A stretch of 64,000 nt of DNA from Terriglobia bacterium (GTDB lineage: Bacteria; Acidobacteriota; Terriglobia; 20CM-2-55-15): NCBI GenBank assembly GCA_965198225.1, contig CBDAOY010000008.1, forward strand, positions 224,001 through 288,000. Reading direction: 5' to 3'. Numbering within the stretch: position 1 is the stretch's first letter; each line of letters opens with the position of its first letter. Shown piece after piece: positions 1-64,000 of this stretch. Both the position numbers and the translations under genes were made by a program. A model generated the notes under the pieces. That model had not been told where the DNA came from. It saw nothing but the letters and a program-made list of their open reading frames with translations, and did no database searches.

Positions 1-534
1 CGGACGAGCGGACTCCCGCTTTCGCGGGTGATCGGTATGGCCGGAATTCTCGATTCTGCGCGCTTCCGGACGTTCATCGCCCTCGAACTGGGCGTGTCGG
101 TCCGCAACGTCGACGCACTGGTTCTCGGAGGCCATGGCGACACCATGGTTCCACTGCCCCGACTGTCGACGGTGGCCGGCGTGCCGATCACGGAGTTGCT
201 TTCCCCCGACCGGATCGACGCGCTGGTGGACCGAACACGGAACGGCGGCACGGAGATCGTGAAGCTGCTGAAGACCGGCGGCGCGTACTATGCACCTTCG
301 GCGGCCATCGTCGAAATGGTTCGGGCGATCGTGCTCGATGAGCAGAACATCCTGCCCTGCTCCGCGTATCTTCAAGGACAGTACGGGATCGAGGATGTTT
401 ACGTGGGCGTCCCGGTGGTTCTGGGCGCCGAAGGGATAAAGCGGATCGTCGAGCTCGACTTGCTGCCTGACGAATTGGAAGCACTGCACCGATCCGCGGA
501 CGCAGTCCGGTCGCTCAGAGACAAGTTGCCCTAG
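1..534 (+). CDS. mdh: Malate dehydrogenase (LDH-like), C-terminal part, truncated by window start
   Basis: Frame open from base 1; motifs [40 protein letters not shown] typical of LDH-like MDH. Confidence 0.9.
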
Positions 535-561
535 TCACATCCTTCAACGGAGGCCCTGAAA

Positions 562-1758
562 ATGAGGAATCAATGGAACCGTCGAGAGCTTCTGATCAAC
601 GGAGGGCGCGCTGCGGCGGCTTTCGCCGCTCTCGGGATACCCGAAACTGTCTGGGCGCTCCAGGATGGTGAAGAGTTGGTGGACTTTGCCGACTACACCG
701 ATCAGTTTCGCGTCGAGTTTCAGCAGAGAAATCCGCGCGTTCGCTGCTTCGACCTGCGTCGGCTGACGAGTTGGGCCACCCCCAACGACGAGTTTTACGC
801 TTTTCATCAGACCGAGACAATGCGCGTGGATGCCTCCCAGTGGCGTCTGCGCATCGGAGGATTCGTCGAGCGACCCATGGAGTTCACGCTCGAGGAACTC
901 AAGCAGAGAGCGGACAAGCGGGAGGAGGCCGTGACGCTCGAGTGTTCCGGCAACTCCCCGCGCCCGGCACGTATGAGCGGCTTGTTGAGCAATGCCGTCT
1001 GGTCGGGTATCGGCCTTCGATCGATCCTTACCGAATGCCGCGTGAAGCCGGAAGCCCGCGAGGTCGTGTTTCTCGGAATGGACATGGAGAAGGAGAACAA
1101 GTGGCAGGCCAGGGGCCAGGAGTACGAGATCCCGCATGGACGCAGTGTCTACATCCAGGACGCGCTGAACCCGGAGGCCATGCTTGCCTACGAAATGAAC
1201 GGGGAGCCGTTGCCGCCGGATCAGGGTTTTCCGCTCCGACTGATCCTGCCCGGCTGGTACGGGATGACGCAAATCAAGTGGTTGACGCGTATCGAAGTCC
1301 TCGATCGCCGCTACGAAGGCGAGCATATGGCACGAAACTACCTGAGCCTGCGATCCGTGGAAGCTCCGGAAGGAACGATCTGGCTCGACACTTCGATCTC
1401 CAGGAACAACATGAAGTCGCTCGTGGCCCGCGTGACGCGCCGCCCGAGCGGCAGCGGCTACGCTTACAGGATTTCCGGAGCCGCCTGGGGGGGCCGGACA
1501 CCGATCGAGAAGGTCGAGGTCCGTGTCGACGAAGGCCCGTGGCGCAGAGCCACGATCACCGATCGCCGTGGCAAGTATGCGTGGATGTTGTGGTCCGTCG
1601 ATTGGCCTGCCCCTTCACGTGGCGAGCACACCCTGGTGTCTAGGGCGACCGACGCGAACGGTCGCGTCCAGCCTCCGCTGGATGAGCTGAGGAAGGATAT
1701 TGCGAGCGGTCGTGAGAACTACTCCCAGTGGCCGCGACCCATCGTGATCAGGAACTGA
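562..1758 (+). CDS. Tat-exported sulfite oxidase-family molybdopterin oxidoreductase
   Basis: N-terminal NRRELL twin-arginine signal; TLECSGN Mo-ligand Cys; LAYEMNGEPLPPDQGFPLRLILPGWYG; C-terminal dimerisation domain (SRATDANGRVQP); GGAGG RBS. Confidence 0.88.
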   Translation: MRNQWNRRELLINGGRAAAAFAALGIPETVWALQDGEELVDFADYTDQFRVEFQQRNPRVRCFDLRRLTSWATPNDEFYAFHQTETMRVDASQWRLRIGGFVERPMEFTLEELKQRADKREEAVTLECSGNSPRPARMSGLLSNAVWSGIGLRSILTECRVKPEAREVVFLGMDMEKENKWQARGQEYEIPHGRSVYIQDALNPEAMLAYEMNGEPLPPDQGFPLRLILPGWYGMTQIKWLTRIEVLDRRYEGEHMARNYLSLRSVEAPEGTIWLDTSISRNNMKSLVARVTRRPSGSGYAYRISGAAWGGRTPIEKVEVRVDEGPWRRATITDRRGKYAWMLWSVDWPAPSRGEHTLVSRATDANGRVQPPLDELRKDIASGRENYSQWPRPIVIRN

Positions 1759-1861
1759 GCTTTCTTCTTGTCAACCGGCCTTTCCCTCGCCGTGGCCTGG
1801 AACGGGTATGTCATCGTCTGGGCGGATAAGGCCTAACTAAAGTTATAGGAAATAGAGCGTC

Positions 1862-1889
1862 CATCGATATATGTAAATATATATCGATG
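1862..1889. promoter_or_regulatory. Palindromic candidate operator upstream of TonB receptor
   Basis: Perfect 11-bp inverted repeat CATCGATATAT-N6-ATATATCGATG in an AT-rich intergenic patch. Confidence 0.55.
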
Positions 1890-2045
1890 TAGGAGTTACT
1901 GTGCTGCGAGCCCTCTGCTAGTATACGCTGACCGAAAGTTGTGAAAGTCCAACGATTAATAAATCGGGTTCATTGCGAGAGGTGCGGACCGCTTGTCGTG
2001 CGAGTTCCGTCAGGACGCGGTGAATCCTGCACTTGAGGAGGGATC

Positions 2046-5000
2046 ATGGAGAGGTCTAGGCTGCAGCTCGTCCGGGCATCGCTTTGGGCGATGTCTCTGC
2101 TGATCTGCATCAGCATTACGTCGTTTGGCCAGGTGAGCGGAACGATTTCCGGCACCGTGACGGACGTCACCGGAGCCGTTTTACCCGGGGTTGAAGTGAC
2201 GGCGACCAACGCCGGCACGGGTCTCGCCCGTACGGTCATCACCAACGAGAACGGGGTCTACGTCATCCCGGTGCTCCCCGTTGGGGGGTACCGCGTAGCG
2301 GCGGGCCTGCCAGGGTTCCAGACCGGGGTCCGGGAAGGGATCGAGCTGAACACGGATGACCGCATTGCGGTGAACTTCGCGCTCGAAGTCGGCGCGATCA
2401 CCTCGGAGATCCTGGTGACCGAAGCGGCGCCGCTGATCCAGTCGGAGACTTCCGAGATCGGCGCCGTGATCGAAAACAAGCGGATCGTAGAGCTGCCGCT
2501 CAACGGCCGTGAGTTCCAGCAACTGGCACTGCTGGTTCCGGGCACCTTCACGCCGCCTGCCGGATCCTCGAACGGCTTCCGCGGAGGGATCTCGATTGCC
2601 GGATCCCGGGAGAGGGACACCGGTTTCTTCATCGACGGGATCAACATGGTGGATACGATCACCAGTTCGGTGACGTTCCGTCCGTCCGTCGACATGATCC
2701 AGGAATTCAAAGTACACACGAGCCGGTATTCAGCCGAGGTCGGGCGCAATGCGGGCGGTCACGTGACCGTTACGACGAAGTCCGGCACCAACCAGTTACA
2801 CGGTGCTCTCTTCGAGTTCGTCCGCAATCACATCTTCGACGCCAAGAACTACTTCGACCCGCACGATGAACCGATTCCCCCATACAAGCGGAACCAGTTT
2901 GGCGCGACCGTCAGTGGGCCCATCATTCAGGACAAGACATTCTTCCTGTTCAACTTCGAGTCGCTCCGGCTGAGGCAGGCGCTGACGAAGACCGCAACGG
3001 TACCGAGTACGGCCATGAGGCGTGGGGATTTCTCCGCGCTGAGTACACCGATCATCGACCCATTCACCGGTTTGCAGTTTCCCGGCAACATCATCCCTGC
3101 GGATCGAATTTCCTCGATCGGTCAAGAGACCGCCAACTGGTATCCGGACCCGAATCTTTCTGGAAGCTCACGGAACTTCGTGTCGGCGCCGACCGATCGG
3201 AGGGATATCGATCAGTTCACGGTCCGAATCGATCATCGCGTTTCCGAGAGCAACAACTTGTACGGTCGATTTTCCTGGAGCGACGACGTGGAGCTGGATC
3301 CGTTCGATGCCTTCAACGGCATCACGAATCTGCCCCAGTTCGGGCGTTTGGACGATCAGGGCGCCTGGAACCTTTCAATCGTGGACAACCATGTCTTCAA
3401 TCCGAACGTGGTCGGAGAATTCCGCCTCGGATACAACCGTTTCCGCCAATTCCGGTCGGTATTCCCGGAGGAACAGCGAAACCAGACGCTGGAGCTGGGC
3501 ATCCCCGGAACCACGACGAATCCGGTCAATTTTGGTTTCCCGACCTTCAGCGTGACGGGGTTCGATACCCTCGGCAAGAGCGGCCTTCCGAGCGATCGAA
3601 GTGACAACCACTACCAGGCAATCGGTAACCTGACGTGGACGCGTGGCAATCACACGATCAAGTTCGGAACCGACGTATCCTGGCAACAGAGTGACCGGAT
3701 CAACAACAGCAACAGTCGCGGCATCTTCCGGTATGACGGGCGGTACACCGGGAACTCGATGGCCGACCTGCTGATGGGATTCCCCCGTCAGACTTCGAGA
3801 AGAATCGGGGAGAGCAAGGCCTATCCATCCACCTGGGTTTTCGGCCACTATCTGCAGGATGACTGGAAGATCACGCCCAATCTCACCCTGAATATCGGCG
3901 TCCGCTACGATTGGCAGACGCACCTCGTCGCCGGCAACAACCGGTTCAGCCGTTACAATCCGGCCACCGGCAACATCGAGATCGCCGGGACCGCGAGCGA
4001 TCTCCGGGATATTTCGCGGCCCGATAACCCGCTTTCCACGAACTTCAGCCCGGCAATTCAGGCTCTGGCCCAGACCGTAACCTTTGCCGATCTCGGCAGG
4101 CGGCACATGACCACGCACGACCGCAACGACTTTGCGCCCCGGTTCGGTCTGGCGTACAGCATGTTCGACGACAGTGTGGTGCTCCGTGCCGGTTACGGCG
4201 TCTACTTCAACGAGTACGAGTTGGGGGCCTGGAGCCGGATCGGCAACGACACGTATCCTTTCAAGGTCGACCAGTCCTTCAACGGTGCACCCAGGGGTTC
4301 CGCTCCGACTATCATGATCGCCGATCCCTTCCCGGACTCCCTGTCACGGGCCACGATCTCCCCGAAGAGCGCCCAGGACCATCTTCCAACGATGTATGTC
4401 CAACAGTACAACTTCGGACTGCAGATCCAGCCCGTGTCGGACCTCATGATCGATGTCGGCTACGTCGGCAGCAAGAGCACTCACTTGCCGGAGGTCCGCA
4501 ATCTGAACCAGGCCCGTCCCTGTGACACCAGGTTGGCGAGCTGCGGCTCGATCGCCTCACGGCGACCCTTCCAGGGCCTCGGCAACATTAATCATTACGA
4601 AGGCACCGGCCTCGCGAATTTCAATTCGCTCCAGATGCGGGTCGAAAAACGCTACGCGCAGGGCCTGACGTTGATGGGTGCCTATACCTGGTCCAAGTCC
4701 ATCGACCTCAGCTCGGCCGGCGCTTCGGCCGGTCGGATCAGCATTCAGGATCACTACAACATCCGCGCGGGTATGCGTGGCCCGTCGGGCTTTGACGCGC
4801 GTCAACGCCTGGTCCTCAGCTACGTAATTGAGTTACCGTTCGGGTCGGGTCAACGCTTCCTGTCCAACGCCAGTGGGATTGGCAACTGGTTCTTGAGCGG
4901 CTGGGAGTTATCCGGCATCAACACATTCCAATCCGGCCGCCCCTTCACGGTCCGGCTACCTTCTGACAACAGCGGTACCGGCGCGCGAAGGACGGATCGC

Positions 5001-5336
5001 CCCAATCAGATCGCCGATGGGAATCTGTCGTCCGGCCGGACGATCGATCGATGGTTCAACCTGGACGCCTATGTCATGCCGCCACGCGGAACTTTCGGGA
5101 ACGCCGGCCGGAACAACGTTGTTGGACCGGGCCTGAACAACACCGATTTCTCGGTCATCAAGAACAGCCGGTTTGGTGAGGATATGAACGTCCAGTTCCG
5201 TGCGGAGTTCTTCAACGCCTTTAACCACCCGAACTTCGATTTTCCGAACCGTGACTTCGGCACCCGTAACTTCGGTAAGATCTTTACGGCTCAGTTCTCG
5301 CGCCAGATTCAGTTCGGGTTGAAGTTCATCTTTTAG
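2046..5336 (+). CDS. TonB-dependent receptor, Oar-like, with N-terminal carboxypeptidase-regulatory-like domain
   Basis: Signal peptide, GTISGTVTDVTGAVLPGVEV, LPLNGR, TKSGTNQLHG, NDFAPRFG, C-terminal RQIQFGLKFIF. Confidence 0.93.
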   Translation: MERSRLQLVRASLWAMSLLICISITSFGQVSGTISGTVTDVTGAVLPGVEVTATNAGTGLARTVITNENGVYVIPVLPVGGYRVAAGLPGFQTGVREGIELNTDDRIAVNFALEVGAITSEILVTEAAPLIQSETSEIGAVIENKRIVELPLNGREFQQLALLVPGTFTPPAGSSNGFRGGISIAGSRERDTGFFIDGINMVDTITSSVTFRPSVDMIQEFKVHTSRYSAEVGRNAGGHVTVTTKSGTNQLHGALFEFVRNHIFDAKNYFDPHDEPIPPYKRNQFGATVSGPIIQDKTFFLFNFESLRLRQALTKTATVPSTAMRRGDFSALSTPIIDPFTGLQFPGNIIPADRISSIGQETANWYPDPNLSGSSRNFVSAPTDRRDIDQFTVRIDHRVSESNNLYGRFSWSDDVELDPFDAFNGITNLPQFGRLDDQGAWNLSIVDNHVFNPNVVGEFRLGYNRFRQFRSVFPEEQRNQTLELGIPGTTTNPVNFGFPTFSVTGFDTLGKSGLPSDRSDNHYQAIGNLTWTRGNHTIKFGTDVSWQQSDRINNSNSRGIFRYDGRYTGNSMADLLMGFPRQTSRRIGESKAYPSTWVFGHYLQDDWKITPNLTLNIGVRYDWQTHLVAGNNRFSRYNPATGNIEIAGTASDLRDISRPDNPLSTNFSPAIQALAQTVTFADLGRRHMTTHDRNDFAPRFGLAYSMFDDSVVLRAGYGVYFNEYELGAWSRIGNDTYPFKVDQSFNGAPRGSAPTIMIADPFPDSLSRATISPKSAQDHLPTMYVQQYNFGLQIQPVSDLMIDVGYVGSKSTHLPEVRNLNQARPCDTRLASCGSIASRRPFQGLGNINHYEGTGLANFNSLQMRVEKRYAQGLTLMGAYTWSKSIDLSSAGASAGRISIQDHYNIRAGMRGPSGFDARQRLVLSYVIELPFGSGQRFLSNASGIGNWFLSGWELSGINTFQSGRPFTVRLPSDNSGTGARRTDRPNQIADGNLSSGRTIDRWFNLDAYVMPPRGTFGNAGRNNVVGPGLNNTDFSVIKNSRFGEDMNVQFRAEFFNAFNHPNFDFPNRDFGTRNFGKIFTAQFSRQIQFGLKFIF

Positions 5337-5345
5337 CCCGACAGG

Positions 5346-5428
5346 CATCGGACGACGGGTGCCCTACCCGTCGTCCGATGGTTGCAAGAATGTAGAATCG
5401 GGGCGGCTTCACCAGCCGCCCCTTTTTT
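5346..5428 (+). terminator. 15-bp hairpin followed by intrinsic terminator
   Basis: CATCGGACGACGGGT/ACCCGTCGTCCGATG (5346-5380), then GGGGCGGCT-N5-AGCCGCCCC-TTTTTT (5400-5428). Confidence 0.8.
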
Positions 5429-5490
5429 CTTACCGATCTGAAATCTCGAATCTCGATCCTCCAATTTCGATTGCGGAATTCCCGTCGGAT

Positions 5491-6429
5491 GTGCGCTCAT
5501 AGAGCGCCCCTACACCAGAGCGGGAAGAGTCGCTGGGCCCGTGTAGGTGCGGTCTATGACCGCACATTGTTCGGGTTGGAGGGATGTGCGCTCGTAGAGC
5601 GCCCCTAACAGCAGGAGCGTGTCACCGGGCCCGTGTAGGTGCGGTCTATGACCGCACGTTGTTCGGGTTCGAGGAATGTGCGCTCATAGAGCGCCCCTAC
5701 ACCAGGAGCGTGTCACCGGGCCCGTGTAGGTGCGGTCTATGACCGCACGTTGTTCGGGTTCGAGGGATGTGCGCTCATAGAGCGCCCCTACACCGGAGCG
5801 GTGGGACTCGCTGCGCCCGTGTAGGTGCGGTCTATGACCGCACATTGTTCGGGTTTGGGGATGTGCGCTCATAGAGCGCCCCTACACCGGAGCGGTGGGA
5901 CTCGCTGCGCCCGTGTAGGTGCGGTCTATGACCGCACATTGTTCGGGTTTGGGGAATGTGCGCTCATAGAGCGCCCCTACAGCAGGAGCGTGTCACCGGG
6001 CCCGTGTCGGTGCGGTCTATGACCGCACATTGTTCGGGTTGGAGGGATGTGCGCTCATAGAGCGCCCCTACAGCAGGAGCGTGTCACCGGGCCCGTGTCG
6101 GCGCGGCCTGTGACCACACATTGCTCCGGTTCGAGGGATGTGCGCTCAGCGCCCCTAGAGCGCCCCTACATTGCTCCGGTTCGAGGATGTACACCAGGAC
6201 TCGCGGTGTAGGAGTCGCTGGGCCCGTGTAGGTGCGGTCTATGACCGCACATTGTTCGAGTTGGAGGGATGTGCGCTCATAGAGCGCCCCTACACCAGGA
6301 GCGTGTCACCGGAGGTGCGGTCTGTGACCGCACGTTGTTCGGGTTCGAGGGATGTGCGCTCATAGAGCGCCCCTACAGCGGGAGCGGTAGGAGTCGCTGG
6401 GCCCGTGTCGGTGCGGTCTGTGACCGCAC
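5491..6429. repeat. Tandem array (about 10 units, mostly 91-95 bp) of alternating inverted GTAG-type REP palindromes (BIME/REPIN-like)
   Basis: GTAGGTGCGGTCTATGACCGCAC alternates with inverted GTGCGCTCATAGAGCGCCCCTAC; linkers recur; lies between convergent genes. Confidence 0.9.
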
Positions 6430-6503
6430 AGTGCCGCAGTTTGGTAGGAACGGTGAGAAGGTGGAAGCCTGGATTTCTTATGAAGAAATCCAGGCCCAGG
6501 GCG

Positions 6504-7472
6504 TCAATTCAAGGCAAAGCAGTAGAACAGGCCGTCGCCGCCAGAGCCGCGAAGGTCTTCCTGGCTGCAGCCTCTGGAGGGGTGGGCCGAATTCCACGAG
6601 CTTCCGCTGTCGCCCCCACCCTGGCGGTCGTGATGGCCGACCATGGCGTTGCCTTCGCCGTTGCTCGTCCAGTTGTCGCAGGTCATGCCGACCGCCGCCG
6701 TTCCGTCCGGCAGGGAACCGGTCAGGATGTCGTGCCGGTTGGGATCATCTCCCCGGCCGCTGATCATCTCGCCCCGTTCGTTGATCGCCATCTCCTTGCT
6801 CAGAAAGTTCCCGGCGTGCAGGCCCACGGCGCCGCGGGCGATCATGCTCCCATTGGCGTTGTGCCACGGTCCGCTGCCGATCCGGTCGCCGGCGTTGATC
6901 GCCGGCTCGTCTCCGAAGCTCGTGCTGAGGTAGGCGCGCCAGCTCTTCTCGCCTGCCCCCACCTCTGCAGCCAACGACTGGCAGTGACGGTCGGCTCCAG
7001 CCAGGCCGCCCAGACGGCCGCCGCCACCGGGTCCCTCGCTCGTCACGAAAAAGCTGAGAGTGTTACTCGGCTCGGGTACTTCCTCCTCTTCGCCGGTATC
7101 GATCGCCAGAGCTACCAGGTCGATGAGAAACTTCTCCCCCTCACGCTCGAGAACCGCATATTGGCTTTCAGGATCCGAGAAGTAGAAAACCTTCCCGTCG
7201 GCAAGCTCGGCTGTTTCAACTTCGAAACGGTCCGGAAAGTTCGCCCGGATCATGGGCGTCATGACGTGGTCCGCTGCTTCGACGGCGGAGCCGAATTCGT
7301 TTCGCTGGCCCCCACCGTTGGGATCGACATGACAGGTGACACATCCGTCTACGTCGGCACGCCGGAACGGATCCGCCCGGAAGACCTCGAGATATGCCGG
7401 ATGGGAGATGACAGGTTCAACCAGCCAGATGAGAAGAGTCAGCGACACAAAAACCCCGGCAATTCGAATCAT
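6504..7472 (-). CDS. Exported protein: N-terminal CxxCH heme motif fused to endostatin/lectin-like domain
   Basis: Signal peptide; CVTCH; GGLAGADRHCQSLA..WRAYLS..DRIGSGPW..HDILTGS..SWNSAHPSRGC..GLFYCFA resembles bacterial endostatin-like proteins. Confidence 0.7.
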   Translation of the reverse strand: MIRIAGVFVSLTLLIWLVEPVISHPAYLEVFRADPFRRADVDGCVTCHVDPNGGGQRNEFGSAVEAADHVMTPMIRANFPDRFEVETAELADGKVFYFSDPESQYAVLEREGEKFLIDLVALAIDTGEEEEVPEPSNTLSFFVTSEGPGGGGRLGGLAGADRHCQSLAAEVGAGEKSWRAYLSTSFGDEPAINAGDRIGSGPWHNANGSMIARGAVGLHAGNFLSKEMAINERGEMISGRGDDPNRHDILTGSLPDGTAAVGMTCDNWTSNGEGNAMVGHHDRQGGGDSGSSWNSAHPSRGCSQEDLRGSGGDGLFYCFALN

Positions 7473-7592
7473 ACTACCTCCTCGACATTCCTTACACGCG
7501 ACATGTTCGACCGTTTGGGAGCACCCAGTCTAAGGTAAACGGGAGGGCACAGCAACCCCGGGACATCAAACCCGTGGATTTCATTCGGCCTC

Positions 7593-7623
7593 AAAAAAAC
7601 AGCCCCCGATGAGCGGGGGCTGT
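7593..7623 (-). terminator. Intrinsic terminator of cassette 1
   Basis: A7 followed by CAGCCCCCG-N5-CGGGGGCTG on + strand, just downstream of the ankyrin gene. Confidence 0.8.
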
Positions 7624-7660
7624 GGCTGTTCGCCAGTTGTAGTTCTTCTATGTAATGCCT

Positions 7661-9295
7661 CTATCGAGGGTTCGGTTGCTTCTTGTCTTCTGGCACCTCG
7701 ATTACTCGCTTGATGGTACCGAGTATTTCCTCGTCGTCGACCTGGATGAGCTCCGGTGCACCGAACTCCCTCAGGAGGGCAACGGTCTCGGGGTGTTTCA
7801 GCGGGACGCTGCTCCGAAGGTACGGGCCATTCGCCATGTCCGTCACCGACCAACCAAGGTGGGTTCGGACATCCAACCGGGCACCCTTCTCGACGAGGTA
7901 GGAGACCAGCTCATTGTCACCTCTCCAGGCTGCGCCCATCAAAGCGGTGTAGCCGGCGGTGGTGTGCTCAGCATTCACGTCGACTCCGACCTCCTCGACC
8001 AGATACCGGGCGGTAGTGAGGAACGCGTCCGGCGCGTTGACGCTGAAGTTGCCCGTCCAGCCGACGCCGGCCGCGGCCATCAGCGGCGTCGTATTCTCGT
8101 CGGACGGAATCTGTCCGTCAGCGCCATAAGCCACCAGCAGTTTGACCGCCTCGAGGTCGGTTGACTGCGCGGCTCGCCAGAGCGGCGTCGTTCCGGCCCA
8201 TTCGACCCACCGTTGGGCGTGATGGGGCGGGTTGTACCAGGGAGTCTTGGCGATCTTGGCATTCGGGTCGGCGCCTCGGTCCAACAGCATCTTCATCAAC
8301 TCCAGATGGGTCACCTTCTGCTGGACGATGCCCGAATCGGTCGTAGACGCCGTTGGCGTCCAGGCCACCGGAGCCCATCGGCTCGCCACCACGGCGTATA
8401 GCGGTGTCAAACCCTCGATCTCGGTCGCGTTGGGATCTGCGCCGTGATCGAGTAGGTACTTTGCGATGTCGTACCGACCGTTGATCGTCGCAACGATCAG
8501 CGGCGTCGTGCGGTCCACCGGATTGATCCGATCGACGTCAGCTCCAACCTCGACCAGGGCGCGCACGGTGTCGATCAAGCCCCCGCGGGCGGCGTAATGT
8601 AAGGCAGTCATGCCACCCATACCGGTAACCCTGCCTTCACCCCGGGGTCTTGTTCGCGTGATGCCGGTCCGGGACGGGGCCGGTATCGGGTTGCCCTCCT
8701 CGTCAACGAGGTCGTTGCCGACCGGGACCATCTTGCTGATTGCGTCCAGGTCTGCGCCGCGCTTCGCCAGGAGCCGGACTACGGGTGCACGGTCCAGACC
8801 GGCCGCAAACATCAGCGCTGTCTGTTCGCGAGCCCTTTCCCGGACGTCCAGGCTCGCCCCGTTGTCGAGCAGGTGAGTCACCGCGTCCACGCTGCCCGAG
8901 GCGGCCGCCTTCATGAGGACGGTCGTTCCCAGTTCGTTCGTGGCGTTGGCATCGGCCCCGGCGTCGACCAGCATCTCGATCATGGACGCGCTCCCGTTCG
9001 TTGCCGCCAGAAAGAGCGGCACGATCGAGCCAAGGCGGGTTCCGCGCTCGACATCCGCGCCGGCGTCGAGCAGCAAGCGTGCCATCTCGAGGTTATCTTT
9101 GTGGGCGGCCCAATGCAGCGCCGTCATACCGTCGCCCTGGTCTACATTGACGTCGGCGCCCCCTTCGAGCTGGGACCGCACCGCATCGATGTCGCCCCGC
9201 ATGGCCGCGTCCGCAAGATCGGTGGCGGGGGCTGCTGCCATCACCAGCGACATACAGACCACGCAAAGCCCGACGAGTAAACTTCTTGCTAACAT
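7661..9295 (-). CDS. Secreted ankyrin-repeat protein (cassette 1)
   Basis: Signal peptide; repeated GMTALHWAA / TPL..AA / GADVN ankyrin motifs. Confidence 0.92.
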   Translation of the reverse strand: MLARSLLVGLCVVCMSLVMAAAPATDLADAAMRGDIDAVRSQLEGGADVNVDQGDGMTALHWAAHKDNLEMARLLLDAGADVERGTRLGSIVPLFLAATNGSASMIEMLVDAGADANATNELGTTVLMKAAASGSVDAVTHLLDNGASLDVRERAREQTALMFAAGLDRAPVVRLLAKRGADLDAISKMVPVGNDLVDEEGNPIPAPSRTGITRTRPRGEGRVTGMGGMTALHYAARGGLIDTVRALVEVGADVDRINPVDRTTPLIVATINGRYDIAKYLLDHGADPNATEIEGLTPLYAVVASRWAPVAWTPTASTTDSGIVQQKVTHLELMKMLLDRGADPNAKIAKTPWYNPPHHAQRWVEWAGTTPLWRAAQSTDLEAVKLLVAYGADGQIPSDENTTPLMAAAGVGWTGNFSVNAPDAFLTTARYLVEEVGVDVNAEHTTAGYTALMGAAWRGDNELVSYLVEKGARLDVRTHLGWSVTDMANGPYLRSSVPLKHPETVALLREFGAPELIQVDDEEILGTIKRVIEVPEDKKQPNPR

Positions 9296-9328
9296 GTATC
9301 TTCCCCTTGTGTTTGGACTTTCCTGGCG

Positions 9329-10708
9329 TCAGATAGAGATTTCCTCTCCGGTGCTGTCGCCGATTTCGGTTATATCAACCCCGAGCCTGTGCAGGACGGT
9401 CAGCCAGAGATTTGCCAGGGGAGTTCCTTCCTCGTTCTTGACATGGAGGTTGCCCCGGACCTGTCCGCTGGCGTGGCCGGCAAGGAATATCGGTAGCCGC
9501 AGGTGTTCGTGAACGTGGGAGTCTCCCATGGGACTGCCGTACACGACGAGAGAGTGGTCTAAGAGATTCCCGTCGCCGTCGGGGGTGTTTCTGAGCTTTT
9601 CCAGAAACGGCGCCACCCGGCTGACGTGATACTCGTTCAGCTGGGCGAACTCCGTGATCTTGTCGGGAAGGGAGCCGTGATGCGAAGCCGAATGGAACGG
9701 TGTCGTCACTCCGCTTTCCGGATAGATCGCCGAACTGACGTCCATCGCCATCTTGAAGGCCGAGACGCGGGTGGTCTCGGTCATGAAGGCCAGTGCCTGC
9801 AGATCCCACATCAGGCTCACATGTTCCTCGAACGAATCGGGCACGCCGACCGGAGCGTCCGGCAACGACCGCTCTCCGGACTGGTCGCTGTTGTACTGCT
9901 CGATCTTCTCTATCCGCCGCTCGATCTCGCGCACGTCTTCGAGATACTGACTGAGCCGGCTGCGGTCGCTCGGCGACAGATCCTTCGCGAGGCGGGTAAC
10001 CGACTGCGTGATCCGGTCCAGAACGCTGTTCTGCTCCCGGAGTCGCAACGCGCGCTCCTCGGCCGAGCCGCCGGCGCCGAACAAACGCTCGAAGACCACG
10101 CGTGGGTTTCTTTCCAGGGGCAGAGGACTTGTCGCGTCAGCCCAGCTGATCGTGTAGGAGTAGACGCAGGAATAGCCGTAGCCGCACGATCCCTTCAGCG
10201 AACCGCCGTCTTCGATGCCCAGCTGAATGGACGGCAAGGGGGTGTCCTGGCCGTGTGCTTGAGCGTAAAGCTGGTCTATCGACGGACCGCAATAGAAATC
10301 CGCACCCTCGGTCATCTTGGGCTTCGCGGCAGTCAGGAAGGTTGCGGCGGCACGCGTATGGTCGGCCCCCTCCTCCTTCAGTGAATGTGCCCTGGCGTTC
10401 TCGAGATCCGTGTTCGTGACGATCGTGAGATAGTCCTGGTACGGCTCCAGCGACTTCAACGTCGGCGTGATCTCGAAATCCGAGCCTTCCTTGGCGGGCG
10501 ACCAGAGGTTCAGCTTCTGGCCTGTTCGGGTGCTGCCACCCGCTCCATGCACGATTTCTATCGTACAGAGGCGGGATTTCGGAACCGCGGCCGTCTGACG
10601 CAATGGCGTCGCTGCCGGCGCCATTGCTTCCAGAAACGGCAACGCCACGGCAGCGCCCATGCCGCGGAGGACCGTGCGGCGGGACATGTGCTTCTTGGTG
10701 ATAAACAT
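9329..10708 (-). CDS. DUF1552 (HXXSHH) family protein with Tat-like signal (cassette 1)
   Basis: MFITKKHMSRRTVLRG..ALPFLEAM; PFHSASHHG; TPDGDGNLLD; C-terminal GDSTG. Confidence 0.9.
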   Translation of the reverse strand: MFITKKHMSRRTVLRGMGAAVALPFLEAMAPAATPLRQTAAVPKSRLCTIEIVHGAGGSTRTGQKLNLWSPAKEGSDFEITPTLKSLEPYQDYLTIVTNTDLENARAHSLKEEGADHTRAAATFLTAAKPKMTEGADFYCGPSIDQLYAQAHGQDTPLPSIQLGIEDGGSLKGSCGYGYSCVYSYTISWADATSPLPLERNPRVVFERLFGAGGSAEERALRLREQNSVLDRITQSVTRLAKDLSPSDRSRLSQYLEDVREIERRIEKIEQYNSDQSGERSLPDAPVGVPDSFEEHVSLMWDLQALAFMTETTRVSAFKMAMDVSSAIYPESGVTTPFHSASHHGSLPDKITEFAQLNEYHVSRVAPFLEKLRNTPDGDGNLLDHSLVVYGSPMGDSHVHEHLRLPIFLAGHASGQVRGNLHVKNEEGTPLANLWLTVLHRLGVDITEIGDSTGEEISI

Positions 10709-10789
10709 ACGGTGCTCCTTTTAGCTCTTGAATATGTCTACGCTCGGTTTCTGACCGATCTACAACCGGATCTAAAATGGAGGGCGCGC

Positions 10790-13270
10790 CTACGGCACCC
10801 GTCCAGCGGCGGCGTCGAGGCCAGCCGCATCTACCGTTGGTGACTCCGCTCTTTTCAACCGGAATGGCGGGCTTTCCACGATACCCATGACGATGGATGT
10901 GAACCGATAGTCGTTCCCGGCCGCTTCTCGTTCGATCTGGCGAATCACGGGCATATCGACGTGTGTGACCCCGCGGCCCAGCGCGTAGGTCGTGAGGCGG
11001 ACGATGAAATTCCTCACAATCGAACCCTCATATTTCATCAGGGCCTGGCGAAGACTGGCAGGGCCGTTCACCTTGGTGCCGTCCACCAACTCGGACGACG
11101 GATCGACGGGGTAGCCACTGTCGAGATCGCGCCAGACTCCAATGGCGTCGAAGTTCTCGAGCGCCATGCCTATCGGATCGATGATCTTGTGACACGAGGC
11201 GCACGGTTCGACCATGCGGTGCTTCTCCAGACGCTCGCGCACCGATTGCAGCCTTACGGCGTCACCCCCAACCACGTTGTTTTCCTCCAGCTCAGGGACA
11301 ACGGGGGGGGGTACTGGGGGGGGCACACCCAGAATCTGTTCCAGAACCCACTTGCCGCGCACCACCGGGGATGTCCGATTCGAGAACGACGTGACGGTCA
11401 AAATGCCGCCGTGGCCCAGGAGCCCGAAACGGTTTTCATCGGTCAGCGTCACTCGCCGGAATCTGCTTCCGAGGACGTTGGGTATCCCGTAGTGCTTCGC
11501 GAGGCGTTCATCGACGAACGTATAGTTCGCCGTCAGCAGTTCGAACACGCTGCGATCCTCGCGCATGATGTGGTCGAAGAGGAGTTCCGTTTCGCGCCTC
11601 ATCGATTCGAAGAGATTCTCGTCGGAGTCGGGATACAGGTAGACGTCGGGAAGCACGTCCCTCAGATTGCGCAAAAGCAGCCACTGCACGGCGAAATTTG
11701 TCGCCAGCGATTCGGCGCGCGGGTCAGCCAGCATGCGCCGCACCTGCTGCTCGAGCACCGCGGGGTCGGAGAGCCTTCCTTCCCCGGCGACGGAAACGAG
11801 TTCATCGTCGGGCGTCGAACTCCACAGGAAATGCGACAGCCGGGAAGCCAGCTCCAGGTCGCTGATGGGATAGGCGGCGCCCGGGGCGACACCGGCCGGC
11901 GCGCGTTCGAAGCGGAAAACAAATTCGGGGTTCGCGATGATGAACTGCACGGCCAGACGGATTCCCGAGTCGAAGTCTCCGAGCCCGCGACCGTCATAGT
12001 ATGCCGCCATCAACTCTTCGAGGTGTTCCCCCGTCAATGGCTTCCGAAACGCCTGCTGCGCCAGCGTCGTGACGATCCGACGGGCGCACGGCTCCTCCTC
12101 GTCCGGGGTCGCCGGCTGGCAGACCAGAATCTTCCGGCGGCTCGGCATGTCGCTCACACCGGTCGCATTGTGCGGACCCTCGATCACTAGATCCGCCAGG
12201 TGCACCAGCGTTGTCACTCCAAAAGCCTGGCCGAGGAAATCATCTCTCAAGCTGCGTTCCGGCTGGTGCATGAAGTCGTCGATGGGACCGTCGGCCTTCG
12301 TGATGAACGAAGCTGTGACCCTTTGCGGTCCCGCCTCCACTCGAACCGGGTCCGTTCGAAAGTCGTTTTCACCGGCCAGCAGCAGCGGGTCGATGTCAAA
12401 CAGCCCGACCCTCTCGCCGTTAACGGTCACCTCGAGTTGCTCGCCCTCGCCGGTGCTCCCGAACAGAAACGTGTTTCTCGTGAAGTAGAGTGACATCCTG
12501 AAGACATATTCCGCGTCGGCCGGGAAGTTGTGCACGATGGCCATGCCTCCGCGCGTCCCGAATGGCGTGCCTTCAATGTGACGAAGCTGGGAAAAGGTCG
12601 TTGGGATTTTGTACGGCTCGACAGTGGACGACATCTCGGCATCGCCGATTGCAAGACGGCTGATCTTCCCGGCCGCTCGGACGTATGATTCCATCAGCGT
12701 CGGGTTCGATGTCAGGACATCCGCGATGTTGTCGAAGCCGTATGTCATGTTGTCGGCCGGCAGGAGCGATTCCACGTCGATGTCCAGTTCGAGAAGGTCG
12801 CGGATGGAGTTGCTGTATTCGGTTCGGTTGAGCCGATAAAGGGCCGGCCGGCCGGGGTTCGGTTCGGCCAGGGCAACTCGGTCGATGTTCCCTTCGAGTG
12901 CGTCAACGAAGGACTGGACGGTGTCCCACTCCGGCCGCGGCATTCCGGCCGGGGGCATCATGCCTCCTCGCAGCTTGAGAATGATCTCTTCGGCCAGCTC
13001 TGCGTTCTGGTCGGGATGCGACAGGTCAATGTCGGAGAGTGAGAAATCTCCCGTTCGCAGGTCGTCGTCGTGGCAGGAGCCGCAATACTGTTCGGCAAAT
13101 CCCCGTTGTGATTCCACCGACATCGTTCCGGCTGCTTGAGATGCCGTAGTCATCCCCGATGGACTGGTTGCCGTCGGGACGCCATTCACCGTGGCGAACG
13201 TCATCGACGTTTGTGCCAGCACCAGAGCTGCCAATAAGACCAAACCACCGAGAATCCAAACTCTCTTCAT
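10790..13270 (-). CDS. PSD/PSCyt (DUF1587/1595/1592/1588/1585) di-heme cytochrome c domain protein (cassette 1)
   Basis: CGSCH..GMMPP; RLNRTEYSNSIRDLL; ELASRLSHFLWSS; TSPVVRGKWVL; CASCH; YALGR. Confidence 0.9.
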   Translation of the reverse strand: MKRVWILGGLVLLAALVLAQTSMTFATVNGVPTATSPSGMTTASQAAGTMSVESQRGFAEQYCGSCHDDDLRTGDFSLSDIDLSHPDQNAELAEEIILKLRGGMMPPAGMPRPEWDTVQSFVDALEGNIDRVALAEPNPGRPALYRLNRTEYSNSIRDLLELDIDVESLLPADNMTYGFDNIADVLTSNPTLMESYVRAAGKISRLAIGDAEMSSTVEPYKIPTTFSQLRHIEGTPFGTRGGMAIVHNFPADAEYVFRMSLYFTRNTFLFGSTGEGEQLEVTVNGERVGLFDIDPLLLAGENDFRTDPVRVEAGPQRVTASFITKADGPIDDFMHQPERSLRDDFLGQAFGVTTLVHLADLVIEGPHNATGVSDMPSRRKILVCQPATPDEEEPCARRIVTTLAQQAFRKPLTGEHLEELMAAYYDGRGLGDFDSGIRLAVQFIIANPEFVFRFERAPAGVAPGAAYPISDLELASRLSHFLWSSTPDDELVSVAGEGRLSDPAVLEQQVRRMLADPRAESLATNFAVQWLLLRNLRDVLPDVYLYPDSDENLFESMRRETELLFDHIMREDRSVFELLTANYTFVDERLAKHYGIPNVLGSRFRRVTLTDENRFGLLGHGGILTVTSFSNRTSPVVRGKWVLEQILGVPPPVPPPVVPELEENNVVGGDAVRLQSVRERLEKHRMVEPCASCHKIIDPIGMALENFDAIGVWRDLDSGYPVDPSSELVDGTKVNGPASLRQALMKYEGSIVRNFIVRLTTYALGRGVTHVDMPVIRQIEREAAGNDYRFTSIVMGIVESPPFRLKRAESPTVDAAGLDAAAGRVP

Positions 13271-13398
13271 GAACGTATCCCCGTCGGCTGTCGCCTGTCG
13301 AAGGCCCTGGGTTCGAGGGCAAGACGCGTCTCACGATTGCGCACACCCCGCCCCCAGGAATTTGCATAGAACAAAATATATAGAGTAACCCGTCGACG

Positions 13399-13427
13399 AT
13401 TATAGAAGGCATGCTACCGATCTACAA
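13399..13427 (-). promoter_or_regulatory. Candidate sigma70 promoter for cassette 1
   Basis: TTGTAG-N17-TATAAT on minus strand. Confidence 0.5.
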
Positions 13428-13471
13428 CAAAATATAGGGGGAAAAAGAGGCGTTAGGCCGCTGCGCGGCCA

Positions 13472-13950
13472 GTAGGCCGTAGGCCGTTGATGTGTTGCTC
13501 GGCGCGGTTTGGTCGGTAACTGGCGAGGGGCGAGTTTGTTCCGTAGGCCGTAGGCCGTTGATGTGTTGCTTAACGACAAGCTGCTGGTGACTGGCGAGGT
13601 GTGGACGGCAAGACCAAATGGTGTCGGACAATTAGGTAAAATACGTCGCCAGTCACCAACCGATCCTCGCTGGGTCGAAACCACAACGGCCTACGGCCTA
13701 CGAAAGACGGGCGGGACGGGGAAGTGACAAGTGACGAGTCAAAATTGACCAGTAAGAGCGTTGGGCCGCTGGGCGGACGAGTCAAAATTGACCACGTAGG
13801 CCGTAGGCCGTTGATGCGTTGCTTACTGACAAGCCGCGGGTAACTGGCGAGGCGTGGACGGCAAGACCACAATGCTGCAATAGGCAAAATGCGTCGCCAG
13901 TCACCAACAGATCCTCGCTGGGCCGAAACCACAACGGCCTACGGCCTACG
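13472..13950. repeat. Two ~160-bp elements with 19-bp terminal inverted repeats (13542-13702, 13795-13950) plus a truncated copy
   Basis: CGTAGGCCGTAGGCCGTTG ... CAACGGCCTACGGCCTACG ends; internal inverted pair GGTGACTGGCGA/TCGCCAGTCACC. Confidence 0.8.
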
Positions 13951-14000
13951 AAAGACGGGCGGATGACGGGACGGGAAGTGACGATGACGAGTGAGAAGGT

Positions 14001-14066
14001 GTAGGTGGGCTCTATGAGCGCACGTCGTTTCGGCTCGAAGAATGTGCGGTCATAGACCGCACCTAC
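14001..14066. repeat. Single REP doublet (REPIN-like), same family as 5491-6429
   Basis: GTAGGTGGGCTCTATGAGCGCAC-N20-GTGCGGTCATAGACCGCACCTAC downstream of suyB. Confidence 0.85.
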
Positions 14067-14091
14067 ACTTCCTTTACGTCGCAGCAGCTTT

Positions 14092-15249
14092 TCAGGCGCT
14101 GCGGTAAAGTTTGGTGAGGACAAATTCCTCGTGTCCGAGTACCTCCGCCGCCGTCCGTCTTCCGTTCATCGTGCGGACCAGCATGTCGATCAATGCGTCG
14201 CCGGCCTGATCGAGATTCATTTCACGGCGCAGGATGCCGCTGATGTCGACGTCGATGTGCTCCGACATGGTTTCCACGGTGATCGGGTTGGCGGTGGTCT
14301 TGATGACCGGGATGATCGGATGGCCGACGATGTTTCCCTGACCCGTCGTGAAGAAATGGACGACCGACCCGGCGGCGGCCCACAGAGTGATCGCTTCCGC
14401 CGCCGCCGATGAAGTGTCCATAAACCACAGCCCCGGGCCCGTGGGTGCTTCGGCGGGCTTCAGGACCCCGATATACTTCGTCTTACCGATTTTCTGAAGG
14501 TTCCCGAGCGCCTTCTCTTCGATCGTCGTCAACCCGCCCGTGATGTTTCCCTTGGTGGGCTGGGATCCCAGCAGATCCACGCCCTGGCCCACTATGAAGT
14601 CGTTGTAGTCGCTCCAGGTCTTGTAGAACGCCTCCTGAACTTCAGGGGTTGCGCCTTGCGCCTTAGCGATTTCCTCGGCGCCCGTAATCTCCGAGGTTTC
14701 GCCGAACATGAATGTCGTTCCCATGGGAACGATTCTGTCCACGACGTTACCGATGGCGGGATTGGAGGCAAGCCCGGATGTCGTGTCCGATTCGCCGCAC
14801 TTCGTCGACAGGGTGAGATCCTCGAAGGTGCACTCGGTCCGTTCCTGCTCCGACGCCCACTGTACGAATTCCATCGCTTTTCGCGACGCCATCTCGACGG
14901 TCTTGAGATCGCCGTGGCGCTCGATGGCAAACCCGGCAACCGGTTTGCCGGTTTTCGCGATGCCGTCGACGAGCCGCTGGGTCCAGATGGGCTCGATGCC
15001 GATGACCACGCAAGCCGCCACGTTCGGGTTGGCGCCCGTACCAATCAAAGTGTCGAAGTACAGTTCCAGATCCTCGCCAAACTGCAGTCGGCCGTACGGG
15101 TGAGGCAGGGCGATAGTGCCGCGAATATGACTGGCAACCGCTTCACAGGCAGAGTTCGACAGGTCGTCGAGCGGAAGAATCACCACGTGATTTCGAACCC
15201 CGACGGTGCCGTTGCCGCGTCGATACCCTTGGAAGACAATCTTCTCCAT
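14092..15249 (-). CDS. suyB: (2R)-sulfolactate sulfo-lyase beta subunit (UxaA family)
   Basis: Start corrected to [11 protein letters not shown]; [60 protein letters not shown] and terminal LTKLYRSA match recalled SuyB sequences. Confidence 0.82.
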
Positions 15250-15251
15250 CG

Positions 15252-15530
15252 CTACCACCTCGTAGTCTTCAGGTTGTGGGTGTGGACATGATCCCCGACC
15301 TCGAAGCTCTCTGACGCGATGCCGATGCTCACGCCGTACTTGATGACCTCTTCTCCCTTTCCTCGGGGGCTGATGGCGATCTTGTGGCCGAGTGGAATGT
15401 CCTCGGTCGCGGTCAGGGTCGACGTGGAGTCGTCCTCCATGGTCCAACCCTCCACCGATTCACCTTTCTTGAGATCGACCACCGCAACGCCCACCTGGTC
15501 CACCGTGTTGTGTCGAATGAATCCGATCAT
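15252..15530 (-). CDS. suyA: Sulfolactate sulfo-lyase alpha subunit (SAF domain)
   Basis: [30 protein letters not shown]; immediately upstream of suyB; start at MIGFIRH. Confidence 0.8.
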
Positions 15531-15733
15531 TGTTGAAGTTTCCTCGCTGGTCAGTCTGGCGCATCGCCCCGCTCCGTTGATCCGGCGGTACCGGAAGAGC
15601 GTAAACCCCGGCAGCCAGGCGGGGAAAAGCGGCGACATCGTAGCACAGGTGTCGGAACCCGCCGCGCCAAATCAGTTGAATCGTCAGCCGGAAACCCGCC
15701 GGCCATCAGCGTCGCGAAGCCCACCGCCGCGGC

Positions 15734-16660
15734 TCAGTTCTGGGTGTCGAGTTCTCCGCGAAGTTCCATCAGGATGCGGTCGACAGCGATCGGAAGGTTG
15801 CGGTACGCGTTGATCAGCGTGGCATATTTCTTCAGCGGAGAACGATCCATGATTTCGTCTCTGCTCAGACGCCGATCGTAATAGCCCTTGACCTCGGCCC
15901 GCATGTCGAGCAGATCGTCGCGCATCTGGCGCACGGTTTCACGGAGCCGACCCCCGTTCTCCACGATTCCGTGGCCCGGGATGAAGATGTCCGCGTCGAG
16001 TTCCAGGACCCGGTTCAGGGTTTCGATCCATTCGGTGGGGTATCCGGAACGCAAACCGGGGAACTGCTTGTTGAAGAAAATCTCACTCAGGAAGACGACC
16101 CTTTCGTCCGGAAGGTAGATCACGCTGTCGCCCTCGGTGTGGGCCCGGCCCAGAAAACCGATGCGTATCTGCTTGTCGCCGAGAAAGAGCGTAAGGCTGT
16201 CCTCGTATGTCATCACGGGAGGGGCTTGAGGTATATCAGTGGCCCTCTCGTAGTATTGCAGTAACCCCTGCCTGGCCTTCCGGTGCCCGACGATCAAAGC
16301 TCCGGCGTCTCGAAACAGATGGTTTCCGTTGGTGTGATCGGGGTGCCAGCTACAGTTGATCAGGTACTTGATCGGCTGGTCGGTCAGCTTGCGAATCTCG
16401 TCGATCAGTTTCTGCGCTTTGACATCGCTTTCATGAGCGTCACCGACATGTCCCAGTTCGTCACCGACGAGGACACCCTCTTCGGTGATCACCACCAGCG
16501 AGCTCACCGTGGCGGGGTCCTGGCTGCCGTCCGATTCGGTGTAGACATAGACGCCGTCCGCAACGCGCTGCATCCCGAGCTGATCCTGTCCGAAAACTTG
16601 TGGCGCTGCGGCGATGATTGTCACCGTGCCGATGAGCATGGGGAGCCGAAACCAGGTCAT
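15734..16660 (-). CDS. Exported metallo-beta-lactamase-fold (cyclase-like) protein
   Basis: Signal peptide; SWHPDHTNGN, RAHTEGD, IPGHG. Confidence 0.8.
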   Translation of the reverse strand: MTWFRLPMLIGTVTIIAAAPQVFGQDQLGMQRVADGVYVYTESDGSQDPATVSSLVVITEEGVLVGDELGHVGDAHESDVKAQKLIDEIRKLTDQPIKYLINCSWHPDHTNGNHLFRDAGALIVGHRKARQGLLQYYERATDIPQAPPVMTYEDSLTLFLGDKQIRIGFLGRAHTEGDSVIYLPDERVVFLSEIFFNKQFPGLRSGYPTEWIETLNRVLELDADIFIPGHGIVENGGRLRETVRQMRDDLLDMRAEVKGYYDRRLSRDEIMDRSPLKKYATLINAYRNLPIAVDRILMELRGELDTQN

Positions 16661-16928
16661 GTATCACTCCTTTCTGCCGACGGTTGGATGAGAGACGGGC
16701 GCTGGGCGACGCGACGGCAGGTCAAGGTCGTTTCAGCGCTTCGGAAAAGGTCGGATGATTCTAGCAGCACATGAATGCCCAGTCGAGAATCAGCAAGCGG
16801 CGGGTGTCAGGGATAGCGACGGCGTTGCCGGTTTCGTCGTTTCACCATCGCCGTCTTCTCCCGATCGGCCAGCTACACAAGCTTCGTGTTCGACGATCCG
16901 AGATAATTTGCTATATTTCCCAGATCGC

Positions 16929-17747
16929 ATGTCCATGTTTAGTCGACGCGCCAACAAACTCGCGCTCTTTCTCGTCCCCGCAGCGATGATCGCCGGAAGC
17001 CTCAGCGTTTTCTCCGCCGCCGCCGGTCAGGCTAGCGCAAGCCACGCCCAAAGCGCCGACCAGAAGACCGTCTGGGACGGCGTGTACACGTCTGCTCAGG
17101 CGAATCGAGGCCTCGTTGAATATCAGGCCAGCTGTAGTGGGTGCCATCGGGGCGAGCTCGACGGCGACACCGGCCTCAGCATGGATGGCCGACTGCGCGG
17201 AGACGGTTTCATGAAGCGCTGGATGGGGACCAGCCTGGACGGTCTTTTCACCGCGATCCAGGCCACGATGCCCCCTGAGAACGCCGGGGGCCTGAGTGCG
17301 AACGCCTACCTCGACATCGTCGCCCTGCTCCTGCGCGCGAACTCTTTCCCGGCCGGTGATGGAGAGCTGAGGGCGGATCTGCTCGGAAGCATTCTGATCG
17401 AAGGGGAACATGGGCCGGAACCACTGCCCAGCTTTTCGTTCGTTCAGCTGGTCGGCTGCCTCACCAAAGGCGCGGACGACACGTGGAACCTGACCCATGC
17501 CAGTGAACCGGTCCGGACGACGGAAACCGATCACTCCACCCCGGAAGAGCGGGAGGCCGCCCAAGCAAAGCCACTGGGGACGCAAACGTTCCGGCTACAG
17601 AATTTTGAGTATCTCGGGACGGATTTCAGCCCCGACGGGCACAGGGACCACAGGATGCAGACCAAGGGTGTCCTGATCAGAGTGGCCTCCGGTGACCGTA
17701 TCCAACTGACTTTGATGGAGATGCTGGCTCCGCGCTGCGATCCGTGA
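16929..17747 (+). CDS. Monoheme cytochrome c with C-terminal domain
   Basis: Signal peptide; TVWDGVYTSAQA.RG, CSGCH, TMPP distal Met; start uncertain (16929/16935). Confidence 0.8.
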   Translation: MSMFSRRANKLALFLVPAAMIAGSLSVFSAAAGQASASHAQSADQKTVWDGVYTSAQANRGLVEYQASCSGCHRGELDGDTGLSMDGRLRGDGFMKRWMGTSLDGLFTAIQATMPPENAGGLSANAYLDIVALLLRANSFPAGDGELRADLLGSILIEGEHGPEPLPSFSFVQLVGCLTKGADDTWNLTHASEPVRTTETDHSTPEEREAAQAKPLGTQTFRLQNFEYLGTDFSPDGHRDHRMQTKGVLIRVASGDRIQLTLMEMLAPRCDP

Positions 17748-17784
17748 CCCCGCCTTGCGCCCACCGATTCTGTCCGCAATTTGA

Positions 17785-17814
17785 TTGCAGACAGGGGGGG
17801 TGCCGTCCTATAAT
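17785..17814 (+). promoter_or_regulatory. Candidate sigma70 promoter for cassette 2
   Basis: TTGCAG-N18-TATAAT with a G7 run in the spacer. Confidence 0.45.
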
Positions 17815-17928
17815 TCGCCCAGGTTTTTGCGTCATTTATCGAAATAATAACAAGTGGCCCTTCGGAACCCTCAAGTGATGGATCGTCGAGGGGGCCCGAC
17901 CCAGTCCCCGCAGCCGGTAGAAAGACCG

Positions 17929-20370
17929 ATGAAAAAAATATCCGTTTTCGTTCTCATAGCCCTATTCGTGGTGTTGCTTCTTGGACATGCGAACAGAATG
18001 CTGGTGGCCGGGCCCTCGTCGCCATCAGCGCAAACCTCCCAGACGATGACAGTCGCCGATCGAGTGGCACTGGTCGAGCAGTACTGTGCTTACTGCCACG
18101 ACGACGACGTGCGTGACGGAGGCTTTTCGTTCTTCACCGACGTCGACCTCGAGCATCCGGATCAAACCGCGGAGCAAGTCGAGAAAGTGATCCTCAAGCT
18201 GCGAACCGGAATGATGCCTCCGACCGGCATGCCGCGGCCCGGGGATGACTCCCTCATGGAATTCGCGGCGGCGTTGGAAACCGACGTCGATCGCGTCGCC
18301 GCCGAAAACCCGAATCCAGGCCGACCGTCCCTTCACCGGCTGAATCGAACCGAGTACCAGAACTCGATCCGCGACCTGCTGGATCTCGAAATTGACGCGG
18401 CTTCGTTCCTGCCGGCCGACGACATGAGTCACGGTTTCGACAACATGTCGGAGGTGCTGACCGTTTCCTCGACGCTGATGGAGGCCTACATTCGGGCCGC
18501 GGGCAAGATCGGACGCATCGCCGTTGGTGACCCTGGCATGCAGCCGGTAGTCGAGACGTATGCAGTCTCGACGAGTTTCTCCCAGGACAACTACGTTGAA
18601 GGGACGCCTTTCGGGACGCGGGGCGGAACCGCTTTTGTGCATAACTTTCCGGCCGATGGGGAATACATACTAATCGTTTCGCTGGTGTTCACTGCGAACA
18701 CGAACCTGTTTGGTAACAGCGCCAAGGGTGAAAAGGTCGAGGTCGCCGTGAACGGCGAGAGGGTCGCTCTGTTCGACGTCGATCCCACCATGCAAGTCGA
18801 CGAGCTCCTGGAAACGCCCCCGATCGCCATGAAGATGGGGCCTCAGAAGATTTCGGTCTCGTTTTTGAGAAGCGTCAACAGGAGCGACGGCCCCTACGAC
18901 GATCTGCTTCGGCCGATCGGACGGACCCTGGGTGATATCTCCGCCGGTTCGGTGATGGGACTGACAAACCTGCCCCACGTCCGGGATGTCGGGATCAAGG
19001 GGCCGTACAACGCAACCGGCGTGAGCGACACTCCCACTCGTCGCAAGATATTCACGTGTCGCCCGACCAACGCAGGCGAAGAGGCGTCCTGCGCCACCGA
19101 GATCATTTCGGTCCTGGCGCGCCAGGCGTTCCGGAAGCCTGTATCGGCGGAGCACCTCGAGGAGTTGATGGCGGTCTATGAGACCGCCCGGGAAAATGGG
19201 GACTTCGATTCGGGCATCCGTGTGGCGCTGCAGTTGATGCTGGCCCACCCCGAATTCGTTTTCCGCTTCGAGAAGACCCCCGTCGGCGTCGAACCCGGTA
19301 CAAACTACCGCATCGACGACCTGGAGCTGGCAGCCCGGCTGTCGTATTTTCTGTGGAGCACGGCCCCCGACGACGAACTCATCAACCTTGCCAGCCAGGG
19401 ACGTCTCTCGGATCCCGATGTTCTCGAGCAGCAGGTGCGGCGATTGCTGGCCGATCCTCGCTCCGAGGCGCTGGCGCGGAACTTCGCAGGACAGTGGCTG
19501 TACCTGCGTAATCTGAAAGACTCGCAACCGGACATTTACATCTACCCCGAAATCGACGACGGCCTGCTGCAGTCGATGCGGCGCGAGACGGAGCTTCTCT
19601 TCGACAGCATCGTGCGAGAGAACCGCAACGTGGTTGACCTGCTGACGGCGGATTACACGTTCGTCAACGAGCCCCTGGCGAAACACTACGGGATCTCCGG
19701 TGTTCTGGGGAACCGGTTCCGGCGGGTCGCGCTCACCGACGCGAACCGTTTTGGCGTGCTGGGGCATGGAAGCGTCCTGACCGTGACGTCGTTCTCCAAC
19801 CGGACCTCTCCGGTCGTACGTGGCAAGTGGGTCCTGGAACAGATCGTGGGTGCGATTGCACCGGTGCCTCCTCCCAACGTCCCGCCGCTGGAAGAAAACA
19901 CCGTTAACGGCGGCGAACTGGTCCAGCCCAAATCAGTGCGGGACCGTCTCGAGCTGCACCGCCAGAACGAGCCGTGCATGTCGTGCCACAAGATCATCGA
20001 CCCGATCGGGCTGGCGCTGGAGAATTTCGATGCGATCGGGGCCTGGCGTGACCGGGATAGCGGTTACCCTGTCGTCACAACGGGGGAGCTCGTAGACGGG
20101 ACTCCTGTGGAGGATCCGGTCAGCCTCCGGCGCGCGCTTTTGGGGTATTCCGACGCCTACCTCCGGAATTTCACCAAGCAGCTATTGACCTATGCGCTGG
20201 GCCGAGGAGTCGAATACTACGATATGCCGGTGGTTCGCCAGATCGCACGCGATGCGGCCGACGAGGACAACCGGTTCGTGCCGATCGTCATGGGAATCGT
20301 GAACAGCATGCCGTTTCAGATGAGAAGGGCGGAGCGGCCCACCGATTTGAATGAGCGCCAACAGAGGTGA
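17929..20370 (+). CDS. PSD/DUF1592-family di-heme protein (cassette 2)
   Basis: Start MKKISVF signal peptide; CAYCH..GMMPP; CMSCH; collinear with 10790-13270. Confidence 0.9.
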   Translation: MKKISVFVLIALFVVLLLGHANRMLVAGPSSPSAQTSQTMTVADRVALVEQYCAYCHDDDVRDGGFSFFTDVDLEHPDQTAEQVEKVILKLRTGMMPPTGMPRPGDDSLMEFAAALETDVDRVAAENPNPGRPSLHRLNRTEYQNSIRDLLDLEIDAASFLPADDMSHGFDNMSEVLTVSSTLMEAYIRAAGKIGRIAVGDPGMQPVVETYAVSTSFSQDNYVEGTPFGTRGGTAFVHNFPADGEYILIVSLVFTANTNLFGNSAKGEKVEVAVNGERVALFDVDPTMQVDELLETPPIAMKMGPQKISVSFLRSVNRSDGPYDDLLRPIGRTLGDISAGSVMGLTNLPHVRDVGIKGPYNATGVSDTPTRRKIFTCRPTNAGEEASCATEIISVLARQAFRKPVSAEHLEELMAVYETARENGDFDSGIRVALQLMLAHPEFVFRFEKTPVGVEPGTNYRIDDLELAARLSYFLWSTAPDDELINLASQGRLSDPDVLEQQVRRLLADPRSEALARNFAGQWLYLRNLKDSQPDIYIYPEIDDGLLQSMRRETELLFDSIVRENRNVVDLLTADYTFVNEPLAKHYGISGVLGNRFRRVALTDANRFGVLGHGSVLTVTSFSNRTSPVVRGKWVLEQIVGAIAPVPPPNVPPLEENTVNGGELVQPKSVRDRLELHRQNEPCMSCHKIIDPIGLALENFDAIGAWRDRDSGYPVVTTGELVDGTPVEDPVSLRRALLGYSDAYLRNFTKQLLTYALGRGVEYYDMPVVRQIARDAADEDNRFVPIVMGIVNSMPFQMRRAERPTDLNERQQR

Positions 20371-20445
20371 GGGCAGCTCTATGGAGCCGCTCACCGAAAC
20401 TTGAAATTTTGATTTAGTTTTAGAAACTCAACTCAGGAGCACCGA

Positions 20446-21825
20446 ATGTTCATTACCAAGAAACACATTTCCCGCCGGACGGTTCTTCGCGGCATGGGGG
20501 CGGCCGTGGCGTTGCCGTTTCTGGAATCGATGGCGCCCGCGCAGACCCCATTGAAGAACACAGCCGCATCGTCGCCGACGCGGCTGTGTGCGATCGAAAT
20601 GGTGCACGGGGCGGCCGGCAGCACGCGGTTAGGCCAGAAGCTGAACCTCTGGTCGCCGGCAAAAGAGGGATCCGACTTTGAGATCACTCCAACGCTGATG
20701 TCGCTCGAGCCCTACCAGGACTACCTCACGATCGTCACCAACACCGACCTCGACCCGGCCCGAGCCTGGGTGGCCAAGGAGGAGGGTTCCGACCATACCC
20801 GTTCAGCGGCAACCTTCCTGACGGCTGCGCACCCGAAGATGACTGAGGGGGCGGACATCTATTGCGGCACCTCCATGGATCAGGCCTACGCGCACCACGC
20901 TGGCCAGGACACGCCGCTGCCTTCGATCCAGCTCTGCATCGAGAACGTCGGGTCGCTGTCAGCCGCCTGCGGCTACGGCTACAGTTGTGTGTACGCGAAC
21001 ACGATCTCCTGGTCCGATCCGACGACTCCTCTGCCGATGGAGCGCGACCCGCGGGTCGCCTTCGAGCGATTGTTCGGAAGCGGGGGCACACCGGAAGACC
21101 GTCTGAACCGGAGACGCGAGGACCGTAGCATTCTCGACACGATCACGCACGCTGTGGCGCGGTTGCAACAGGACCTTGGCCCGAGCGATCGCGAACGGCT
21201 CCAGGGTTATCTGCAGGATGTCCGGGAGATCGAGCGCCGGATCCTGAAGATCGAGCAGTACAACAGCGACAATCCCGACGTCAGGGAACTGCCGGCCGCG
21301 CCGATCGGCGTGCCGGATTCGTTTGACGAGCACGTGGCGCTGATGTTCGACCTGCAGGCGCTGGCGTTTATGGCGGATGTGACGCGGGTCTCGGCTTTCA
21401 AGATGGGACGCGACGTCAGCGCGCGGGTTTATCCCCCAAGTGGCGTCAAGACGCCGTTCCATTCGGCCTCACATCACGGCGATAAGGCGGAAAGCGTCGC
21501 CGAGTTTGCCCAGCTGAACCAGTATCACGTCAGCACGGTTGCCCCCTTCCTGGAGAAGCTGAAGAATACTCCCGATGGCGACGGCAACCTGCTGGATCAC
21601 TCGCTGGTCATGTACGGGAGCCCGATGGGGAACTCTCATGTTCACGAACACTTAAGGCTACCAATATTCCTCGTCGGACACGCCAACGGTAAGATCAAGG
21701 GCAACCTCCACCTGAAGATGCCGGAAGGAACACCCTTGGCTAATCTGATGCTGACCATGCTGCATCGACTCGGTCTCGACGATCTCACCGAGTTCGGCGA
21801 CAGCACCGGCGAGCTTGCTATCTGA
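20446..21825 (+). CDS. DUF1552 (HXXSHH) protein (cassette 2)
   Basis: SRRTVLRG, CGYGYSCVY, FHSASHHG. Confidence 0.9.
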   Translation: MFITKKHISRRTVLRGMGAAVALPFLESMAPAQTPLKNTAASSPTRLCAIEMVHGAAGSTRLGQKLNLWSPAKEGSDFEITPTLMSLEPYQDYLTIVTNTDLDPARAWVAKEEGSDHTRSAATFLTAAHPKMTEGADIYCGTSMDQAYAHHAGQDTPLPSIQLCIENVGSLSAACGYGYSCVYANTISWSDPTTPLPMERDPRVAFERLFGSGGTPEDRLNRRREDRSILDTITHAVARLQQDLGPSDRERLQGYLQDVREIERRILKIEQYNSDNPDVRELPAAPIGVPDSFDEHVALMFDLQALAFMADVTRVSAFKMGRDVSARVYPPSGVKTPFHSASHHGDKAESVAEFAQLNQYHVSTVAPFLEKLKNTPDGDGNLLDHSLVMYGSPMGNSHVHEHLRLPIFLVGHANGKIKGNLHLKMPEGTPLANLMLTMLHRLGLDDLTEFGDSTGELAI

Positions 21826-21866
21826 GGCCCTTAACGGGAAAGAGAGAATTCAGGAGGAGACCGAAC

Positions 21867-23501
21867 ATGTTGCGGAAGACCTTGCTAATAGCAGTGATTG
21901 TGGTTTCGATGGCAGGCGTGCTGTCGGCGGCCCCGGGAGACGTTCGACTGGCCGATGCAGCACAGCGGGGTGACGTGGACGCCGTGCGTTCCCTGCTGGC
22001 GGAAGACGTCGATGTCAGTGCCTCCCAGGGAGACGGCATGACGGCCCTACACTGGGCGGCGTACAGGAACGACCTCGAATTGGCCCAGCTGTTGACCGAA
22101 GCCGGCGCCGACATTCACGCGGTGACGCGTGAAGAAGCGCTCACTCCGCTCCTGCTGGCCGGTGGTACGGGAAACGCGGCGTTGATCGAGTTGTTGCTCG
22201 ACGCCGGAGCGGATGCGAATTCAGCCAATTCGATCGGGACGACCGTTCTGATGGAGGCCGCGGCGGCGGGCAGCGTGGCCGCGGTGAAGACGTTGCTGGA
22301 TCGTGGAGCGGACCCGAACGAGAAAGCCCTCCGTGACCAGACCGCGCTGATGTTCGCGGCAGCTCGAAACCGCGCTGACGTCGTCCGACTGCTGGGGCCT
22401 CGCGGTGCGGATCTGAATGCGACGAGCGAGACACTCCCGATGGATTTGCCCCTCTTTGACGACAACGGCAACCGCATCCCGAATCGTACGGGTGCCGGTC
22501 GGCCGAAAGCGGACATGATGGGTGGGAACACCCCGCTGCATTATGCCGTTCGCGAGGGTCACTTTGACGCCGTCCGCGCCCTGGTCGAGACTGGCGCCAA
22601 CGTCAACGAGCGGAACCCCGGGGACAGGATGACGCCGATCGTCATGGCGATCGTCAACGGCGAGTTCGATATCGCGAAGTACCTGCTGGACCATGGTGCG
22701 GACCCGAACATGGCGACCGTCGACGGTCTGGCTGCTCTTTACGCCACGATCGACATGCGGTATGCCCCTGTCGCCTGGTCCCCGACCAGGCAGACCGCGG
22801 CCAGCGGCATCTCGCAACGGGAGTTGAGCTACCTCGGTTTGATGGAGATTCTGCTGGAGAAAGGCGCCGAGCCCAACGTTCGGTTGGTAAAGCCCCTGTG
22901 GTTCAGACCGCCCCATCACAACCAGATGTGGGTCAGTGCCGCAGGATCGACCCCGTTCTGGCGAGCCGCGCAGGCAAACGACCTCGGTGCGATGAAGCTC
23001 CTGGTCGCGTATGGCGCCGACCCGGCGGTCCAGTCGACGGAGGGCAACACGGCGCTGGCGATGGCAGCCGGGATCGGCTGGCTCGGGAATTTCGCCCTGA
23101 ACCATCCGGACGGCTATATGCCGTCGACCCAGTACCTTGTCGAAGAACTCGGCATCGAAGTAGAGACCGCGGACAAGAAGGGTTACACGCCGCTGATGGG
23201 CGCCGCGCACCGGGGCGACGAAGAGATGGTCCAGTATCTCGTAGACCATGGCGCGAACCTGCAAAGTCGAACCGAGCTCGGATGGGCGGTGACGGACATG
23301 GCGAACGGACCCTATATCGGTTCGAGCGTTCGCCTGTCCCATCCCGACACCGTCGCGCTTCTGCTCGAGTTGGGTGCTCCGTCGGTGATCAACCTGGGTG
23401 ACGAGGAAATACTGGGTGTTATCAAACGCCAGATCGAGGTGACCGAGGACGGATACCGGGAGAAGAAATCGGACCCCAAGAAGACCCCGAACCCTCGTTA
23501 G
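21867..23501 (+). CDS. Secreted ankyrin-repeat protein (cassette 2)
   Basis: Signal peptide, ankyrin repeats, collinear with 7661-9295. Confidence 0.92.
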   Translation: MLRKTLLIAVIVVSMAGVLSAAPGDVRLADAAQRGDVDAVRSLLAEDVDVSASQGDGMTALHWAAYRNDLELAQLLTEAGADIHAVTREEALTPLLLAGGTGNAALIELLLDAGADANSANSIGTTVLMEAAAAGSVAAVKTLLDRGADPNEKALRDQTALMFAAARNRADVVRLLGPRGADLNATSETLPMDLPLFDDNGNRIPNRTGAGRPKADMMGGNTPLHYAVREGHFDAVRALVETGANVNERNPGDRMTPIVMAIVNGEFDIAKYLLDHGADPNMATVDGLAALYATIDMRYAPVAWSPTRQTAASGISQRELSYLGLMEILLEKGAEPNVRLVKPLWFRPPHHNQMWVSAAGSTPFWRAAQANDLGAMKLLVAYGADPAVQSTEGNTALAMAAGIGWLGNFALNHPDGYMPSTQYLVEELGIEVETADKKGYTPLMGAAHRGDEEMVQYLVDHGANLQSRTELGWAVTDMANGPYIGSSVRLSHPDTVALLLELGAPSVINLGDEEILGVIKRQIEVTEDGYREKKSDPKKTPNPR

Positions 23502-23529
23502 AAGAGTAGAGCAAGAGTCAAAACACACG

Positions 23530-23562
23530 CGCCAGGCGGTGTTGCCGCCTGGCGTTTTTTTT
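23530..23562 (+). terminator. Intrinsic terminator of cassette 2
   Basis: CGCCAGGCGG-N5-CCGCCTGGCG-T8. Confidence 0.85.
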
Positions 23563-23567
23563 GTGGT

Positions 23568-23871
23568 GTAGGGGCGGTCTATGACCGCACGTCGCTGCGG
23601 TTCGAAGAATGTGCGGTCATAGACCGCCCCTACACTTGCCTGGAATAGAATTTCTGCCGAGGCGCGGGACAGTCTTGCTTTCGAGTGTAGGTGCGGTCTA
23701 TGACCGCACGTCGTTGGGGTTCGAAGAATGTGCGGTCATAGACCGCCCCTACACTTGCCTGGAATAGAATTCCTGCCGAGGCGCGGGACAGTCTTGCTTT
23801 CGAGTGTAGGTGCGCTCTATGAGCGCACGTCGTTGCGGTTCGAAGAATGTGCGGTCATAGACCGCCCCAAC
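23568..23871. repeat. Three REP doublets in 119-bp tandem units
   Basis: GTAG starts at 23568, 23687 and 23806; same REP as 5491-6429; linker repeated. Confidence 0.9.
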
Positions 23872-23883
23872 ACCCTATAAACC

Positions 23884-25764
23884 TCAATTCTGGTTGCGGA
23901 TGCGGTCCAGGTTGGTTCGTGCAGTTTCGTTGGTCGGGTCGACGGCGAGCGCGCGTTCGAAATATTCGGACGCTTCCTCCAGTCGGTCGAACTCGATCTC
24001 CAGCAGGCCGAGGTTGTTGAGCGCGACGGTGTGGTACGGGTCGATTTCGAGTGCGGAAAGATTGTGCCGGCGCACGGTTTCGATCAGGACAAGATGGTCG
24101 AGCCTCGACATCGGTCCCGCAAGTCGCTCGCCTCTCGCCCGCGCGAGCGCGATGTGAGCGTCCGCGAAGCCGGAATCCTGCCGCAGGACCTCTTCGAGTT
24201 CAGGAATGGCGGCCGCCATGTTTCCCTGCCCGATCAACGCGATCGCGAGATTGTATCGGGCTTCCGTGAAGCCGGAATCGACGTCCAGAACCCGTCGGTA
24301 CGCGCGGATCGCGTCCGAGGTCCGGCCCAGGCTCTGGTACCCGGAGGCGAGATAATACAACGGAGGGACGGAGTCGTACTCATCCGCCTGTGTCAATGCT
24401 GCTAGTTGTTCCACGCCTGCAGGCACGTCCGCCCCGCGGGATAGCGCCAGCCCCATATACAGCTCTTCCTGCTCGTCTGGAAAGTAGAAGCGCAACGGCC
24501 CGGTGTAGGGCTCGGTAGGCTCTTTCCGTTCGGCAAGTAAGCCTGAAGGAATCCTTCGCTGGATGTAGTGGTCGGTCATCGTCGCGCGGACGACGTCGTG
24601 CGTGCGTCGTTCCGGCATATGGCAGGCGATACAGTCGTCGCCGTTCTCCGCACGTACGCTGCGAGTCTCAGTGCAGTCATCCGCTGATTGGTGACAATCG
24701 AGACACTTGGCCTTGTAGAAGGTCGCCGGATCTTCAGGAACGCGATGCGGATCGTGGCAGCTCGTACAGGTCATCTCGCTGGATGCGAAACACAGCGACT
24801 TCCGCAGGCGGTAGGCCTGGTGGACGATGTTGAACTCATCCCGTCCCGCCTCCGGTGGATAATCGAAAACCGCAACGTAATCCTCGAGCGGCTCACCCGG
24901 CCTGTAAGAAAAGACCCCTCTCCCTTCCTTCACGACGACGTCTGGAAGCAGTGCACTGCTGGTTTCCAGATGGCATTGCATGCAGATATCGAGTTGAAGT
25001 TTTCGCGTGAGGCGCGCGGGATTGACGATGCTGGCGCGCAGCTCTGTCGGCCGAGCGCCTCTTGAAGCCAGTCCGACGTGTTCCCGGCCCGGGCCATGGC
25101 ATCGTTCGCAGCCGATGCCTGAACGCAGGTCCGCGGTGAAGCGGGGCCGCCGGGCCTCGTAGCGCGTCCAGTCTTCGGGCAGATTCGGGTAGGCGTTGTG
25201 GCAGAAAAAACACCGGTACTCGACACGCCGGGAGAAACCCTCGTGATCGGCGCGGTCATAGCCCGGCGCCATACCCCACGACGCCTCGTCGGCGTACCAG
25301 ACCACCGGAAACTGGATCAATTCCCCGGCATCGGACAAGTAGAAATAGTCCCTCTCCTTGTTGCCCGATCCGAGGACGAATTCAATCTCTTTCTCGAAGC
25401 TGTGGATTTCGTCTTCGGACGCGTCGAGCTTGTAGCGGCGTTGAAAATAGCGCCCGTTACGCCGACTCATCTCGAAGTACTGGTCCGACGCCTCATGGTA
25501 GAGGCGATTGTTCCGGGTCCAGTCTTCGATGGGTTGGGTGCCCTCGATCCGGTTGAACGACCGGGCCATCCCCACTGCCTGGTAGCTCTCGTACTTAGAT
25601 GAGTGACAGGTCGCACACGCCCGGGACCCGACGTATTCTGGCAGCACCGCAGGCCCGGCCCCTTGTCCCGCCATGACGTAAGAGGTGAGCGCCCCCAGGC
25701 TGAAAAGAGAAAGCCACAAGAGCACCGCGGAGGACCCACGTACCCTTGTGGCTCTCGAATTCAT
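23884..25764 (-). CDS. Multiheme cytochrome c (7 CxxCH) with C-terminal TPR repeats
   Basis: CATCH, CFFCH, CERCH, CMQCH, CTSCH, CLDCH, CIACH; TPR-like ARYNLAIAL, ALNNLGLL, ALAVDPTN. Confidence 0.88.
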   Translation of the reverse strand: MNSRATRVRGSSAVLLWLSLFSLGALTSYVMAGQGAGPAVLPEYVGSRACATCHSSKYESYQAVGMARSFNRIEGTQPIEDWTRNNRLYHEASDQYFEMSRRNGRYFQRRYKLDASEDEIHSFEKEIEFVLGSGNKERDYFYLSDAGELIQFPVVWYADEASWGMAPGYDRADHEGFSRRVEYRCFFCHNAYPNLPEDWTRYEARRPRFTADLRSGIGCERCHGPGREHVGLASRGARPTELRASIVNPARLTRKLQLDICMQCHLETSSALLPDVVVKEGRGVFSYRPGEPLEDYVAVFDYPPEAGRDEFNIVHQAYRLRKSLCFASSEMTCTSCHDPHRVPEDPATFYKAKCLDCHQSADDCTETRSVRAENGDDCIACHMPERRTHDVVRATMTDHYIQRRIPSGLLAERKEPTEPYTGPLRFYFPDEQEELYMGLALSRGADVPAGVEQLAALTQADEYDSVPPLYYLASGYQSLGRTSDAIRAYRRVLDVDSGFTEARYNLAIALIGQGNMAAAIPELEEVLRQDSGFADAHIALARARGERLAGPMSRLDHLVLIETVRRHNLSALEIDPYHTVALNNLGLLEIEFDRLEEASEYFERALAVDPTNETARTNLDRIRNQN

Positions 25765-25879
25765 GAAACGATGTTAGACCGCACCGCGATCGATTACAAC
25801 GGCGCGAGTTCCGGGACAGAAACCGAATTCTTATGCTGAATTCGGTCTCCGTCCTCAATCATTTCTCTTTCGTCCCTCC

Positions 25880-28800
25880 TTAGAACTTGTACTGCAGCAC
25901 GATCTGGTACGAGCGCGGAGGCTGCAGGTTCCGGAACCGCGAGAAGTTCGATGGAGACTCGGTCCGGCTCCCGTTGCGTGCAAACTGATAGTGACGCGAG
26001 CCGTTGAATGCGTTCAGGATGTTCAACGCCACCTGCAGCTTCTGGGTGTCGCCGAAGTTGAAGTCTCTCCCGATCTTGATGCTCAGGTTCTGGACCGCCG
26101 GCGCATTGAGCTGGTGGCTCCGCGTCGCCGCGATGTTCTGCTCTACCTCGGGTAACACAGCATCGATCGGGACCGCATCCGTGAAGTAACGCGTACTTGT
26201 CCGCAGCGGGTTCGAGAAGCGGAGCCCGTTCGGCGACGTGAAACTGGACGGTCCGAATACCGCCCGCTCCGCGCTGCTCGCCCTGCGGCGTACGGTTCCC
26301 GACCATGCCCCGTCGTGCTGGGTGTAGGAAGAAGACACCACGATGCCTGCAGGTGCGTTGTAGGTTCCCGCCAGGCTCATGGAGTACTTGCCCCAGATCG
26401 TACTCCCACCGGTCGGGGTTTGGTCGTCGTTGTTGCCACGGGTGTCCTGGAGCGAATTGTGGTTCTCGAACGCTTCAGGCTGGATGAACTTGGAATAGGA
26501 AGTCGGATTCCACGAGCCGCCTTCCCAGTGACGCTGCTTGCTGAACGTCGCCAGGATCATGTAGTTGTTGCTCATGTTCTTCGTGACGACGAAATCCACA
26601 GCCTGCAGGTTCATCCGGCTCCACGTGTTGTTCGTCATTCGCCGGACAACCCCGCGTTCCACATCGCCCAGTTCGGAAGTCAGGTTGCCGACCTTTCCGA
26701 AGCCGATGAACGGCAAGCCCGGTCCGGCTGGATAGATACCGTTGATGTCCACCTCGCCGAAGATGTGCTTGACCTGTTTCTGGATCGCGGAAATGTCGAT
26801 GCTGAACTGCCCCGGAAACTGGTGCCGGAAACCGAGGATGAACTCGTCGGTGAACGGCTGGTGCAGATCCGGATCGAACCGCTTCGCCGCCACCGAGTTG
26901 TCCGTCGCGGGAGAGTCTCTCCGCGTCTCGAAAACACCGTCACCATCGTTGTCGTAGAGGGTGAAGGAGGCCGAACCGGCCGCACCGATGTACCGGGTCA
27001 CGTTGTCACGGCCGGTCATCGCCTGGTGCTGCCGCTTGACACTGAGACGGAACACGTCGTTCCCGCTGGAGCCGATCATCCACGACAAGCCAAAATTCGG
27101 CTGCCATTCCGTGCTGTCCTGCCGTGTGATGTTGAAGATCTCGTCCTTGCGATTGACGAAATCCACACGCACGCCCAGGTTCAGCGTGAGTCGCTGGGTC
27201 GGCTGCCAGCTGTCCTGTATGTAGAGGCCCAGGTCGCTCTCACGGGACGCAAACTCGGTGATGTTCTGCTGGACCTCGAAGCTACGCGAGAACGGAATCG
27301 TTCCCGAGGTCAGATCATCCGGATCCACCAGGCGATGGTCTTCGTTGGTGAACCCGCCGTTGCTGTACTCCCGGGTCACGTCGAATCGATTCCGCGGAGA
27401 GGTGTAGAGTCCCCATTTAAACTCGTGCGATCCCCCTCCTCCCTGCTTGAAATATGCGAAGTCCGCCTTGAATTCCATCCGTGACGCCGGCTGGAAGAAC
27501 CGGGACGTGCTGTTGCCCATGTCGACGATCCGGCCGCTGCCGCTCAACACGCCGCCCGACAGGCTGGCGTCCCGGTGCACCTCGATCAGCGGCCCCGACA
27601 GGCCTTGCTCGTCCAACCGGTCGTAAGTGCCGGACTGGTTGTTCCCGCTCTTGTTGTTGTAGGAGAACAGGAGCTGGCTGCTGAAAGCGCTCGACCAGAT
27701 CGAGTCGAGCTTGAACGTGTACATCTTGCCGCCCGTGGACGCAAAACGGATCTGGTCCACGTTGTATTCCCGGTTCTGGCCGAAGTTCACCGTGTCGTCC
27801 GACAGCGAAAACAGGAAGCTGTGAGTGTCGTTCAGCTGCGCCGTGGCTTTCGCAAACCACTGCGTCGCCTGTGTTCTGTTGTTGAAAATCTCGGTCAGAC
27901 CGAACGCCTTGAGCTGTTCGATCTCCGGCGACGACCGGCTGATGCCGTTCTCCAGGCGGTTGTGCCGGAAGTTGCCGAAAAACCACAACCGGTCCCTGAC
28001 GATGGGACCGCCGAAGTTCCCGTCATACTGGAACACCTGCTGGATCGTGGGGCTTCCGCCGCTTCCGCCGAGGCGGCTCGCGACCGCAGCGACCTGGGAC
28101 TGGCCGTCATTCCAGCCGTCGCCGTTGCCCTGCATCGTCGCGGTGACCTGCCCGTGGAATTCATTACCACCGTTCGGCGTGACGATGTTGACGTTCAGGC
28201 CGACGCCCATCTCGGTGGATGCATCGGCGCCGCCGGACTTCAGTTCCACGTCGCCGATCGAATCCGTGCTCATGTTGATGAACGTCGGCTGCGCATCATA
28301 GTAAGAAGACGCGTTGGCGCCGTCCATCTTGATGACGTGGGTGAAGTGATGCGCGCCGCGGCCGTAGTAGACCATCCGGCCACTGTTGTCATCGAATGGC
28401 CGCGACATGATGCCCGGCGTCAGTTCGAGTATGTCACTCCAGTTGCGCCGGGCCTGGACCGGAACACTCCGCTGAAACTCGCCGTCCACCAGGACCTGCG
28501 ATTCCGCCGAGATCGTGTCGATCATCGGAGACTCCGATGTCACCGTGATCGTTTCCGTCACCGCGCCCACCTGCATCACGACGTTCACCGTGAACGTGCT
28601 GCCGGCGCGGACGTTGATCCCTTCCTGTCTGAAAGTTGAAAAGCCGGGCAGCTCCCCGGTGAGCGCGTATATTCCGACCGGCAGGTTGATGATCCGGAAA
28701 TAACCGTTTTCGTCGGAAAACACTTGCCGCTCCGCGATCATGCCCGGGCTCGTGGCGGTCACTGTAATGCCCGGCAACACCGCGCCGGACGCGTCTCGAA

Positions 28801-28915
28801 CATAGCCGATCAGACCGCCATCACCCGTCTGGGCGAAAGCGGAAGTTGAGATCAGAAGCGACAATCCCAGAACCAGAGCGATTCGGAACGACCGCCGCTT
28901 CGAAAGGGTCTTCAT
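25880..28915 (-). CDS. TonB-dependent receptor with carboxypeptidase-regulatory-like N-domain
   Basis: GGAGG RBS before MKTLSKRR; GYVRDASGAVLPGITVT; LYIQDSWQ; C-terminal PRSYQIVLQYKF. Confidence 0.9.
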   Translation of the reverse strand: MKTLSKRRSFRIALVLGLSLLISTSAFAQTGDGGLIGYVRDASGAVLPGITVTATSPGMIAERQVFSDENGYFRIINLPVGIYALTGELPGFSTFRQEGINVRAGSTFTVNVVMQVGAVTETITVTSESPMIDTISAESQVLVDGEFQRSVPVQARRNWSDILELTPGIMSRPFDDNSGRMVYYGRGAHHFTHVIKMDGANASSYYDAQPTFINMSTDSIGDVELKSGGADASTEMGVGLNVNIVTPNGGNEFHGQVTATMQGNGDGWNDGQSQVAAVASRLGGSGGSPTIQQVFQYDGNFGGPIVRDRLWFFGNFRHNRLENGISRSSPEIEQLKAFGLTEIFNNRTQATQWFAKATAQLNDTHSFLFSLSDDTVNFGQNREYNVDQIRFASTGGKMYTFKLDSIWSSAFSSQLLFSYNNKSGNNQSGTYDRLDEQGLSGPLIEVHRDASLSGGVLSGSGRIVDMGNSTSRFFQPASRMEFKADFAYFKQGGGGSHEFKWGLYTSPRNRFDVTREYSNGGFTNEDHRLVDPDDLTSGTIPFSRSFEVQQNITEFASRESDLGLYIQDSWQPTQRLTLNLGVRVDFVNRKDEIFNITRQDSTEWQPNFGLSWMIGSSGNDVFRLSVKRQHQAMTGRDNVTRYIGAAGSASFTLYDNDGDGVFETRRDSPATDNSVAAKRFDPDLHQPFTDEFILGFRHQFPGQFSIDISAIQKQVKHIFGEVDINGIYPAGPGLPFIGFGKVGNLTSELGDVERGVVRRMTNNTWSRMNLQAVDFVVTKNMSNNYMILATFSKQRHWEGGSWNPTSYSKFIQPEAFENHNSLQDTRGNNDDQTPTGGSTIWGKYSMSLAGTYNAPAGIVVSSSYTQHDGAWSGTVRRRASSAERAVFGPSSFTSPNGLRFSNPLRTSTRYFTDAVPIDAVLPEVEQNIAATRSHQLNAPAVQNLSIKIGRDFNFGDTQKLQVALNILNAFNGSRHYQFARNGSRTESPSNFSRFRNLQPPRSYQIVLQYKF

Positions 28916-29086
28916 GATTACCTCCAACAAACTTCCTTTGGACACACCTCCTGTGAGTGCCAAATGGTTATGGGAATCTAACGTAGGTCATCCTGCTGCT
29001 GCGGCGGCTCCTGTCCGTCCGGAGACCGATTCCCGGTACCCACTCAGTCGTGGCAAAAGAGATAGTTTCTACTCAATGCTTATATG

Positions 29087-29754
29087 CCAGGATTATACGA
29101 CCCGTCAATTTATTTGACCAGCAGCCCCCCCCCCCCCCCGCAAACGGTCTTCTCGCAGAGGTGTAAAAGCAGTATTTTCAGTGGGTTAGCTCTGGATGCG
29201 CGCTGACCCGGGCCGGTTTGGTTGCGTTAGAGACTCGCGGGAGGTGCGAACAACCGCTAACGACTTACGAGCAACTGACTACTGACTAGCGGTGAAGTCG
29301 CCGCTCCAACAACGTAGCCGTTGCGATAGCTCACCGGGCGCGTCGACTACAAGTCGGCGACGCTCATTCTTTCTTCGTCCCAGCAGCTGAATCAAGTCAC
29401 TTCTCCTCCAACAGTTCCTGTACGTAATGCGGTGAAGACCCAGACTGGATCTGCTCTCGGCTTACGTCGCACATCTTCCAGACTACGCGCCGGGTTTTTA
29501 ATTCAATGAACTCCGGAAGGATCCTAATCACCGTTCTATGCTACTTCTACACCACACTTTTGAGGGTGATCCCAGGATTATACGACCCGTCAATTTATTT
29601 GACCCCCCCCCCCCCCGCAAACGGTCTTCTCGCAGAGGTGTAAAAGCAGTATGTTCTAGATCTGGATGCGCGCTGACGTTAGAGACTCGCGGGAGGGTGC
29701 GAACAACCGCTAACGACTTACGAGCAACTGACTACTGACTACTGACTACCGACT
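29087..29754. repeat. Imperfect ~170-200-bp direct duplication with poly-C tracts and ACTGACT heptamers
   Basis: Copies at 29087-29288 and 29572-29754; C15 (29125-29139) versus C14 (29603-29616). Confidence 0.85.
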
Positions 29755-30679
29755 ACTGCCCCCCCTTTCTCAACACGAATTTCCTGAGGCTGGAGGTGCG
29801 GTTCGACGCCACGTAGACGTTACCCATCGGGTCGACTTCGATCCCGTGTGCGCCCTCGGCCCCTTCGATCACGTCGATCAGTTTTCCGTTCAAATCGGCT
29901 ATGGCGACCCGATGCAGTACGCCGTCCGCGATGAAAACTTTGCCTTCCCAGATAGCCAGACCGTACGGCCGGCCCAGGTCGGTCCATTGTTCGAGGAAGT
30001 TTCCTCGAGCGTCGAAAACCTGCACTCGATCGTTCTGCCGGTCGGCGACGAGCACGCGTCCATCGGGGTCGAGAGCGACTGAATGCGGCAGGTTGAACTG
30101 TCCGGGATCCTCGCCCCTGGTCCCCCAGCTCCGGATGAACGTACCGTCCTTCGAGAACTGGGCGACCCGGGAGTTGCCGTAGCCATCGGACACATAGAAA
30201 TCCCCGTTGGGTGCAACGGCGACATCGGTCGGCCGGTTAAACGTGTCGGGGCCATCGCCGGCGACGTCATACTTCCCGAGCGTCATCAAAAGTCGTCCGT
30301 CGGCGCTGAACTTCTTGACCTGATGGCCCTGCCCGTCGGTCGCCCAGATGTTGCCCGAGTGGTCGACCCTCAAACCGTGAGTCCACTTGGCTATTCCCTC
30401 GCCCCAGGACCGGAGAAACTTACCGTTGTTATCGAAGCTGAATATCGGTCCCTCACGTCGGAAGGCGTGGACGAAACCGCGCTCATCGATCGCGACCCAG
30501 GAGACGGCTCCCCATTCCGAACCGTCCGGAAGCTCGGCCCAGTTCTCGTCCAGTTCGTAGTTTCCGCTGGGCGGCACGGTCGCGGCGGACAGCAGGGTGG
30601 GCTGCCTTTGGCCACCGGCCGGGGTAGAGAGCAGGGTCAAGGTCATCATCAGGACACAAAAAACCCGTACACTCCGCAT
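29753..30679 (-). CDS. Exported NHL-repeat beta-propeller (peptidyl-alpha-hydroxyglycine lyase-like)
   Basis: Signal peptide; FNRPTDVAV, VSDGYGNSRV, GQFNLPHSVA, VADRQNDRVQVFD. Confidence 0.85.
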   Translation of the reverse strand: MRSVRVFCVLMMTLTLLSTPAGGQRQPTLLSAATVPPSGNYELDENWAELPDGSEWGAVSWVAIDERGFVHAFRREGPIFSFDNNGKFLRSWGEGIAKWTHGLRVDHSGNIWATDGQGHQVKKFSADGRLLMTLGKYDVAGDGPDTFNRPTDVAVAPNGDFYVSDGYGNSRVAQFSKDGTFIRSWGTRGEDPGQFNLPHSVALDPDGRVLVADRQNDRVQVFDARGNFLEQWTDLGRPYGLAIWEGKVFIADGVLHRVAIADLNGKLIDVIEGAEGAHGIEVDPMGNVYVASNRTSSLRKFVLRKGGQ

Positions 30680-30789
30680 GCAAAGACCTCCCTTACGAGA
30701 AAGTTGGCTCGATTCTATCCGCACCGCGAGCGATTCCCTACGTAATTGAAACAGGTAAAGTGGACCTTGGAGTGGGTCTGCTCCTTCGC

Positions 30790-31335
30790 CTACGGGGAGA
30801 CTTCCATCCGTTCATCGTCGGGCATGTAGAGCCGGAGCCAGCGGATCTTGCCCTCCTGGATCTGGAAGAAGGCTGCGCCGGGAGACATCCAGCGCTTCGA
30901 TGTCTCACGATCGTTGTAGGCCCCGATCAGTTCGACTGCCACCGATGTTCCGCCCCAGGGCCCCTCAGTAATATGGAACAACTGTACCGCCTCTTCGTTC
31001 GCGGTCACTGCCCGGACGCGGAATTCGATGTTCGTGTTCGCGTTGGCAAAGTCCGAGGTGAACTTTCGGATCGCGCTATGCCCCTCGTAGAGTACCGTCC
31101 CGATCTGCCGGGGGTTCGGTCCGACCTGGTGATAGGCATCCCGAAGATACAACCCGACCACGCTTTCGGTGGCTTCGGCAGAACCATCCAGAGCATTCCA
31201 GGCGGCCAGCCAGTCCCGAACGACGGCTATCGGATCCTGGCCCGTTTCCTGATTCTGGTTGTCTTGGGCGCCGACCTCAGCTGCAGGCGCGATCGCGACC
31301 ACCAGCGCGGCGACGAGGGGTAGGAATCTTCGCAC
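30790..31335 (-). CDS. Exported SnoaL/NTF2-like protein
   Basis: GTG start with GGAG RBS, signal peptide, VRDWLAAWN..YEGHSAIRKF..FFQIQEGKIRWLRLY. Confidence 0.65.
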   Translation of the reverse strand: MRRFLPLVAALVVAIAPAAEVGAQDNQNQETGQDPIAVVRDWLAAWNALDGSAEATESVVGLYLRDAYHQVGPNPRQIGTVLYEGHSAIRKFTSDFANANTNIEFRVRAVTANEEAVQLFHITEGPWGGTSVAVELIGAYNDRETSKRWMSPGAAFFQIQEGKIRWLRLYMPDDERMEVSP

Positions 31336-31520
31336 TTGTAATTCTCCCGACGAGTGGATCTTGACCGTGGCGAGTTTGGCCGAGCACTCCCTTGCTTGGG
31401 GGGGGCCGCTATCGTTGCGAGCAAACCTCGTCCCGCTCACGGGAAGCGGAGAAGCGCGCCGGCCAGTTTCGAATATCGGGGAGCATTTCTCCGATCGATT
31501 TCAACTGCGAAAACCGAATT

Positions 31521-33167
31521 CTATTTCTCTCTTGGCGCTTTGACAAATTGCCCTGTGACGGGATCGTACTTGCGGCCCTTGATGATGCCCAGGATTTCTT
31601 CATCATCCACCTGGATCGGTTCCGGAGCTCCCAACTTTTGCAGGAGAGCGATCGTTTCAGGGTGTTTCCTGGGAACGCTGCTAACCAGAGACGGACCATT
31701 TGCCATGTCCGTCACCGCCCAGCCAAGCTTGGTCCTGACGTCGACCCGGGAACCTCTGTCGACCAGGTATTGGACGAGTTCACTGTCTCCTCTCCACGCC
31801 GCGCCCATCAACGCTGTAAAACCGCCCTCATCGGACGCGACGTTGACGTCGAGTCCCAGCTGCTCGACCAGATACCTGACGGTCTCCAGGAAACCGTCCG
31901 GCGCATTGACCGAGTTTTCTCCCGCCCAGCCGATTCCCGCGGCGACCGCCAGCGGCGTCAAATTGTCGTCCGACGGAATCTTCGGGTCGGCGCCATAGGC
32001 GACGAGAAGTTTCATCGCGCCGATATCCGTCGCTTGCGCTGCCCGCCAAAACGCCGTCGTTCCGGACACCACTTCCCACTCCTCCTTGTGATGGGGCGGG
32101 TTGAACCACACGGAAGCCAGTATCCTGGCGTTCGGTTCGGCGCCCTGCTCCAGGAGCGCCTTCATCAGATCCAGATGACTGACCTTCTCCTGGGCAATAC
32201 CCGACGCGGAGGTGGCCGGGGTTGGTGTCCACGCCAGTGGCGCCCATTTGCTGTGCAATAGTGCGTACAGAGGAGCGAGCCCATCGGTGCTGGGGAGGTT
32301 GGGGTCCGCTCCGTGGTCCAGCAGGTAATCCGCGATCTCGTACCTGCCGTTGTTGATCGCGATTAGCATGGGGCTGGTGTTGTCCACCGCATTGACCCGA
32401 TTGACATTGGCTCCGCCTAAAACCAGCGCGCGCACGCTGGCAATATGGCCTTCGCGAGCGGCATAGTGCAACGCTGCCATACCACCCGTGCCGAGGATCT
32501 TTCCCGAATTCCTCGGCCGCGGCCTCGTCTCTCCGGTTCGAGACGGCGCCGGAACAGGGTTACCATCCTCGTCAATAAGGTTTTCATTGATCGCGACGAT
32601 CTTGGACCTGAGGTCCAGATCTGCACCCCGGGACGCCAGCAGGCTGACAACCGGCGCCCGATTCAGCGCAGCCGCGAACATCACCGCCGTCTGCTGGCCC
32701 GCGGCTTCGGTCGCGTTCACGTCCGCTCCATGGTCCAGCAGCGCTTCCACTGCCTCCACGCCACCCGAGGCCGCCGCCTGCATGAGAGGGGTCGTCCCGA
32801 GGCCAGTGGCCAGACTTGTGTCTGCACCAGCCTCCAACAGCAACCCGATCATCGCTGCGCTCCCGTTCCTGGCGGCGAAGGCCAGCGGGGTAATCGACCC
32901 CACCCGCGTTCCGGCCTTCAAGCCCGCGCCTGCCTGAATCAGCACCCGCGCCATCTCCAGGTCATTGTTGTACGCCGCCCAGTGCAGCGCCGTCATGCCA
33001 TCGCCCTGGGCTGCATTGACATCGACCCTCTGATTCAGGAGCGAACGAACCGCATCTATGTCGCCCTGCATCGCGGCATCGGCCAATCGAACGTCACCGG
33101 TAGCGCCTATCATCGCCGCGGCCATGCCAACTACGCAGAGTCCAGTCACTAAGGCCGTACGCAACAT
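31521..33167 (-). CDS. Secreted ankyrin-repeat protein (cassette 3)
   Basis: Start MLRTALV; ankyrin repeats; collinear with other copies. Confidence 0.92.
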   Translation of the reverse strand: MLRTALVTGLCVVGMAAAMIGATGDVRLADAAMQGDIDAVRSLLNQRVDVNAAQGDGMTALHWAAYNNDLEMARVLIQAGAGLKAGTRVGSITPLAFAARNGSAAMIGLLLEAGADTSLATGLGTTPLMQAAASGGVEAVEALLDHGADVNATEAAGQQTAVMFAAALNRAPVVSLLASRGADLDLRSKIVAINENLIDEDGNPVPAPSRTGETRPRPRNSGKILGTGGMAALHYAAREGHIASVRALVLGGANVNRVNAVDNTSPMLIAINNGRYEIADYLLDHGADPNLPSTDGLAPLYALLHSKWAPLAWTPTPATSASGIAQEKVSHLDLMKALLEQGAEPNARILASVWFNPPHHKEEWEVVSGTTAFWRAAQATDIGAMKLLVAYGADPKIPSDDNLTPLAVAAGIGWAGENSVNAPDGFLETVRYLVEQLGLDVNVASDEGGFTALMGAAWRGDSELVQYLVDRGSRVDVRTKLGWAVTDMANGPSLVSSVPRKHPETIALLQKLGAPEPIQVDDEEILGIIKGRKYDPVTGQFVKAPREK

Positions 33168-33190
33168 ATGTCGTTTCTCCTCGGAGGCCC

Positions 33191-34570
33191 TCATATGGCA
33201 AGCTCTCCCGTGCTATCGCCGATTTCGTCCACGTCCTCAACCCCGAGCCTGTGCAGAATGGTCAGCAGAAGGTTCGCCATCGGAGTTCCTTCCGGGCATT
33301 CGAGGTGGAAATTGCCTTTGATCTGGCCGTTGGCGTGACCGGCTAGAAAAATCGGCAGGCGCAGATGTTCGTGTACATGGGAGTCCCCCATGGGACTGCC
33401 ATACATCACCAAGGTGTGGTCTAAGAGGTTGCCGTCGCCGTCGGGCGTGTCTTTCAACTTCTCGATGAAGGGAGCCACTGTACTGACGTGATACTGGTTC
33501 AACCGGGCGAACTCGGCGATACTCCCCGGATCTTGTCCGTGATGCGAAGCCGAGTGGAAGGGAATCGAGACCCCGCTGTCCGGGTAGACCGCCGAACTGA
33601 CGTCACGCGCCAGCTTGAACGCCGAAACGCGGGTGGTCTCCGTCATGAAAGCCAGTACCTGCAAATCGAGCATCAGGCTCATATGCTCCGCCCACGAGTC
33701 CGGCACGCCAATCGGGGCGTCCGGCAGCTGTCTCTCTCCGTCATGTTCCGCGTTGTATCGTTCGATCTTCTGAATCCGCCGCTCGATCTCGCGGACGTTC
33801 TCGAGGTAACTGTTAAGACGGTTGCGGTCGTTCGGGCCCACTTCCCTTTGTAGCCGAGCTGCTGAGCGCGCGATCCTGTCCAGAATGCTTCCGTTCTCCC
33901 GCAGCCGGGTGGCGCGCTCTTCCGATGTGCCACCGCCGCCGAACAGGCGTTCGAAAGTCACGCGCGGATTCCTCTCCATGGGTAACGGAGTGGTCGGTGA
34001 TGACCAGGAGATGGTGTCGGTGTAAACACAGCTGTAGCCATACCCGCAGGCAGCCGACAAGGAACCCGCGGACTCGATCGAGAGCTGGAGCGACGGCAAC
34101 GGTGTGTCCCGGCCGAACCGCTGCGCGTAGATCTGGTCGATCGAAGGGCCGCAAAAGTAATCCGCTCCCTCCGTTTTCTTCGGATGGGCTGCGGTCAAGT
34201 ACACCGCCGACGAGCGGGTATGATCGGCGCCCTCCTCGTTCGAGGTCCGAGCCCTTGCGTTCTCGAGATCCGTATTCGTAACGATTGTGATGTACTCCCG
34301 ATAGGGTTCGAGCGACTTCAACGTGGAAGTGAACTCAAAATCGGAGCCGGCTCTTTCGGGCGACCAGTAGTGAAGTTTCTGCCCTGTCCGCGTGCTGCCT
34401 GCTGCGCCATGAACCTGTTCGATGGCGCAGAGGCGGGGCGGTCGTGCCGCGGCCGTCTTGCGCAAAGGCGTCTGGGCCGGCAGCATCGACTCCAGAAACG
34501 GCAGCGCCGCCGCAACACCCATGCCTCGGAGAACCGTGCGTCGGGAGATATGCTTCTTCGTAATAAACAT
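33191..34570 (-). CDS. DUF1552 (HXXSHH) protein (cassette 3)
   Basis: SRRTVLRG, CGYGYSCVY, FHSASHHG. Confidence 0.9.
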   Translation of the reverse strand: MFITKKHISRRTVLRGMGVAAALPFLESMLPAQTPLRKTAAARPPRLCAIEQVHGAAGSTRTGQKLHYWSPERAGSDFEFTSTLKSLEPYREYITIVTNTDLENARARTSNEEGADHTRSSAVYLTAAHPKKTEGADYFCGPSIDQIYAQRFGRDTPLPSLQLSIESAGSLSAACGYGYSCVYTDTISWSSPTTPLPMERNPRVTFERLFGGGGTSEERATRLRENGSILDRIARSAARLQREVGPNDRNRLNSYLENVREIERRIQKIERYNAEHDGERQLPDAPIGVPDSWAEHMSLMLDLQVLAFMTETTRVSAFKLARDVSSAVYPDSGVSIPFHSASHHGQDPGSIAEFARLNQYHVSTVAPFIEKLKDTPDGDGNLLDHTLVMYGSPMGDSHVHEHLRLPIFLAGHANGQIKGNFHLECPEGTPMANLLLTILHRLGVEDVDEIGDSTGELAI

Positions 34571-34623
34571 CTGTTGGTACCCTCTCCGTACTTGGATCGT
34601 TTGTTTCGATTTAATCGAGTCCG

Positions 34624-37149
34624 CTAAGGGCTGGGAACGGCCTCCTGTCTCCGCTTCCCGGCGTCGGGACCCACGTCAGCCGCGGGGGCGGAATTCGTGG
34701 CTAAGGGCTCCACCTTTCTCATTTGGAACGGCATGCTGTTCACGATGCCCATAACGATTGACGTGAACCGGCTATCGTTCCGGGCGGCCTGCCGTCCGAT
34801 CTCGCGAACCACCGGCATGTCGATGTACGTGAATTCACGGCCTAAAGCATAAGTCACCAGCTTTACGATGAAGTTCCGGACATACGCATCAGAGTACTTC
34901 AACAGCGCCTGCCGCAGGTCGGCCGGGTTATTCACTTTGGTTCCGTCAACCAACTCACTCCCCGACTCTACAGGGAAGCCACTGTCGTGGGTGCGCCATG
35001 CCCCGATCGCGTCAAAGTTCTCCAGCGCCAGGCCTATCGGATCCATGATTTTATGGCAGGAGGCGCACGGTTCCCTCGTGCGGTGCTGTTCCAGACGGTC
35101 GCGCACCGATCGAAGCCTGAGCGGTTCACCGCCTCTACCCAAGGTGTTCTCCTCCAGGAGCGGTACGTTGGGAGGAGGTATCGGAGCAGTCACGCCCAGA
35201 ATCTCCTCCAGGATCCACTTGCCACGCACCACCGGGGAGGTCCGGTTGGAGAACGAGGTTACCGACAGAATGCTCCCCTGGCCCAACAGTCCCAAACGGC
35301 TCTCATCCTGTAGCTTCACGCGCCGGAATCTATTCCCCAGGACATTCGGAATTCCGTAGTGTTTCGCCAGACGCTCATTAACAAACGTGTAGTCCGCCGT
35401 CAGCAGATCGACAACACTTCGGTTCTCGCGCACGATGCTGTCGAAGAGCAACTCCGTCTCCCTTCGCATCGATTCGAGCAAGTTCTGGTCCGCGTCCGCA
35501 TACAGGTAAACATCGGGGAGCAATTCCCTGAGATTGCGCAAGTGCAGCCACTGTCCCGCAAAGTTTTTAGCCAGTGCTTCTGAGCGAGGGTCGGCCAGCA
35601 TGCGGCGCACCTGCTGCTCGAGTACCGCCGGATCCTTGAGTTTTTCCTGGCTGGCCAGGGTGATGAGTTGGTCGTCGGGGAGGCTGCTCCACAGGAAAAA
35701 CGCCAAGCGGGAAGCCAGCTCCAGGTCACTGATGCGATAGTTCGCACCCGCGACGGCATTGGTGGGTGTGCGCTCCACACGGAATACGAATTCGGGGTTC
35801 GCAATGATGAACTGCAAGGCCATTCGGATCCCCGTGTCGAAATCCGCCTGGTTGGCTCCTTCCTGGTAAGCGCTCATCAGCTCCTCGACATTCTCATCCG
35901 TCAACGGCCGCCGAAACGCATGCCGTGCCAGCGTTGTGATGATGTCGGCAGCGCAAGGCCCCTCTTCGCCCGCCGTGGCGGGCCGGCAGGTGAATATCTT
36001 GCGGCGGCTGGGCGTCTCGCTCACCCCTGTTGCGCTGTAGGGACCCATGATCGTGAGGTCTCTCAGGTGGGGAGGGTTTGTCAGCCCCTCGACCTGGCCC
36101 GAAAAATCATCGGCCAGGCTCCGCTCCGGCCGCCAGATGGGGTCTTCGATCGGGCCGTCGGCAAGGTCCACAAACGAGGCCGAGATTTTCTGCGGACCTG
36201 CCTTCACCCGGATCGGCGGCGTCCGCAGGTCGTTTTCGCCCGCTGTCATCAAGGGGTTGATGTCGAACAGCGCAACCCTCTCGCCGTTCACGGCCACCTC
36301 GAGTTGCTCGCCGTACATGGTGCTGCCGAAGAGGAAAGTGTTTCTCGTGAAGACCAGCAGCATTCGGAACACGTACTCGCCATCGGCCGGGAAGTTATGC
36401 ACTACGGCGATTCCGCCGCGCGTGCCGAACGGCGTACCCTCGACGTGACGTATCTGCGAGAAATTCGTTCCGAGACGGTATGTCTCCTCGATGGGGCTCA
36501 TCCGAGGGTCGCCAACAGCGAGACGACCGATCTTGCCGGCCGCTTGGACGTACGCCTCCAGCAGCGTGGGCGAAATGGCCAGGACCTCTGAAATGTTGTC
36601 GAAACCCTGGCTCCTCGTGTCGGCCGGCAGAAGCGACTCCGAGTCGACCTCCAGGTCAAGCAAGTCGCGGATCGCGTTGGCATATTCGGTTCGGTTGAGC
36701 CGGTGGAGGTACGGCGTTCCTGGATTCGGAGTAGAGGCGGCAGCGCGGTCGATCTCGGCTTCCAACGCCCGGGCAAAGGCCCTGACCGTCTCTTGGGTCG
36801 GCCGCGGCGAGCCCGCGGGAGGCATCATGCCCGTCCGCAGCTTGAGGATGATCCTTTCGGCCACCTGAGCGTTCAGCTCCGGATGCGCCAGGTCAACGTC
36901 TGAAAACGAGAAGCCTCCCGTTCGCACGTCATCGTCATGGCAGTATTCGCAGTACTGTCCGGCTAACTTCTGCCGCTCTTCTACCGGCATCGTGCCGGGC
37001 GTCTCAGGCTCTTGCAGGATCGCACCCGGCACAGGCGCGACCCGGAGCCCGCCCAACGCCTGAGCCAATGCGGGTACCGGGCTCAAGGCTTGCCCCATGG
37101 TCAACGCCGCTACAATCACCAAAAAACCGGGAAGGACAACTCTCTTCAT
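34624..37149 (-). CDS. PSD/DUF1592-family di-heme protein (cassette 3)
   Basis: CEYCH..GMMPP; CASCH; collinear with other copies. Confidence 0.9.
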   Translation of the reverse strand: MKRVVLPGFLVIVAALTMGQALSPVPALAQALGGLRVAPVPGAILQEPETPGTMPVEERQKLAGQYCEYCHDDDVRTGGFSFSDVDLAHPELNAQVAERIILKLRTGMMPPAGSPRPTQETVRAFARALEAEIDRAAASTPNPGTPYLHRLNRTEYANAIRDLLDLEVDSESLLPADTRSQGFDNISEVLAISPTLLEAYVQAAGKIGRLAVGDPRMSPIEETYRLGTNFSQIRHVEGTPFGTRGGIAVVHNFPADGEYVFRMLLVFTRNTFLFGSTMYGEQLEVAVNGERVALFDINPLMTAGENDLRTPPIRVKAGPQKISASFVDLADGPIEDPIWRPERSLADDFSGQVEGLTNPPHLRDLTIMGPYSATGVSETPSRRKIFTCRPATAGEEGPCAADIITTLARHAFRRPLTDENVEELMSAYQEGANQADFDTGIRMALQFIIANPEFVFRVERTPTNAVAGANYRISDLELASRLAFFLWSSLPDDQLITLASQEKLKDPAVLEQQVRRMLADPRSEALAKNFAGQWLHLRNLRELLPDVYLYADADQNLLESMRRETELLFDSIVRENRSVVDLLTADYTFVNERLAKHYGIPNVLGNRFRRVKLQDESRLGLLGQGSILSVTSFSNRTSPVVRGKWILEEILGVTAPIPPPNVPLLEENTLGRGGEPLRLRSVRDRLEQHRTREPCASCHKIMDPIGLALENFDAIGAWRTHDSGFPVESGSELVDGTKVNNPADLRQALLKYSDAYVRNFIVKLVTYALGREFTYIDMPVVREIGRQAARNDSRFTSIVMGIVNSMPFQMRKVEPLATNSAPAADVGPDAGKRRQEAVPSP

Positions 37150-37481
37150 TAACGTTTCTCCCGCTGAGGGTAATGCCTGGTGCCTGGACTATCGAGGCCC
37201 CTCGAGTCCCGCCCGCCACCGCAAACAGGCGGCCCCGGTTCGTTCAGTGAAGAACCGAACGCTGCGCGAAAAATCTGGCCGATGAATAAGCTTCCGCAAT
37301 TATAGGTAGCAGGGGATTGAACCGCCAACAAAATGAGGACGTTCTACGACGGCGCGCTCATGCGGTCCCGGACTTCTGATGCCCGAGACTCGGAATGCCG
37401 AAGCGGAATCGCATGGATGGGTTCGGATGTGCGTGCCTCCCGGCGGGGACACTCCGACGCCTGGAGACCGGGGCGTTTCTA

Positions 37482-38291
37482 CTATTGCCTGCCCGGTTTA
37501 CCCCCACGGGTGCGGCGCGCATAGAGGGGACTGTACTCCAGCCCGTAGGGCGACTTGCGCCTCAGTCGGGCTTTCTCGGTAAAGAATTCCTCCTTCTGGT
37601 CTCGGATCTCTTCCAACTCCTCTTCGGTGCAATCGCGGAGAGTGGTCTCCTCTCGTGGGATGAAGAAAACCTGTCCGACAGGCAGGCTGTGCGTCCCGGG
37701 AAGCCCCTCCCCCGGTTCCAGGACGTAACGGAACTCGCTTTCGTGCGGGAACCAGTCGGTCTCGACCCGGATGACCAGCATTGGAGCGACCGGTCGCTCG
37801 ATCATGTTGAAGACGGGGGCGTAAATGGTGTCCCAGCCCTGCGGGGTCCGGAAGTTGGTCGCTCCGCGCAGCGTGACTGCGCCGGGCGGGGTCCCCAGGT
37901 CTTCCGGAACGATATAGGATCGCGCCATCGCGACGGCGTTCTCCCGGTTTATTGGAGGGTCTTTGATCAGAAACTCGACCTCTTCCTGCATCTTCCCGAT
38001 GCTTCCCACCGGAAGGACGAGCGTGAGCGCGAAGACCGCCTCCCACTTTCCTCCTCCAGGCGGGCGCACGAAATACAGGAACCTGTAACGTCCCTCTCCC
38101 TGGTACTCGACGTGGAACGATTCGTTGTCCTCGAGCGGGGGATAGACCAGGTATCCGAGTGAGCTCCCGGCCTCGAGCACGGGGCAGTGGCGGGCATGCT
38201 GTGGCAACAGAGGCCGCTGCGGTTCGCGACGCGGCTTCAAGCCCACGCCGGGGCGGTACGAGTTGGGGAATAGCTTTACTTCCATGCGCAT
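37482..38291 (-). CDS. Hypothetical protein, DUF6065-like
   Basis: HCPVLEAGSSLGY and RVETDWFP..PVGQVFFIPR resemble recalled DUF6065 motifs. Confidence 0.5.
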   Translation of the reverse strand: MRMEVKLFPNSYRPGVGLKPRREPQRPLLPQHARHCPVLEAGSSLGYLVYPPLEDNESFHVEYQGEGRYRFLYFVRPPGGGKWEAVFALTLVLPVGSIGKMQEEVEFLIKDPPINRENAVAMARSYIVPEDLGTPPGAVTLRGATNFRTPQGWDTIYAPVFNMIERPVAPMLVIRVETDWFPHESEFRYVLEPGEGLPGTHSLPVGQVFFIPREETTLRDCTEEELEEIRDQKEEFFTEKARLRRKSPYGLEYSPLYARRTRGGKPGRQ

Positions 38292-38298
38292 ATATTAG

Positions 38299-38355
38299 CA
38301 GCCCGTGGCAGAACTCTACAGGGCCGCGTTACGGCCAAACGGGGCCGGATTCTAG
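38299..38355. mobile_element. Truncated left arm of a palindromic element (60956-type), interrupted at its internal CTAG
   Basis: CAGCCCGTGGCAGAA..GCGTTACGGC..GCCGGATTCTAG parallels the left part of 60956-61224. Confidence 0.65.
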
Positions 38356-38622
38356 TGACCTGTAACAATGCTATCGGTACCAGCGTTCGGCGGAACGGCG
38401 TCGGATTTTAGGAGTGACGCCCGAGCCAATGCTGTTTCATTGCGAGGACGTCACGACACCGAAGACGGCGCCGTTGGGCCGAACCCTTCGGGCCGATGGG
38501 GGTTGCGGGCGATCTCTTTGTCGGAAGCCGTCACCGATGAAAGAGCATCGCTTTCCGTCTCCCTCCGCGACCTCGCCCGCAAGACCCATCGGCGATGGTG
38601 CCGATAGCACTGTTACAGGCCA
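38356..38622. mobile_element. MITE-like palindromic element, copy E1 (267 bp)
   Basis: Terminal inverted repeats TGACCTGTAACAATGCTATCGGTACCA / TGGTGCCGATAGCACTGTTACAGGCCA; flanks CTAG and CTTG. Confidence 0.8.
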
Positions 38623-38805
38623 CTTGGGATAGATCAAGCATGCCGGTGACTGCACGACTGACTCTCTCGGCGAAGGTTGGTCGTGCACTGAATCGCGATG
38701 TTTTCGGGGATTCAACTGGCCGGGCAGACAATATCTTTCCCAGAACGCCTTCATGTGCTATCGTTCTGTAACCAAACAACATAGGCATAATAAACAGGGG
38801 GCTCG

Positions 38806-41202
38806 ATGAAGTCGGTTTCCGTTTGGGTTGGAGTGCTTGGCGTGCTGGTTGTGTCCGCCGGAAGTGCCTGGGGGCAAACCCCGAGCACAATGCCGGTTTC
38901 ATCGCAGCAGGCGCTGGTCAACGACTACTGCTCGGGTTGCCACAACGACGCGATTCGTGAAGGTGGGTTTTCATGGGCCACGATCGACCTGGCCGATCCC
39001 GCCCGGAACGCGGAACAAGCCGAAAAGGTGATTCGCAAATTGCGGGCAGGCATGATGCCGCCGGCGGGCGCAACACGACCGGCGGTCGCTGACGCGAAGG
39101 CGCTTGCACTGTCGATTGAAACCGCGATCGATCGATCCGCTTCGGAGTACCCGTTTGCCGGCGCTCCCGAACTCCATCGGCTCAATCGAACAGAATACCG
39201 TAACTCGGTGCGCGAGTTGCTCGACTTGGATGTGGATGTTTCTTCGATGCTTCCGACCGACCAGATGAGCGGCGGCTTCGACAACATCTCCGACGTGCTC
39301 GCTGTGACTCCGGCGCTGGTGCAGGGATACGTCCGGGCGGCAGGCAAGATCAGCCGGCTGGCGATCGGTGACCCTGAAGTGGCCCCGACCATGTCGATGT
39401 ACACCGTGCCGAAGGTCGTCAACCAGCTGCGGCACGTCATGGGCACGCCGCTGGGAACGCGGGGCGGAACCTCCGTAGTCTACAACTTCCCCGCCGACGG
39501 CGATTACACGTTCAAGGTAGCCTTCTACCACGACTTCATCACCGAGCTGTTTGGCGCCAATCTGCCCGAGAACCTCCAGGGCCAGGAACTGGAGATCTCC
39601 CTAGACGGGGCCAGGGTGGCCATCTTCGAACTCGATCCAGAACTCTCCGAACCCGAAGGCACGTTGACGACAGAGTCGGTCCGGATCACGGCGGGCGCGC
39701 ATCGCGTTGCGGCCGCATTCATCTCGAAGTTCGACGGGCCGACCGAGGATGAGTTCCGCCAGGTGGAGCAGTCGATGATTGACGTCACCGGCGCGGTGCC
39801 CGGCCTAGTCGCCCTGCCACACCTGCACACACTGACTATTGCCGGCCCGTTCGTCGTGACAGGAATGTCGGAGACGGCATCCCGTCAGAAGATATTCCGG
39901 TGCAGGCCCGCGTCGGCCGACGCGGAACTGGACTGCGCGAAGAACATCCTGGGGACTCTGGCACGGCAGGCATACCGCCGGCCGATCTCGAACACCGACG
40001 TGGACTACCTGATCAACCACTACGGGGCCGGACGTGAAGAGGGAGACTTCGAGGCCGGGATCCAGATGGGCGTGCAGGCGATCCTCGGGCATCCGGAGTT
40101 TGTCTTCCGATTCGAGAAGACGCCGTCAAACGTCGGGCCAGGGACGAACTACCAGATCAGCGACCTGGAGCTGGCGTCCCGCATGGCGTATTTCCTCTGG
40201 AGCAGCCTGCCCGACGAGGAATTGCTGTCGCTGGCATCGGAGGGAAGGCTCGCCGAGCCCGGGGTGGTGGAACAGCAGGTCCGCCGCATGCTGGTGGATC
40301 CGCGCTCGGCTGCGCTGTCGGACAATTTCGCGTTCCAGTGGTTGCGCCTCCAGACGGTAAAGGAGGCCCAGCCCGAGGCGCTCGTGTTCCCGGAATTCAC
40401 GAGGAACCTCGGCGAGTCGATGACCGAAGAAACGAAGCTGCTCTTCGATAGCATCATGCGCGAAGACCGCAGCGTGATCGACCTGCTGACGGCGGACTAC
40501 ACGTTCGTCGACGAGGTGCTCGCGAAACACTACGGCATCCCGAACGTGCTGGGAAGCCGGTTCAGGCGCGTTGGGGTGACCGACCAGAACCGTTTCGGTC
40601 TGCTTGGACACGGAAGCGTCCTGACGTTGACGTCGCTGGCGAACAGAACGTCTCCCGTCCAGCGGGGCAAGTACGTCATGGAGGTCCTGATCGGATCGCC
40701 CCCGCCTGCGCCGCCCCCGGTCGTTCCCCCCTTGAAGGAGGCGGTGGATAACGAGGTCGTCCTCTCTGTCAGAGAGCGGATGATCCGGCACCGGGAAAAC
40801 CCCGCCTGCTCGGCATGTCACCAGATGATGGATCCGATCGGTCTGACTCTGGAGAACTTCGACGCGATCGGCCGGTGGCGTGCGAACGACAGCGGGTCTC
40901 GCATCGACCCGTCGGCCGAGATGTACGACGGGACGCCGCTCGACGGACCCGCCAGCCTGCGCGAGGCAGTCCTCGCTCGCTCCGAAGCGTTCATCGGAAC
41001 CTTTACGGAGCATCTTCTTTCATATGGTCTGGGCCGCGTGCTCAGTTATCGGGACATGCCCACGGTCCGGTCGATCGCCCGCGAGGCCGCGCAGAACGAC
41101 AAACGTTTTTCGTCGTTCATCCTCGGCGTCGTGAAGAGCGTGCCGTTCCGCTTGAGGCTCGCCGACGAAGAATACACGGCAGATCAGTTGAGAAACCGGT
41201 AA
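38806..41202 (+). CDS. PSD/DUF1592-family di-heme protein (cassette 4)
   Basis: CSGCH..GMMPP; CSACH; collinear, most divergent copy. Confidence 0.9.
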   Translation: MKSVSVWVGVLGVLVVSAGSAWGQTPSTMPVSSQQALVNDYCSGCHNDAIREGGFSWATIDLADPARNAEQAEKVIRKLRAGMMPPAGATRPAVADAKALALSIETAIDRSASEYPFAGAPELHRLNRTEYRNSVRELLDLDVDVSSMLPTDQMSGGFDNISDVLAVTPALVQGYVRAAGKISRLAIGDPEVAPTMSMYTVPKVVNQLRHVMGTPLGTRGGTSVVYNFPADGDYTFKVAFYHDFITELFGANLPENLQGQELEISLDGARVAIFELDPELSEPEGTLTTESVRITAGAHRVAAAFISKFDGPTEDEFRQVEQSMIDVTGAVPGLVALPHLHTLTIAGPFVVTGMSETASRQKIFRCRPASADAELDCAKNILGTLARQAYRRPISNTDVDYLINHYGAGREEGDFEAGIQMGVQAILGHPEFVFRFEKTPSNVGPGTNYQISDLELASRMAYFLWSSLPDEELLSLASEGRLAEPGVVEQQVRRMLVDPRSAALSDNFAFQWLRLQTVKEAQPEALVFPEFTRNLGESMTEETKLLFDSIMREDRSVIDLLTADYTFVDEVLAKHYGIPNVLGSRFRRVGVTDQNRFGLLGHGSVLTLTSLANRTSPVQRGKYVMEVLIGSPPPAPPPVVPPLKEAVDNEVVLSVRERMIRHRENPACSACHQMMDPIGLTLENFDAIGRWRANDSGSRIDPSAEMYDGTPLDGPASLREAVLARSEAFIGTFTEHLLSYGLGRVLSYRDMPTVRSIAREAAQNDKRFSSFILGVVKSVPFRLRLADEEYTADQLRNR

Positions 41203-41217
41203 GGAGAGGAAACATCC

Positions 41218-42588
41218 ATGTTCATCACGAAGAAACACCTATCCCGACGCACCTTCCTGACGGGTGTGGGCGCGACCGTTGCGCTGCCGTTTCTCGAGTC
41301 GATGGTGCCTGCGCAGACGCCACAACGTCTGACCGCAGCCAACCCTCGAACTCGCCTGGCGTGCCTGGAAATGGTACACGGCAGCGCCGGCAGTACGCAG
41401 TACGGGATCGAGCACAACTACTGGATGCCGCCGACCGAAGGCGCCGATTTCGAGTTCGGATACATCCTGGAGCCGCTCGAGAGCTTCCGGGACTACATCA
41501 CGCTGGTCACCCAGACCGACCAGCGCCCGGCCGAAGCGTGGACGGCGGAGGAAGAAGGGGCCGACCACTTCCGTTCCAGCGCCGTGTTCCTGACGGCCGC
41601 TCACCCGAAGCAGACCGAGGGGTCCGATGTCCGGGCAGGGACGTCGATCGATCAGATCTATGCGAACCGGTTCGGTCAGGACACGCCGCTCCCCTCGATT
41701 CAGCTGTGCATCGAGAACGTGGATGCGACGGGTAACTGCGGGTACCACTACAGCTGTGTTTACATGAACTCGATCAGCTGGTCGTCGCCCGAGACCCCGC
41801 TGCCGATGACCATCGACCCGCGAATGGCGTTCGAAGATCTGTTCGGCGCCGGCGGCTCACCCGAGGCGCGGGCGGCCCGGCGACGCGCCAACCAGAGCAT
41901 CCTCGATGGCGTTACGCTCGAAGTGGCGCGGCTCCGGAAAGATCTGGGGCGGCGCGATCAGAACAGGCTGAACGACTACCTGGAGAGCGTCCGCGAGATC
42001 GAGCGGCGCATCGAAAAGATCGAGCAATACAACGCCAGCGGTGCGGAGCGGGAGCTGCCGTCGGCGCCGATCGGCGTGCCCGATTCCTGGGAAGAGCACG
42101 TCAAGATCATGTTCGACTTGCAGGTCCTCGCGTTCTCTGCGGAAGTGACGCGCGTTTCGTCGCACAAGCTCAGCCGGGACGTGAGCAATCGCGTGTTCGA
42201 AGCGAGCGGGAACAAGACGCCGTTCCATTCGGCATCGCACCATGGGTCGACGCCGAAGGGGATCGAGGATTACACGAAGATCAACCGCTACCACATCGAC
42301 CTGTTCGGGTATTTCCTCGACAAGCTCCGGAACACTCCAGATGGAGACGGGAACCTCCTGGATCATTCCATGGTCCTGTACGGCAGCCCGATGGGCGATT
42401 CCAACGTGCACGCGCACAAGCGAGTGCCGATGTTGCTGGTCGGCCATGCCAATGGTCAGCTCAAAGGGAATTGGCATGTCCGCGCACCGGATGAGACCCC
42501 GACCGCCAACGTGCTGCTCGCCTTGCTGCACAAGCTGGGGATCGAACAGGACATCATCGGCGACAGTACGGGAGTCTTGTCGATATAG
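41218..42588 (+). CDS. DUF1552 (HXXSHH) protein (cassette 4)
   Basis: SRRTFL, CGYHYSCVY, FHSASHHG. Confidence 0.9.
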   Translation: MFITKKHLSRRTFLTGVGATVALPFLESMVPAQTPQRLTAANPRTRLACLEMVHGSAGSTQYGIEHNYWMPPTEGADFEFGYILEPLESFRDYITLVTQTDQRPAEAWTAEEEGADHFRSSAVFLTAAHPKQTEGSDVRAGTSIDQIYANRFGQDTPLPSIQLCIENVDATGNCGYHYSCVYMNSISWSSPETPLPMTIDPRMAFEDLFGAGGSPEARAARRRANQSILDGVTLEVARLRKDLGRRDQNRLNDYLESVREIERRIEKIEQYNASGAERELPSAPIGVPDSWEEHVKIMFDLQVLAFSAEVTRVSSHKLSRDVSNRVFEASGNKTPFHSASHHGSTPKGIEDYTKINRYHIDLFGYFLDKLRNTPDGDGNLLDHSMVLYGSPMGDSNVHAHKRVPMLLVGHANGQLKGNWHVRAPDETPTANVLLALLHKLGIEQDIIGDSTGVLSI

Positions 42589-42639
42589 AACCGACCGTTG
42601 AAACAGGTTTAAGAGAAGCGTTAGTTAAAGGAAGAGACA

Positions 42640-44205
42640 ATGAAAACACTCGGACTAAGCTTACTTGCTCTACTCGTCGCGACCACGGCGATCGTTGCCG
42701 CGGCCAACGAGACCGAACTCGTCGAAGCCGCGATGCGCGGGGACACGGCTGAGGTACGCTCGTTGCTGGACGCCGGGGCCGACGTCAATGCGGTTTACGG
42801 TGACGGCAGCACGGCACTGCATTGGGCTGCCGGCAACGGTGATCTGGAACTGAGCCGCCTGCTGCTCGATGCTGGCGCCAGGGTCGATGCCGTCACACGG
42901 ATCGGATCGATGACCCCGCTGTTCATGGCGGCCAGGAGCGGGGAGGCTGGCGTGATCGAGACACTGCTGGAGGCAGGTGCGAGCGCGGACGAGGCCAACG
43001 ACAACGGGACGACGGTCTTGATGAGTGCGGCGGCTTCCGGAAACGTCGAAGCGGTTCGGGCGCTCATCGAAGCCGGTGCGGATGTCAATGCCACCGAGGA
43101 GACCAACGGTCAGACTGCGTTGATGTTTGCGGCCACCCTCAACCGTGCGGAAGCGATCCAGGCTCTGATCTCCAACGGCGCGGACACGGGCGTAATGACG
43201 AAGGTTTCCAAGCTACCGAACCGTGGCCGAGGCGGGCGGCGGTCCGGTCCGGCCGTCGTCGGCGGGATGACGGCATTGCACTTCGCGTGCCGGGACGGAC
43301 AGATGGATGCCGTCCGCGAACTCGTGGCCGGCGGAGCCGACATCAACGCAGTCACGGAGTCGAAACAGACCCCTCCGATCACGGAAGCCATCCTCAATGC
43401 CAATCTCGACATCGCCAAGTTCCTGCTCGGCAACGGCGCCGATGTGAACATTCCGAACGGCGACGGTCTGCTGCCGCTTTTTGCCACCTTGGACATCCAG
43501 TGGAGGCAAAACACCTGGTATCCGCAGCCGAACGTGTCGGAAGAGAGGACCAGTTATCTGGATCTCATGGAGGAAATCCTGGCCCATGGTGCCGACGTGA
43601 ATGCCCGGTTGGGAAAGAGGCTGTGGTACCGGACTTTTCGCTACAGCGGGGGCTGGATCGATCCGGCCGGCTCAACTGCCCTCTGGCGTGCAGCAGAGGC
43701 GAACGATGTGGACGCGATGCGTCTGCTCGCCTCCCACGGCGCCAATCCGACGATTCCGACTGCCCAGGGCACGACTCCCCTGATGGTCGCAGCAGGTTAC
43801 GGCTTCACGTGGCAGGCGACCAACATCAAGCCGGATTCGCGAATCGACGCCCTCAGGCACCTGGTTGAAGAGCTCGGCGCCGACGTCAATGGTAAGGACC
43901 TGCAGGATTACACGGCCTTGCACGGAGCTGCCTACGTGGGCGACGACGACGCCATCATGTACCTGGTGGCCAGAGGCGCCGACGTCGGCGCGCGGGCGAG
44001 TGCCCGCCTCGGGTCCCGGGCCCCGACCCCTGTCGAGCCTGGTACCGGAGACACGGTAACCGACTTTGCGAACGGTCCCCACGAGAAGTCCCTGTTGTTC
44101 CCGGACACGGTCCGGCTGCTGGAGTATCTCGGCTCGGAAAACTCCCACGACTGCCGGTCGACGGGGTGCGTGAACAACACGAAGGAGGATCGGCCACGTC
44201 GTTAG
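42640..44205 (+). CDS. Secreted ankyrin-repeat protein (cassette 4)
   Basis: Signal peptide, ankyrin repeats, VTDFANGP tail. Confidence 0.92.
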   Translation: MKTLGLSLLALLVATTAIVAAANETELVEAAMRGDTAEVRSLLDAGADVNAVYGDGSTALHWAAGNGDLELSRLLLDAGARVDAVTRIGSMTPLFMAARSGEAGVIETLLEAGASADEANDNGTTVLMSAAASGNVEAVRALIEAGADVNATEETNGQTALMFAATLNRAEAIQALISNGADTGVMTKVSKLPNRGRGGRRSGPAVVGGMTALHFACRDGQMDAVRELVAGGADINAVTESKQTPPITEAILNANLDIAKFLLGNGADVNIPNGDGLLPLFATLDIQWRQNTWYPQPNVSEERTSYLDLMEEILAHGADVNARLGKRLWYRTFRYSGGWIDPAGSTALWRAAEANDVDAMRLLASHGANPTIPTAQGTTPLMVAAGYGFTWQATNIKPDSRIDALRHLVEELGADVNGKDLQDYTALHGAAYVGDDDAIMYLVARGADVGARASARLGSRAPTPVEPGTGDTVTDFANGPHEKSLLFPDTVRLLEYLGSENSHDCRSTGCVNNTKEDRPRR

Positions 44206-44225
44206 GAACGGCATGAGATGAGCGG

Positions 44226-44255
44226 AAAGGGCCCGGGAACATTCCCGGGCTTTTT
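44226..44255 (+). terminator. Intrinsic terminator of cassette 4
   Basis: GCCCGGGAA-CA-TTCCCGGGC-TTTTT. Confidence 0.65.
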
Positions 44256-44272
44256 CATGGGGGAATCCAGGA

Positions 44273-45217
44273 ATGGAACAATCAGAGAATCCATGCCCGG
44301 CTGCCGAACCCGGAAGCATGAACCGCCGCCAGCTCCTCCAGGCCCTGTCTGTCCTGGCTGCTGCCGCCGCACTGCCCTTCAGGGCCGAGGCGGCGCCGGC
44401 CTTCAAACCGATCTGGCTGAACCAGTACACCTACGTTGCGCCCGACATGGCCGCCACGGCCGACTGGTACGTCGAGGTCTTCGGGATGCAGCGGGGCATG
44501 GCCACGGCGCGGGAGACTCACCTGTGGTTTGGCGACGTTCAGGGCGACACGCTGATGATCGTGCGGCAGGCGCAGGCAGGCGACACGGCGCCGGCCCTCA
44601 CGAGGTTCGGTTTCACGATCAACTACTGGGACCGGGATTTCGTGCGAGCCGAACTCGAGCGGCGCGGTCTCGATCCACAGCCCGACACCGACAAGGGATT
44701 CTGGTTCCGGGATTTGGAAGGCAACGAGATCGGTGTCTTCGCGCCGGACTGGATGGAGAGAACCGACGCGTCGACGTCGCGGCCCTCCGTGTTGCAGGCG
44801 CTCAGCGCGAACCACATTGTCGTCGTCAGCTCAGACTATAAGAAGCTTGCCGACTGGTACCATGACCTGATCGCGCTCAACCAGACGACCGACTCCGGAA
44901 GAGACGTCGTCCAATGGTTCGGAGATACGGCCTGGCTTCCGACACAGGTGCGCGAGGGCGCGCAGACTTCCGCGGCTCTCGGTACATTCGACCACTGCGC
45001 TCTGACGGTTGCCGACTACGATACGCGAACGGTCGTGCCGGAGATGAAACGCCATGGGATTATCTCGCCGGATCGAGAGATAGAGGACGACGACACGGGC
45101 ATATATGGTGTCGACCTGAATGACTTCAAGATTCAGGTCTGTGCCTGGAACGAGGCGCCCAACCAGGACCGTCGGCGATTGCAACGGTCCCGGCAGCGAG
45201 GCCGTCCCGTTAGATAA
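44273..45217 (+). CDS. Tat-exported VOC/glyoxalase-fold protein
   Basis: NRRQLLQ signal; two VOC-like halves (WYVEVFGM..FWFRDLEGNEI; NHIV..FDHCAL..DLNDFKIQV). Confidence 0.75.
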   Translation: MEQSENPCPAAEPGSMNRRQLLQALSVLAAAAALPFRAEAAPAFKPIWLNQYTYVAPDMAATADWYVEVFGMQRGMATARETHLWFGDVQGDTLMIVRQAQAGDTAPALTRFGFTINYWDRDFVRAELERRGLDPQPDTDKGFWFRDLEGNEIGVFAPDWMERTDASTSRPSVLQALSANHIVVVSSDYKKLADWYHDLIALNQTTDSGRDVVQWFGDTAWLPTQVREGAQTSAALGTFDHCALTVADYDTRTVVPEMKRHGIISPDREIEDDDTGIYGVDLNDFKIQVCAWNEAPNQDRRRLQRSRQRGRPVR

Positions 45218-45234
45218 CGAAAGGAGAGGCAGAA

Positions 45235-46146
45235 ATGGATAGAGTCGGAAAGCTTTTTCGGGAACTGGATGGGAAGAGAATCAGCCGGCGGCAGCTCCTG
45301 CAGGGGATGGCAGCGGCGGCGACCGCTGCGGCCCTGCCTGTGCGGTCCGAGGCTGCGGCGTTCAAGGGGACCTGGGTCAACCAGTACACCTACGTCGCGC
45401 CCGATCTCAACAAGACCGTGGACTGGTACGTCGAGGTGTTCGGGATGCAGAGGGGCCACACCGACGCGAAGCGGGTTCACCTCTGGTATGGCGACACCGG
45501 AGGGGACACGCTGATGATCGTCCGGCAGGCCGAAGCCGGCGAGAAAGCTCCTCGTATCGATAAGTTCGGGTTTACGATCGCCGACTGGGATCGTACGGCC
45601 GTCGAGGCGGAGTTGCGACGTCTCGGGCGACGGCCCCAATCCGACACGGAGAAAGGGTTCTGGTTCGACGACCTGGACGGGAACGAGATCGGGCTGTTTG
45701 CCGCGGACTACGTCGAAAGACCGTCGGCATCTTCGGCGGCCCCGATGCTGTGGAAGGCGGTAAGCGCCAACCACATCGTCATCCTGACCGAAGATTACGA
45801 GGCGATGGCCGTCTGGTACAAGGACCTCCTCGACCTCAGACAGACGCGTAATTCGGGCCGGGATACCTATCTTTGGCTGAGCGATTCCGTCTGGATTCCG
45901 ACCATGGTGCGCGAGGATGGCATGACCTCTGCGGCCCTGGGAACGCTCGATCACGTTGCCTATTCGATCGAGACGTTTGAAAAGGAGTCCGTGGAAGCCG
46001 AACTGCAGCGCCGCAACCTGCAACCCGTACTCGACGCCGAGTACAGTTTCAACTGTGTCGACATCAACGGCTTCAAGACCCAGGTGTGCGACAAGGAACT
46101 CGTGGTCTTCGCCGAGCAGCGACCGCCTCGGGGCGGTGAGCTGTAA
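45235..46146 (+). CDS. Tat-exported VOC/glyoxalase-fold protein, tandem paralog
   Basis: SRRQLLQ signal; long blocks identical to the upstream gene (NQYTYVAPD, GDTLMIVRQA, SANHIV). Confidence 0.75.
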   Translation: MDRVGKLFRELDGKRISRRQLLQGMAAAATAAALPVRSEAAAFKGTWVNQYTYVAPDLNKTVDWYVEVFGMQRGHTDAKRVHLWYGDTGGDTLMIVRQAEAGEKAPRIDKFGFTIADWDRTAVEAELRRLGRRPQSDTEKGFWFDDLDGNEIGLFAADYVERPSASSAAPMLWKAVSANHIVILTEDYEAMAVWYKDLLDLRQTRNSGRDTYLWLSDSVWIPTMVREDGMTSAALGTLDHVAYSIETFEKESVEAELQRRNLQPVLDAEYSFNCVDINGFKTQVCDKELVVFAEQRPPRGGEL

Positions 46147-46170
46147 CCTCTTAGTGTCGAAATCTGCAAG

Positions 46171-46572
46171 CTAAAGGTCGATCAGCATCTTCAGATCCCG
46201 CAGGAACTGCTGTTTGTCCTTCGGGGAAATCAAGATGTAGTCGCTCGCGCCGTAGTCGATACGCAGCCGGTCCGTCGACAGGGCCGGGGCAGACGTCATC
46301 TCCCTGCTTTCCTTGACTGAACGGACGAGTTTGAGCGGGATCTTCCAACGGAAAAGGCCGAACCGAACGTAGAGGGTGTCCGGCGTCAGGCGGTAAGAGG
46401 TCGCTAAAAAAAACCACAGCGGAACGACGAAACCGGCCAACGCGACAATCAGGGCCGGAGCCGGCCAGCCTTCCTCCAGGAGCCGAAGCACGACCCGCAC
46501 GCCGATGAACGCCGAAGCGCCCACGGCGAGGAACACCCACCAGTCCATCTTCGATCTGTACGTCCTATCCAT
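46171..46572 (-). CDS. Membrane protein with bacterial PH domain
   Basis: YRSKMDWW, two TM segments, SAPALSTDRLRIDYG, ILISPKDK. Confidence 0.7.
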   Translation of the reverse strand: MDRTYRSKMDWWVFLAVGASAFIGVRVVLRLLEEGWPAPALIVALAGFVVPLWFFLATSYRLTPDTLYVRFGLFRWKIPLKLVRSVKESREMTSAPALSTDRLRIDYGASDYILISPKDKQQFLRDLKMLIDL

Positions 46573-47429
46573 GCCCTGCGCTGTCCTTCGAGGAAGGTCT
46601 CAATATCAAGGACGTAACAGCAGCAGGAAAACTTTCGAGGAATCGGAAGCCCGGCGATTTTTTATTCGTTCCTCAGAACCTGGATCGGGTCCACCTTCAG
46701 AGCCTTCCGTGTCGGAAGGTACCCGGACACCATCGAGATTGCCGCCAGCAAGCCGGTGAAGGCGAGGAACGGACCTGTTTCCAATCCGACGGTCCCAAAC
46801 AGCGCGCTTTCCATCAAGCGACCGAGTGCGAACGCCAGCGCAATGCCTAGAGCAAGCCCTACGGCCGTCAACCGCCTCGCACGGGCCAGCATCAGTCCCA
46901 GGATGTTGCCCGAAGAGGCCCCCAGGGCTGTGCGGATTCCGATCTCATGGACCCGCTGATTCACCAAGTATGTCATCAGTCCGTAGATACCCATCGATGA
47001 GATCAGCAGGGCCAGGGCCCCGAGAACGCTCATGATCGACCCGGCGTACTGAAGGCCGATCGTCGTGTCCTGGATCGCACGTTTCATCGTCCGGACTTCG
47101 TAGATCGGCTGTGACGGGTCGACGCGGAGGATGGCTTCGCGCACGGGCTGGGCGTGCAAGGTGGTATCGTCCGCCGTCCGCAATCCGATGGCGATATCCA
47201 GCCGCGGTGCCTGCGCATAAGGGAGGTAGGCGAGGCGATCAGCAGGACCAGGCCCGCTCCGAACTGCATAACCCCGAGGAATGCCGGCGCTCCGGGATCG
47301 ACCAGCCCTTCGGAGAGCGATCGGACTCCTACGTCCCACCCCCTGTTGTCGTCGGGATACTGCTCCTGTAACCGCTCCCCGATGACCCGCATCTCGGAAG
47401 CCGCGTCCTCGAGTTGAGGTATCTGGCAC

Positions 47430-48748
47430 CAGTAGTGTCCGACAGATTTAGGACCTCCCGGTCCTAAAGTTAGAACTGACGCGATGTAGCGCGCTTGTCA
47501 AGGTGTTAACGATTTGATTTCTGTGCGGCCTTCGCGGCAGCCTTTCCAGAGGTTTCTGGGAGGCACCGATGCACGCTGGCAAGCTGGTCTTCGCACAAGT
47601 CATGGAGTTCGCGCCGTGGTATACGTTCCGTCGTCTGGTGACCAAGTACCGCGGCAATTTCAACGTCCGCACATTCAGTTGCCTGGACCAGTTCCTATGC
47701 ATGGCCTTCGCTCAGCTGACCTATCGGGAGAGCCTGCGCGACATTCAAGCCTGCTTGCGAGCCCAACCCGCCAAGCTCTACCACCTGGGGTTGCACGGGA
47801 AGGTCAGCCGCAGTGCATTGGCCGATGCCAACGAGTCTCGCGACTGGCGCATCTACGGAGAGTTCGCTCAGGCGCTGATCCGCATCGCACGCCGCTTGTA
47901 TGCCCACGAGCCGCTCGGGATCGACCTGGACGAAACCGTCTACGCGCTCGACTCCACGATGATCAGTCTGTGCTTGTCGCTGTTCCCTTGGGCGCACTTT
48001 CGAAAGACCGAAGCCGCGGTGAAGCTTCATACGCTGCTCGACCTGCGTGGCGGTATCCCCAGCTTCATCCACATCTCCGAAGGCAGGCTGCACGACGTCA
48101 ACGTTCTCGACCTGCTCATCGCCGAAGCCGGTGCTTTCTACGTGATGGACCGCGGCTATCTCGACTTCGATCGCCTCTACACCTTCAATCAAGCCGGGAG
48201 CTTCTTCGTCACCCGTGCTCGATCCGACTTCGCGTTCAAGCGCATCTACTCCCAACCCGTCGACCGACACACGGGCCTCATCTGCGATCAGACTATCGAA
48301 CTGACCGTATTTCGCTCCCGCCGCGGCTACCCCGAACGGTTGCGTCGCATTCGTTATCGCGATCCCGAGGGTCGGCGACTGGTTTTCTTGACCAATCACA
48401 TGACGCTCCCAGCCCGGACCATCTGCGAGTTGTATCGCCTGCGCTGGCAGGTGGAGCTGTTCTTCAAATGGATCAAACAGCACCTGCGCATCAAGCGTTT
48501 CTTCGGCACTTCCGAGAACGCCGTCAAAACTCAGGTCTGGGTCGCCGTGAGCGTTTACGTGCTGGTGGCTATCGTGCGTAAAGAACTGAATTTGCCTTTG
48601 TCGTTGCACTCAATGTTACAGATCTTGAGTGTCACACCATTTGAGAATGTGCCTCTTTTTCAGCTGCTTACCGAATCCGGGCTCATCTCAAATCGACACT
48701 CTAACGCTAACCAATTGAATCTATTCTGAAACGTGTCGGACACTACTG
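47430..48748 (+). mobile_element. IS4-family insertion sequence, 1319 bp
   Basis: Perfect 15-bp TIR CAGTAGTGTCCGACA/TGTCGGACACTACTG; 9-bp target duplication ATCTGGCAC (47421-47429, 48749-48757). Confidence 0.95.
47569..48729 (+). CDS. IS4-family DDE transposase (DUF4372-type N-terminus)
   Basis: ALDST, VMDRGY, YRLRWQVELFFKWIKQ (YREK signature). Confidence 0.95.
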   Translation: MHAGKLVFAQVMEFAPWYTFRRLVTKYRGNFNVRTFSCLDQFLCMAFAQLTYRESLRDIQACLRAQPAKLYHLGLHGKVSRSALADANESRDWRIYGEFAQALIRIARRLYAHEPLGIDLDETVYALDSTMISLCLSLFPWAHFRKTEAAVKLHTLLDLRGGIPSFIHISEGRLHDVNVLDLLIAEAGAFYVMDRGYLDFDRLYTFNQAGSFFVTRARSDFAFKRIYSQPVDRHTGLICDQTIELTVFRSRRGYPERLRRIRYRDPEGRRLVFLTNHMTLPARTICELYRLRWQVELFFKWIKQHLRIKRFFGTSENAVKTQVWVAVSVYVLVAIVRKELNLPLSLHSMLQILSVTPFENVPLFQLLTESGLISNRHSNANQLNLF

Positions 48749-49506
48749 ATCTGGCACCTCTGTTCTCACGCACATCGGGTGGGAAGGCGAGGGGAGACCA
48801 TACCTGTGCGCCGACGGGGAAGTCGAATCCCTCCGGCGCGACGCCGACGACGGTGTATGCCTCGCCGTCGAGCGTGATCGCCTGGCCCAGGACGGAAGGA
48901 TCGGCGCCAAAGCGTCTGCTCCAGAGACCGTGGCCCAGGATCACGCGGTACCGGTTGGCGACCTGCTCTTCTTCGGGCAGGAAGGTTCGGCCCATGACCG
49001 GTTCGACGCCTAGGATTTCGAAGAACCCGGGAGATGCGAACATTCCCTGGATGCGTTCGGGTTCGTCGCGGCCTTCAAGATTGACGTCCCAGTACTCGTA
49101 AGCGGCGAGCGTTTCGTAAACGTCGCTTTGTTCCCGCCAGTCGAGGTAATTGGCCGGTGCAACTGAGAAACCTTCGAACTCGAACAGGCTGTCGGGAGAA
49201 CTCTCAGCGAGCATGACCAAGCGGTCGACGTCCTCGATCGGAAACGGGCGGAGAACGATGGCATCGATCACGCTGAAGATGGCCCCGTTGGCACCCAGGC
49301 CGAAGGCCAGCATGAGGCCGACGCTGGCGCTCAGCAACGGCTGCCGGGCGATCATCCGAAAGGAGAAATGGATATCTTGTTTGAAATTGTGCATTTAGGG
49401 CCTGATCCTCCAGTCCGGGAATCATACGGCTCCCGGCAGGCAAAGGTTCCGCCGAAGACTGCTTTGATTGTAATGACGGAGGTTTTCGAGCGTCTTTAAC
49501 AGCTAG

Positions 49507-49767
49507 TGGCCTGTAACAGAGAGAGTGATAGCGGCGTTGCGAGCGCAACGGTACCGGATTCTAGGAGCGCCGCCCGAGGAAATGCTGCTTCATTGCGAGA
49601 AGGCGCGACGACGAAGACGGTGCTGTTCCGCCGCAACCCGAAGGGACGATGGGCCTTGCCAGCCGCCTAGATGAGTCAGGAAACAGCGATGTTTTCCATC
49701 GGCGACGAGTCGGGAGAGGACCCGCAAGGCCCATCGGCGACGCTGTCACTATCTCTGTTACAGGCCA
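49507..49767. mobile_element. MITE-like palindromic element, copy E2 (261 bp)
   Basis: TIR TGGCCTGTAACAGAGAGAGTGATAGCG / CGCTGTCACTATCTCTGTTACAGGCCA; flanks CTAG and CTGG; internal similarity to E1. Confidence 0.8.
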
Positions 49768-49860
49768 CTGGGGCGGAACAAATCCCTGCGAGATGGCGTA
49801 CTTCCACAGCAACCCGGCAACAACTCTCACACGTTCCGGTGGATAGGAGAGGGAAGGATC

Positions 49861-52332
49861 ATGGATTCATGGTTTCGAGATCTTAAGTTCGGCGCCCGGA
49901 TTCTGTGGAAGGACCGTGGCTTCGCGACGACAGCCATTCTGACGCTGGCAATCTGCATCGGCGCCAACGCCGCAGTATTCACGATCGTGAACTCGGTGCT
50001 CTTGAGTCCGCTGCCCGTTCCCGAATCGGACCGGATCATGCTGGTGTCGAACCAGTACCCGAACGCCGGGGTGGGCGACAGCCCGAACAGCGGCGTGCCG
50101 GACTACTACGACCGGCTCCGGGACATCGATGTGTTCGGCGAGCAGGCCCTGTTCGGCGCCCAGGGGAGCACGCTGGACATCGACGGCACACCCCGTCGCG
50201 TTCGAGGTATGCGAGCGACCGCGTCGCTGTTTCGTCTCCTCGGGGTTGGGCCGGTGATCGGCCGAACGTTCGGTGAAGAAGACGGTGAGGTGGGTAACGA
50301 CCAGAAAATCATTCTCAGCCACGGACTGTGGCAGGAGCTGTTCGCCGGATCCTCCTCCGCGCTGGAGAGCGAAGTCCGGCTAAGCGGCCGTCCGTACACG
50401 GTCGTAGGTGTGATGCCGCCGGATTTTCTGTTTGTGGATCCCGAGGTTCGCTTCTGGACCCCGCTGGCTTTCACCGATGAGGACCGCTCCGATGATAATC
50501 GTCATAGCAACAACTGGCGCAACGTGGGCCGCCTGAAACCCGGCGCGACCATGGAGCAGGCGCAGGCTCAGGTCGACGCCTTGAACGCGGCGAACATGGA
50601 GCGGTTTCCATTCTTCCGGGAACCTCTCGAAAACGCCGGGTTCTACACGCGCGTTGAGCCGCTCCAGGAGATGCTCGTCCGCGATGTGCGATCGACGCTG
50701 TACCTGCTCTGGGGCGGGGCGTTCTTCGTCCTGCTGATCGGTGCGGTCAACATCGCCAACCTTGCGCTGGCCCGCTCGGGCCTCCGCCTGAAGGAACTGG
50801 CCACGCGTCTCGCGTTGGGAGCGGCACGCCCTCAGGTGGCGCGCCAACTGATTACGGAAAGCGTGATCGTAACGCTGTTGGGAGGCGTTGCGGGACTGGC
50901 GTTCGGATCATGGATACTGGGAGCCTTCGGCACCATCGGGCTCGACCAGCTTCCGCGTGCCGGCGAGATCCAGATGAACGCAACGGTCGTCGGCTTCACG
51001 CTTGCGATCGCGATCGTTGCGGGGATCTTGATCGGACTCGTCCCCCTCGGCTACGTGTTTCGATCGAACCTCAACCACGTGCTGCACGAGGAAAGCCGCA
51101 GCGGCTCCACGGGGCGTGGCGCACGGGCGATCCGGCGCGGCCTGGTCGTGGCCCAGGTCGGCTTCGCTTTCATCCTCCTCATCGGGGCGGGCCTTTTGCT
51201 GGCGAGCTTCCGCGAACTTCTGGAGGTGGATCCGGGTTTCCGACCCGAAGGTGTTCTGACGGCATCGGTCAGCCCCCCGTCGGTGCGGTATGAGGGAGGC
51301 GATGAGCTCCGCGCGTTCATGGACCGGGCTCTCGAGGGGATTCGCGCGATTCCCGGCGTCGAGGCGGCGGGCTCGACGACCAACGTGCCGTTCGGCGGCA
51401 ACTCGAGCGACAGCGTCATCCTGGCCGAGGGTTACGTCATGCAGCCCGGGGAATCTCTGATCTCCCCCCGGCGGCTGACCGTCACAACGGGCTACTTCGA
51501 GGCCATGGGCGTCGGGCTGGTCCGGGGACGGTTCTTCGGAGCTCAAGACACCGAGGACAGTCCCGGCGCCGTGATCGTCGACGAACGACTGGCGAACAAG
51601 TTCTGGGCGGGTCAGGATCCGATCGGCCGGCGCATGTACATGCCCAGCGACCCGAACGACCTGCTCAAGACCGACGAGAACACCGAGTGGCTCCATGTCG
51701 TCGGCGTCGTGAACGAAGTCCGGTTCGACGACCTGGCAGGGAACCGCAACCAGGCCGGCGCCTACTACTTTTCCTACATGCAGAGCCCGACGCGGGGCAT
51801 CACGTTTGCCGTCCGGACGGCGATGAACCCCGAGTCGCTGACCGAGACGCTGCGCGCCCGGATCGCCGCGGTCTACCCGCAGTTGCCGGTGTTCAACGTC
51901 CGGACGATGTCGGAGCGGATGGAACTGTCTCTGATGCCCCGCCGAGCTTCGATGCTTCTGGCGATAGGGTTCGGGACCATCGCGCTACTTCTGTCGGCAA
52001 TCGGGATCTACGGAGTCCTGGCCTACCTGGTCACCCAGCGCACGAAGGAGATTGGCATCCGCATCGCGCTGGGCGGCACGGCGCGACGGATCTTCTCGAT
52101 GGTGTTGCGCGAAGGAGCCCTGCTGGTTGGCGGCGGCCTCGTCCTGGGGCTTGGCGGGATCTTCGCGCTGCGACAGGCCGTCGGTAACCTTGTCTACGGC
52201 GTCGGGCCGACAGACCCGCTCGTGATCAGCGCTGTCGTTGCCACTCTCGCGGTGGTGGCGGTCGCGGCCTGTGCGCTGCCGGCTCGCCGGGCAACCCTCG
52301 TGGACCCGATCATCACCTTGAACGAACAGTAG
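49861..52332 (+). CDS. ADOP-family duplicated ABC permease (2x MacB-PCD + FtsX)
   Basis: DLKFGARILWK, LAICIGANAAVFT, ELATRLALGA, EIGIRIALGG, VDPIITLNEQ. Confidence 0.92.
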   Translation: MDSWFRDLKFGARILWKDRGFATTAILTLAICIGANAAVFTIVNSVLLSPLPVPESDRIMLVSNQYPNAGVGDSPNSGVPDYYDRLRDIDVFGEQALFGAQGSTLDIDGTPRRVRGMRATASLFRLLGVGPVIGRTFGEEDGEVGNDQKIILSHGLWQELFAGSSSALESEVRLSGRPYTVVGVMPPDFLFVDPEVRFWTPLAFTDEDRSDDNRHSNNWRNVGRLKPGATMEQAQAQVDALNAANMERFPFFREPLENAGFYTRVEPLQEMLVRDVRSTLYLLWGGAFFVLLIGAVNIANLALARSGLRLKELATRLALGAARPQVARQLITESVIVTLLGGVAGLAFGSWILGAFGTIGLDQLPRAGEIQMNATVVGFTLAIAIVAGILIGLVPLGYVFRSNLNHVLHEESRSGSTGRGARAIRRGLVVAQVGFAFILLIGAGLLLASFRELLEVDPGFRPEGVLTASVSPPSVRYEGGDELRAFMDRALEGIRAIPGVEAAGSTTNVPFGGNSSDSVILAEGYVMQPGESLISPRRLTVTTGYFEAMGVGLVRGRFFGAQDTEDSPGAVIVDERLANKFWAGQDPIGRRMYMPSDPNDLLKTDENTEWLHVVGVVNEVRFDDLAGNRNQAGAYYFSYMQSPTRGITFAVRTAMNPESLTETLRARIAAVYPQLPVFNVRTMSERMELSLMPRRASMLLAIGFGTIALLLSAIGIYGVLAYLVTQRTKEIGIRIALGGTARRIFSMVLREGALLVGGGLVLGLGGIFALRQAVGNLVYGVGPTDPLVISAVVATLAVVAVAACALPARRATLVDPIITLNEQ

Positions 52333-52624
52333 CGTCCAGTGTTTCCGGGTCGATTGCCCAGAGCTTCCGGGTTGATTCGCCGGACGGGCCCCGTGGGGGA
52401 GTCTTCGCTCCGCGGCCGTCTCCCAAACCCGTCCGTTCCCCTCGGAGCCCGTCAGCGGTCGTTTTCAACCCCCCCCAAATGCAGTGTGACGGCGTGTCCT
52501 GAGTTGGAAGCAGCGTCGCATGATTCCCGACGCCAGCCCACTTTTAACAAACTCTTGCTTGCTTGTCGGATGACCGGGAGTCAAACTTTTTCAATTGGCA
52601 AGATGCCGCGGATGGAGGGGAACA

Positions 52625-53164
52625 ATGATTATGAGGATCAACCTGCCTTCGCTGCTGGTTCTGGCAGCAGCCTTTCTTTTTGCCACCTCGACCAGTGCAC
52701 AGGTCCAGACGAATCCGTGGGGAGCGCGTGAGCAGTCGGGCTACGGAAGACCCACGCCGCTGCCGCGTTTCGGGGACGAGAAACAAGTTCCGATCTTACC
52801 CGCGCTGGACAATCCGTTCGGCGGCGCCGTGATCGAGCTGGCCCTCGAGATTACGGAATTTCAAAGAGAACAAGCTGTGCCGATCGTGGAGGCCGCCCGG
52901 GCAGCCGCCGAGCCACTGTTAGTCGACCTCGCACAGTCCCGTCAAGACCTCGAGTACGCGGTGAACTCCGCCGCCGGTGTCGCCGAGATTGACGCGCTCG
53001 CGACGCTCCAGGGGCAGCTGCTCGGACAACTCGCGGCTATCGGGGCGAACGCAAGGATTCAGATTCGGGCTCTCCTTACACCCGACCAGATCGACAAACT
53101 GGACGAGATCCGTGAGCGATTCGAGTCCCGTAGTCGTGAGAGACGGGCAAGACGGCGTCCGTAG
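52625..53164 (+). CDS. Spy/CpxP-like periplasmic protein
   Basis: GGAGG RBS, signal peptide, helical body, LLTPDQ (LTxxQ) motif. Confidence 0.7.
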   Translation: MIMRINLPSLLVLAAAFLFATSTSAQVQTNPWGAREQSGYGRPTPLPRFGDEKQVPILPALDNPFGGAVIELALEITEFQREQAVPIVEAARAAAEPLLVDLAQSRQDLEYAVNSAAGVAEIDALATLQGQLLGQLAAIGANARIQIRALLTPDQIDKLDEIRERFESRSRERRARRRP

Positions 53165-53169
53165 CCCTT

Positions 53170-53853
53170 TTAGGCGGTAGCCTTCTTCGCCTTTTGTTCC
53201 ACCGCCTTTTCTATATAGGCCGGAGCGTCGGGCGTCTTGCAGCTGGTCTCGCCGTGGTCGACTTCAACCTTGCCGATAGTTCTTGCCGCTGCCAGGGCTT
53301 TCTTCCGAAGTTTCGGGTTGCGGATCCCGATCGCGATAAGTGCAGAGTTCATGGCGTCCCGGACCCTGTTCTTGCGGTCGTGGATCTCGCTTTCGATCGT
53401 GTCCAGATGGACGTCGAAGAAGCTGTCCGGCAGTTCGTCGTCGCTCATCGCCAGGTGAGCCAGTAGCTGCCACCCGGATCGTGCCACCCATTCACCCTTG
53501 GAAGTGTTCCACTTCTCGAACCTGCTGCGACAGTGCGCGGAGCGCGCGACGAGCCCGGAGAACGCATCGGTGATCGGGTAGCAGTCGAGATCTCGAGCCC
53601 ACTTGTCGGCCGATGCCTTTGTCAGTGCCCCCGGATCGGCGACCATGCAGGCCAGGACGCGGGCATCGTGGTTGCCGCTGGCCCAAAGGTCTTGCGCCAG
53701 CCGGTGATCCGTCTTGGCCCGCTTGGCCAGCTTCTTGAGGTTGGTATAACTGACACCGTACATACTCGACCCGACCCCATGTCGCGCATAGACCTTCCGG
53801 TTCTGGGCCGTTCCCATCGCTTTCAACAGCTTCAACATCTCCTTGCTCGTCAT
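53170..53853 (-). CDS. DNA alkylation repair protein (AlkD-like HEAT repeat)
   Basis: LAQDLWASGNHDARVLA, AMNSALIAIG, IGKVEVDHGETSCKTPDA. Confidence 0.8.
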   Translation of the reverse strand: MTSKEMLKLLKAMGTAQNRKVYARHGVGSSMYGVSYTNLKKLAKRAKTDHRLAQDLWASGNHDARVLACMVADPGALTKASADKWARDLDCYPITDAFSGLVARSAHCRSRFEKWNTSKGEWVARSGWQLLAHLAMSDDELPDSFFDVHLDTIESEIHDRKNRVRDAMNSALIAIGIRNPKLRKKALAAARTIGKVEVDHGETSCKTPDAPAYIEKAVEQKAKKATA

Positions 53854-54044
53854 CGTTCCGTACTCCTCGGTGTATCCGTCAGGCATTCCCGGTGCACGCT
53901 ACCGGCAATGTTTTCACGCCCCGCACGACGATTTCTCGTCGGCAGCCTAACGCCTCCCCGCGTGCGATCAAACGCAAATCGGAAAGAGGGAAGGGATTCG
54001 CTTTGTGTTCCGACGCCGCGATGTCGATTCAGCCGGTCGAGCTC

Positions 54045-56714
54045 TCACTCCTGACGGAGAGCCGCGAGCGGGTCGACCCGGGTGGACCGGCGTGCCGGCA
54101 GGTAGCAGGCGAGCATCGTGAGGAGGCCCAGCAGGACCGGCGCACCGACGACAACGATCGGGTCCGTCGTCGTCGTCTCCGTGATGGTCGTCAGTGCATC
54201 GAAATAGGAACCCATGGCCCTGGTCGTCCCAAACGCCAGAATCTGGCCGATGAAGGTTCCGACCACGACCAGGATCGCGCCCTCCTTCAGCACGAGCTTG
54301 AGGACCTGTGTCCTCTGGGCGCCCAGCGCCATGCGGATGCCGATCTCCTTGGCTCGTTGCGCGACCGCGTAGGCGGTGACTCCTCCGAGCCCGACTGCGG
54401 CGAGGATCAACCCGAAGACACCGATCCCGCCGTAGACGAACATAACCAGTCGGACCATGTACATCATCGTTTCAATCTGGTCGCTGAGCAGGCTGACGTT
54501 GAAGAGCGTCAGATTGGGATCGATGGCCGCGATCTCATTTCGGATCGCGCTCCGGATGTCGACGCCGGGATCGGTGCGCACCAGCAGCGTGACTCCCTGC
54601 GCTGAAGGGCGCTCGAAACCGGACGGCGGCATCGGCAGGAAGACGCCCATCCTGGATCGTTCCAGAATCGCTCCGGATCGAAAATCCGGAGCGACGCCGA
54701 TCACTTCGTAGCGATCCTGCTCGACGTCGAGAACCTGGCCGACCGGATCTTCCCCCGGCCAGGTTTCCGAAGCCATGGTCTCGTTGACGATCACGACGCG
54801 AGAATCTTCCGTCTCGTCTGCTGGTCTGAAACTCCGGCCCGGTGCGATTTCGACGCCGACAACTTCGAAGAATCCTTCGCCGACCCGTTCGCTCCGGATG
54901 CTTCGTGCGAGTCGCGCGGATTCGCCCAGGTCGGTGCTGGCCCGGAGTGACTCCTCATCGCCAAACATTCCCAACGGGATGGTCTGGGTCAGGCTGGCAT
55001 GCCGCACGCCCGGAATCCGGCGGATCTGCTCCGGGAGGCGGGAGAAAAATTCCTTCGCCTGCTCTCCGGAGTACCCGTCCCTGACCGGATCGAGCGACAT
55101 CATGTAGAGATTCCGAACGTCGAAACCGAGTTCGACGTTGCCGGACCGCGCAAACCCGAGGACGACAAATCCGGTGAGAAGAAGCAACATGAGCGATCCT
55201 GCGACCTGCTGGAGGACGAGGCCGTTGCGCATGCTGAACCAGCGGTATTTCTTCATCCTCATGTCGGCTCCGCTCTTCAGAGCGGGCGCCACGTCGGCCT
55301 TTGCCGCCTGGAGAGCCGGCGCCAGGCCGAATAGGATTCCGGAGAGAATGCTCAGGCCCAGCGTGAAGAGCAGGGCCGCCCAGCTTATTTCCAGCTCGAA
55401 AGTCATGTATTCGGGGATCATCAGTTCGATCCAGTCCGTTGTCGAGATGGACCACCAGGCAAAGGCGAACCCGACGACTCCTCCGAGCAGGGCCAGGATG
55501 GTGCTTTCTGTGATCAACTGCCGGACGATACGGCCCCGGCTGGCTCCGACCGACAATCGGATCGCGATCTCCTTGGCCCGTGCGCTGCCGCGGGCAAGAA
55601 GGAGCGTTCCGACATTCGAGCAGGCGATCAACAGCGCAAGTCCAACCAGGATCAGGGGGAAGCCCATCACCACGGGGAGATCTTCATCCCGGATCGGCAT
55701 CAGCCTGCCCCCGGCAACCAGGGTAATGCGCCTGCCTTCTCGTATGTCTCTCTCGCCGGCGTCCACCTCCTGCTGGCGGATCATCGCGTCGAGCGCCGCC
55801 TCGGCCTGCTGTCGGGTGACATCGAGAGAGAGCCGTCCAACCACGCTGAACGCTGCGATGTCTCTGTCACGGAGTTTGCCGGACCCGAGTTCCGGGGCGA
55901 TCCTCGGGTCCACTGTCGTGGGCAGCCAGATGTCCGCCGCTGCGAGGACCGGAAGGGCGCCGAAGAAGTCCTCTTCGGCCACACCGATGATCGTCGCCGG
56001 GTACCCGTTGATCCGCAGTATCGATCCAACCACATCGGGATCGCCGCCGAGACGGCCCCGCCAGAATCTGTGGCTGACGACCACAGTTGCCGGAGATCCC
56101 TGGACCCGTTCCGGTCCGGCGAACGTTCGGCCCATCACCGCTCCGGTCTGCAGGACGTCGAAGTAGTTCGGTGTGACCAGGTGACCCCAGGCGCGGCTCG
56201 ATCGATCGTCGGTCTTAACCACAAACGGAACCGGAGAAATGTAGGCCGCAATCGCGGAAAACTGTCCGCTGTTGTCCTGGAAATTTTCGTAGTCGGGGTA
56301 TGAGACCGGCCTGAGCGACGATACGAGTTCGTCCGGGTTTCCGACGGTAGGGATGTCGCGCACGATGAGCGACTCCATCTGGCTGAATGTCGTCGTCGTC
56401 AGGCCGATGCCGATTCCGATCGAGACGATCGAGGCAATCGTGAAGCCTTTCGATCGGGCCAGCATGCGAATCGCGTAGCGCGCGTCCTGGGCCAGCTCGT
56501 AGGCATGTTCGATCGGAACACGGACCGCCAGGTCGAGCAGGAGCTGCGCAATCATGGTGAGCAGGTTGCCCCAGCCGTGACGCTGGGCCGCGTCGCGGAG
56601 GATGTGGTTCGTGTCCTGGATCATCTCTCGCTCGTGGTCGAGGCGAAACTCGTCAGGGAAGGCCCGAACCAACTTCCGGTAGAGCCAGAGTGAAAAAGCC
56701 ATCGTGATCTTCAT
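54045..56714 (-). CDS. ADOP-family duplicated ABC permease with N-terminal prefix domain
   Basis: LYRKLVRAFPDEFR prefix, LLIACSNVG, EIGIRMALGA, VDPLAALRQE; ATGA overlap with padR. Confidence 0.92.
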   Translation of the reverse strand: MKITMAFSLWLYRKLVRAFPDEFRLDHEREMIQDTNHILRDAAQRHGWGNLLTMIAQLLLDLAVRVPIEHAYELAQDARYAIRMLARSKGFTIASIVSIGIGIGLTTTTFSQMESLIVRDIPTVGNPDELVSSLRPVSYPDYENFQDNSGQFSAIAAYISPVPFVVKTDDRSSRAWGHLVTPNYFDVLQTGAVMGRTFAGPERVQGSPATVVVSHRFWRGRLGGDPDVVGSILRINGYPATIIGVAEEDFFGALPVLAAADIWLPTTVDPRIAPELGSGKLRDRDIAAFSVVGRLSLDVTRQQAEAALDAMIRQQEVDAGERDIREGRRITLVAGGRLMPIRDEDLPVVMGFPLILVGLALLIACSNVGTLLLARGSARAKEIAIRLSVGASRGRIVRQLITESTILALLGGVVGFAFAWWSISTTDWIELMIPEYMTFELEISWAALLFTLGLSILSGILFGLAPALQAAKADVAPALKSGADMRMKKYRWFSMRNGLVLQQVAGSLMLLLLTGFVVLGFARSGNVELGFDVRNLYMMSLDPVRDGYSGEQAKEFFSRLPEQIRRIPGVRHASLTQTIPLGMFGDEESLRASTDLGESARLARSIRSERVGEGFFEVVGVEIAPGRSFRPADETEDSRVVIVNETMASETWPGEDPVGQVLDVEQDRYEVIGVAPDFRSGAILERSRMGVFLPMPPSGFERPSAQGVTLLVRTDPGVDIRSAIRNEIAAIDPNLTLFNVSLLSDQIETMMYMVRLVMFVYGGIGVFGLILAAVGLGGVTAYAVAQRAKEIGIRMALGAQRTQVLKLVLKEGAILVVVGTFIGQILAFGTTRAMGSYFDALTTITETTTTDPIVVVGAPVLLGLLTMLACYLPARRSTRVDPLAALRQE

Positions 56715-57079
56715 CGGGCACGCGCCTCACCCTCGAGTGCCGCACGCTTGCTGTGGATGACCTCGACGAGCTGTTCCAGCCGCTCGCATTCGGCTTCCAG
56801 CAAGCGTTGCCCGTCCCTCGTCAGACGGTAATAGCGTCGCCGTTCGTCGTCGTCCTCAGGCGCAGGTCGCTCGTCGGATTCTTCGATCAGCCCTTCTTCT
56901 ATCAACCGTCGGATCGTTCCGTAGAGCGTGGCCGGCCACAGCCGGATCTTCTGGTCGGTCCGTTCGAGCACTTCCTGCATGATCCCGTAGCCGTGCTGTT
57001 CGCGGCCGGAAAGCGAAAGGAGAATATGAAACCAGTTCGCCCGGAGGGGCAGGAATGAGTCGAGTCGCTTCCTGTTCAT
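56711..57079 (-). CDS. PadR-family transcriptional regulator
   Basis: HILLSL, HGYGIMQEV, PATLYGTIRRL, RRRYYRLT. Confidence 0.92.
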   Translation of the reverse strand: MNRKRLDSFLPLRANWFHILLSLSGREQHGYGIMQEVLERTDQKIRLWPATLYGTIRRLIEEGLIEESDERPAPEDDDERRRYYRLTRDGQRLLEAECERLEQLVEVIHSKRAALEGEARAR

Positions 57080-57088
57080 AATAGGATC

Positions 57089-57121
57089 AGTATAATATAT
57101 ATATCAATAAAGATATATATA
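57089..57121 (-). promoter_or_regulatory. padR promoter with palindromic operator
   Basis: TATATATATC-N6-GATATATATA (57096-57121); TATACT -10 box 9 nt before ATG, so probably near-leaderless. Confidence 0.65.
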
Positions 57122-57242
57122 AATCATTAGTCTTTGGGGTCCTCCTCGTTTCAAGACGGATCGGTCTAGATTTTGATTGCCAAATACTGGTCATACCGCC
57201 CACGCTTTGTTACCCTGATCCTGCTTTGGTCCGTGGGGGAAA

Positions 57243-57827
57243 GTGGTGATTCAAAAAATCTTGCGTAGGCCCGTACGCTGGCTCGTGGTTCTAGCTCTTT
57301 TTGTTGCGGTCGTTCCATCACAGGCGCAGAGCCGGCAGCAGCGTGAAGAGCAGCAGCGCCGCGCAGCGGAACAGTTGCAACTGGACCGTCTGAACCGCTT
57401 CGTCGACGATGTTCATCTGCTCTATGAGGCCAGTGGCGAACTGGTTTCCTACCGGGTACGCCCGGAAATGACGTCGTCGGAAATCCGGGTGATCACCGAC
57501 AGGTCCAGGGATCTGGACAGGCAGGCCACCCGAATCATTTCGTTCATCGAGAACGTTGCGCCCTACGTCAAGGGGAACACCGAAGACCTCTGGATAATAC
57601 GACCCCTGAATGAGAGTCCGACTCTCGAAGACAGGTTGACGCTCATCCTGGCGCTCGTCTATCGCGTCGAACCCAAGATCAATCACCTGATCGACCTGAT
57701 GAGCGGTGAGAGCCATCCGGCGATTGAACTCCAGGATCTCCAGGTTGAAGCATCGCTCCCATACCTTGTGGTTGGCGGACTCCAGGTGATCAAGGATCTG
57801 ACCGTCGAGCTACGCGGCACGTTCTAA
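57243..57827 (+). CDS. Hypothetical exported protein
   Basis: Signal-like N-terminus, helical composition, fills intergenic space. Confidence 0.6.
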   Translation: MVIQKILRRPVRWLVVLALFVAVVPSQAQSRQQREEQQRRAAEQLQLDRLNRFVDDVHLLYEASGELVSYRVRPEMTSSEIRVITDRSRDLDRQATRIISFIENVAPYVKGNTEDLWIIRPLNESPTLEDRLTLILALVYRVEPKINHLIDLMSGESHPAIELQDLQVEASLPYLVVGGLQVIKDLTVELRGTF

Positions 57828-57937
57828 GCGTCGCGGCCTCCCAGCTTCTCAAGGTCGAGACCTCCCCGATAGCGGGCTGAAACCTTCCGGATCGGGTCAG
57901 CCCACTGCTGCAGGAACCAGCCCGGGGCATACCCGCA

Positions 57938-58438
57938 ATGGGACATCGAGACGAGCCGAACTCGAACCAAGCGCCCGGTCCGGAGCCCGGCTGGCGAGAA
58001 GATCCCCGCCTGCGGGGCCGCTTTCACCGGCAGTGTCTGGACGACATTCAAGTGCTCGTCCACGACGGCGGTCCCCGATTCTCGTCGCACCGGCCCGAGG
58101 CCGTGTGGGTCACCGTGACCGAATGCCGAGGCGATGTCTTCCGCGGAGTGCTGGTTAACCAGCCCGAGCAACTGCGCCGGGTGTCGAAGGGCGATTCCGT
58201 ACGATTCATCGTGCCCGAGTCCGGCCCGTACCCGCTCCAGGTTTCAGAGAAATACTTGCGTGAGCGAGCCGACTGGGCCATCCACCCTTGCGACGGATGC
58301 GGTTTGTCCGAACTGTTCGATGCGCCCACGGACTTGATCGACAGCGTCTTCGACGTGTCGGACGGTTTCGTGCCGGAGGTGTTCACCGCCCTTTGTGCGG
58401 CATGCGGAGGGCAGTTGATCGTTCAACGAGCGGAATAG
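57938..58438 (+). CDS. Hypothetical protein with C-terminal CxxC..CxxC motif
   Basis: EAVWVTV..FRGVLVNQP (DUF2314-like) then CDGC and CAAC. Confidence 0.55.
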   Translation: MGHRDEPNSNQAPGPEPGWREDPRLRGRFHRQCLDDIQVLVHDGGPRFSSHRPEAVWVTVTECRGDVFRGVLVNQPEQLRRVSKGDSVRFIVPESGPYPLQVSEKYLRERADWAIHPCDGCGLSELFDAPTDLIDSVFDVSDGFVPEVFTALCAACGGQLIVQRAE

Positions 58439-58457
58439 CCAAGGGAACATTGATCCT

Positions 58458-59123
58458 GTGAAGAAGTACGTATCGGAAGTGATCGGGACCTTCGCGCTGG
58501 TGTTTGCAGGAACCGGGGCGATCGTCATTGGAGACACCGCGGGGACGGTTTCCCACGTCGGTGTCGCGCTGACGTTCGGGCTCGTGGTCATGGCTATGAT
58601 CTACGCTCTGGGGGACATTTCCGGCGCGCATCTGAACCCCGCGGTGACACTGGGTTTCTACGTCGCTCGTCGCATGGAACTGACCGAGGTCGGGCCGTAC
58701 ATCTTGAGTCAGTCTGCCGGAGCCGTTCTGGCCAGCGGTGCTATCTTCTTCATGTTCCCGGCCCATCCCACCTTGGGTGCCACTCGACCGGCCGGCTCGC
58801 TGACGCAGTCCTTCCTGCTGGAAGTCATCCTGACGTGGATGCTGATGTTCGTCATCCTGAACGTGTCGACGGGAGCCAAGGAAAAAGGAATGACGGCCGG
58901 AATAGCGATCGGATCGGTCATCGCCTTCGAAGCGATGTTCGCCGGACCCGTGTCGGGTGCGTCGATGAACCCCGCGCGGTCGCTCGGCCCGGCGCTGGTC
59001 TCCGCCCGGATCGACGTCCTGTGGTTGTATTTTGCCGCACCCGCTCTCGGGGCGCTGCTCGCCGTCCCGACTTGCCGTTGCGTGCACGAAGACAACTGTT
59101 GCGCCGAGGAACCCTGCGCGTGA
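58458..59123 (+). CDS. MIP-family aquaporin/aquaglyceroporin, probably an arsenite channel
   Basis: SGAHLNPAVT and SMNPARS NPA motifs; Cys-rich tail; overlaps arsC start. Confidence 0.9.
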   Translation: MKKYVSEVIGTFALVFAGTGAIVIGDTAGTVSHVGVALTFGLVVMAMIYALGDISGAHLNPAVTLGFYVARRMELTEVGPYILSQSAGAVLASGAIFFMFPAHPTLGATRPAGSLTQSFLLEVILTWMLMFVILNVSTGAKEKGMTAGIAIGSVIAFEAMFAGPVSGASMNPARSLGPALVSARIDVLWLYFAAPALGALLAVPTCRCVHEDNCCAEEPCA

Positions 59124-59527
59124 GCCGATCCGGGGACCGACCCGTCAGCCTCCTGTTCGTTTGCGTCGAGAACTCCAACCGCAGTCAGATGGCCGAAGCG
59201 TTCGCACGCATCCACGGCGGCAGTCGTGTTGAGGCGTACAGCTCCGGCTCGAGACCTTCAGGGAAGGTCAACCCCAAGGCCGTCGCTTCGATGCAGGAGC
59301 TCGGTTACGAACTGACTTCCCACCAGCCCAAGTCGCTCTCGGAGATACCCGACGTCGAATACGACTTCGTCGCGACGATGGGCTGCGGAGATGAGTGCCC
59401 CTGGGTGCGCTCGAAGCGGCGCGAGGACTGGGACATCCCGGACCCGAAAAACATGGAGCCGGAACAATTTCGCGAAGTGCGGGGCTTGATCGAACAAAAA
59501 GTCAAAGGAGTCCTGGAAAGTTTGTAG
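59120..59527 (+). CDS. arsC: Arsenate reductase, LMW-PTP fold
   Basis: GTGA overlap; FVCVENSNRSQMAEA P-loop; MGCGDECP; WDIPDPK. Confidence 0.85.
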   Translation: MSRSGDRPVSLLFVCVENSNRSQMAEAFARIHGGSRVEAYSSGSRPSGKVNPKAVASMQELGYELTSHQPKSLSEIPDVEYDFVATMGCGDECPWVRSKRREDWDIPDPKNMEPEQFREVRGLIEQKVKGVLESL

Positions 59528-59574
59528 CGGCAGTAGCTGCTTTGCGAAAAGTACCGCGAGAGAGCACATGTGAG

Positions 59575-59598
59575 GGGGACAGGGCTAGCCCTGTCCCC
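59575..59598. repeat. Perfect 24-bp palindrome centred on CTAG
   Basis: GGGGACAGGGCTAGCCCTGTCCCC. Confidence 0.7.
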
Positions 59599-59650
59599 GC
59601 TGGTTGTTGAGCAGAAAAGTTGGCGAGGGCAGGTGACAAGGGAAACCACT

Positions 59651-59712
59651 ACCCAACTCCCCTCCTCATCTGAGGAGGGGTGGCCCGAAGCGCCGGGTGG
59701 TGTTGATCAGGA
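59651..59712. repeat. Palindromic direct repeat, left of higBA
   Basis: CCCCTCCTCATCTGAGGAGGGG..GAAGCGCCGGGTGGTGTTGATCAGGA. Confidence 0.8.
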
Positions 59713-60021
59713 GCCGGCGTTCGAGAGAATTTCGACTTCCTCGTCCAAAGCTTTCCCAAGTCGGTCCTTCTCGACTTCCAGGTCATATCGATTCTGCAGG
59801 TTGAGCCAAAAGCGTTCCGAGGTCCCAAAAAAGCGACTCAATCGTAGCGCCGTGTTCGCACTGATTGAACGCTTGCCATGCACAATTTCATTGATGCGGC
59901 GAGGGGGGACGCTAATGCCCTTCGCCAACCGATACTGGCTCAACCGAAGTGGCACCAGAAAATCCTCGAGCAGGATTTCCCCCGGGTGAATCGGCTCTAG
60001 AATTTTCTTCCCCATGTTCAT
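59707..60021 (-). CDS. higA: HigA-family antitoxin
   Basis: PIHPGEILLEDFL, RRINEIVHGKRSISANTALRLSRFFGTS.RFWLNLQ; start 60021 or 60015. Confidence 0.92.
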   Translation of the reverse strand: MNMGKKILEPIHPGEILLEDFLVPLRLSQYRLAKGISVPPRRINEIVHGKRSISANTALRLSRFFGTSERFWLNLQNRYDLEVEKDRLGKALDEEVEILSNAGS

Positions 60022-60305
60022 CCTCGGTGATAGTCGACGATTTCGACCGCCTGCGCGTCGGAGCTCTTCCACACGAAGCAGATACGCCACTGATCATTGA
60101 TTCGGATGCTGTGTTGTCCTTTTCTATTGCCGCGAAGCCGCTCCAACCGATTGCCTGGTGGAGTACGCAGGTCACTCAGCGACTCCGCAGCGTCAATCTG
60201 AAGCAGCCTCCGCAGTGCGACCCGTTGGAGTTGCTTCGGAAGAGCCCTACTACGCTCACGAACAAACAGTTTCTCGGTCTCTTTGTCAGCAAAGCTCCGG
60301 ATCAC
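60018..60305 (-). CDS. higB: HigB (RelE/ParE-superfamily) toxin
   Basis: GTG start IRSFADKETEKLF; PPGNRLERLRG; HSIRINDQWRICF; VEIVDYH. Confidence 0.92.
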   Translation of the reverse strand: MIRSFADKETEKLFVRERSRALPKQLQRVALRRLLQIDAAESLSDLRTPPGNRLERLRGNRKGQHSIRINDQWRICFVWKSSDAQAVEIVDYHRG

Positions 60306-60311
60306 ATGAAA

Positions 60312-60346
60312 AGCATAACGCCACGCATTATTAACGTCAAACGTTA
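60312..60346 (-). promoter_or_regulatory. higBA promoter with two overlapping operator palindromes
   Basis: TTGACG-N17-TATGCT 6 nt before GTG (leaderless); ATAACGCCACGCATTAT and TAACGTCAAACGTTA. Confidence 0.75.
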
Positions 60347-60441
60347 TGTCCTTCAAAAGCAAGGGGGCTGACTTCAAATCGCTGTTGGATGAGTTGGAGG
60401 GAAGTGTGAGTGAACCAGCAGTCTGCGCCTGCGGCGCATCC

Positions 60442-60567
60442 ACCCAAACTCCCCTCCTCAGATGAGGAGGGGTGGCGCGAAGCGCCGGGGTGGTGTTGAT
60501 CAGGAAGAACCACCCCGTCTGCACTTGCTGTGCATCCTCCCCTCCTTATATCCAAGGAGGGGAGTTC
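60442..60567. repeat. Palindromic repeat doublet, right of higBA
   Basis: CCCCTCCTCAGATGAGGAGGGG..TGTTGATCAGGA then CTCCCCTCCTT-ATATCC-AAGGAGGGGAG. Confidence 0.8.
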
Positions 60568-60606
60568 GGAGTTGGGGGCAAGTGAGATGTATGCTCTTTT
60601 AACGGC

Positions 60607-60933
60607 CTACGGCCTACGACTTCCCCCCGGCGACTGCGTTTCTTCCAGGTAGTCCAGGATGATCTTTCGGTCTTGCGGGGACGGTGCTCCCATTCCCTGG
60701 TCGTTGATCATGTCGGTGATCACCTGGTCCCACTGGGATCGTGTCAACTCTGCACCGGTGATCAAGCCGGCGTCATGGCATCCGAGACAATGCTCCTCGG
60801 CGACCTTCAGCCCCGTGCCCGGTTTCAATTCCTGGGCTTCCACTCCGCGCGCCTCCGGCTGCGCGCCGACATATGCCGCCGCGAGGAGTAATGCCACTAG
60901 CAAAAGAAAAACTCTCCTGAGGGTGATTTCCAC
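60607..60933 (-). CDS. Small monoheme cytochrome c, SorB-like partner of sulfite dehydrogenase
   Basis: Signal peptide, CLGCH, WDQVITDM..QGM..ILDYL; start GTG 60933 (or ATG 60951). Confidence 0.8.
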   Translation of the reverse strand: MEITLRRVFLLLVALLLAAAYVGAQPEARGVEAQELKPGTGLKVAEEHCLGCHDAGLITGAELTRSQWDQVITDMINDQGMGAPSPQDRKIILDYLEETQSPGGSRRP

Positions 60934-60955
60934 GCGTCCTTCCTCTCGCATCCAG

Positions 60956-61224
60956 CAGCCCGTGGCAGAAGTCTGATGGCTCGCGTTACGGCGGCGTCGC
61001 GCCAGATGCTAGGCGCCGCGCCGACCGATCTGCGGGTCCCGAGAAATGTCGCGTGGCAACAACGCCCGCGTGTGACGCCGCCGTAACCCTCCGGGCGCAC
61101 GGGGGTTGCGGTCGGATACTTTGTTGCTCGTCGTCATGATGAAACCGCATCAGTTCCTCCTCGCGCCTCGTCTCCGCCTCGCAAGACCCGTGCGCGCGAA
61201 CCATCAGACTTCTGCCACTGGCTG
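60956..61224. mobile_element. MITE-like palindromic element, copy E3 (269 bp)
   Basis: TIR CAGCCCGTGGCAGAAGTCTGATGG / CCATCAGACTTCTGCCACTGGCTG; flanks CCAG and CTAG. Confidence 0.8.
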
Positions 61225-62532
61225 CTAGGCGATAGTCACAGCCACGCGGTGCATGACGTTGTTCAGGTAGCCCCGCGGATTCCAGCCGGGCACGATCGGC
61301 GGTTGGGTCCTACCGTTCGAGTCAGTGGCTCGCGCCCACACTTCGTAATAGCCCCGAACGGGAAAACCGATCTCTGTTTCCCACCGTTGCCACGCATACG
61401 GGTTCACCGGTTCCGCCAGTCGGGTGGCGTGCCAGGCCTGTCCGAAGTCGTAACTCACGTCGACACGCGATACCGTTTGGTCGCCCGCCCATGCCTTGCC
61501 CCGGACAGTTACTGTCTGGCCCAGCGGCGCCGTGGTTTCGGTCTCGGGTCGGGTGATCAAAGATTTGACCGGCAAGGAATGGATGATCTCCATTTCCTCC
61601 TGCGGAACATCTGCTCCCGCCTGGACCGGGTACTTGTTGATCCGGTAGGAGTAGCCCGTCATCCCGCGACCGTCGTGCTCTTGGTCGCGAATCTGGATTC
61701 GATTGATCCATTTCGCTGACGCCGAGCCCGGCCATCCGGGTATCACCATGCGGACCGGGAATCCATGGATTGCCGGAACCGGCTGTCCGTTCATTTCCCA
61801 CGCGAGCAGGTTGTAGGGGCTCATCGCTTTCGAAATCGGAACGCCGCGGGACAGGGCGACCAGCTCCGGGTTCCGGCTCAGGTGGACGTCGTCGCAGTGA
61901 TTCGCGGTGTAGACGGCCGTCGGCTTCACGCCCGCAGCAGCGAGCACGTCCGCCATGCTGACCCCGGTCCACCGCGAGCACGCGATCGCGCCGACGGTCC
62001 ACTGCATCCCGCTCGGGTGTGGATCGTAACCGGCCCGCCCGTTTCCGGTGCACTCGAGTTGAAGATTCCAGCTGCGGGTCGGAAAATTCCGCTTGAGGTC
62101 GTCGAGCGAAAGCTCCAGCGGCCGCTCGACCTCGCCGTCGACCACCAGCCTGTAGCCCGTGCTGTCCATCCGCTCGGCCATCGAGCCCATGTTTCCGTTA
62201 TTCCGTACGTAGTGGTATTTGATCGGCGTGACGTCGTCGTCCAGTTGATGCGCCCGGGCTTCAGCCCCGACAGGGCGCTGGTTCAGGACCACAAGGTCTT
62301 TGCCTTGGAGCAGTGGGTGAGTGCCCTCTTGTGCGAGCGCGACGGGAACCAACCCGGAGGGCATGTTCCGCGCGAAAGGGATGTGAGCGCCGACGGCCAC
62401 CATCATTGCCGTCAACCCGGCTCCATTCAGGAAGCCGCGTCGAGTGATCGGATCCGCCTTCCGACCCCAGATCAAAGAGTCTGCCCGCTCCGGGTCCCGG
62501 TATAGCTCGAAGATGTCTGTCTCCCGCTTCAT
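61225..62532 (-). CDS. Tat-exported sulfite dehydrogenase (SorA/SorT-like)
   Basis: TRRGFL; HYVRNNG; LECTGNGR; HGFPVR..PGWPGSASAKW; WNPRGYLNN. Confidence 0.88.
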   Translation of the reverse strand: MKRETDIFELYRDPERADSLIWGRKADPITRRGFLNGAGLTAMMVAVGAHIPFARNMPSGLVPVALAQEGTHPLLQGKDLVVLNQRPVGAEARAHQLDDDVTPIKYHYVRNNGNMGSMAERMDSTGYRLVVDGEVERPLELSLDDLKRNFPTRSWNLQLECTGNGRAGYDPHPSGMQWTVGAIACSRWTGVSMADVLAAAGVKPTAVYTANHCDDVHLSRNPELVALSRGVPISKAMSPYNLLAWEMNGQPVPAIHGFPVRMVIPGWPGSASAKWINRIQIRDQEHDGRGMTGYSYRINKYPVQAGADVPQEEMEIIHSLPVKSLITRPETETTAPLGQTVTVRGKAWAGDQTVSRVDVSYDFGQAWHATRLAEPVNPYAWQRWETEIGFPVRGYYEVWARATDSNGRTQPPIVPGWNPRGYLNNVMHRVAVTIA

Positions 62533-62687
62533 AGTCGCTCCTCGTGGTTGTTACCGTGCCAATTGTAGTCGAGGCAGAGATCAACATGGGAGAGAAACAG
62601 AGGTTTGCGATCAGCCTTCAGCTAGTTCGGAAACCGGACGACAGTCCCACCGATTGAGCTGATAGCTGACTGCTGACAGCACGCTGG

Positions 62688-63044
62688 TTAATCCGAGAGC
62701 AAATTGTCAAAAAGTGAGGATCCAGCGTCTACTCGGAGAACGACCGCGGTTCCGTAGGCGAGTAGCTCGGCCATGTTGGCAGCGATGTAAGAGGTGATGA
62801 AATGGGTGCCGATGATGGCGTTTCCACCGAGACTCTTAGCCTCAGACACCATGTGGTCGACCGCTTGTTCGCGGCTTTCAGCCAGGAGCTTGGTGTACTC
62901 GTGCACCTCGCCCCCTACGATCCCGCGGAGGGCGGCCATGATGTCCCGGCCCAGGTGGCGGGCCCGAACGGTGTTCCCGCGGACGAGCCCCAGCGTCCGG
63001 ACGATTCGTTTTCCGGCTATGGAATCAGTGGTCACAACGATCAT
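62688..63044 (-). CDS. YbjQ/UPF0145 family protein
   Basis: LGLVRGNTVRARHLGRD, GGEVHEYT, ELLAYGTAV. Confidence 0.88.
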   Translation of the reverse strand: MIVVTTDSIAGKRIVRTLGLVRGNTVRARHLGRDIMAALRGIVGGEVHEYTKLLAESREQAVDHMVSEAKSLGGNAIIGTHFITSYIAANMAELLAYGTAVVLRVDAGSSLFDNLLSD

Positions 63045-63478
63045 TTCTTCACTCCTCTGTAACGGTCATGCGGCAGTTCGAGCAATCGTTGCCGGAGGAC
63101 GGAGATCAGCAAAAGAGCCATGCCGACCACAATCGCCCCGGCCGAGAGGTTCTCGAACGTCATCAGGTCCGGATCCGTCAGGAAGAGATACACGCCGTAG
63201 ATCGCCCAGACGGCGAAGCCCATCAGCAACAGGAGCCAGCCGGCCTTCCGGGGCACCTGTACCGACATTCGTTCCTCCAGCTTTTCCATTTCTTCCTCCG
63301 TGGGTTCGCGGAACCGGGTCGCGGAGGTCGCCTCCTGCAGAGTCCGCAGCTGGTCCAGTGTCCGACGACACTCATCGCAAGTTTCCAGGTGGACGCGAAC
63401 AGTTTGGCCCTCCTGTTGGGTCAGTTCGTCATCCATGTACGCCGAAATCAACTCTCGGACTTTTTCGTGTGCACTCAC
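63041..63478 (-). CDS. Zinc-binding (zf-HC2) transmembrane anti-sigma factor
   Basis: LISAYMDDEL, HLETCDEC, two TM helices; overlaps sigma gene. Confidence 0.85.
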   Translation of the reverse strand: MSAHEKVRELISAYMDDELTQQEGQTVRVHLETCDECRRTLDQLRTLQEATSATRFREPTEEEMEKLEERMSVQVPRKAGWLLLLMGFAVWAIYGVYLFLTDPDLMTFENLSAGAIVVGMALLLISVLRQRLLELPHDRYRGVKK

Positions 63479-63975
63479 AAGTACCTCTCCAGGTCCTGGC
63501 GTAGTTTTTCCCGGGCATGATGCAGTCTGGACGTCACGGTCGTCATGGGCGCATCGACTGTACTTCCGATCTCCGCATATGTCATGCCGTGCACGTCGCG
63601 CAGGATGACCACCTCGCGCTGTTCTTCGGGCAGCTTGCCGATCGCCTCCCAGATCCGGGTTCTGAGTTCCAGCTGTCGGGGGAGCGGAAGCGAGCCCTCG
63701 GTTGAAGGTTCGATCATGTTCTCCAGCGCGTATTCTTTCCGCGAATTTCGCCGGCGCAGGTGGTCGATCGCGACGTTTCGCAGGATCCGGTAGAACCAGG
63801 GAACCAGCGAACGATCGGGATCGCGCCGGGCCCAGTTGCGATGGACCTTGAGAAAGGCCTCCTGGGTCAGGTCCATCGCGTCTTCGCGATTGCCGACCAT
63901 CTGCAGTATGAAATGGAAGGCACGTACCCGATGTTGTTTGACGAGCAGGCTGAGCTCTTCGGCGTTCGTTGTCAC
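63475..63975 (-). CDS. ECF sigma-70 factor
   Basis: DAMDLTQEAFLK, WFYRILRN..IDHLRR, LPEEQREVVIL..MTYAEI..SRLHHAREKL. Confidence 0.9.
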   Translation of the reverse strand: MTTNAEELSLLVKQHRVRAFHFILQMVGNREDAMDLTQEAFLKVHRNWARRDPDRSLVPWFYRILRNVAIDHLRRRNSRKEYALENMIEPSTEGSLPLPRQLELRTRIWEAIGKLPEEQREVVILRDVHGMTYAEIGSTVDAPMTTVTSRLHHAREKLRQDLERYL

Positions 63976-64000
63976 AGCTTCTTCGATTTGAATGATCGCC

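Follow-up and report, generated by a model that had tools for sequence, protein, structure and literature searches.

Four copies of a dihaem PSD/PSCyt3–DUF1552–ankyrin cassette in a Terriglobia genome: a possible periplasmic metalloenzyme module

The window analysed here, a 64 000-nucleotide stretch of DNA from a Terriglobia bacterium, carries the same three-gene operon four times. ORF calling placed a dihaem cytochrome gene (gene 1), a DUF1552 gene (gene 2) and an ankyrin gene (gene 3) in constant order. In cassette A, on the minus strand, gene 1 (10790–13270) encodes an 826-residue dihaem PSD/PSCyt3 (DUF1592-type) protein with a signal peptide, assigned by Pfam and its CxxCH motifs; gene 2 (9329–10708) encodes a 459-residue DUF1552/HXXSHH protein with an SRRT twin-arginine leader (Pfam E 3.6e-83; HSASHH at residue 339); and gene 3 (7661–9295) encodes a 544-residue secreted ankyrin-repeat protein, identified by Ank_2 (E 4e-65) and alignment. 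Pfam and motif searches gave the same three products, in the order of genes 1, 2 and 3, for cassette B on the plus strand (17929–20370, 20446–21825 and 21867–23501), cassette C on the minus strand (34624–37149, 33191–34570 and 31521–33194, the last also by alignment) and cassette D on the plus strand (38806–41202, 41218–42588 and 42640–44205). The longest ORF of gene 1 in cassette B runs from GTG 17854, whereas its signal peptide starts at ATG 17929, the position given in an earlier sequence-only reading of this DNA. In cassette C the true start of gene 3 is probably the second Met (33167), because it lines up with the starts of the other copies. The gaps between genes 2 and 3 are 33, 41 and 51 nt, or in cassette C −4 or 23 nt. 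None of the cassettes contains an internal stop, and amino-acid identity between copies is 52–66% for gene 1, 59–76% for gene 2 and 45–63% for gene 3, cassette D being the most divergent; the earlier description of four intact, diverged cassettes in the same order is thus borne out at 45–76% identity. The same reading had three cassettes ending in a terminator, and terminator-like hairpins indeed follow cassettes A (7599–7623, minus strand; a 10-pair stem, then TTTTTTT), B (23529–23555, plus strand; a 12-pair stem, then TTTTTTT; a two-way element that is also listed on the minus strand) and D (44225–44256, plus strand; −25.3 kcal/mol, z −3.67), with no canonical terminator found after cassette C in the terminator scan of the window. 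The hairpin of cassette D was missed by the pattern scan, and none of 200 shuffles folds as well.

The large subunit encoded by gene 1 is built from PSCyt and PSD domains, which were reportedly first named by Studholme and co-workers in 2004. In all four copies PSD4/DUF1592 (E ~1e-46), PSCyt3/DUF1588, PSD3/DUF1587, PSD2/DUF1585 and PSD5/DUF1595 score above the Pfam cut-offs. Their order, PSD3-PSD5-PSD4-PSCyt3-PSD2, fits the 'group III' PSCyt3/PSD architecture that is defined in Text S1 of He et al. (2017; PMC5615132). In each of the four proteins there are six cysteines and exactly two copies of the CxxCH motif; the cassette A protein has the motifs at residues 63 and 690. Across 75 large-subunit sequences C63, C66, H67, C690, C693, H694 and M105-P106 are invariant, and the combination of CxxCH with a conserved axial-ligand candidate marks gene 1, by motif, as a c-type cytochrome with predicted haem attachment. 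The N-terminal cytochrome domain scores under the Pfam cut-offs (Cytochrome_CBB3 17–24 bits versus 27; PSCyt1 17.6–17.8 versus 22). An AlphaFold2 model of the cassette A protein (pLDDT 86.9) suggests an N-terminal cytochrome-c-like domain, a CBM-like beta-sandwich and PSD helical domains. In a fold search, the stretch of residues ~216–371 gave matches to the CBM35 and CBM36 families and to the carbohydrate-binding domain of BcsB, with TM-scores of 0.49–0.65 that refer to small targets. The whole chain has no solved global counterpart in this search, the beta-sandwich alone being matched, and a sequence search of the PDB with the DUF1592 profile gave nothing meaningful.

All four gene 2 products match HXXSHH/DUF1552 (PF07586) at E 1e-82 to 1e-85 (278–287 bits versus a cut-off of 30), and all carry the HSASHH motif and an S-R-R-T-[VF]-L leader, from which export by the Tat route is predicted. 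With the Pfam TAT_signal model, the proteins of cassettes A–C stay under the cut-off and that of D gives no match. Among 92 DUF1552 sequences R11, D145, Q146, D231, D248, E263, H339 and H343 are invariant, and R10, H117, H344 and H400 are kept in 90% or more of them. The AlphaFold2 model of the cassette A protein (pLDDT 89.1) has a long helical hairpin inserted at residues 229–309. Foldseek returned 82 PDB matches at E<=1e-3 for this model; S1 sulfatases, LtaS/LtaP and alkaline phosphatase stand on top, at E 3e-5 to 4e-4 and probability ~1.0 with low TM-scores of 0.3–0.4. The core is therefore modelled, from these matches, as a putative alkaline-phosphatase/sulfatase-type alpha/beta fold, which sharpens the 'HXXSHH metal-binding catalytic subunit' proposed earlier. 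None of the 92 sequences matches the sulfatase or other alkaline-phosphatase-clan Pfam models at E<=1, none has a Pfam link to DUF1501, and a PDB sequence search with the DUF1552 profile found no match. By eye, a candidate helix reads G/A-x-H117-x-R119...L-T-G/A, so that what we take to be the position of the sulfatase Cys/Ser nucleophile (C-x-P-x-R) reads G/A-x-H-x-R.

The four gene 3 products match Ank_2 with 194–236 bits and have multiple repeats above the Pfam cut-off; Pfam, NCBIfam and the alignment revealed no other domains. NCBIfam models of Legionella Dot/Icm ankyrin effectors score no higher than 110.8 bits, where the cut-off is 600; these are generic repeat matches only. Pfam thus confirmed the earlier assignment of the three products to the PSD/PSCyt3, DUF1552 and ankyrin families, and the leaders ascribed to them, a Sec-type signal on the two-CxxCH large subunit, a twin-arginine leader on DUF1552 and a signal peptide on the ankyrin protein, are present in four of four copies, the signals of genes 1 and 3 being judged by eye from the N-termini rather than by a predictor. 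These leaders point to a periplasmic location and lend support to the periplasmic module proposed before.

Several genes beside the cassettes are possible accessory genes. A monohaem cytochrome c gene (16755–17747, plus strand), with one CxxCH and a Cytochrome_CBB3 match below the Pfam cut-off, immediately precedes cassette B and shares its strand; homologues adjoin cassettes in 7 of 79 loci, a raw count with no background rate. Convergent with cassette B is a gene for a seven-CxxCH cytochrome with TPR repeats (23884–25764, minus strand), homologues of which occur at loci L001, L056 and L079, with fragments at L058. Two tandem VOC/glyoxalase-fold genes with twin-arginine leaders (44273–46146, plus strand; Pfam) lie directly downstream of cassette D, and their homologues stand beside cassettes at L064 and L067. 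Such cytochrome and VOC neighbours are present in a minority of loci only. CarboxypepD_reg-type TonB-dependent barrels occur in the window at 2046–5336 and 25880–28963 (Pfam), make up 9 of the 68 flanking ORFs scanned and have BLAST matches in 16 of 79 loci; their association with the cassettes is present, yet not separable from background.

A survey of relatives, almost all of them Acidobacteriota MAGs, addressed whether the ankyrin gene accompanies the pair elsewhere. Both partners adjoin DUF1552 in 70 of 80 testable DUF1552 genes, or 68 of 78 after de-duplication, which removes non-conservation of the ankyrin gene as a ground for refuting the earlier proposal. One Terriglobia chromosome supplies 13 copies among the best 80 loci. 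The congruent subunit phylogenies that had been anticipated were also obtained: the three trees have 33–37 of 52 splits in common versus ~0.2 in shuffles, the nearest relatives are identical for all three subunits, and the identity matrices correlate (r 0.85–0.89). The trees indicate that inheritance and duplication have involved all three genes together. Such congruence is expected from physical linkage alone and does not show binding. The families had been described as uncharacterised and expanded in Planctomycetes and similar phyla; the first part stands, whereas the pair is not confined to those phyla, and the subfamily seen here is mainly acidobacterial. Beyond the triads, an orphan DUF1552 clade of nine loci lacks both partners, which fits DUF1552 as the self-sufficient core. 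Among more distant, plasmid-borne DUF1592–DUF1552 pairs the ankyrin gene is present in one of six, and at L079 an MBL-fold gene takes its place; since it is absent from five of the six and replaced at L079, the ankyrin gene is not essential to the pair. In one distant pair, on plasmid pMSHV of Sphingobium herbicidovorans, genes annotated as cytochrome c, cytochrome b and SDR follow. The residues E51/H54 (family consensus Y/N) were considered as a clade-specific, ankyrin-linked change; this idea was dropped because the orphan clade carries them too.

The two-gene core has been noted before. In He et al. (2017; PMC5615132) a PSCyt3 gene beside a DUF1552 gene is recorded in Planctomycetes and Verrucomicrobia and nothing is said to be known of the function of the pair; the word ankyrin is absent from the supplement. 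The pair of He et al. and the cassettes in the window are alike in Pfam architecture, in PSCyt3–DUF1552 adjacency and in high copy number per genome. Nevertheless, the cassettes add a fixed downstream secreted ankyrin gene, and their subfamily is mainly acidobacterial. Our literature searches found neither a paper on the function of these families nor a description of the ankyrin triad, and NCBIfam has no name for the cassette proteins; together with the PDB sequence searches, this agrees with the earlier view that no characterised homologue explains the system. From the gene neighbourhoods, the ankyrin gene is a conserved third partner of an already known pair. A comparable arrangement is the DUF1501 + PSCyt1/PSCyt2/PSD1 module of the PVC superphylum, in which a twin-arginine protein likewise lies beside a signal-peptide-bearing multidomain CxxCH protein, with many paralogues. 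According to the accessible part of Kamneva et al. (2012; PMC3542564), this module often contains carbohydrate-binding domains and the authors guess at electron transport; both partners belong to Pfam families other than those of the cassettes, and that part mentions no ankyrin partner.

Taking these results together, we tentatively regard each cassette as an operon for three exported proteins that may work as one periplasmic module, and, going by anatomy and context, we would provisionally favour a metalloenzyme of the periplasm that is coupled to c-type cytochromes and has a cognate ankyrin protein as adaptor. DUF1552 would be the catalytic metalloenzyme, folding and loading its metal in the cytoplasm before Tat export. 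The beta-sandwich of the dihaem protein would hold the substrate, which probably derives from a glycan or another polymer, and the same protein would connect the catalytic centre to the pool of periplasmic cytochrome c. Binding only its cognate partners, the ankyrin protein would assemble the pair or keep it stable, comparable to AnkB for the catalase KatB, and the many paralogues would be substrate-specialised variants. Weighing against this reading are the low TM-scores to sulfatases, the lack of any alkaline-phosphatase-clan Pfam match among the 92 sequences, the sub-threshold scores of the N-terminal cytochrome domain, the ankyrin gene's absence from most distant pairs and the small share of loci with cytochrome or VOC neighbours. 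A precedent for the division of export routes is offered by SorAB sulfite dehydrogenase and flavocytochrome c sulfide dehydrogenase, in which a Tat-exported catalytic subunit works with a Sec-exported cytochrome c. The split of routes and the dedicated c-type cytochrome as electron partner are as in the cassettes, a functional analogy only: the catalytic subunits of SorAB-type dehydrogenases hold a molybdenum cofactor or flavin, whereas DUF1552 has a predicted alkaline-phosphatase-type fold and no known redox cofactor. For the large subunit, Cbp2D of Cellvibrio japonicus likewise combines DUF1587/PSD3 and c-type cytochrome domains with a carbohydrate-binding module. The available text of Branch et al. 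(2021; PMC8981238) describes it as CBM2, a YceI-like X158, cytochrome c domains and DUF1587, and reports that the X183 cytochrome domain can reduce LPMOs. Cbp2D is secreted and differs from the large subunit in overall architecture, and a DUF1552 or ankyrin partner is not mentioned in that text.

The fold of DUF1552 also suggests another function, in which a non-redox periplasmic hydrolase or transferase acts on esters or transfers groups of imported or envelope polymers, with the large protein positioning the substrate and its haems being structural or regulatory. To our knowledge, the characterised enzymes of the alkaline-phosphatase superfamily are hydrolases or transferases and not redox enzymes, and we know of no member paired with a cytochrome. 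All the fold matches of DUF1552 (sulfatases, LtaS and alkaline phosphatase) are of this kind, the cytochrome partner bears the CBM-like domain, and associations of PSCyt genes with sulfatases and carbohydrate binding are reported by He et al. (PMC5615132). We nevertheless consider it unlikely. Structural or regulatory haems sit poorly with two CxxCH motifs and a Met-Pro motif kept invariant throughout the 75 sequences, and with cytochrome c and cytochrome b genes neighbouring several loci. Also against it are the lack of any sulfatase Pfam match among the 92 sequences and, by eye, G/A-x-H-x-R at the presumed place of Cys/Ser-x-P-x-R. The TM-scores of only 0.3–0.4 and the hairpin at 229–309 are further differences between DUF1552 and the sulfatases.

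The role of the ankyrin protein is a separate question. Few ankyrin proteins of the periplasm are linked to one particular enzyme. In the KatB–AnkB systems of Pseudomonas aeruginosa and Myxococcus, the gene for a signal-peptide-bearing ankyrin protein likewise directly follows that of a haem enzyme, with which it is co-regulated. AnkB is required for KatB activity according to PMC12754779, citing Howell (2000). The partner there is a catalase, unlike in the cassettes, and a Pfam scan of 27 non-cassette ORFs in the window found no catalase gene; the likeness is one of description. AnkB is also much shorter than the cassette ankyrin proteins. Instead of being a subunit or assembly factor, the ankyrin protein could do a job of its own (target binding, inhibition or protection) or serve as a specificity element that brings in a macromolecular substrate. 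Ankyrin repeats are generic protein-binding scaffolds, this protein diverges fastest of the three (mean pairwise identity 0.47 versus 0.53 and 0.62), and its gene is dispensable in the distant pairs and replaced at L079. Against this stand its tight adjacency with short gaps to gene 2, a tree that tracks those of its neighbours (35–37 of 52 splits in common) and nearest relatives that are the same as theirs, and a separate role seems doubtful to us. A complex prediction for mature DUF1552 (31–459) and the mature ankyrin protein (22–544), run without controls and with the large subunit left out, gave ipSAE values of 0.01 and 0.03 versus a mark of 0.32, which weigh neither way on binding.

DUF1552–ankyrin fusions were considered as interaction evidence and set aside. 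Sixteen longer proteins were checked, twelve of them singletons; four DUF1552–ankyrin forms were read fully and twelve were motif-scanned. Two of the four (P0272 and P0273) retain the signal peptide of the ankyrin protein mid-chain, and three (P0273, P0278 and P0281) contain stretches rich in Arg that look like frameshifts. Of the twelve, four (P0271, P0275, P0280 and P0284) retain an internal Tat leader and the other eight are uninformative. The examined forms are taken as assembly or gene-calling artefacts, and therefore none is usable as evidence of a real fusion.

That the module is no enzyme but a periplasmic device for redox or ligand sensing or trafficking, tied to import across the outer membrane and taking cargo from the CarboxypepD_reg-type barrels that occur in the window and around other loci, is highly improbable, because the barrel frequency is about that expected from their high copy number in Acidobacteriota (a rough estimate with no control) and because the Tat leader of DUF1552, like its conserved His, Asp and Glu residues, suggests an enzyme that carries a cofactor.

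Extending the metalloenzyme reading further, the triads might be an acidobacterial counterpart of polysaccharide-utilisation loci that relies on a new kind of chemistry. In it, an alkaline-phosphatase-fold protein would have become a redox metalloenzyme, a dihaem CBM-bearing cytochrome would supply or withdraw its electrons, and an ankyrin solenoid would set pairing or specificity. Each genome would have dozens of such copies, specialised by substrate, for the periplasmic oxidation or reduction of polymer fragments that have been imported. We regard this as rather improbable; if true, it would give a first function to PSCyt/DUF1552 modules and, by analogy, to the PSCyt/DUF1501 modules of Planctomycetes, Verrucomicrobia and Acidobacteriota. 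A redox enzyme of any such kind would bear on organic-matter processing by Acidobacteriota in soil. The conserved secreted ankyrin partner, the fold assignment of DUF1552 and the CBM-like domain in the cytochrome provide experimental starting points. In several abundant soil and water phyla, the gene families without an assigned function that have expanded most include the PSCyt/PSD cytochromes and the DUF1552 or DUF1501 proteins encoded beside them, and the DUF1552 family comprises 14,552 cluster representatives at E<=1e-3. As a lead only, the nearest named look-alike of DUF1552 in a protein atlas is DUF1501, with a score of 0.82.

The four cassettes (A, B, C and D), each composed of a large dihaem PSD/PSCyt3 (DUF1592-type) gene, a DUF1552/HXXSHH gene and a gene for an ankyrin protein, were recovered in the ORF table as four groups of three ORFs in the same orientation, at 13270–7661 (A, minus strand), 17929–23501 (B, plus strand), 37149–31521 (C, minus strand) and 38806–44205 (D, plus strand). 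The sequence-only reading had placed them at these coordinates, and every testable point of its description holds. Cassettes A and B are divergent, as are C and D. The first and second genes are separated by 81, 75, 53 and 15 nt in A, B, C and D, respectively, and the second and third by 33, 41 and 51 nt, except in cassette C, where they overlap by 4 nt; starting C3 at its second methionine, as the alignment suggests, turns this overlap into a gap of 23 nt. The Pfam families are identical in all four cassettes. In the large protein a weak match to cytochrome c precedes PSD3/DUF1587, PSD5/DUF1595, PSD4/DUF1592, PSCyt3/DUF1588 and PSD2/DUF1585; the second protein is HXXSHH/DUF1552 (E values of 1e-82 to 1e-85) and the third has ankyrin repeats and no other Pfam domain. 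Exactly two CxxCH motifs occur in each large protein and an HSASHH motif with an SRRT[VF]L leader in every DUF1552 protein of the window, while the first and third proteins begin with basic–hydrophobic–small leaders, judged by eye to be putative signal peptides. Terminator-like hairpins follow A, B and D, and the hairpin scan found none 3' of C. Since the copies are 45–76% identical, they are old paralogues rather than a recent repeat. The four cassettes are a genuine feature, not a product of chance.

Related loci were collected with a DUF1552 alignment scanned against one genome per species, which gave 545 confirmed relatives; the best 80, a sample leaning to close relatives (47–82% identity), fall in 79 loci. 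By record title, 76 of these belong to Acidobacteriota metagenome-assembled genomes (Terriglobia, Bryobacterales and Vicinamibacteria) and the other three are labelled Pseudomonadota or Planctomycetota. HMMs built for each subunit from the four window copies were run over all ORFs of the 79 loci, in which 80 of the 87 DUF1552 genes were testable, having 600 nt or more on either side. Among these best-80 loci, 70 of the 80 testable genes lie in complete triads, with the large subunit directly 5' and the ankyrin gene directly 3', one has the large subunit only and nine have neither partner. With duplicates from overlapping loci removed, the figures become 68, one and nine of 78, and the ankyrin gene is thereby conserved beside the pair in related genomes. 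Cassettes often occur in tandem; 13 of the DUF1552 genes collected come from a single Terriglobia chromosome, and 12 of these lie in triads. More distant DUF1552 genes were present in 16 records of a plasmid collection. A DUF1592-type gene lies 5' in all six loci inspected, but an ankyrin gene lies 3' in only one, from Novosphingobium, which is also the closest (42% identity). The ankyrin position is occupied by a DUF1080/3-keto-disaccharide-hydrolase gene in Planctomyces pPL62-3 and by an opposite-strand gene in the Chondrinema locus, which has no ankyrin gene there; the genes 3' of the Sphingobium herbicidovorans pair are annotated as cytochrome c, cytochrome b and SDR, and two further Sphingomonadaceae loci showed no ankyrin-like ORF. 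Thus, the ankyrin gene is fixed in one subfamily and is not a general companion of the pair.

Two other arrangements were seen among the related loci. One is an orphan DUF1552 clade (L029–L035, L040, L041 and L044; match at about 7001–8390 in each), with about 52% identity to the copies in the window and neither a DUF1592 nor an ankyrin gene adjoining. Its flanks, in the loci scanned, carry genes for a two-component system and a MacB/FtsX permease; L032, L041 and L044 also have, a few kilobases off, a gene for a sulfite-oxidase-like molybdoenzyme. In a Bryobacteraceae locus (L079:8364–12657), a 553-residue metallo-β-lactamase-domain protein takes the ankyrin position, followed by a multihaem TPR cytochrome; the surroundings of cassette B likewise include an MBL-fold gene (15734–16660) and a TPR cytochrome gene (23884–25764). 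Apparent DUF1592–DUF1552 and DUF1552–ankyrin fusions (P0271–P0286) also occur in public protein sets derived from metagenome-assembled genomes. We rejected them as real fusions because several of the forms inspected still have a leader peptide inside the chain or show frameshift-like stretches; the inspected forms look like indel or gene-calling artefacts.

Co-inheritance was assessed with 51 unique complete triads and the four window copies. Between subunits, the matrices of pairwise identity are correlated (r = 0.85–0.89), and the three genes have matching nearest relatives: L001, the locus carrying the orthologue of cassette A, is 80, 82 and 80% identical to it, and the closest loci to cassette D are L038, L026 and L048, in the same order for all three genes. 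FastTree subunit trees have 33–37 of 52 splits in common, whereas 200 shuffles of the labels gave about 0.2 on average and never more than 4; the congruent phylogenies that the sequence-only reading had put forward as a check were thus obtained. These common splits and matching nearest relatives show that each cassette is duplicated and passed on as one piece and that the paralogues are older than the species.

A literature search over openly available text returned no function for the DUF1592–DUF1552 pair and no ankyrin triad. Papers that mention DUF1552 or DUF1592 include PMC5615132, PMC6004670, PMC7789669 and PMC2754498, and the text searched of PMC3174227 and PMC3827258 contained nothing relevant. 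He et al. (2017; PMC5615132) had already noted the adjacency of PSCyt3-type and DUF1552 genes and stated that nothing was known of their function; the word 'ankyrin' was not found in their supplement. Three further papers describe a sister DUF1501 and PSCyt1/2/PSD1 module, for which electron transport was guessed (Kamneva et al., 2012; PMC3542564), Cbp2D, which also has DUF1587 and of which one cytochrome domain can reduce LPMOs (Branch et al., 2021; PMC8981238), and AnkB, an ankyrin protein cited as required for KatB activity (PMC12754779). The ankyrin triad is a new three-gene form of a known, functionally uncharacterised two-gene module.

The DUF1552 structure was predicted from a 92-sequence alignment taken from 14,552 representatives (pLDDT 89.1, pTM 0.88; residue numbers here are those of the cassette A proteins). 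Foldseek returned 82 PDB matches at E ≤ 1e-3, those listed being nearly all S1 sulfatases, plus LtaS/LtaP and alkaline phosphatase, with probabilities of about 1.0 and TM scores of only 0.3–0.4. We read the model as a predicted alkaline-phosphatase-superfamily core into which a large helical hairpin (229–309) has been inserted. Profile searches against PDB sequences and Pfam searches with the 92 sequences gave no relationship to sulfatases or alkaline phosphatases, and the nearest family in a protein atlas was DUF1501 (score 0.82), no more than a lead. Asp145, Gln146, Asp231, Asp248, Glu263, His339 and His343 are invariant across the 92 sequences, and His117, His344 and His400 nearly so. The large-subunit model (pLDDT 86.9) had no global match in the fold search and no PDB sequence relative in the profile search. 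Its Pfam-free region, at about 216–371, is a predicted β-sandwich, with fold matches to CBM35, CBM36 and the carbohydrate-binding domain of BcsB; both CxxCH motifs, Met105-Pro106 and the pair Cys384/Cys395 are invariant in 75 sequences.

The sequence-only reading, which proposed a three-subunit periplasmic redox complex, is plausible and partly supported: its family assignments hold, as do the exported leaders, the ankyrin conservation and the congruent trees, while the complex itself and its redox function are putative. With three proteins exported according to their leaders, two haem motifs, a CBM-like domain, inheritance as a unit, and a sulfatase-type predicted fold with a conserved His/Asp/Glu set, our leading, though tentative, reading is that DUF1552 would be a Tat-exported metalloenzyme, that the dihaem protein would bind substrate and couple the enzyme to the cytochrome pool, and that the ankyrin protein would serve its cognate partners as adaptor or stabiliser. 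A plain hydrolase that has a binding partner would share this fold, and redox chemistry is not a known activity of the alkaline-phosphatase superfamily; the redox link, for its part, is supported by neighbouring genes, including the Sphingobium cytochromes c and b. Homologues of the cytochrome c encoded at 16755 adjoin cassettes in seven of the 79 loci, a raw count and a minority; five are co-directional with the cassette, adjoining or one gene off, and those in L006 and L008 lie on the opposite strand. The seven-haem TPR protein likewise has homologues in L001, L056 and L079, and homologous fragments in L058. It is because these redox neighbours are raw-count minorities, and the superfamily lacks known redox chemistry, that the metalloenzyme–electron link reading is held so cautiously. 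The ankyrin protein could instead have an independent or substrate-recruiting role. It descends with its partners, but owing to gene adjacency congruent trees alone do not prove binding. The least likely alternative is a sensing or trafficking device, against which the Tat leader and the conserved His/Asp/Glu residues of DUF1552 count.

Elsewhere in the window, Pfam identified CarboxypepD_reg-type outer-membrane barrels, MacB/FtsX permeases accompanied by a PadR regulator, two molybdoenzymes resembling sulfite oxidase and a TPR-repeat cytochrome with seven CxxCH motifs. A monohaem cytochrome c gene lies immediately 5' of cassette B and two twin-arginine VOC-fold genes immediately 3' of cassette D. 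This content and the G+C of 58–65% fit an acidobacterial genome, with which the related loci agree. The molybdoenzyme genes are near opposite ends (562–1758 and 61225–62532), and the former shares 86% identity with a gene from the matching neighbourhood of L001. An IS4-family transposase gene (47569–48729; DDE_Tnp_1 and DUF4372) interrupts a minus-strand MacB/FtsX-type permease gene within 46662–49394, leaving an N-terminal MacB_PCD part (49394–48660) and a C-terminal FtsX part (47429–46662); the element spans 47430–48748, with 20-nt inverted repeats (47430–47449 and 48729–48748) that are 90% complementary. The 1.65 kb divergent spacer between C and D (37150–38805) contains only overlapping opposite-strand ORFs (37395–38162, plus; 37482–38291, minus), the former without a Pfam or NCBIfam match or a relative among the 79 loci. 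A 377-residue ORF (6405–7538), convergent with cassette A, matches no Pfam or NCBIfam family; a 41%-identical relative lies just 3' of the orthologous L001 cassette (10134–11084, minus strand), and weaker relatives occur near cassettes in L018, L050, L069 and L072. The VOC/glyoxalase-fold genes 3' of cassette D (44273–46146) are tandem, two-domain and equipped with twin-arginine leaders, and they may encode periplasmic extradiol-dioxygenase-like enzymes. In two other genomes, homologues (48–65% identity) directly adjoin cassettes, beside a cytochrome c gene, at L064:2963–3829 and L067:10144–11103, and a VOC gene is also found near the distant Sphingobium pair.

Follow-up and report, generated by a model that had tools for sequence, protein, structure and literature searches.

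The window, by which we mean the whole 64,000-nt stretch of Terriglobia DNA that was analysed, contains the element copies E1, E2, and E3, whose parts are listed in Table 1. E1 and E2 are representatives of two subfamilies of one non-coding MITE of ~270 nt. E1 occupies an internal CTAG at which a C-type fragment is broken, a nested insertion, and its right flank is CTTG. The fold is common to all subfamilies and consists of a closing stem, arm 1, a 9-nt mini-hairpin, and arm 2, with DNA folding energies of -84.6 kcal/mol for E1 (z -8.3) and -74.1 kcal/mol for E2 (z -6.5). E2 aligns with E1 in the forward direction throughout, excepting the interior of arm 2, which matches that of E1 in reverse complement. 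An Rfam search of the window gave 0 matches at the gathering score, and a mir-42 match was rejected as chance (16.8 bits, with 70 needed; E 0.72). In a repeat search of the whole window, E1 and E2 were absent from the top families listed.

Table 1. Location of the MITE copies and their component hairpins in the window.
Feature	Positions	Strand	Basis or details
Left-end fragment of C-type element, terminus CAGCCCGTGGCAG...	38298..38352	+	Matches the C subfamily (18 copies) at its left end
E1, A-type MITE, arm 2 forward (common)	38355..38623	+	40 copies, 94-98% identity
E1 arm 1, long hairpin with internal CTAG	38389..38481	+	Fold
E1 mini-hairpin CCC-TTC-GGG, between arms	38484..38492	+	
E1 arm 2	38494..38591	+	Base stems 38494-38506 and 38579-38591; forward interior 38507-38578
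E2, B-type MITE, same overall orientation as E1	49506..49768	+	20 B-group copies
E2 mini-hairpin CCC-GAA-GGG	49637..49645	+	
E2 arm 2	49647..49736	+	Base stems 49647-49659 and 49724-49736; flipped interior 49660-49723
E3, D-type copy, same core, different termini, forward arm 2	60955..61225	+	nhmmer match 60980-61224

About 173 loci of the MITE are dispersed over the 6.4-Mb genome, 124 of them near full length, and the elements are short (263-277 nt), non-coding, and multi-copy. The insertion site is the TA in CTAG, and the TA is duplicated. Among A-type copies, CTAG was found on the left in 31/40, on the right in 27/40, and on both sides in 21/40; two-sided CTAG flanks were also present in 8/20 B-type, 11/15 F-type, and 8/31 C/D-type copies, and most copies without CTAG on both sides differ by one base. 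Relative to flanking genes, 29 copies were co-directional and 23 anti-directional, and 39/124 were unclear; no bias was evident from this crude gene calling by GC3. One-armed deletion forms also occur in the family, and its make-up is modular.

A partner IS of 1122 bp is present in the same genome in three copies that are 100% identical. This autonomous IS, which the terminal inverted repeats of the MITE match, has the terminal TAGTGRCCTGTAAC in common with the MITE, and its ends are TAGTGGCCTGTAAC / TAGTGACCTGTAACAG, as in the A, B, and F types. The sequence common to the IS and the MITE is limited to about 14 terminal bases. The IS-encoded protein matches the NCBIfam IS630 family transposase (257 bits, cut-off 100) and Pfam DDE_3. 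The MITE is moved by an IS630-family transposase, which is of the DDE cut-and-paste type; the near-identity of copies (94-98%) and the nested insertion are indirect signs of its mobility. The original prediction had taken the two elements as a hint of hairpin-mediated replication, and this is not supported, the partner being an ordinary cut-and-paste IS630. No IS with C/D-type termini was found in the genome. A second IS630-like gene (44% identical) is present, and its termini are of yet another type.

The sequences quoted in the original prediction for E1 and E2 are present at the positions given there, and they had been taken as a reverse-complementary match of 27 nt. The interiors of arm 2 were compared after trimming the palindromic base stems, with 5000 dinucleotide shuffles as the background. 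In local alignment, the reverse complement scored 17 (z 5.3), a value reached by 5/5000 shuffles, and the forward strand scored 10 (z 1.6), reached by 542/5000; in global alignment, the corresponding scores were 6 (18/5000) and -9 (1851/5000). Because the reverse score stands out with the palindromic stems removed, the match exceeds the palindromy of the arm, and forward alignment does not score equally well. The matched stretch takes in the asymmetric flanks of the hairpin (CGTCRCCGATG ... CATCGCT..TTTCC), beyond the palindrome itself. The reverse match held, and its extent proved larger than described: the whole arm-2 interior (38507-38578 in E1, 49660-49723 in E2) appears reversed in E2. 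The prediction spoke of inverted arms in the plural, and in this respect it was not borne out, as arm 1 keeps the forward orientation in all subfamilies and is never flipped.

The same relation was observed between subfamilies. Among 30 pairs of subfamily consensus sequences, the reverse score exceeded the forward score in 29, with 1 tie. The A consensus matched the reversed B consensus with a z of 4.2, a score reached by 0/2000 shuffles; for the other types the counts were 4 (G), 20 (F), 47 (D), and 153 (C) of 2000. When the B copies were compared with 49 forward arms, the top reverse score was above the top forward score in 20/20. The purine share of the arm-2 interior also separates the two groups, being 31-45% in 95/95 forward-type copies and 51-62% in 20/20 E2-type copies, which supports a flip that spans the interior as a whole.

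These data have to be weighed against a replacement of the module, by which the B interior would derive from a cassette with no relation, or a very remote one, to the common arm, and its reverse likeness from composition plus a shared small hairpin motif. Such replacements do occur in this family, since the arm-2 interiors of the H, cl2, cl7, and cl8 types are clearly replaced and score near background both ways. The reverse-complement identity of the B interior to any known forward arm is modest (57-67%, compared with about 48-50% between unrelated arms), and no close forward parent of the B arm was found. A profile built from 21 forward arms gave weak matches with a top score of 11 bits: 6/20 B arms on the minus strand (E 2e-4 to 0.04), 1/20 on the plus strand (E 0.38), and none in 13/20, E2 included. 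Reversed scores were also slightly better in 5/6 copies of the unrelated H-type arms, and composition could account for some of the excess of reverse over forward scores. However, dinucleotide shuffles keep composition and so control for this share, and the reverse match beats them for both the A consensus and the E1-E2 pair; the likeness includes the hairpin flanks and not the palindrome alone, and the forward-arm profile matches 0/9 H-type arms. Replacement of the B interior is therefore considered unlikely, though it deserves more weight than the other alternatives discussed below.

The orientation of arm 2 is fixed by subfamily. It was flipped in 20/20 E2-type copies and forward in 95/95 copies of the A, C, D, F, and G types, with no exception in 115 copies. 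E3 has arm 2 in the E1 orientation, as had been predicted. In other species of Acidobacteriota, among the 33 copies in the matches listed, 32 were forward, 1 was unrelated, and none was flipped. Similarly, 12 more arms extracted by pattern from loci of relatives were forward when compared with the forward arms of this genome. The B-type arm was found in 0/33 genomes within the family and in 0/59 other (related) genomes, one 22-nt chance match aside. The exact pattern of the flipped arrangement had 0 matches in 185,579 species genomes, although this pattern is narrow and the genome itself was possibly excluded from the set. A 17-mer of the B arm had 13 matches in metagenome contigs, none of them inside a MITE and none matched by the family profile.

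These counts bear directly on the flip-flop proposed in the original prediction. As an active switch, it would have arm 2 changing orientation repeatedly at each locus, driven by an invertase, by replication primed from the hairpin, or by template switching at high frequency. In favour of this, an inverted repeat encloses the arm, a trait of invertible segments, and the B interior is unusually variable. Nevertheless, orientation follows the subfamily in every copy of this genome, the copies listed from other species are never flipped, and the partner IS encodes a transposase of the DDE cut-and-paste kind. The fragmented contigs of four public runs also contained no strand-changing joint at E2, a weak test given that contigs are blind to rare variants. 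Taken together, an active switch is very improbable.

It is equally hard to credit that arm 2 is a small mobile element of its own that was inserted either way round into a larger one. The modular make-up, the one-armed deletion forms, and one partial match containing arm 2 only would fit such a history, and nested insertions do occur, E1 within a C-type copy being an example. But arm 2 lies at one constant junction in all subfamilies and genomes, among the matches listed, it has no target duplication, and the solo-like fragment is just 1 among 173 loci.

The flipped interior is bounded by a 13-nt inverted repeat, CGATGGGnnTTGC ... GCAAnnCCCATCG, which forms the base stems of arm 2 and is present in all types. 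In the forward type, the base stem carries a mismatch of GG opposite GA in the 94 tabulated copies wherever it is readable (left side in 84, right side in 94). In the main B group, TC or CC faces GG, and the B outlier cl13 pairs TC perfectly with GA. The left side of the B stem (TC) complements the right side of the forward type, while the right side is GG and not CC, which departs from the prediction of a simple reciprocal inversion. At most, this pattern suggests that the left base stem in B may have been copied from the right one.

Our preferred explanation, which we regard as probable, is that a single old flip took place in the ancestor of the B subfamily and was then spread by transposition, with no flip-flop switch. 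E1 and E2 belong to a modular superfamily of Acidobacteriota MITEs that is mobilised by IS630-family transposases and has the TA of CTAG as its target. In the copy from which the E2 (B) subfamily descends, the arm-2 interior of roughly 64-72 nt would have been reverse-complemented once between the 13-nt base repeats. As to mechanism, a template switch during replication is likely; otherwise the two repeat arms may have recombined, and another copy may have acted as donor. The hint of template switching in the original prediction agrees with this, as one or other of these events would be the most economical origin of the flip. The flipped master copy may then have reached at least 20 loci by ordinary cut-and-paste transposition.

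The arms also differ in conservation after the flip. The identity of the flipped interior among E2-type copies is 77.5%, compared with 92-99% for the other segments, so that its variability is about five times theirs; forward arms show the same level of conservation as the other parts of their elements. It had been argued that strand-symmetric tolerance of the arm favours a function at the DNA level. The high variability of the flipped interior argues against such tolerance and looks like lost constraint, which the flip may have relaxed. Stem mismatches on the written strand were G-T in 97 cases and A-C in 33, which hints weakly at folding of one particular strand. It is possible, although we hold it as tentative, that arm 2 acts in a strand-specific way, through an RNA or a single DNA strand, that this keeps it conserved across genera in all forward subfamilies, and that the flip in B is a natural knock-out of this function. 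If so, the flipped copies having reached at least 20 sites, the conserved core would not be needed for mobility and would have another role. The spread of the flipped copies in any case suggests that IS630-driven mobility does not depend on the inverted part of the core, and the shift in rate after the flip hints at an orientation-dependent role of the conserved arm.

The mini-hairpin is a separate matter. The original prediction read its form in E2, CCCGAAGGG, as the reverse complement of that in E1, CCCTTCGGG, and this is literally true. However, it is a separate 9-nt hairpin whose 3-nt loop is fixed per subfamily and uncoupled from arm 2, and in the C subfamily a GAA loop goes together with an arm 2 that is forward. 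The matches listed from other genomes include at least 10 different loops. The idea of a GNA triloop was rejected, as TTT, AAA, TCT, and TAT loops occur in other genomes.

A formal parallel to the arrangement is found in parvoviruses. The terminal hairpins of parvoviruses such as AAV are branched, and their inner part exists in two reverse-complementary forms, flip and flop, which lie at the ends of a linear genome, arise in each round of replication, and are present in roughly equal amounts. The MITE likewise has a branched hairpin with an inner part in two reverse-complementary forms. Unlike that of AAV, its arm is internal and chromosomal, a DDE transposase moves it, and its orientation is fixed by subfamily. 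In annotation, arms that match in reverse between MITE copies are not necessarily the sign of an invertible switch.

Bacterial MITEs of the IS630 type provide a second comparison. RUP of Streptococcus pneumoniae is a MITE mobilised by an IS630-family transposase. Like the IS630 MITEs, the E1/E2 family is small and non-coding, has termini matching an IS630 and a TA target in CTAG, is present in many copies, and folds back on itself. It differs in having a conserved multi-arm core across subfamilies with unrelated termini, and in sharing just about 14 terminal bases with its IS. MITEEc1_IS630 is named as another bacterial MITE of this type in PMC11602168, the searched passages of which mention neither the present MITE nor inversions; its supplementary tables might list the MITE. 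No description of the family was among the papers listed in a literature search on MITEs, Acidobacteria, and IS630.

The flip itself resembles the inversions attributed to template switching. In the passages available, switching between short inverted repeats is described as inverting the spacer and homogenising the arms (PMC8604942), and hairpins of rRNA and miRNA are documented to undergo inversion of their loops (PMC8794818). Similarly, in the E2 type a segment flanked by short inverted repeats would have given way to its reverse complement, and the left base stem of B may have been copied from the right. The spacer of the MITE (64-72 nt) is longer than in the cases given in those passages, namely 2-5 nt in yeast coding sequences and about 4 nt in rRNA loops, and, unlike these, the event in the MITE is old and the interior no longer an exact reverse complement. 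According to the part of PMC12928735 consulted, non-coding chloroplast DNA has inversions of 5-50 bp flanked by inverted repeats of 11-24 bp that form stem-loops (Kim and Lee 2005). The MITE arm is comparable to these in size range and architecture; as described there, the chloroplast inversions recur at orthologous loci, whereas the flip in the MITE would be one event multiplied by transposition, with no recurrence seen. Beside these systems, the E1/E2 family offers a clean multi-copy case of a large (about 70 nt) inversion of a hairpin interior, bounded by inverted repeats, in a bacterial mobile element, where the inversion appears to have been frozen and then amplified through transposition.

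The A-type copy E1 and the B-type copy E2 aligned for the most part in the forward direction, except for a stretch in the second half. There, arm 2 is bounded in both copies by a 13-nt inverted repeat, CGATGGGnnTTGC ... GCAAnnCCCATCG. The original prediction, whose quoted strings were all found in place, had matched the inner arm of E1 to the reverse complement of E2, and this was borne out. When the interiors were compared in both orientations after trimming the palindromic 13-nt bases, local alignment scored 17 reversed (z 5.3; reached by 5 of 5000 shuffles) and 10 forward (z 1.6; 542 of 5000), while global alignment scored 6 reversed (18 of 5000) and -9 forward (1851 of 5000). Among 30 pairs of subfamily consensuses the reversed score was higher in 29 and tied in 1, and the B-group copies scored higher reversed in 20/20 against 5 forward consensuses and in 20/20 against 49 forward arms. 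The score of A against reversed B (z 4.2) was reached by 0 of 2000 shuffles; for G, F, D, and C the shuffles reaching the score were 4, 20, 47, and 153 of 2000. A profile of 21 forward arms matched the minus strand in 6 of the 20 B arms (E 2e-4 to 0.04) and the plus strand in one (E 0.38), with no match in 13, E2 included; it matched 0 of 9 H-like arms and 3 of 200 shuffled arms, the latter at 2.1 bits or less.

A simply palindromic arm would align as well forward as reversed. The forward scores were lower, and the composition is not palindromic: the tracts on either side of the central hairpin are pyrimidine-rich in forward arms (31-45% purine, 95 copies) and purine-rich in B arms (51-62%, 20 copies), a switch that a palindrome cannot produce and that reverse complementation does. 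The reversed B interior is only 57-67% identical to any forward arm. The unrelated H arms, too, gained slightly when reversed (5 of 6 copies); this stems from composition, for which the shuffles serve as a control. Judged by these alignments, the reverse-complemented arm 2 of the E2 type can be regarded as real.

Positions of the features (window coordinates unless a contig of the same genome is named)
Feature	Position	Strand
E1, A-type copy	38355-38623	+
Arm 2 of E1	38494-38591	+
GG opposite GA in the arm-2 base stem of E1	38501-38502 opposite 38583-38584	
Remnant of the C-type element (left end) beside E1	38298-38352	
E2, B-type copy	49506-49768	+
Arm 2 of E2	49647-49736	+
Hypervariable arm-2 interior of E2	49660-49723	
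E3, D-type copy	60955-61225	
One-armed deletion forms, examples	C6:691967-692151; C9:1160113-1160258	
Arrays of 32-nt palindromic units	5487-6381; 14040-14071; 23566-23922	
Paralogous gene blocks	7700-13100; 18100-23450; 31570-37000; 39000-42500	
Reading frames downstream of E1 and E2	38806-41202; 49861-52332	+

The element belongs to the IS630-family MITEs. In the genome carrying the window (C8:224001-288000; 6.4 Mb, 60% G+C), blastn with E1 and E2 as queries gave 453 matches that merged into 173 loci, and a profile search also gave 173 loci, of which 124 were at least 200 nt long and fell into 22 clusters at 15% distance. Flanks without CTAG on both sides mostly deviate by single bases. The MITE's terminus, TAGTGRCCTGTAAC, is also that of a 1122-bp insertion sequence present in three 100% identical copies; its 349-aa product matched the NCBIfam IS630 family transposase (E 2.2e-76, 257 bits, cut-off 100) and Pfam DDE_3 (E 1.6e-25). 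A second IS630-like gene of the genome is 44% identical, and its termini are of yet another type. The C and D types, together with E3, have the internal core in common and unrelated termini (CAGCCCGTGGCAG...), again at CTAG sites. E1 itself is inserted at an internal CTAG in arm 1 of a C-type element, of which a 55-nt left end remains; as the right flank of E1 is CTTG and not CTAG, the host copy is truncated beside E1. Among the matches listed from other species, the carriers are Acidobacteriota or Terriglobia MAGs. A literature search, which did not reach the supplementary tables of PMC11602168, did not find this MITE family described.

Main subfamilies of the MITE in the genome
Type	Copies	CTAG on both sides	Mini-hairpin loop	Remark
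A	40	21/40	TTC 36, TTT 4	E1's type; 94-98% identical to E1
B	15 + 5 near relatives	8/20	GAA	E2's type
C	18	8/31 with D	GAA 17, GAC 1	
D	8 + 5	8/31 with C	TCC	
F	15	11/15	TCC 14/15	
H	6		GCA	

Several variant forms were also observed. About 5 copies of about 185 nt lack arm 1, and about 4 copies of about 146 nt consist of the closing stem and arm 1 only. A-type elements at two loci of another genus of the same family (L015 in genome G020, and L051 in a Terriglobia MAG) have an arm 2 identical to that of the A type here, which suggests that the subfamily or its IS has recently spread horizontally. In one Terriglobia MAG and genome G015, arm 2 at six loci (L047, L048, L054, L066, L073, and L027) contains additional inserts of about 35 nt (GCGGCGCCTGCGGCCTCGG...) that form hairpins and resemble a smaller repeat lodged inside the arm.

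Elsewhere in the window, the 32-nt palindromic units (GGATGTGCGCTCATAGAGCGCCCCTACA...), spaced at 91-119 nt, form REP-like clusters that have no relation to the MITE. The paralogous gene blocks are large, 70-80% identical, and both direct and inverted; E1 and E2 lie directly upstream of long reading frames of this kind.

In the predicted single-strand fold, the termini pair into a closing stem (about 30 bp); the other three parts are arm 1, a mini-hairpin of 9 nt, and arm 2. The energy of the fold, -84.6 kcal/mol for E1 (z -8.3) and -74.1 kcal/mol for E2 (z -6.5), was reached by 0 of 200 shuffles in each case. In a consensus fold from 28 elements less than 88% identical, taken from this and other genomes, 50 of the 68 pairs occurred as at least two Watson-Crick types and 23 as at least three, indicating that the fold is maintained through paired changes. 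On the written strand, G-T stem mismatches outnumbered A-C (97 vs. 33), an excess that bears weakly on the strand, as the counts are non-independent and a few pairs dominate. MITE orientation relative to flanking genes had no bias (29 vs. 23) in a crude gene call that left 39 of 124 unclear.

The inversion is confined to arm 2. In all pairings of the 14 subfamily consensuses, arm 1 aligns forward. With D and D2 set aside, the remaining 12 types scored 17-63 forward and at most 6 reversed. The tip of arm 1 is different in D and D2, and pairs that include either of them scored lower (-5 to 27 forward), yet above the reverse every time. The mini-hairpin had also been proposed to be inverted. Its TTC and GAA loops are indeed reverse complements, but the loop is fixed per subfamily and the C type combines GAA with a forward arm 2; among the matches listed from other genomes, the loops include GGA, TAC, AAA, TTT, TCT, TTA, TAT, and more. 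The TTC/GAA contrast is therefore confined to a 3-nt loop on a CCC/GGG stem and is not coupled to arm 2. Flips of 3-nt spacers are described for arms of at least 9 bp in PMC8604942; such a flip may have produced it, and nothing here requires one.

A genome-wide count found both arm-2 orientations, split by subfamily without exception. Arm 2 was flipped in 20/20 B-group copies, forward in 95/95 copies of the A, C, D, F, and G types and single relatives, and unrelated in the nine H-like copies. The element was present in 23 of 60 genomes searched, this one included; 19 of the 23 are among the 33 other genomes of the same family. Copies fetched from relatives had an arm 2 that was either A-like or unrelated (H-like); 12 A-like arms extracted by pattern aligned forward with those of this genome, and in a pattern scan of other genomes 32 of 33 arms among the matches listed were forward and 1 was unrelated. 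Apart from arm 2, B is closest to copies in genome G024 (72% identical), and these have a forward arm 2. With the B arm as query, only this genome gave matches: there were none in the 33 genomes of the family, and none in the 59 other genomes barring one 22-nt chance match. A narrow pattern for the flipped arrangement had 0 matches in the species genome collection, none of the metagenome-contig matches of a 17-mer from the B arm lay in a MITE, and no strand-changing joints at the locus occurred in public-run contigs, which as contigs only prove little. Since orientation follows subfamily and is forward elsewhere, forward is the ancestral state, from which the flip derives in a single lineage. 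No sign was seen of the active flip-flop originally proposed, with which an orientation constant in each subfamily disagrees.

The strand-symmetric tolerance that was to favor a DNA-level function is likewise disfavored. Between B copies the arm-2 interior is 77.5% identical, compared with 92-99% for the other six segments, while in A, F, C, and D it is 96-98.5% identical, as is the rest of the element. Forward subfamilies differ from one another to similar extents in arm 1 and in the arm-2 interior (A vs. F, 80 and 74% identity; A vs. G, 76 and 82%; A vs. C, 77 and 70%); in B, arm distances are uncorrelated with those of the rest of the element (r = 0.08). We take the B variability to mean that, once the flip had occurred, constraint was relaxed or hairpin-driven change continued. 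The B interiors of this genome (contigs C5, C6, C7, C8, and C9) comprise two main variants, and a small stem in them is kept by apparent paired changes (CGCAGA/TCTGCG vs. CGCC.A/TCGGCG in E2).

A template switch between the inverted repeats at the arm-2 base would invert the interior. In forward copies the base stem has a tandem mismatch, GG opposite GA, present in the 94 tabulated copies on each side that the pattern could read (left in 84, right in all 94). It also occurs in most copies of other genomes as a conserved non-Watson-Crick spot. In the B-type copy that diverges most, TC faces GA and pairs with it perfectly, as if the left strand had been copied from the right; in the main B group, TC or CC faces GG. 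This pattern, of two bases only, is compatible with an asymmetric switch and two later substitutions and is a possible footprint. Arm tips have been swapped across the family, making it a mosaic, with arm 1 varying within F (84% identity) and H-like types carrying a different arm 2; the donor may therefore have been another copy in inverted orientation, which would explain the low identity of the reversed B interior.

Neither this type of element nor this type of mutation is new. Template switching between short inverted repeats inverts the spacer and makes the arms alike, as described in PMC8604942 and PMC8794818. Inversions of 5-50 bp between hairpin-forming repeats of 11-24 bp are reported in chloroplast DNA (Kim and Lee, 2005, as cited in PMC12928735).

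Follow-up and report, generated by a model that had tools for sequence, protein, structure and literature searches.

Nezha of cyanobacteria is a bacterial MITE related to IS630. The same relation is described for MITEEc1 (ISfinder; PMC11602168), and by this description the elements analysed here can be likened to it. IS630 itself prefers the TA within CTAG as its target (Tenzen and Ohtsubo 1991, as reported in PMC2170065), and for its relative ISY100 ends of 24-30 bp are described as sufficient for transposition (PMC2170065). As characterised in the same paper, these members of the Tc1-mariner superfamily resemble the present family in the CTAG preference, the duplication of TA, the terminal inverted repeats of ~24-30 bp and the DDE_3 transposase, while the MITEs found here carry no transposase. 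RUP of Streptococcus pneumoniae, a MITE with TA target that was matched to IS630-Spn1 (Oggioni and Claverys 1999, as reported in PMC2229807), is according to that review also noncoding, intergenic and multi-copy, has repeats resembling those of an IS630-family IS of the same genome and is often located inside other mobile elements. Compared to RUP, which is given there as 107 bp with a simple stem-loop, the elements described here are larger (~270 bp) and comprise a terminal stem and two long arms. Unlike in RUP, their core is conserved across genera, and their tips fall into several sets with matches to different IS630 relatives. The Correia elements (NEMIS) of Neisseria are likewise abundant, TA-flanked and gene-adjacent MITEs with repeats of ~24 bp and transcripts predicted to fold stably, but they differ in sequence and host, in their size of 104-155 bp, in an IHF site and in the single stem-loop (PMC2229807). 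Two arms connected by a linker and a phylogenetic conservation are also reported for CIR of Caulobacter/Brucella (Chen and Shapiro 2003, as reported in PMC2229807), and the review states that bacterial repeats other than CIR are without arms. While CIR is presented there as lacking terminal inverted repeats and as only partly MITE-like, the arms of the present family lie inside an IS630-type stem of ~30 bp. REP/REPIN sequences, palindromes of 20-40 bp with a GTAG/CGTC tag that are moved by RAYT, do not match the family, which differs in its size of ~270 bp, its tips and its CTAG flanks. The family is very probably an IS630-type MITE of the described kind, with the three-armed core and the exchanged ends as its own features.

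The window, i.e. the whole analysed stretch of 64,000 nucleotides from a Terriglobia bacterium, contains three full-length elements, here called E1, E2 and E3. A preliminary description had placed them at positions which agree with the following within 1-3 bases.

38297 to 38354, plus strand: truncated subfamily-C element (5' end with flanking TA); the nhmmer match of 57 nt spans 38299-38355 (model positions 2-58, E 5.6e-10)
38352 to 38355, no strand: CTAG at the left junction of E1, which the truncated C element shares as its internal CTAG
38355 to 38623, plus strand: E1, full-length MITE of subfamily A; nhmmer 262.7 bits, model positions 1-270
Parts of E1: the terminal stem (38355-38385 paired with 38593-38623) encloses arm 1 (38386-38483), the mini hairpin (38484-38492) and arm 2 (38493-38592)
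49503 to 49506, no strand: CTAG at the left junction of E2
49506 to 49768, plus strand: E2, full-length MITE of subfamily B; nhmmer 197.3 bits
Parts of E2: the terminal stem (49506-49536 paired with 49738-49768) encloses arm 1 (49537-49636), the mini hairpin (49637-49645) and arm 2 (49647-49736)
60955 to 61225, plus strand: E3, full-length MITE of subfamily E with its own tip type GCAGCCCGTGGCAGAA; nhmmer 178.0 bits
Parts of E3: the terminal stem (60955-60985 paired with 61195-61225) encloses arm 1 (60986-61086), the mini hairpin (61087-61095) and arm 2 (61096-61194)
61225 to 61228, no strand: CTAG at the right junction of E3, the CTA of which is the minus-strand TAG stop of a molybdopterin oxidoreductase gene (61228-62532)

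All three elements begin with G and end with C and comprise 269 nt (E1), 263 nt (E2) and 271 nt (E3). As had been claimed, each has CTAG at one flank and a CTAG with one mismatch at the other: CTAG (38352-38355) and CTTG (38623-38626) for E1, CTAG (49503-49506) and CTGG (49768-49771) for E2, CCAG (60952-60955) and CTAG (61225-61228) for E3. The shared architecture was also recovered as one branched fold, with a terminal stem of ~30 bp, an arm 1 of ~100 nt, a CCC-nnn-GGG hairpin of 9 nt and an arm 2 of 90-100 nt. Folded as single-stranded DNA, E1, E2 and E3 showed energies of -83.1, -75.9 and -88.3 kcal/mol and z values of -8.27, -8.65 and -7.73, respectively, and for none of them was any of 200 shuffled sequences as good. 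The termini of E3 (tip GCAGCCCGTGGCAGAA) differ from those of E1 and E2, while its arm 2 is present, both as originally noted.

The subfamily-C fragment beside E1 is a fourth element of the window, which had been overlooked. It adjoins E1 directly and consists of a TA, the tip GCAGCCCGTGGCAGAA and the sequence up to the TA of its own internal CTAG, where E1 interrupts it, with one base differing from the C consensus (compared by eye), while the remainder of the C element is absent. Since the CTAG at the left of E1 is this internal CTAG, the position represents a nested insertion site.

Copies were searched with nhmmer profiles, and structures were derived with RNAalifold. The genome contains 120 full-length loci, which form clusters of 40, 18, 18, 15, 13, 6 and 2 copies plus 8 singletons. 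With an oriented model, the family suggested by the three copies extends to 155 loci, of which 113 are full length, and comprises six subfamilies (A-F; 40 copies in A, 18 in B and 13 in E). With each locus of up to ~270 bp, this corresponds to ~0.6% of the genome. The copies of subfamily C are only 1-2% diverged. Of the 110 copies of subfamilies A-F, 106 allowed both ends to be located. Of these 106, 75 showed CTA at the left and 79 showed TAG at the right; a TA flanked 69 of them at either end and 33 at one end, and 4 had none. All but one of the 120 copies lie outside called genes, and a called stop codon directly adjoins 53 of these 119; of the 1822 CTAG sites outside coding sequences that carry no copy, 406 lie on stops. 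The terminal inverted repeats form a stem of 29 pairs with 94.8% of the cells paired in a set of 36 sequences. Within one Terriglobia family, carriers occur in at least 8 genera.

Altogether, E1, E2 and E3 are very probably members of subfamilies A, B and E of a MITE superfamily of ~270 bp in Terriglobia (soil Acidobacteriota), which would be moved in trans by IS630-type transposases. According to this explanation, DDE transposases of the IS630/Tc1-mariner type would bind the terminal inverted repeats of the noncoding elements and act on them in trans, and insertion would take place at the TA of CTAG with duplication of the TA. Since the elements begin with G and end with C, insertion restores CTAG at either end, so that a copy can occupy a TAG stop codon exactly and leave the protein unchanged. 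The palindromic nature of CTAG makes a TA duplication, a CTAG duplication and a CTAG belonging to the repeat look alike here, and they are separable only by the flanks in relatives; flanks such as CTAG...CTAA found there fit a duplication of TA and not of CTAG. The internal ~210 bp would be DNA palindromes, namely two hairpin arms of ~100 nt and the hairpin of 9 nt, whose complementarity is presumably held in proliferating lineages and decays in inserted copies, and recombination would exchange ends and arms between subfamilies. The hairpin or cruciform might favour synapsis or make the insertion tolerable.

Four DDE_3 (PF13358) genes above the cut-off were found in the genome, three of them in identical copies of an IS630-family IS of 1124 bp with the ends CTAGTGGCCTGTAAC...GTTACAGGTCACTAG. 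The tip of subfamily A and the right end of this IS are equal in the first 15 of 15 bases and agree in 23 of 30 (by eye), and the resident three-copy IS carries the tips of subfamilies A, B and D and thus of E1 and E2. A transposase gene enclosed by the same ends, as looked for following the preliminary description, is therefore present for the E1/E2 type. Beyond the repeats, the MITEs and the resident IS have no sequence in common. Judged from this likeness of the ends, the resident IS630-family transposase, encoded at C8:1087238-1088284, probably mobilises the elements. In relatives, all IS630-family elements are CTAG-flanked and have other tips, which resemble those of other MITE subfamilies. 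Among 23 relatives searched for both, 7 contain MITE and IS, 2 only the MITE, 3 only the IS and 11 neither, counts that are descriptive only since kin are not independent. One observation stands against the transposase model: subfamily C is little diverged (1-2%), yet an IS with the C/E tip GCAGCCCGTGGCAGAA, the type of E3, was found neither in this genome (assembly 97% complete) nor among the sampled ISs of the relatives. Outside the MITEs, this tip occurs 11 times in the genome, in no case paired at IS distance.

Signs of mobility were found at several loci. Between the same pair of genes, E3 is absent in three relatives (G001, G002 and G003), with spacers of 121-134 nt compared to 399-412 nt here, i.e. 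its site is empty there. For E1 and E2, the sequences to the left and to the right map to separate places in G002 and G003 and are not syntenic there. Another nested insertion was observed at C9:672650-673195, where a B element has inserted into an E element at the internal CTAG of the latter. The subfamilies are mosaic, with ends and arms recombined as modules. Copies without arm 1, all with one shared junction, occur at 4 loci and copies without arm 2 at 2-3 loci; whole hairpins were deleted between direct repeats of 4-5 nt at the hairpin bases. The assumption of a non-autonomous mobile DNA is well founded in the many copies at unrelated loci, the CTAG/TA flanks, the transposase gene with the same tips and the empty orthologous site. 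A horizontal transfer involving a genome of another genus (G020), suggested by A-type copies of 96-97% identity, was rejected: the respective contig is 99.9% identical to the present genome over 1822 nt and was consequently regarded as mis-binned. In viral contigs, the core pattern gave 0 matches, which for a single exact pattern is a weak sign of absence.

The covariation was determined with 36 sequences, comprising E1-E3, 20 further copies of the same genome and 13 sequences found in six relatives. In this set 95.9% of the cells were paired compared to 75.4% in shuffles, and 52 of 65 pairs showed double (compensatory) changes. The covariation score of 0.565 was reached by none of 500 shuffles (0.183) and dropped to a maximum of 0.118 with slid partners. 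Compensated pairs amounted to 15 of 19 in arm 1 and 10 of 14 at the base of arm 2. The covariation reported earlier for the stems is thus significant in the arms, whereas in the inner terminal stem it mostly reflects a wholesale swap of terminal inverted repeats. Since these repeats were swapped as a whole and match different IS630-family ISs, the differences in the inner stem do not represent a stepwise, RNA-like covariation. The same division applies to the proposed selection on shape, for which the arm covariation argues, while the swapped ends and the derivatives that lack a whole arm and were still transposed argue against it. Inserted copies decay, while proliferating lineages keep their arms complementary. 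The loop motifs of the core are kept across genera (unpaired examples are GGATTCTAGGAG and CGACAACGAAGACGG). Covariation statistics alone cannot separate a DNA palindrome from a functional RNA, while tests of strand symmetry and orientation can.

The conserved pairing permits explanations other than a MITE with palindromic core. A maintenance by mutation instead of selection, in which one stem side would serve as template for the opposite side during hairpin-templated repair or template switching in quasi-palindromes and the complementarity would last without a function, would agree with the strand-symmetric fold and with the 19 double pair-preserving changes (25 cells) within subfamilies, 16 of them in a single copy, compared to at most 3.3 cells expected if the sides were independent. 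The hairpin deletions between direct repeats of 4-5 nt also indicate that the palindromes are mutationally active. However, the changes confined to one copy may just mark separate source lineages, and with 223 uncompensated compared to 25 compensated cells within subfamilies a correction, if any, is minor. Moreover, the unpaired GGATTCTAGGAG and CGACAACGAAGACGG are conserved across genera, beyond the reach of any stem correction, which makes this mechanism quite unlikely as the cause. Mobilisation by another hairpin-recognising system, either a Y1 transposase of IS200/IS605 (PATE-like) or REP/RAYT, would turn the likeness to IS630 ends into a coincidence. Prominent internal hairpins and the typical insertion of IS200/IS605 beside a fixed tetranucleotide would be in line with it. 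Nevertheless, the long terminal inverted repeats, identical in their first 15 bases to the resident IS630-family IS, the symmetric TA/CTAG flanks, the dispensable hairpin arms and a size and architecture unlike the REPs of 20-40 bp as described in PMC3733652 render such a system extremely improbable.

For a functional structured RNA riding on MITE ends, e.g. an sRNA, a cis-regulatory element or a 3' structure that stabilises the mRNA, with a fold selected as RNA, the strong covariation in both arms and the loop motifs conserved across genera could be taken as evidence. With the plus-strand structure alone, the six subfamily consensuses showed G:U at 14 positions and A:C at 4. This strand signal was rejected as an artefact of one-strand structure prediction, since it was gone with pairs predicted from both strands (8 vs 3 positions for six subfamilies, 15 vs 14 for all lineages), and the events within subfamilies showed 42 G:U compared to 34 A:C (p 0.42). 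Both strands fold equally well; stability favours the plus strand in A, B, D and F but the minus strand in 18 of 18 C copies. Regarding tandem genes, 11 copies of subfamily B have the same orientation and 1 the opposite, a bias that would favour an RNA, while subfamily E shows 1 and 7; overall, the orientation is unbiased (41 same and 32 opposite, p 0.35; 28 and 28 at stop codons). Rfam gave 0 matches at the gathering score for the whole window, the best by E-value (0.65) being a microRNA model with 16.8 bits compared to a cut-off of 70, so that no described ncRNA family was matched. Pieces of the elements, parts of E2 and of other copies, were found on contigs of three metatranscriptome runs of one study, most flanks being uncovered, while a fourth run gave no element-bearing contigs. 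One of the contigs comprises the right part of E2 with 61 nt of its own flank and 1 difference. Such contigs give neither strand, ends nor level and cannot prove a transcript, since DNA may be present in these libraries. Considering also that the elements spread despite the loss of whole arms, a functional RNA is very unlikely, and the structured RNA family considered in the preliminary description was not supported. The fold of the MITEs rather appears to act as DNA, or equally in both orientations, than as a one-strand RNA gene. Annotators and hunters of RNA motifs will repeatedly encounter this family, which through its strong covariation will look like an RNA gene.

Protein coding was rejected as well. 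In each element 2-3 of the six frames are free of stops, and 38 of 39 A copies have kept an ORF of 64 codons intact. A Pfam search with the internal ORFs gave no match, and the reading frames shift between subfamilies, in agreement with the earlier statement that no convincing protein is encoded.

The family is ordinary selfish DNA, unusual only in that its three-armed hairpin core is kept while the ends are swapped. Since ISY100 needs only ends of 24-30 bp (as described in PMC2170065), the transposase model leaves the conservation of a 210-bp core, with its compensatory changes, in at least 8 genera unexplained. It is conceivable, though unlikely, that the selected unit is the three-armed core and not the ends, i.e. 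an orientation-independent cis-acting device that repeatedly acquired different IS630-family terminal repeats. As a cruciform or hairpin, it might join the two ends or render the insertion harmless to an operon, and the element, maintained through its shape, would then parasitise several parasites. If the core aids transposition or buffers insertions at stop codons in operons, this would show why some MITEs outdo their parent IS. In this genome, 73 MITE copies of subfamilies A, B and D were found compared to 3 copies of the IS.

The three folded elements of about 270 bp in the window (E1, E2 and E3), which are read as copies of IS630-type MITEs, were delimited by reading the window directly. 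Together with their neighbours, they are arranged as follows:

38299-38355: 57 nt from the 5' end of a fourth element (subfamily C), just upstream of E1 (E 5.6e-10)
G38355-C38623: E1, flanks CTAG / CTTG
38806-41202: gene of a PSD3/DUF1587 and cytochrome-c-domain protein, downstream of E1
G49506-C49768: E2, flanks CTAG / CTGG
49861-52332: MacB-like permease gene, downstream of E2 (MacB_PCD 9.4e-14)
60607-60951: small cytochrome c gene, assigned by a weak Pfam hit (E 0.0036, below cut-off)
G60955-C61225: E3, flanks CCAG / CTAG
61228-62532, minus strand: molybdopterin oxidoreductase gene, sulfite-oxidase-like (Oxidored_molyb 8.6e-51, Mo-co_dimer 3.4e-20)

The coordinates of E1 to E3 in the preliminary description proved right to 1-3 bases, and each element indeed has CTAG on one flank and CTAG with one mismatch on the other. 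The fragment at 38299-38355 ends at its own internal CTAG, which is the exact start of E1. Folding as single-stranded DNA also showed the common architecture described for the three elements, comprising a terminal stem of about 30 bp, arm 1 of about 100 nt, a CCC-nnn-GGG mini hairpin of 9 nt and arm 2 of 90-100 nt. The fold energies of E1, E2 and E3 were -83.1, -75.9 and -88.3 kcal/mol with z-scores of -8.27, -8.65 and -7.73, and for each element none of 200 shuffles was as good. In a direct alignment the core inside the terminal stem was common to all three, while the tips, i.e. the outermost bases of the terminal repeats, were alike in E1 and E2 and different in E3.

A BLAST search of the window's own assembly (9 contigs, 6.41 Mb, with the window at C8:224001-288000) with E2 gave 92 matches, and iterated nhmmer gave 348 hits, which collapsed into 120 full-length loci. 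A cleaner, strand-oriented profile, which tells the strands apart well (e.g. 264 vs 44 bits), gave 155 loci at E <= 1e-10, including 113 of full length. Clustering of the 120 full-length loci at 85% identity resulted in six subfamilies.

Subfamilies in the window's own genome: copies and members in the window
Subfamily A: 40 copies; E1
Subfamily B: 18 copies; E2
Subfamily C: 18 copies; 5' fragment only
Subfamily D: 15 copies; no member
Subfamily E: 13 copies; E3
Subfamily F: 6 copies; no member
One pair and 8 singletons: 10 copies; no member

All subfamily consensus sequences are bounded by CTAG, with a less consistent left flank in subfamily E. Among the 106 of 110 copies of subfamilies A-F with both ends placeable, the left flank was CTA in 75 and the right flank TAG in 79; 69 copies had TA at both junctions, 33 at a single one and 4 at none. 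In the copies of relatives TA is constant and the outer bases vary (e.g. CTAG...CTAA, ATAG...CTAG), which fits a duplication of TA combined with a preference for CTAG. After such a duplication, the element's own G...C ends would rebuild CTAG. That IS630 prefers TA within CTAG is stated in the title of a 1991 paper by Tenzen and Ohtsubo, as cited in PMC2170065. CTAG is depleted about 7-8-fold, with 28 sites in the window compared to about 226 expected from base composition and 3394 in the genome compared to 22925 expected; 325 of these 3394 sites (about a tenth) lie in or at MITE copies. Based on a simple custom gene caller (4747 calls, 82% of the genome), 119 of 120 copies are located outside called genes. 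A called stop codon adjoins 53 of 119 copies, compared to 406 of 1822 unoccupied non-coding CTAG sites, so that stop codons are over-used about twofold. The subfamily consensuses themselves are nearly stop-free end to end in 2-3 of 6 frames, which exceeds the expectation (roughly estimated, a chance of about 7% per frame for 91 stop-free codons at such base composition) and might soften the harm of in-frame insertions.

Movement is indicated at E3, where the TAG stop of the oxidoreductase gene is the CTA of the CTAG at the right end of the element. The same gene pair is adjacent in three relatives (G001, G002, G003) with a spacer of 121-134 nt compared to 399-412 nt here. Accordingly, the empty sites sought in relatives were found for E3 in all three orthologous spacers, although the exact empty-site sequence is not readable at a gene identity of only about 75%. 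For the flanks of E1 and E2, synteny is lost in these genomes. E3 splits what is likely a two-gene minus-strand unit (60607-62532), and the first start codon of the second gene, encoding the cytochrome c, lies 3 bases from it. Another locus of the genome (C9:672650-673195) shows an E element whose internal CTAG contains a B element. Five extra bases (TCTAG) between the right end of this B element and the resumed E element may have been left behind when an earlier insertion was excised. Furthermore, 19 CTAG-flanked stubs, each consisting of two fused IS/MITE tips, occur at unique loci (17 of 23 bp and 2 of 32 bp; outside the window, for example, at C4:330358-330380, C7:694960-694982 and C8:74384-74406). 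They look like scars left by deletion of the whole hairpin interior between 4-nt repeats within the terminal repeats.

Four DDE_3 (IS630-family) genes above the Pfam cut-off were found in the genome, three of them in identical 1124-bp IS copies with the ends CTAGTGGCCTGTAAC...GTTACAGGTCACTAG. Compared to the tip of subfamily A, the right end of this IS shows 15 equal bases at its start and 23 among the first 30 (counted by eye); a transposase gene bounded by the tips of E1 and E2 is present. In the fourth IS the tip reads GTCTCCTGTCCCA, which is similar to the tips of two singleton elements. IS630-family genes are common in relatives (87 matches in G003, 36 in G005 and 10 in G012), and their ends are all CTAG-flanked with differing tips, several of which resemble tips of MITE subfamilies of the same genomes. 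Among 23 relatives searched for element and IS, 7 contain both element and IS, 2 the element only, 3 the IS only and 11 neither, a descriptive count since the relatives are not independent. An IS with the C/E tip, as in E3, was found neither in this genome nor among the relatives' ISs examined. An inverted pair of A/B/D-type tips at C8:708190-709593, 1404 bp apart compared to a tip span of 1128 bp in two of the IS copies, could represent either a further (fourth) copy of this IS carrying an insert or an element of another kind.

Searched with E1, 14 of 23 same-family genomes gave matches (8 of 26 genera, own included), as did 1 of 16 genomes of other families of the class. All relatives' copies examined are full elements of about 270 bp, which keep detectable sequence mainly in arm 1. 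An exact core pattern, searched in one genome per species, gave at least 70 loci; among the matches listed, all but one come from records named Terriglobia or Acidobacteria/Acidobacteriota (Candidatus Versatilivorator among them), the remaining one being a record named 'uncultured bacterium', and none was obtained in viral contigs. A transfer to another genus (G020) was rejected, since the contig in question (L037, C13:1-1822) is mis-binned, being 99.9% identical over 1822 nt to C9:202359-204180 of the window's own genome; judged by sequence, some small G020 contigs seem to have been mis-binned and to stem from an organism resembling that of the window. No description of the family was found in titles and abstracts on Acidobacteria MITEs or in the literature on IS630-MITE-CTAG, Versatilivorator and IS630 MITEs with compensatory structure; a MITE census of 183,232 genomes (PMC11602168) may list it in its supplements. 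In its passages on bacterial MITEs, the Delihas review (PMC2229807) describes single stem-loops, with one exception, the CIR repeats, which have two arms and no terminal repeats.

The central observation of the preliminary description, the covariation of the stems, is statistically sound. An alignment of 36 sequences (E1-E3, 20 further copies of this genome representing every subfamily and the singletons, and 13 copies of six relatives) gave 65 pairs in RNAalifold, 52 of them with pair-keeping double changes. Paired cells amounted to 95.9% compared to 75.4% in shuffles, and the covariation score was 0.565 compared to 0.183 (0/500 shuffles as high) and to at most 0.118 for slid partners. In arm 1, 15 of 19 pairs were compensated, and at the base of arm 2, 10 of 14. 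The 27 of 29 'compensated' pairs of the terminal stem have to be read differently, because terminal inverted repeats must match when both ends bind the same transposase. Here the changes are wholesale inverted-repeat differences between subfamilies, in step with different ISs.

Such covariation could originate from a structured RNA, which had been proposed beside mobile DNA, yet four tests were negative or gave no sign of it. Between co-directional genes, 41 copies point with and 32 against the genes (p 0.35), and copies at stop codons are split 28 vs 28. In small numbers of co-directional gene pairs, 11 of 12 subfamily-B copies point with the genes and 7 of 8 subfamily-E copies against them. 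An RNA transcribed from one strand tolerates G:U and not A:C; one-sided transitions within subfamilies comprised 42 of the G:U and 34 of the A:C type (p 0.42). A G:U excess between subfamily consensuses (14 vs 4 positions) appeared only with the structure predicted from the same strand and was discarded, the values with both-strand pairs being 8 vs 3 (six subfamilies) and 15 vs 14 (all lineages). The favoured strand is not constant either: the plus strand is more stable in 35/40 copies of A, 18/18 of B, 14/15 of D and 6/6 of F, the minus strand in 18/18 of C, and E is split (7/13). Rfam gave no match at the gathering score in the whole window and, by E-value, nothing meaningful around E1. Element pieces do occur on short contigs in three metatranscriptome runs of one study, one contig covering the right part of E2 and its own flank, but strand and ends are not shown and DNA carry-over is possible.

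Within subfamilies, 223 uncompensated cells compared to 25 compensated ones indicate that pairing is upheld in multiplying lineages and not in resting copies. The 25 cells represent 19 events (16 in single copies), with at most 3.3 expected by chance, an excess that could reflect a large number of source copies differing slightly from one another, or some hairpin-templated correction. Selection on shape agrees with the covariation of the arms, whereas derivatives without a whole arm at several loci argue against it. Four unrelated CTAG-flanked loci carry a D-type derivative from which precisely arm 1 is missing, with the same junction in each, and an A-type derivative without arm 2 occurs at two or three loci; neither arm is indispensable. 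Both deletions lie between short direct repeats at the hairpin base, and deletion of this kind also explains the 19 stubs. Since ends of 24-30 bp are sufficient in vitro for an IS630 relative, as stated in a passage of PMC2170065, the transposase alone does not explain the conserved core. As a best guess, a DNA-level or orientation-independent cis effect of the core would make full-length copies more successful.

Arm 1 shows no direct resemblance to arm 2 and, in 4/6 subfamilies, a weak one to its reverse complement (z 3.1-5.9). This is a hint that the element as a whole originated as a single long palindrome with the mini hairpin at its centre. Judged by the identities of its parts, the element is a mosaic. 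Subfamilies C and E are 82-85% identical in their ends and 50% in arm 1, the arm 1 of C is closest to two singletons bearing other ends, and one singleton combines a left end of A type (96%) with a right end of F type (82%).
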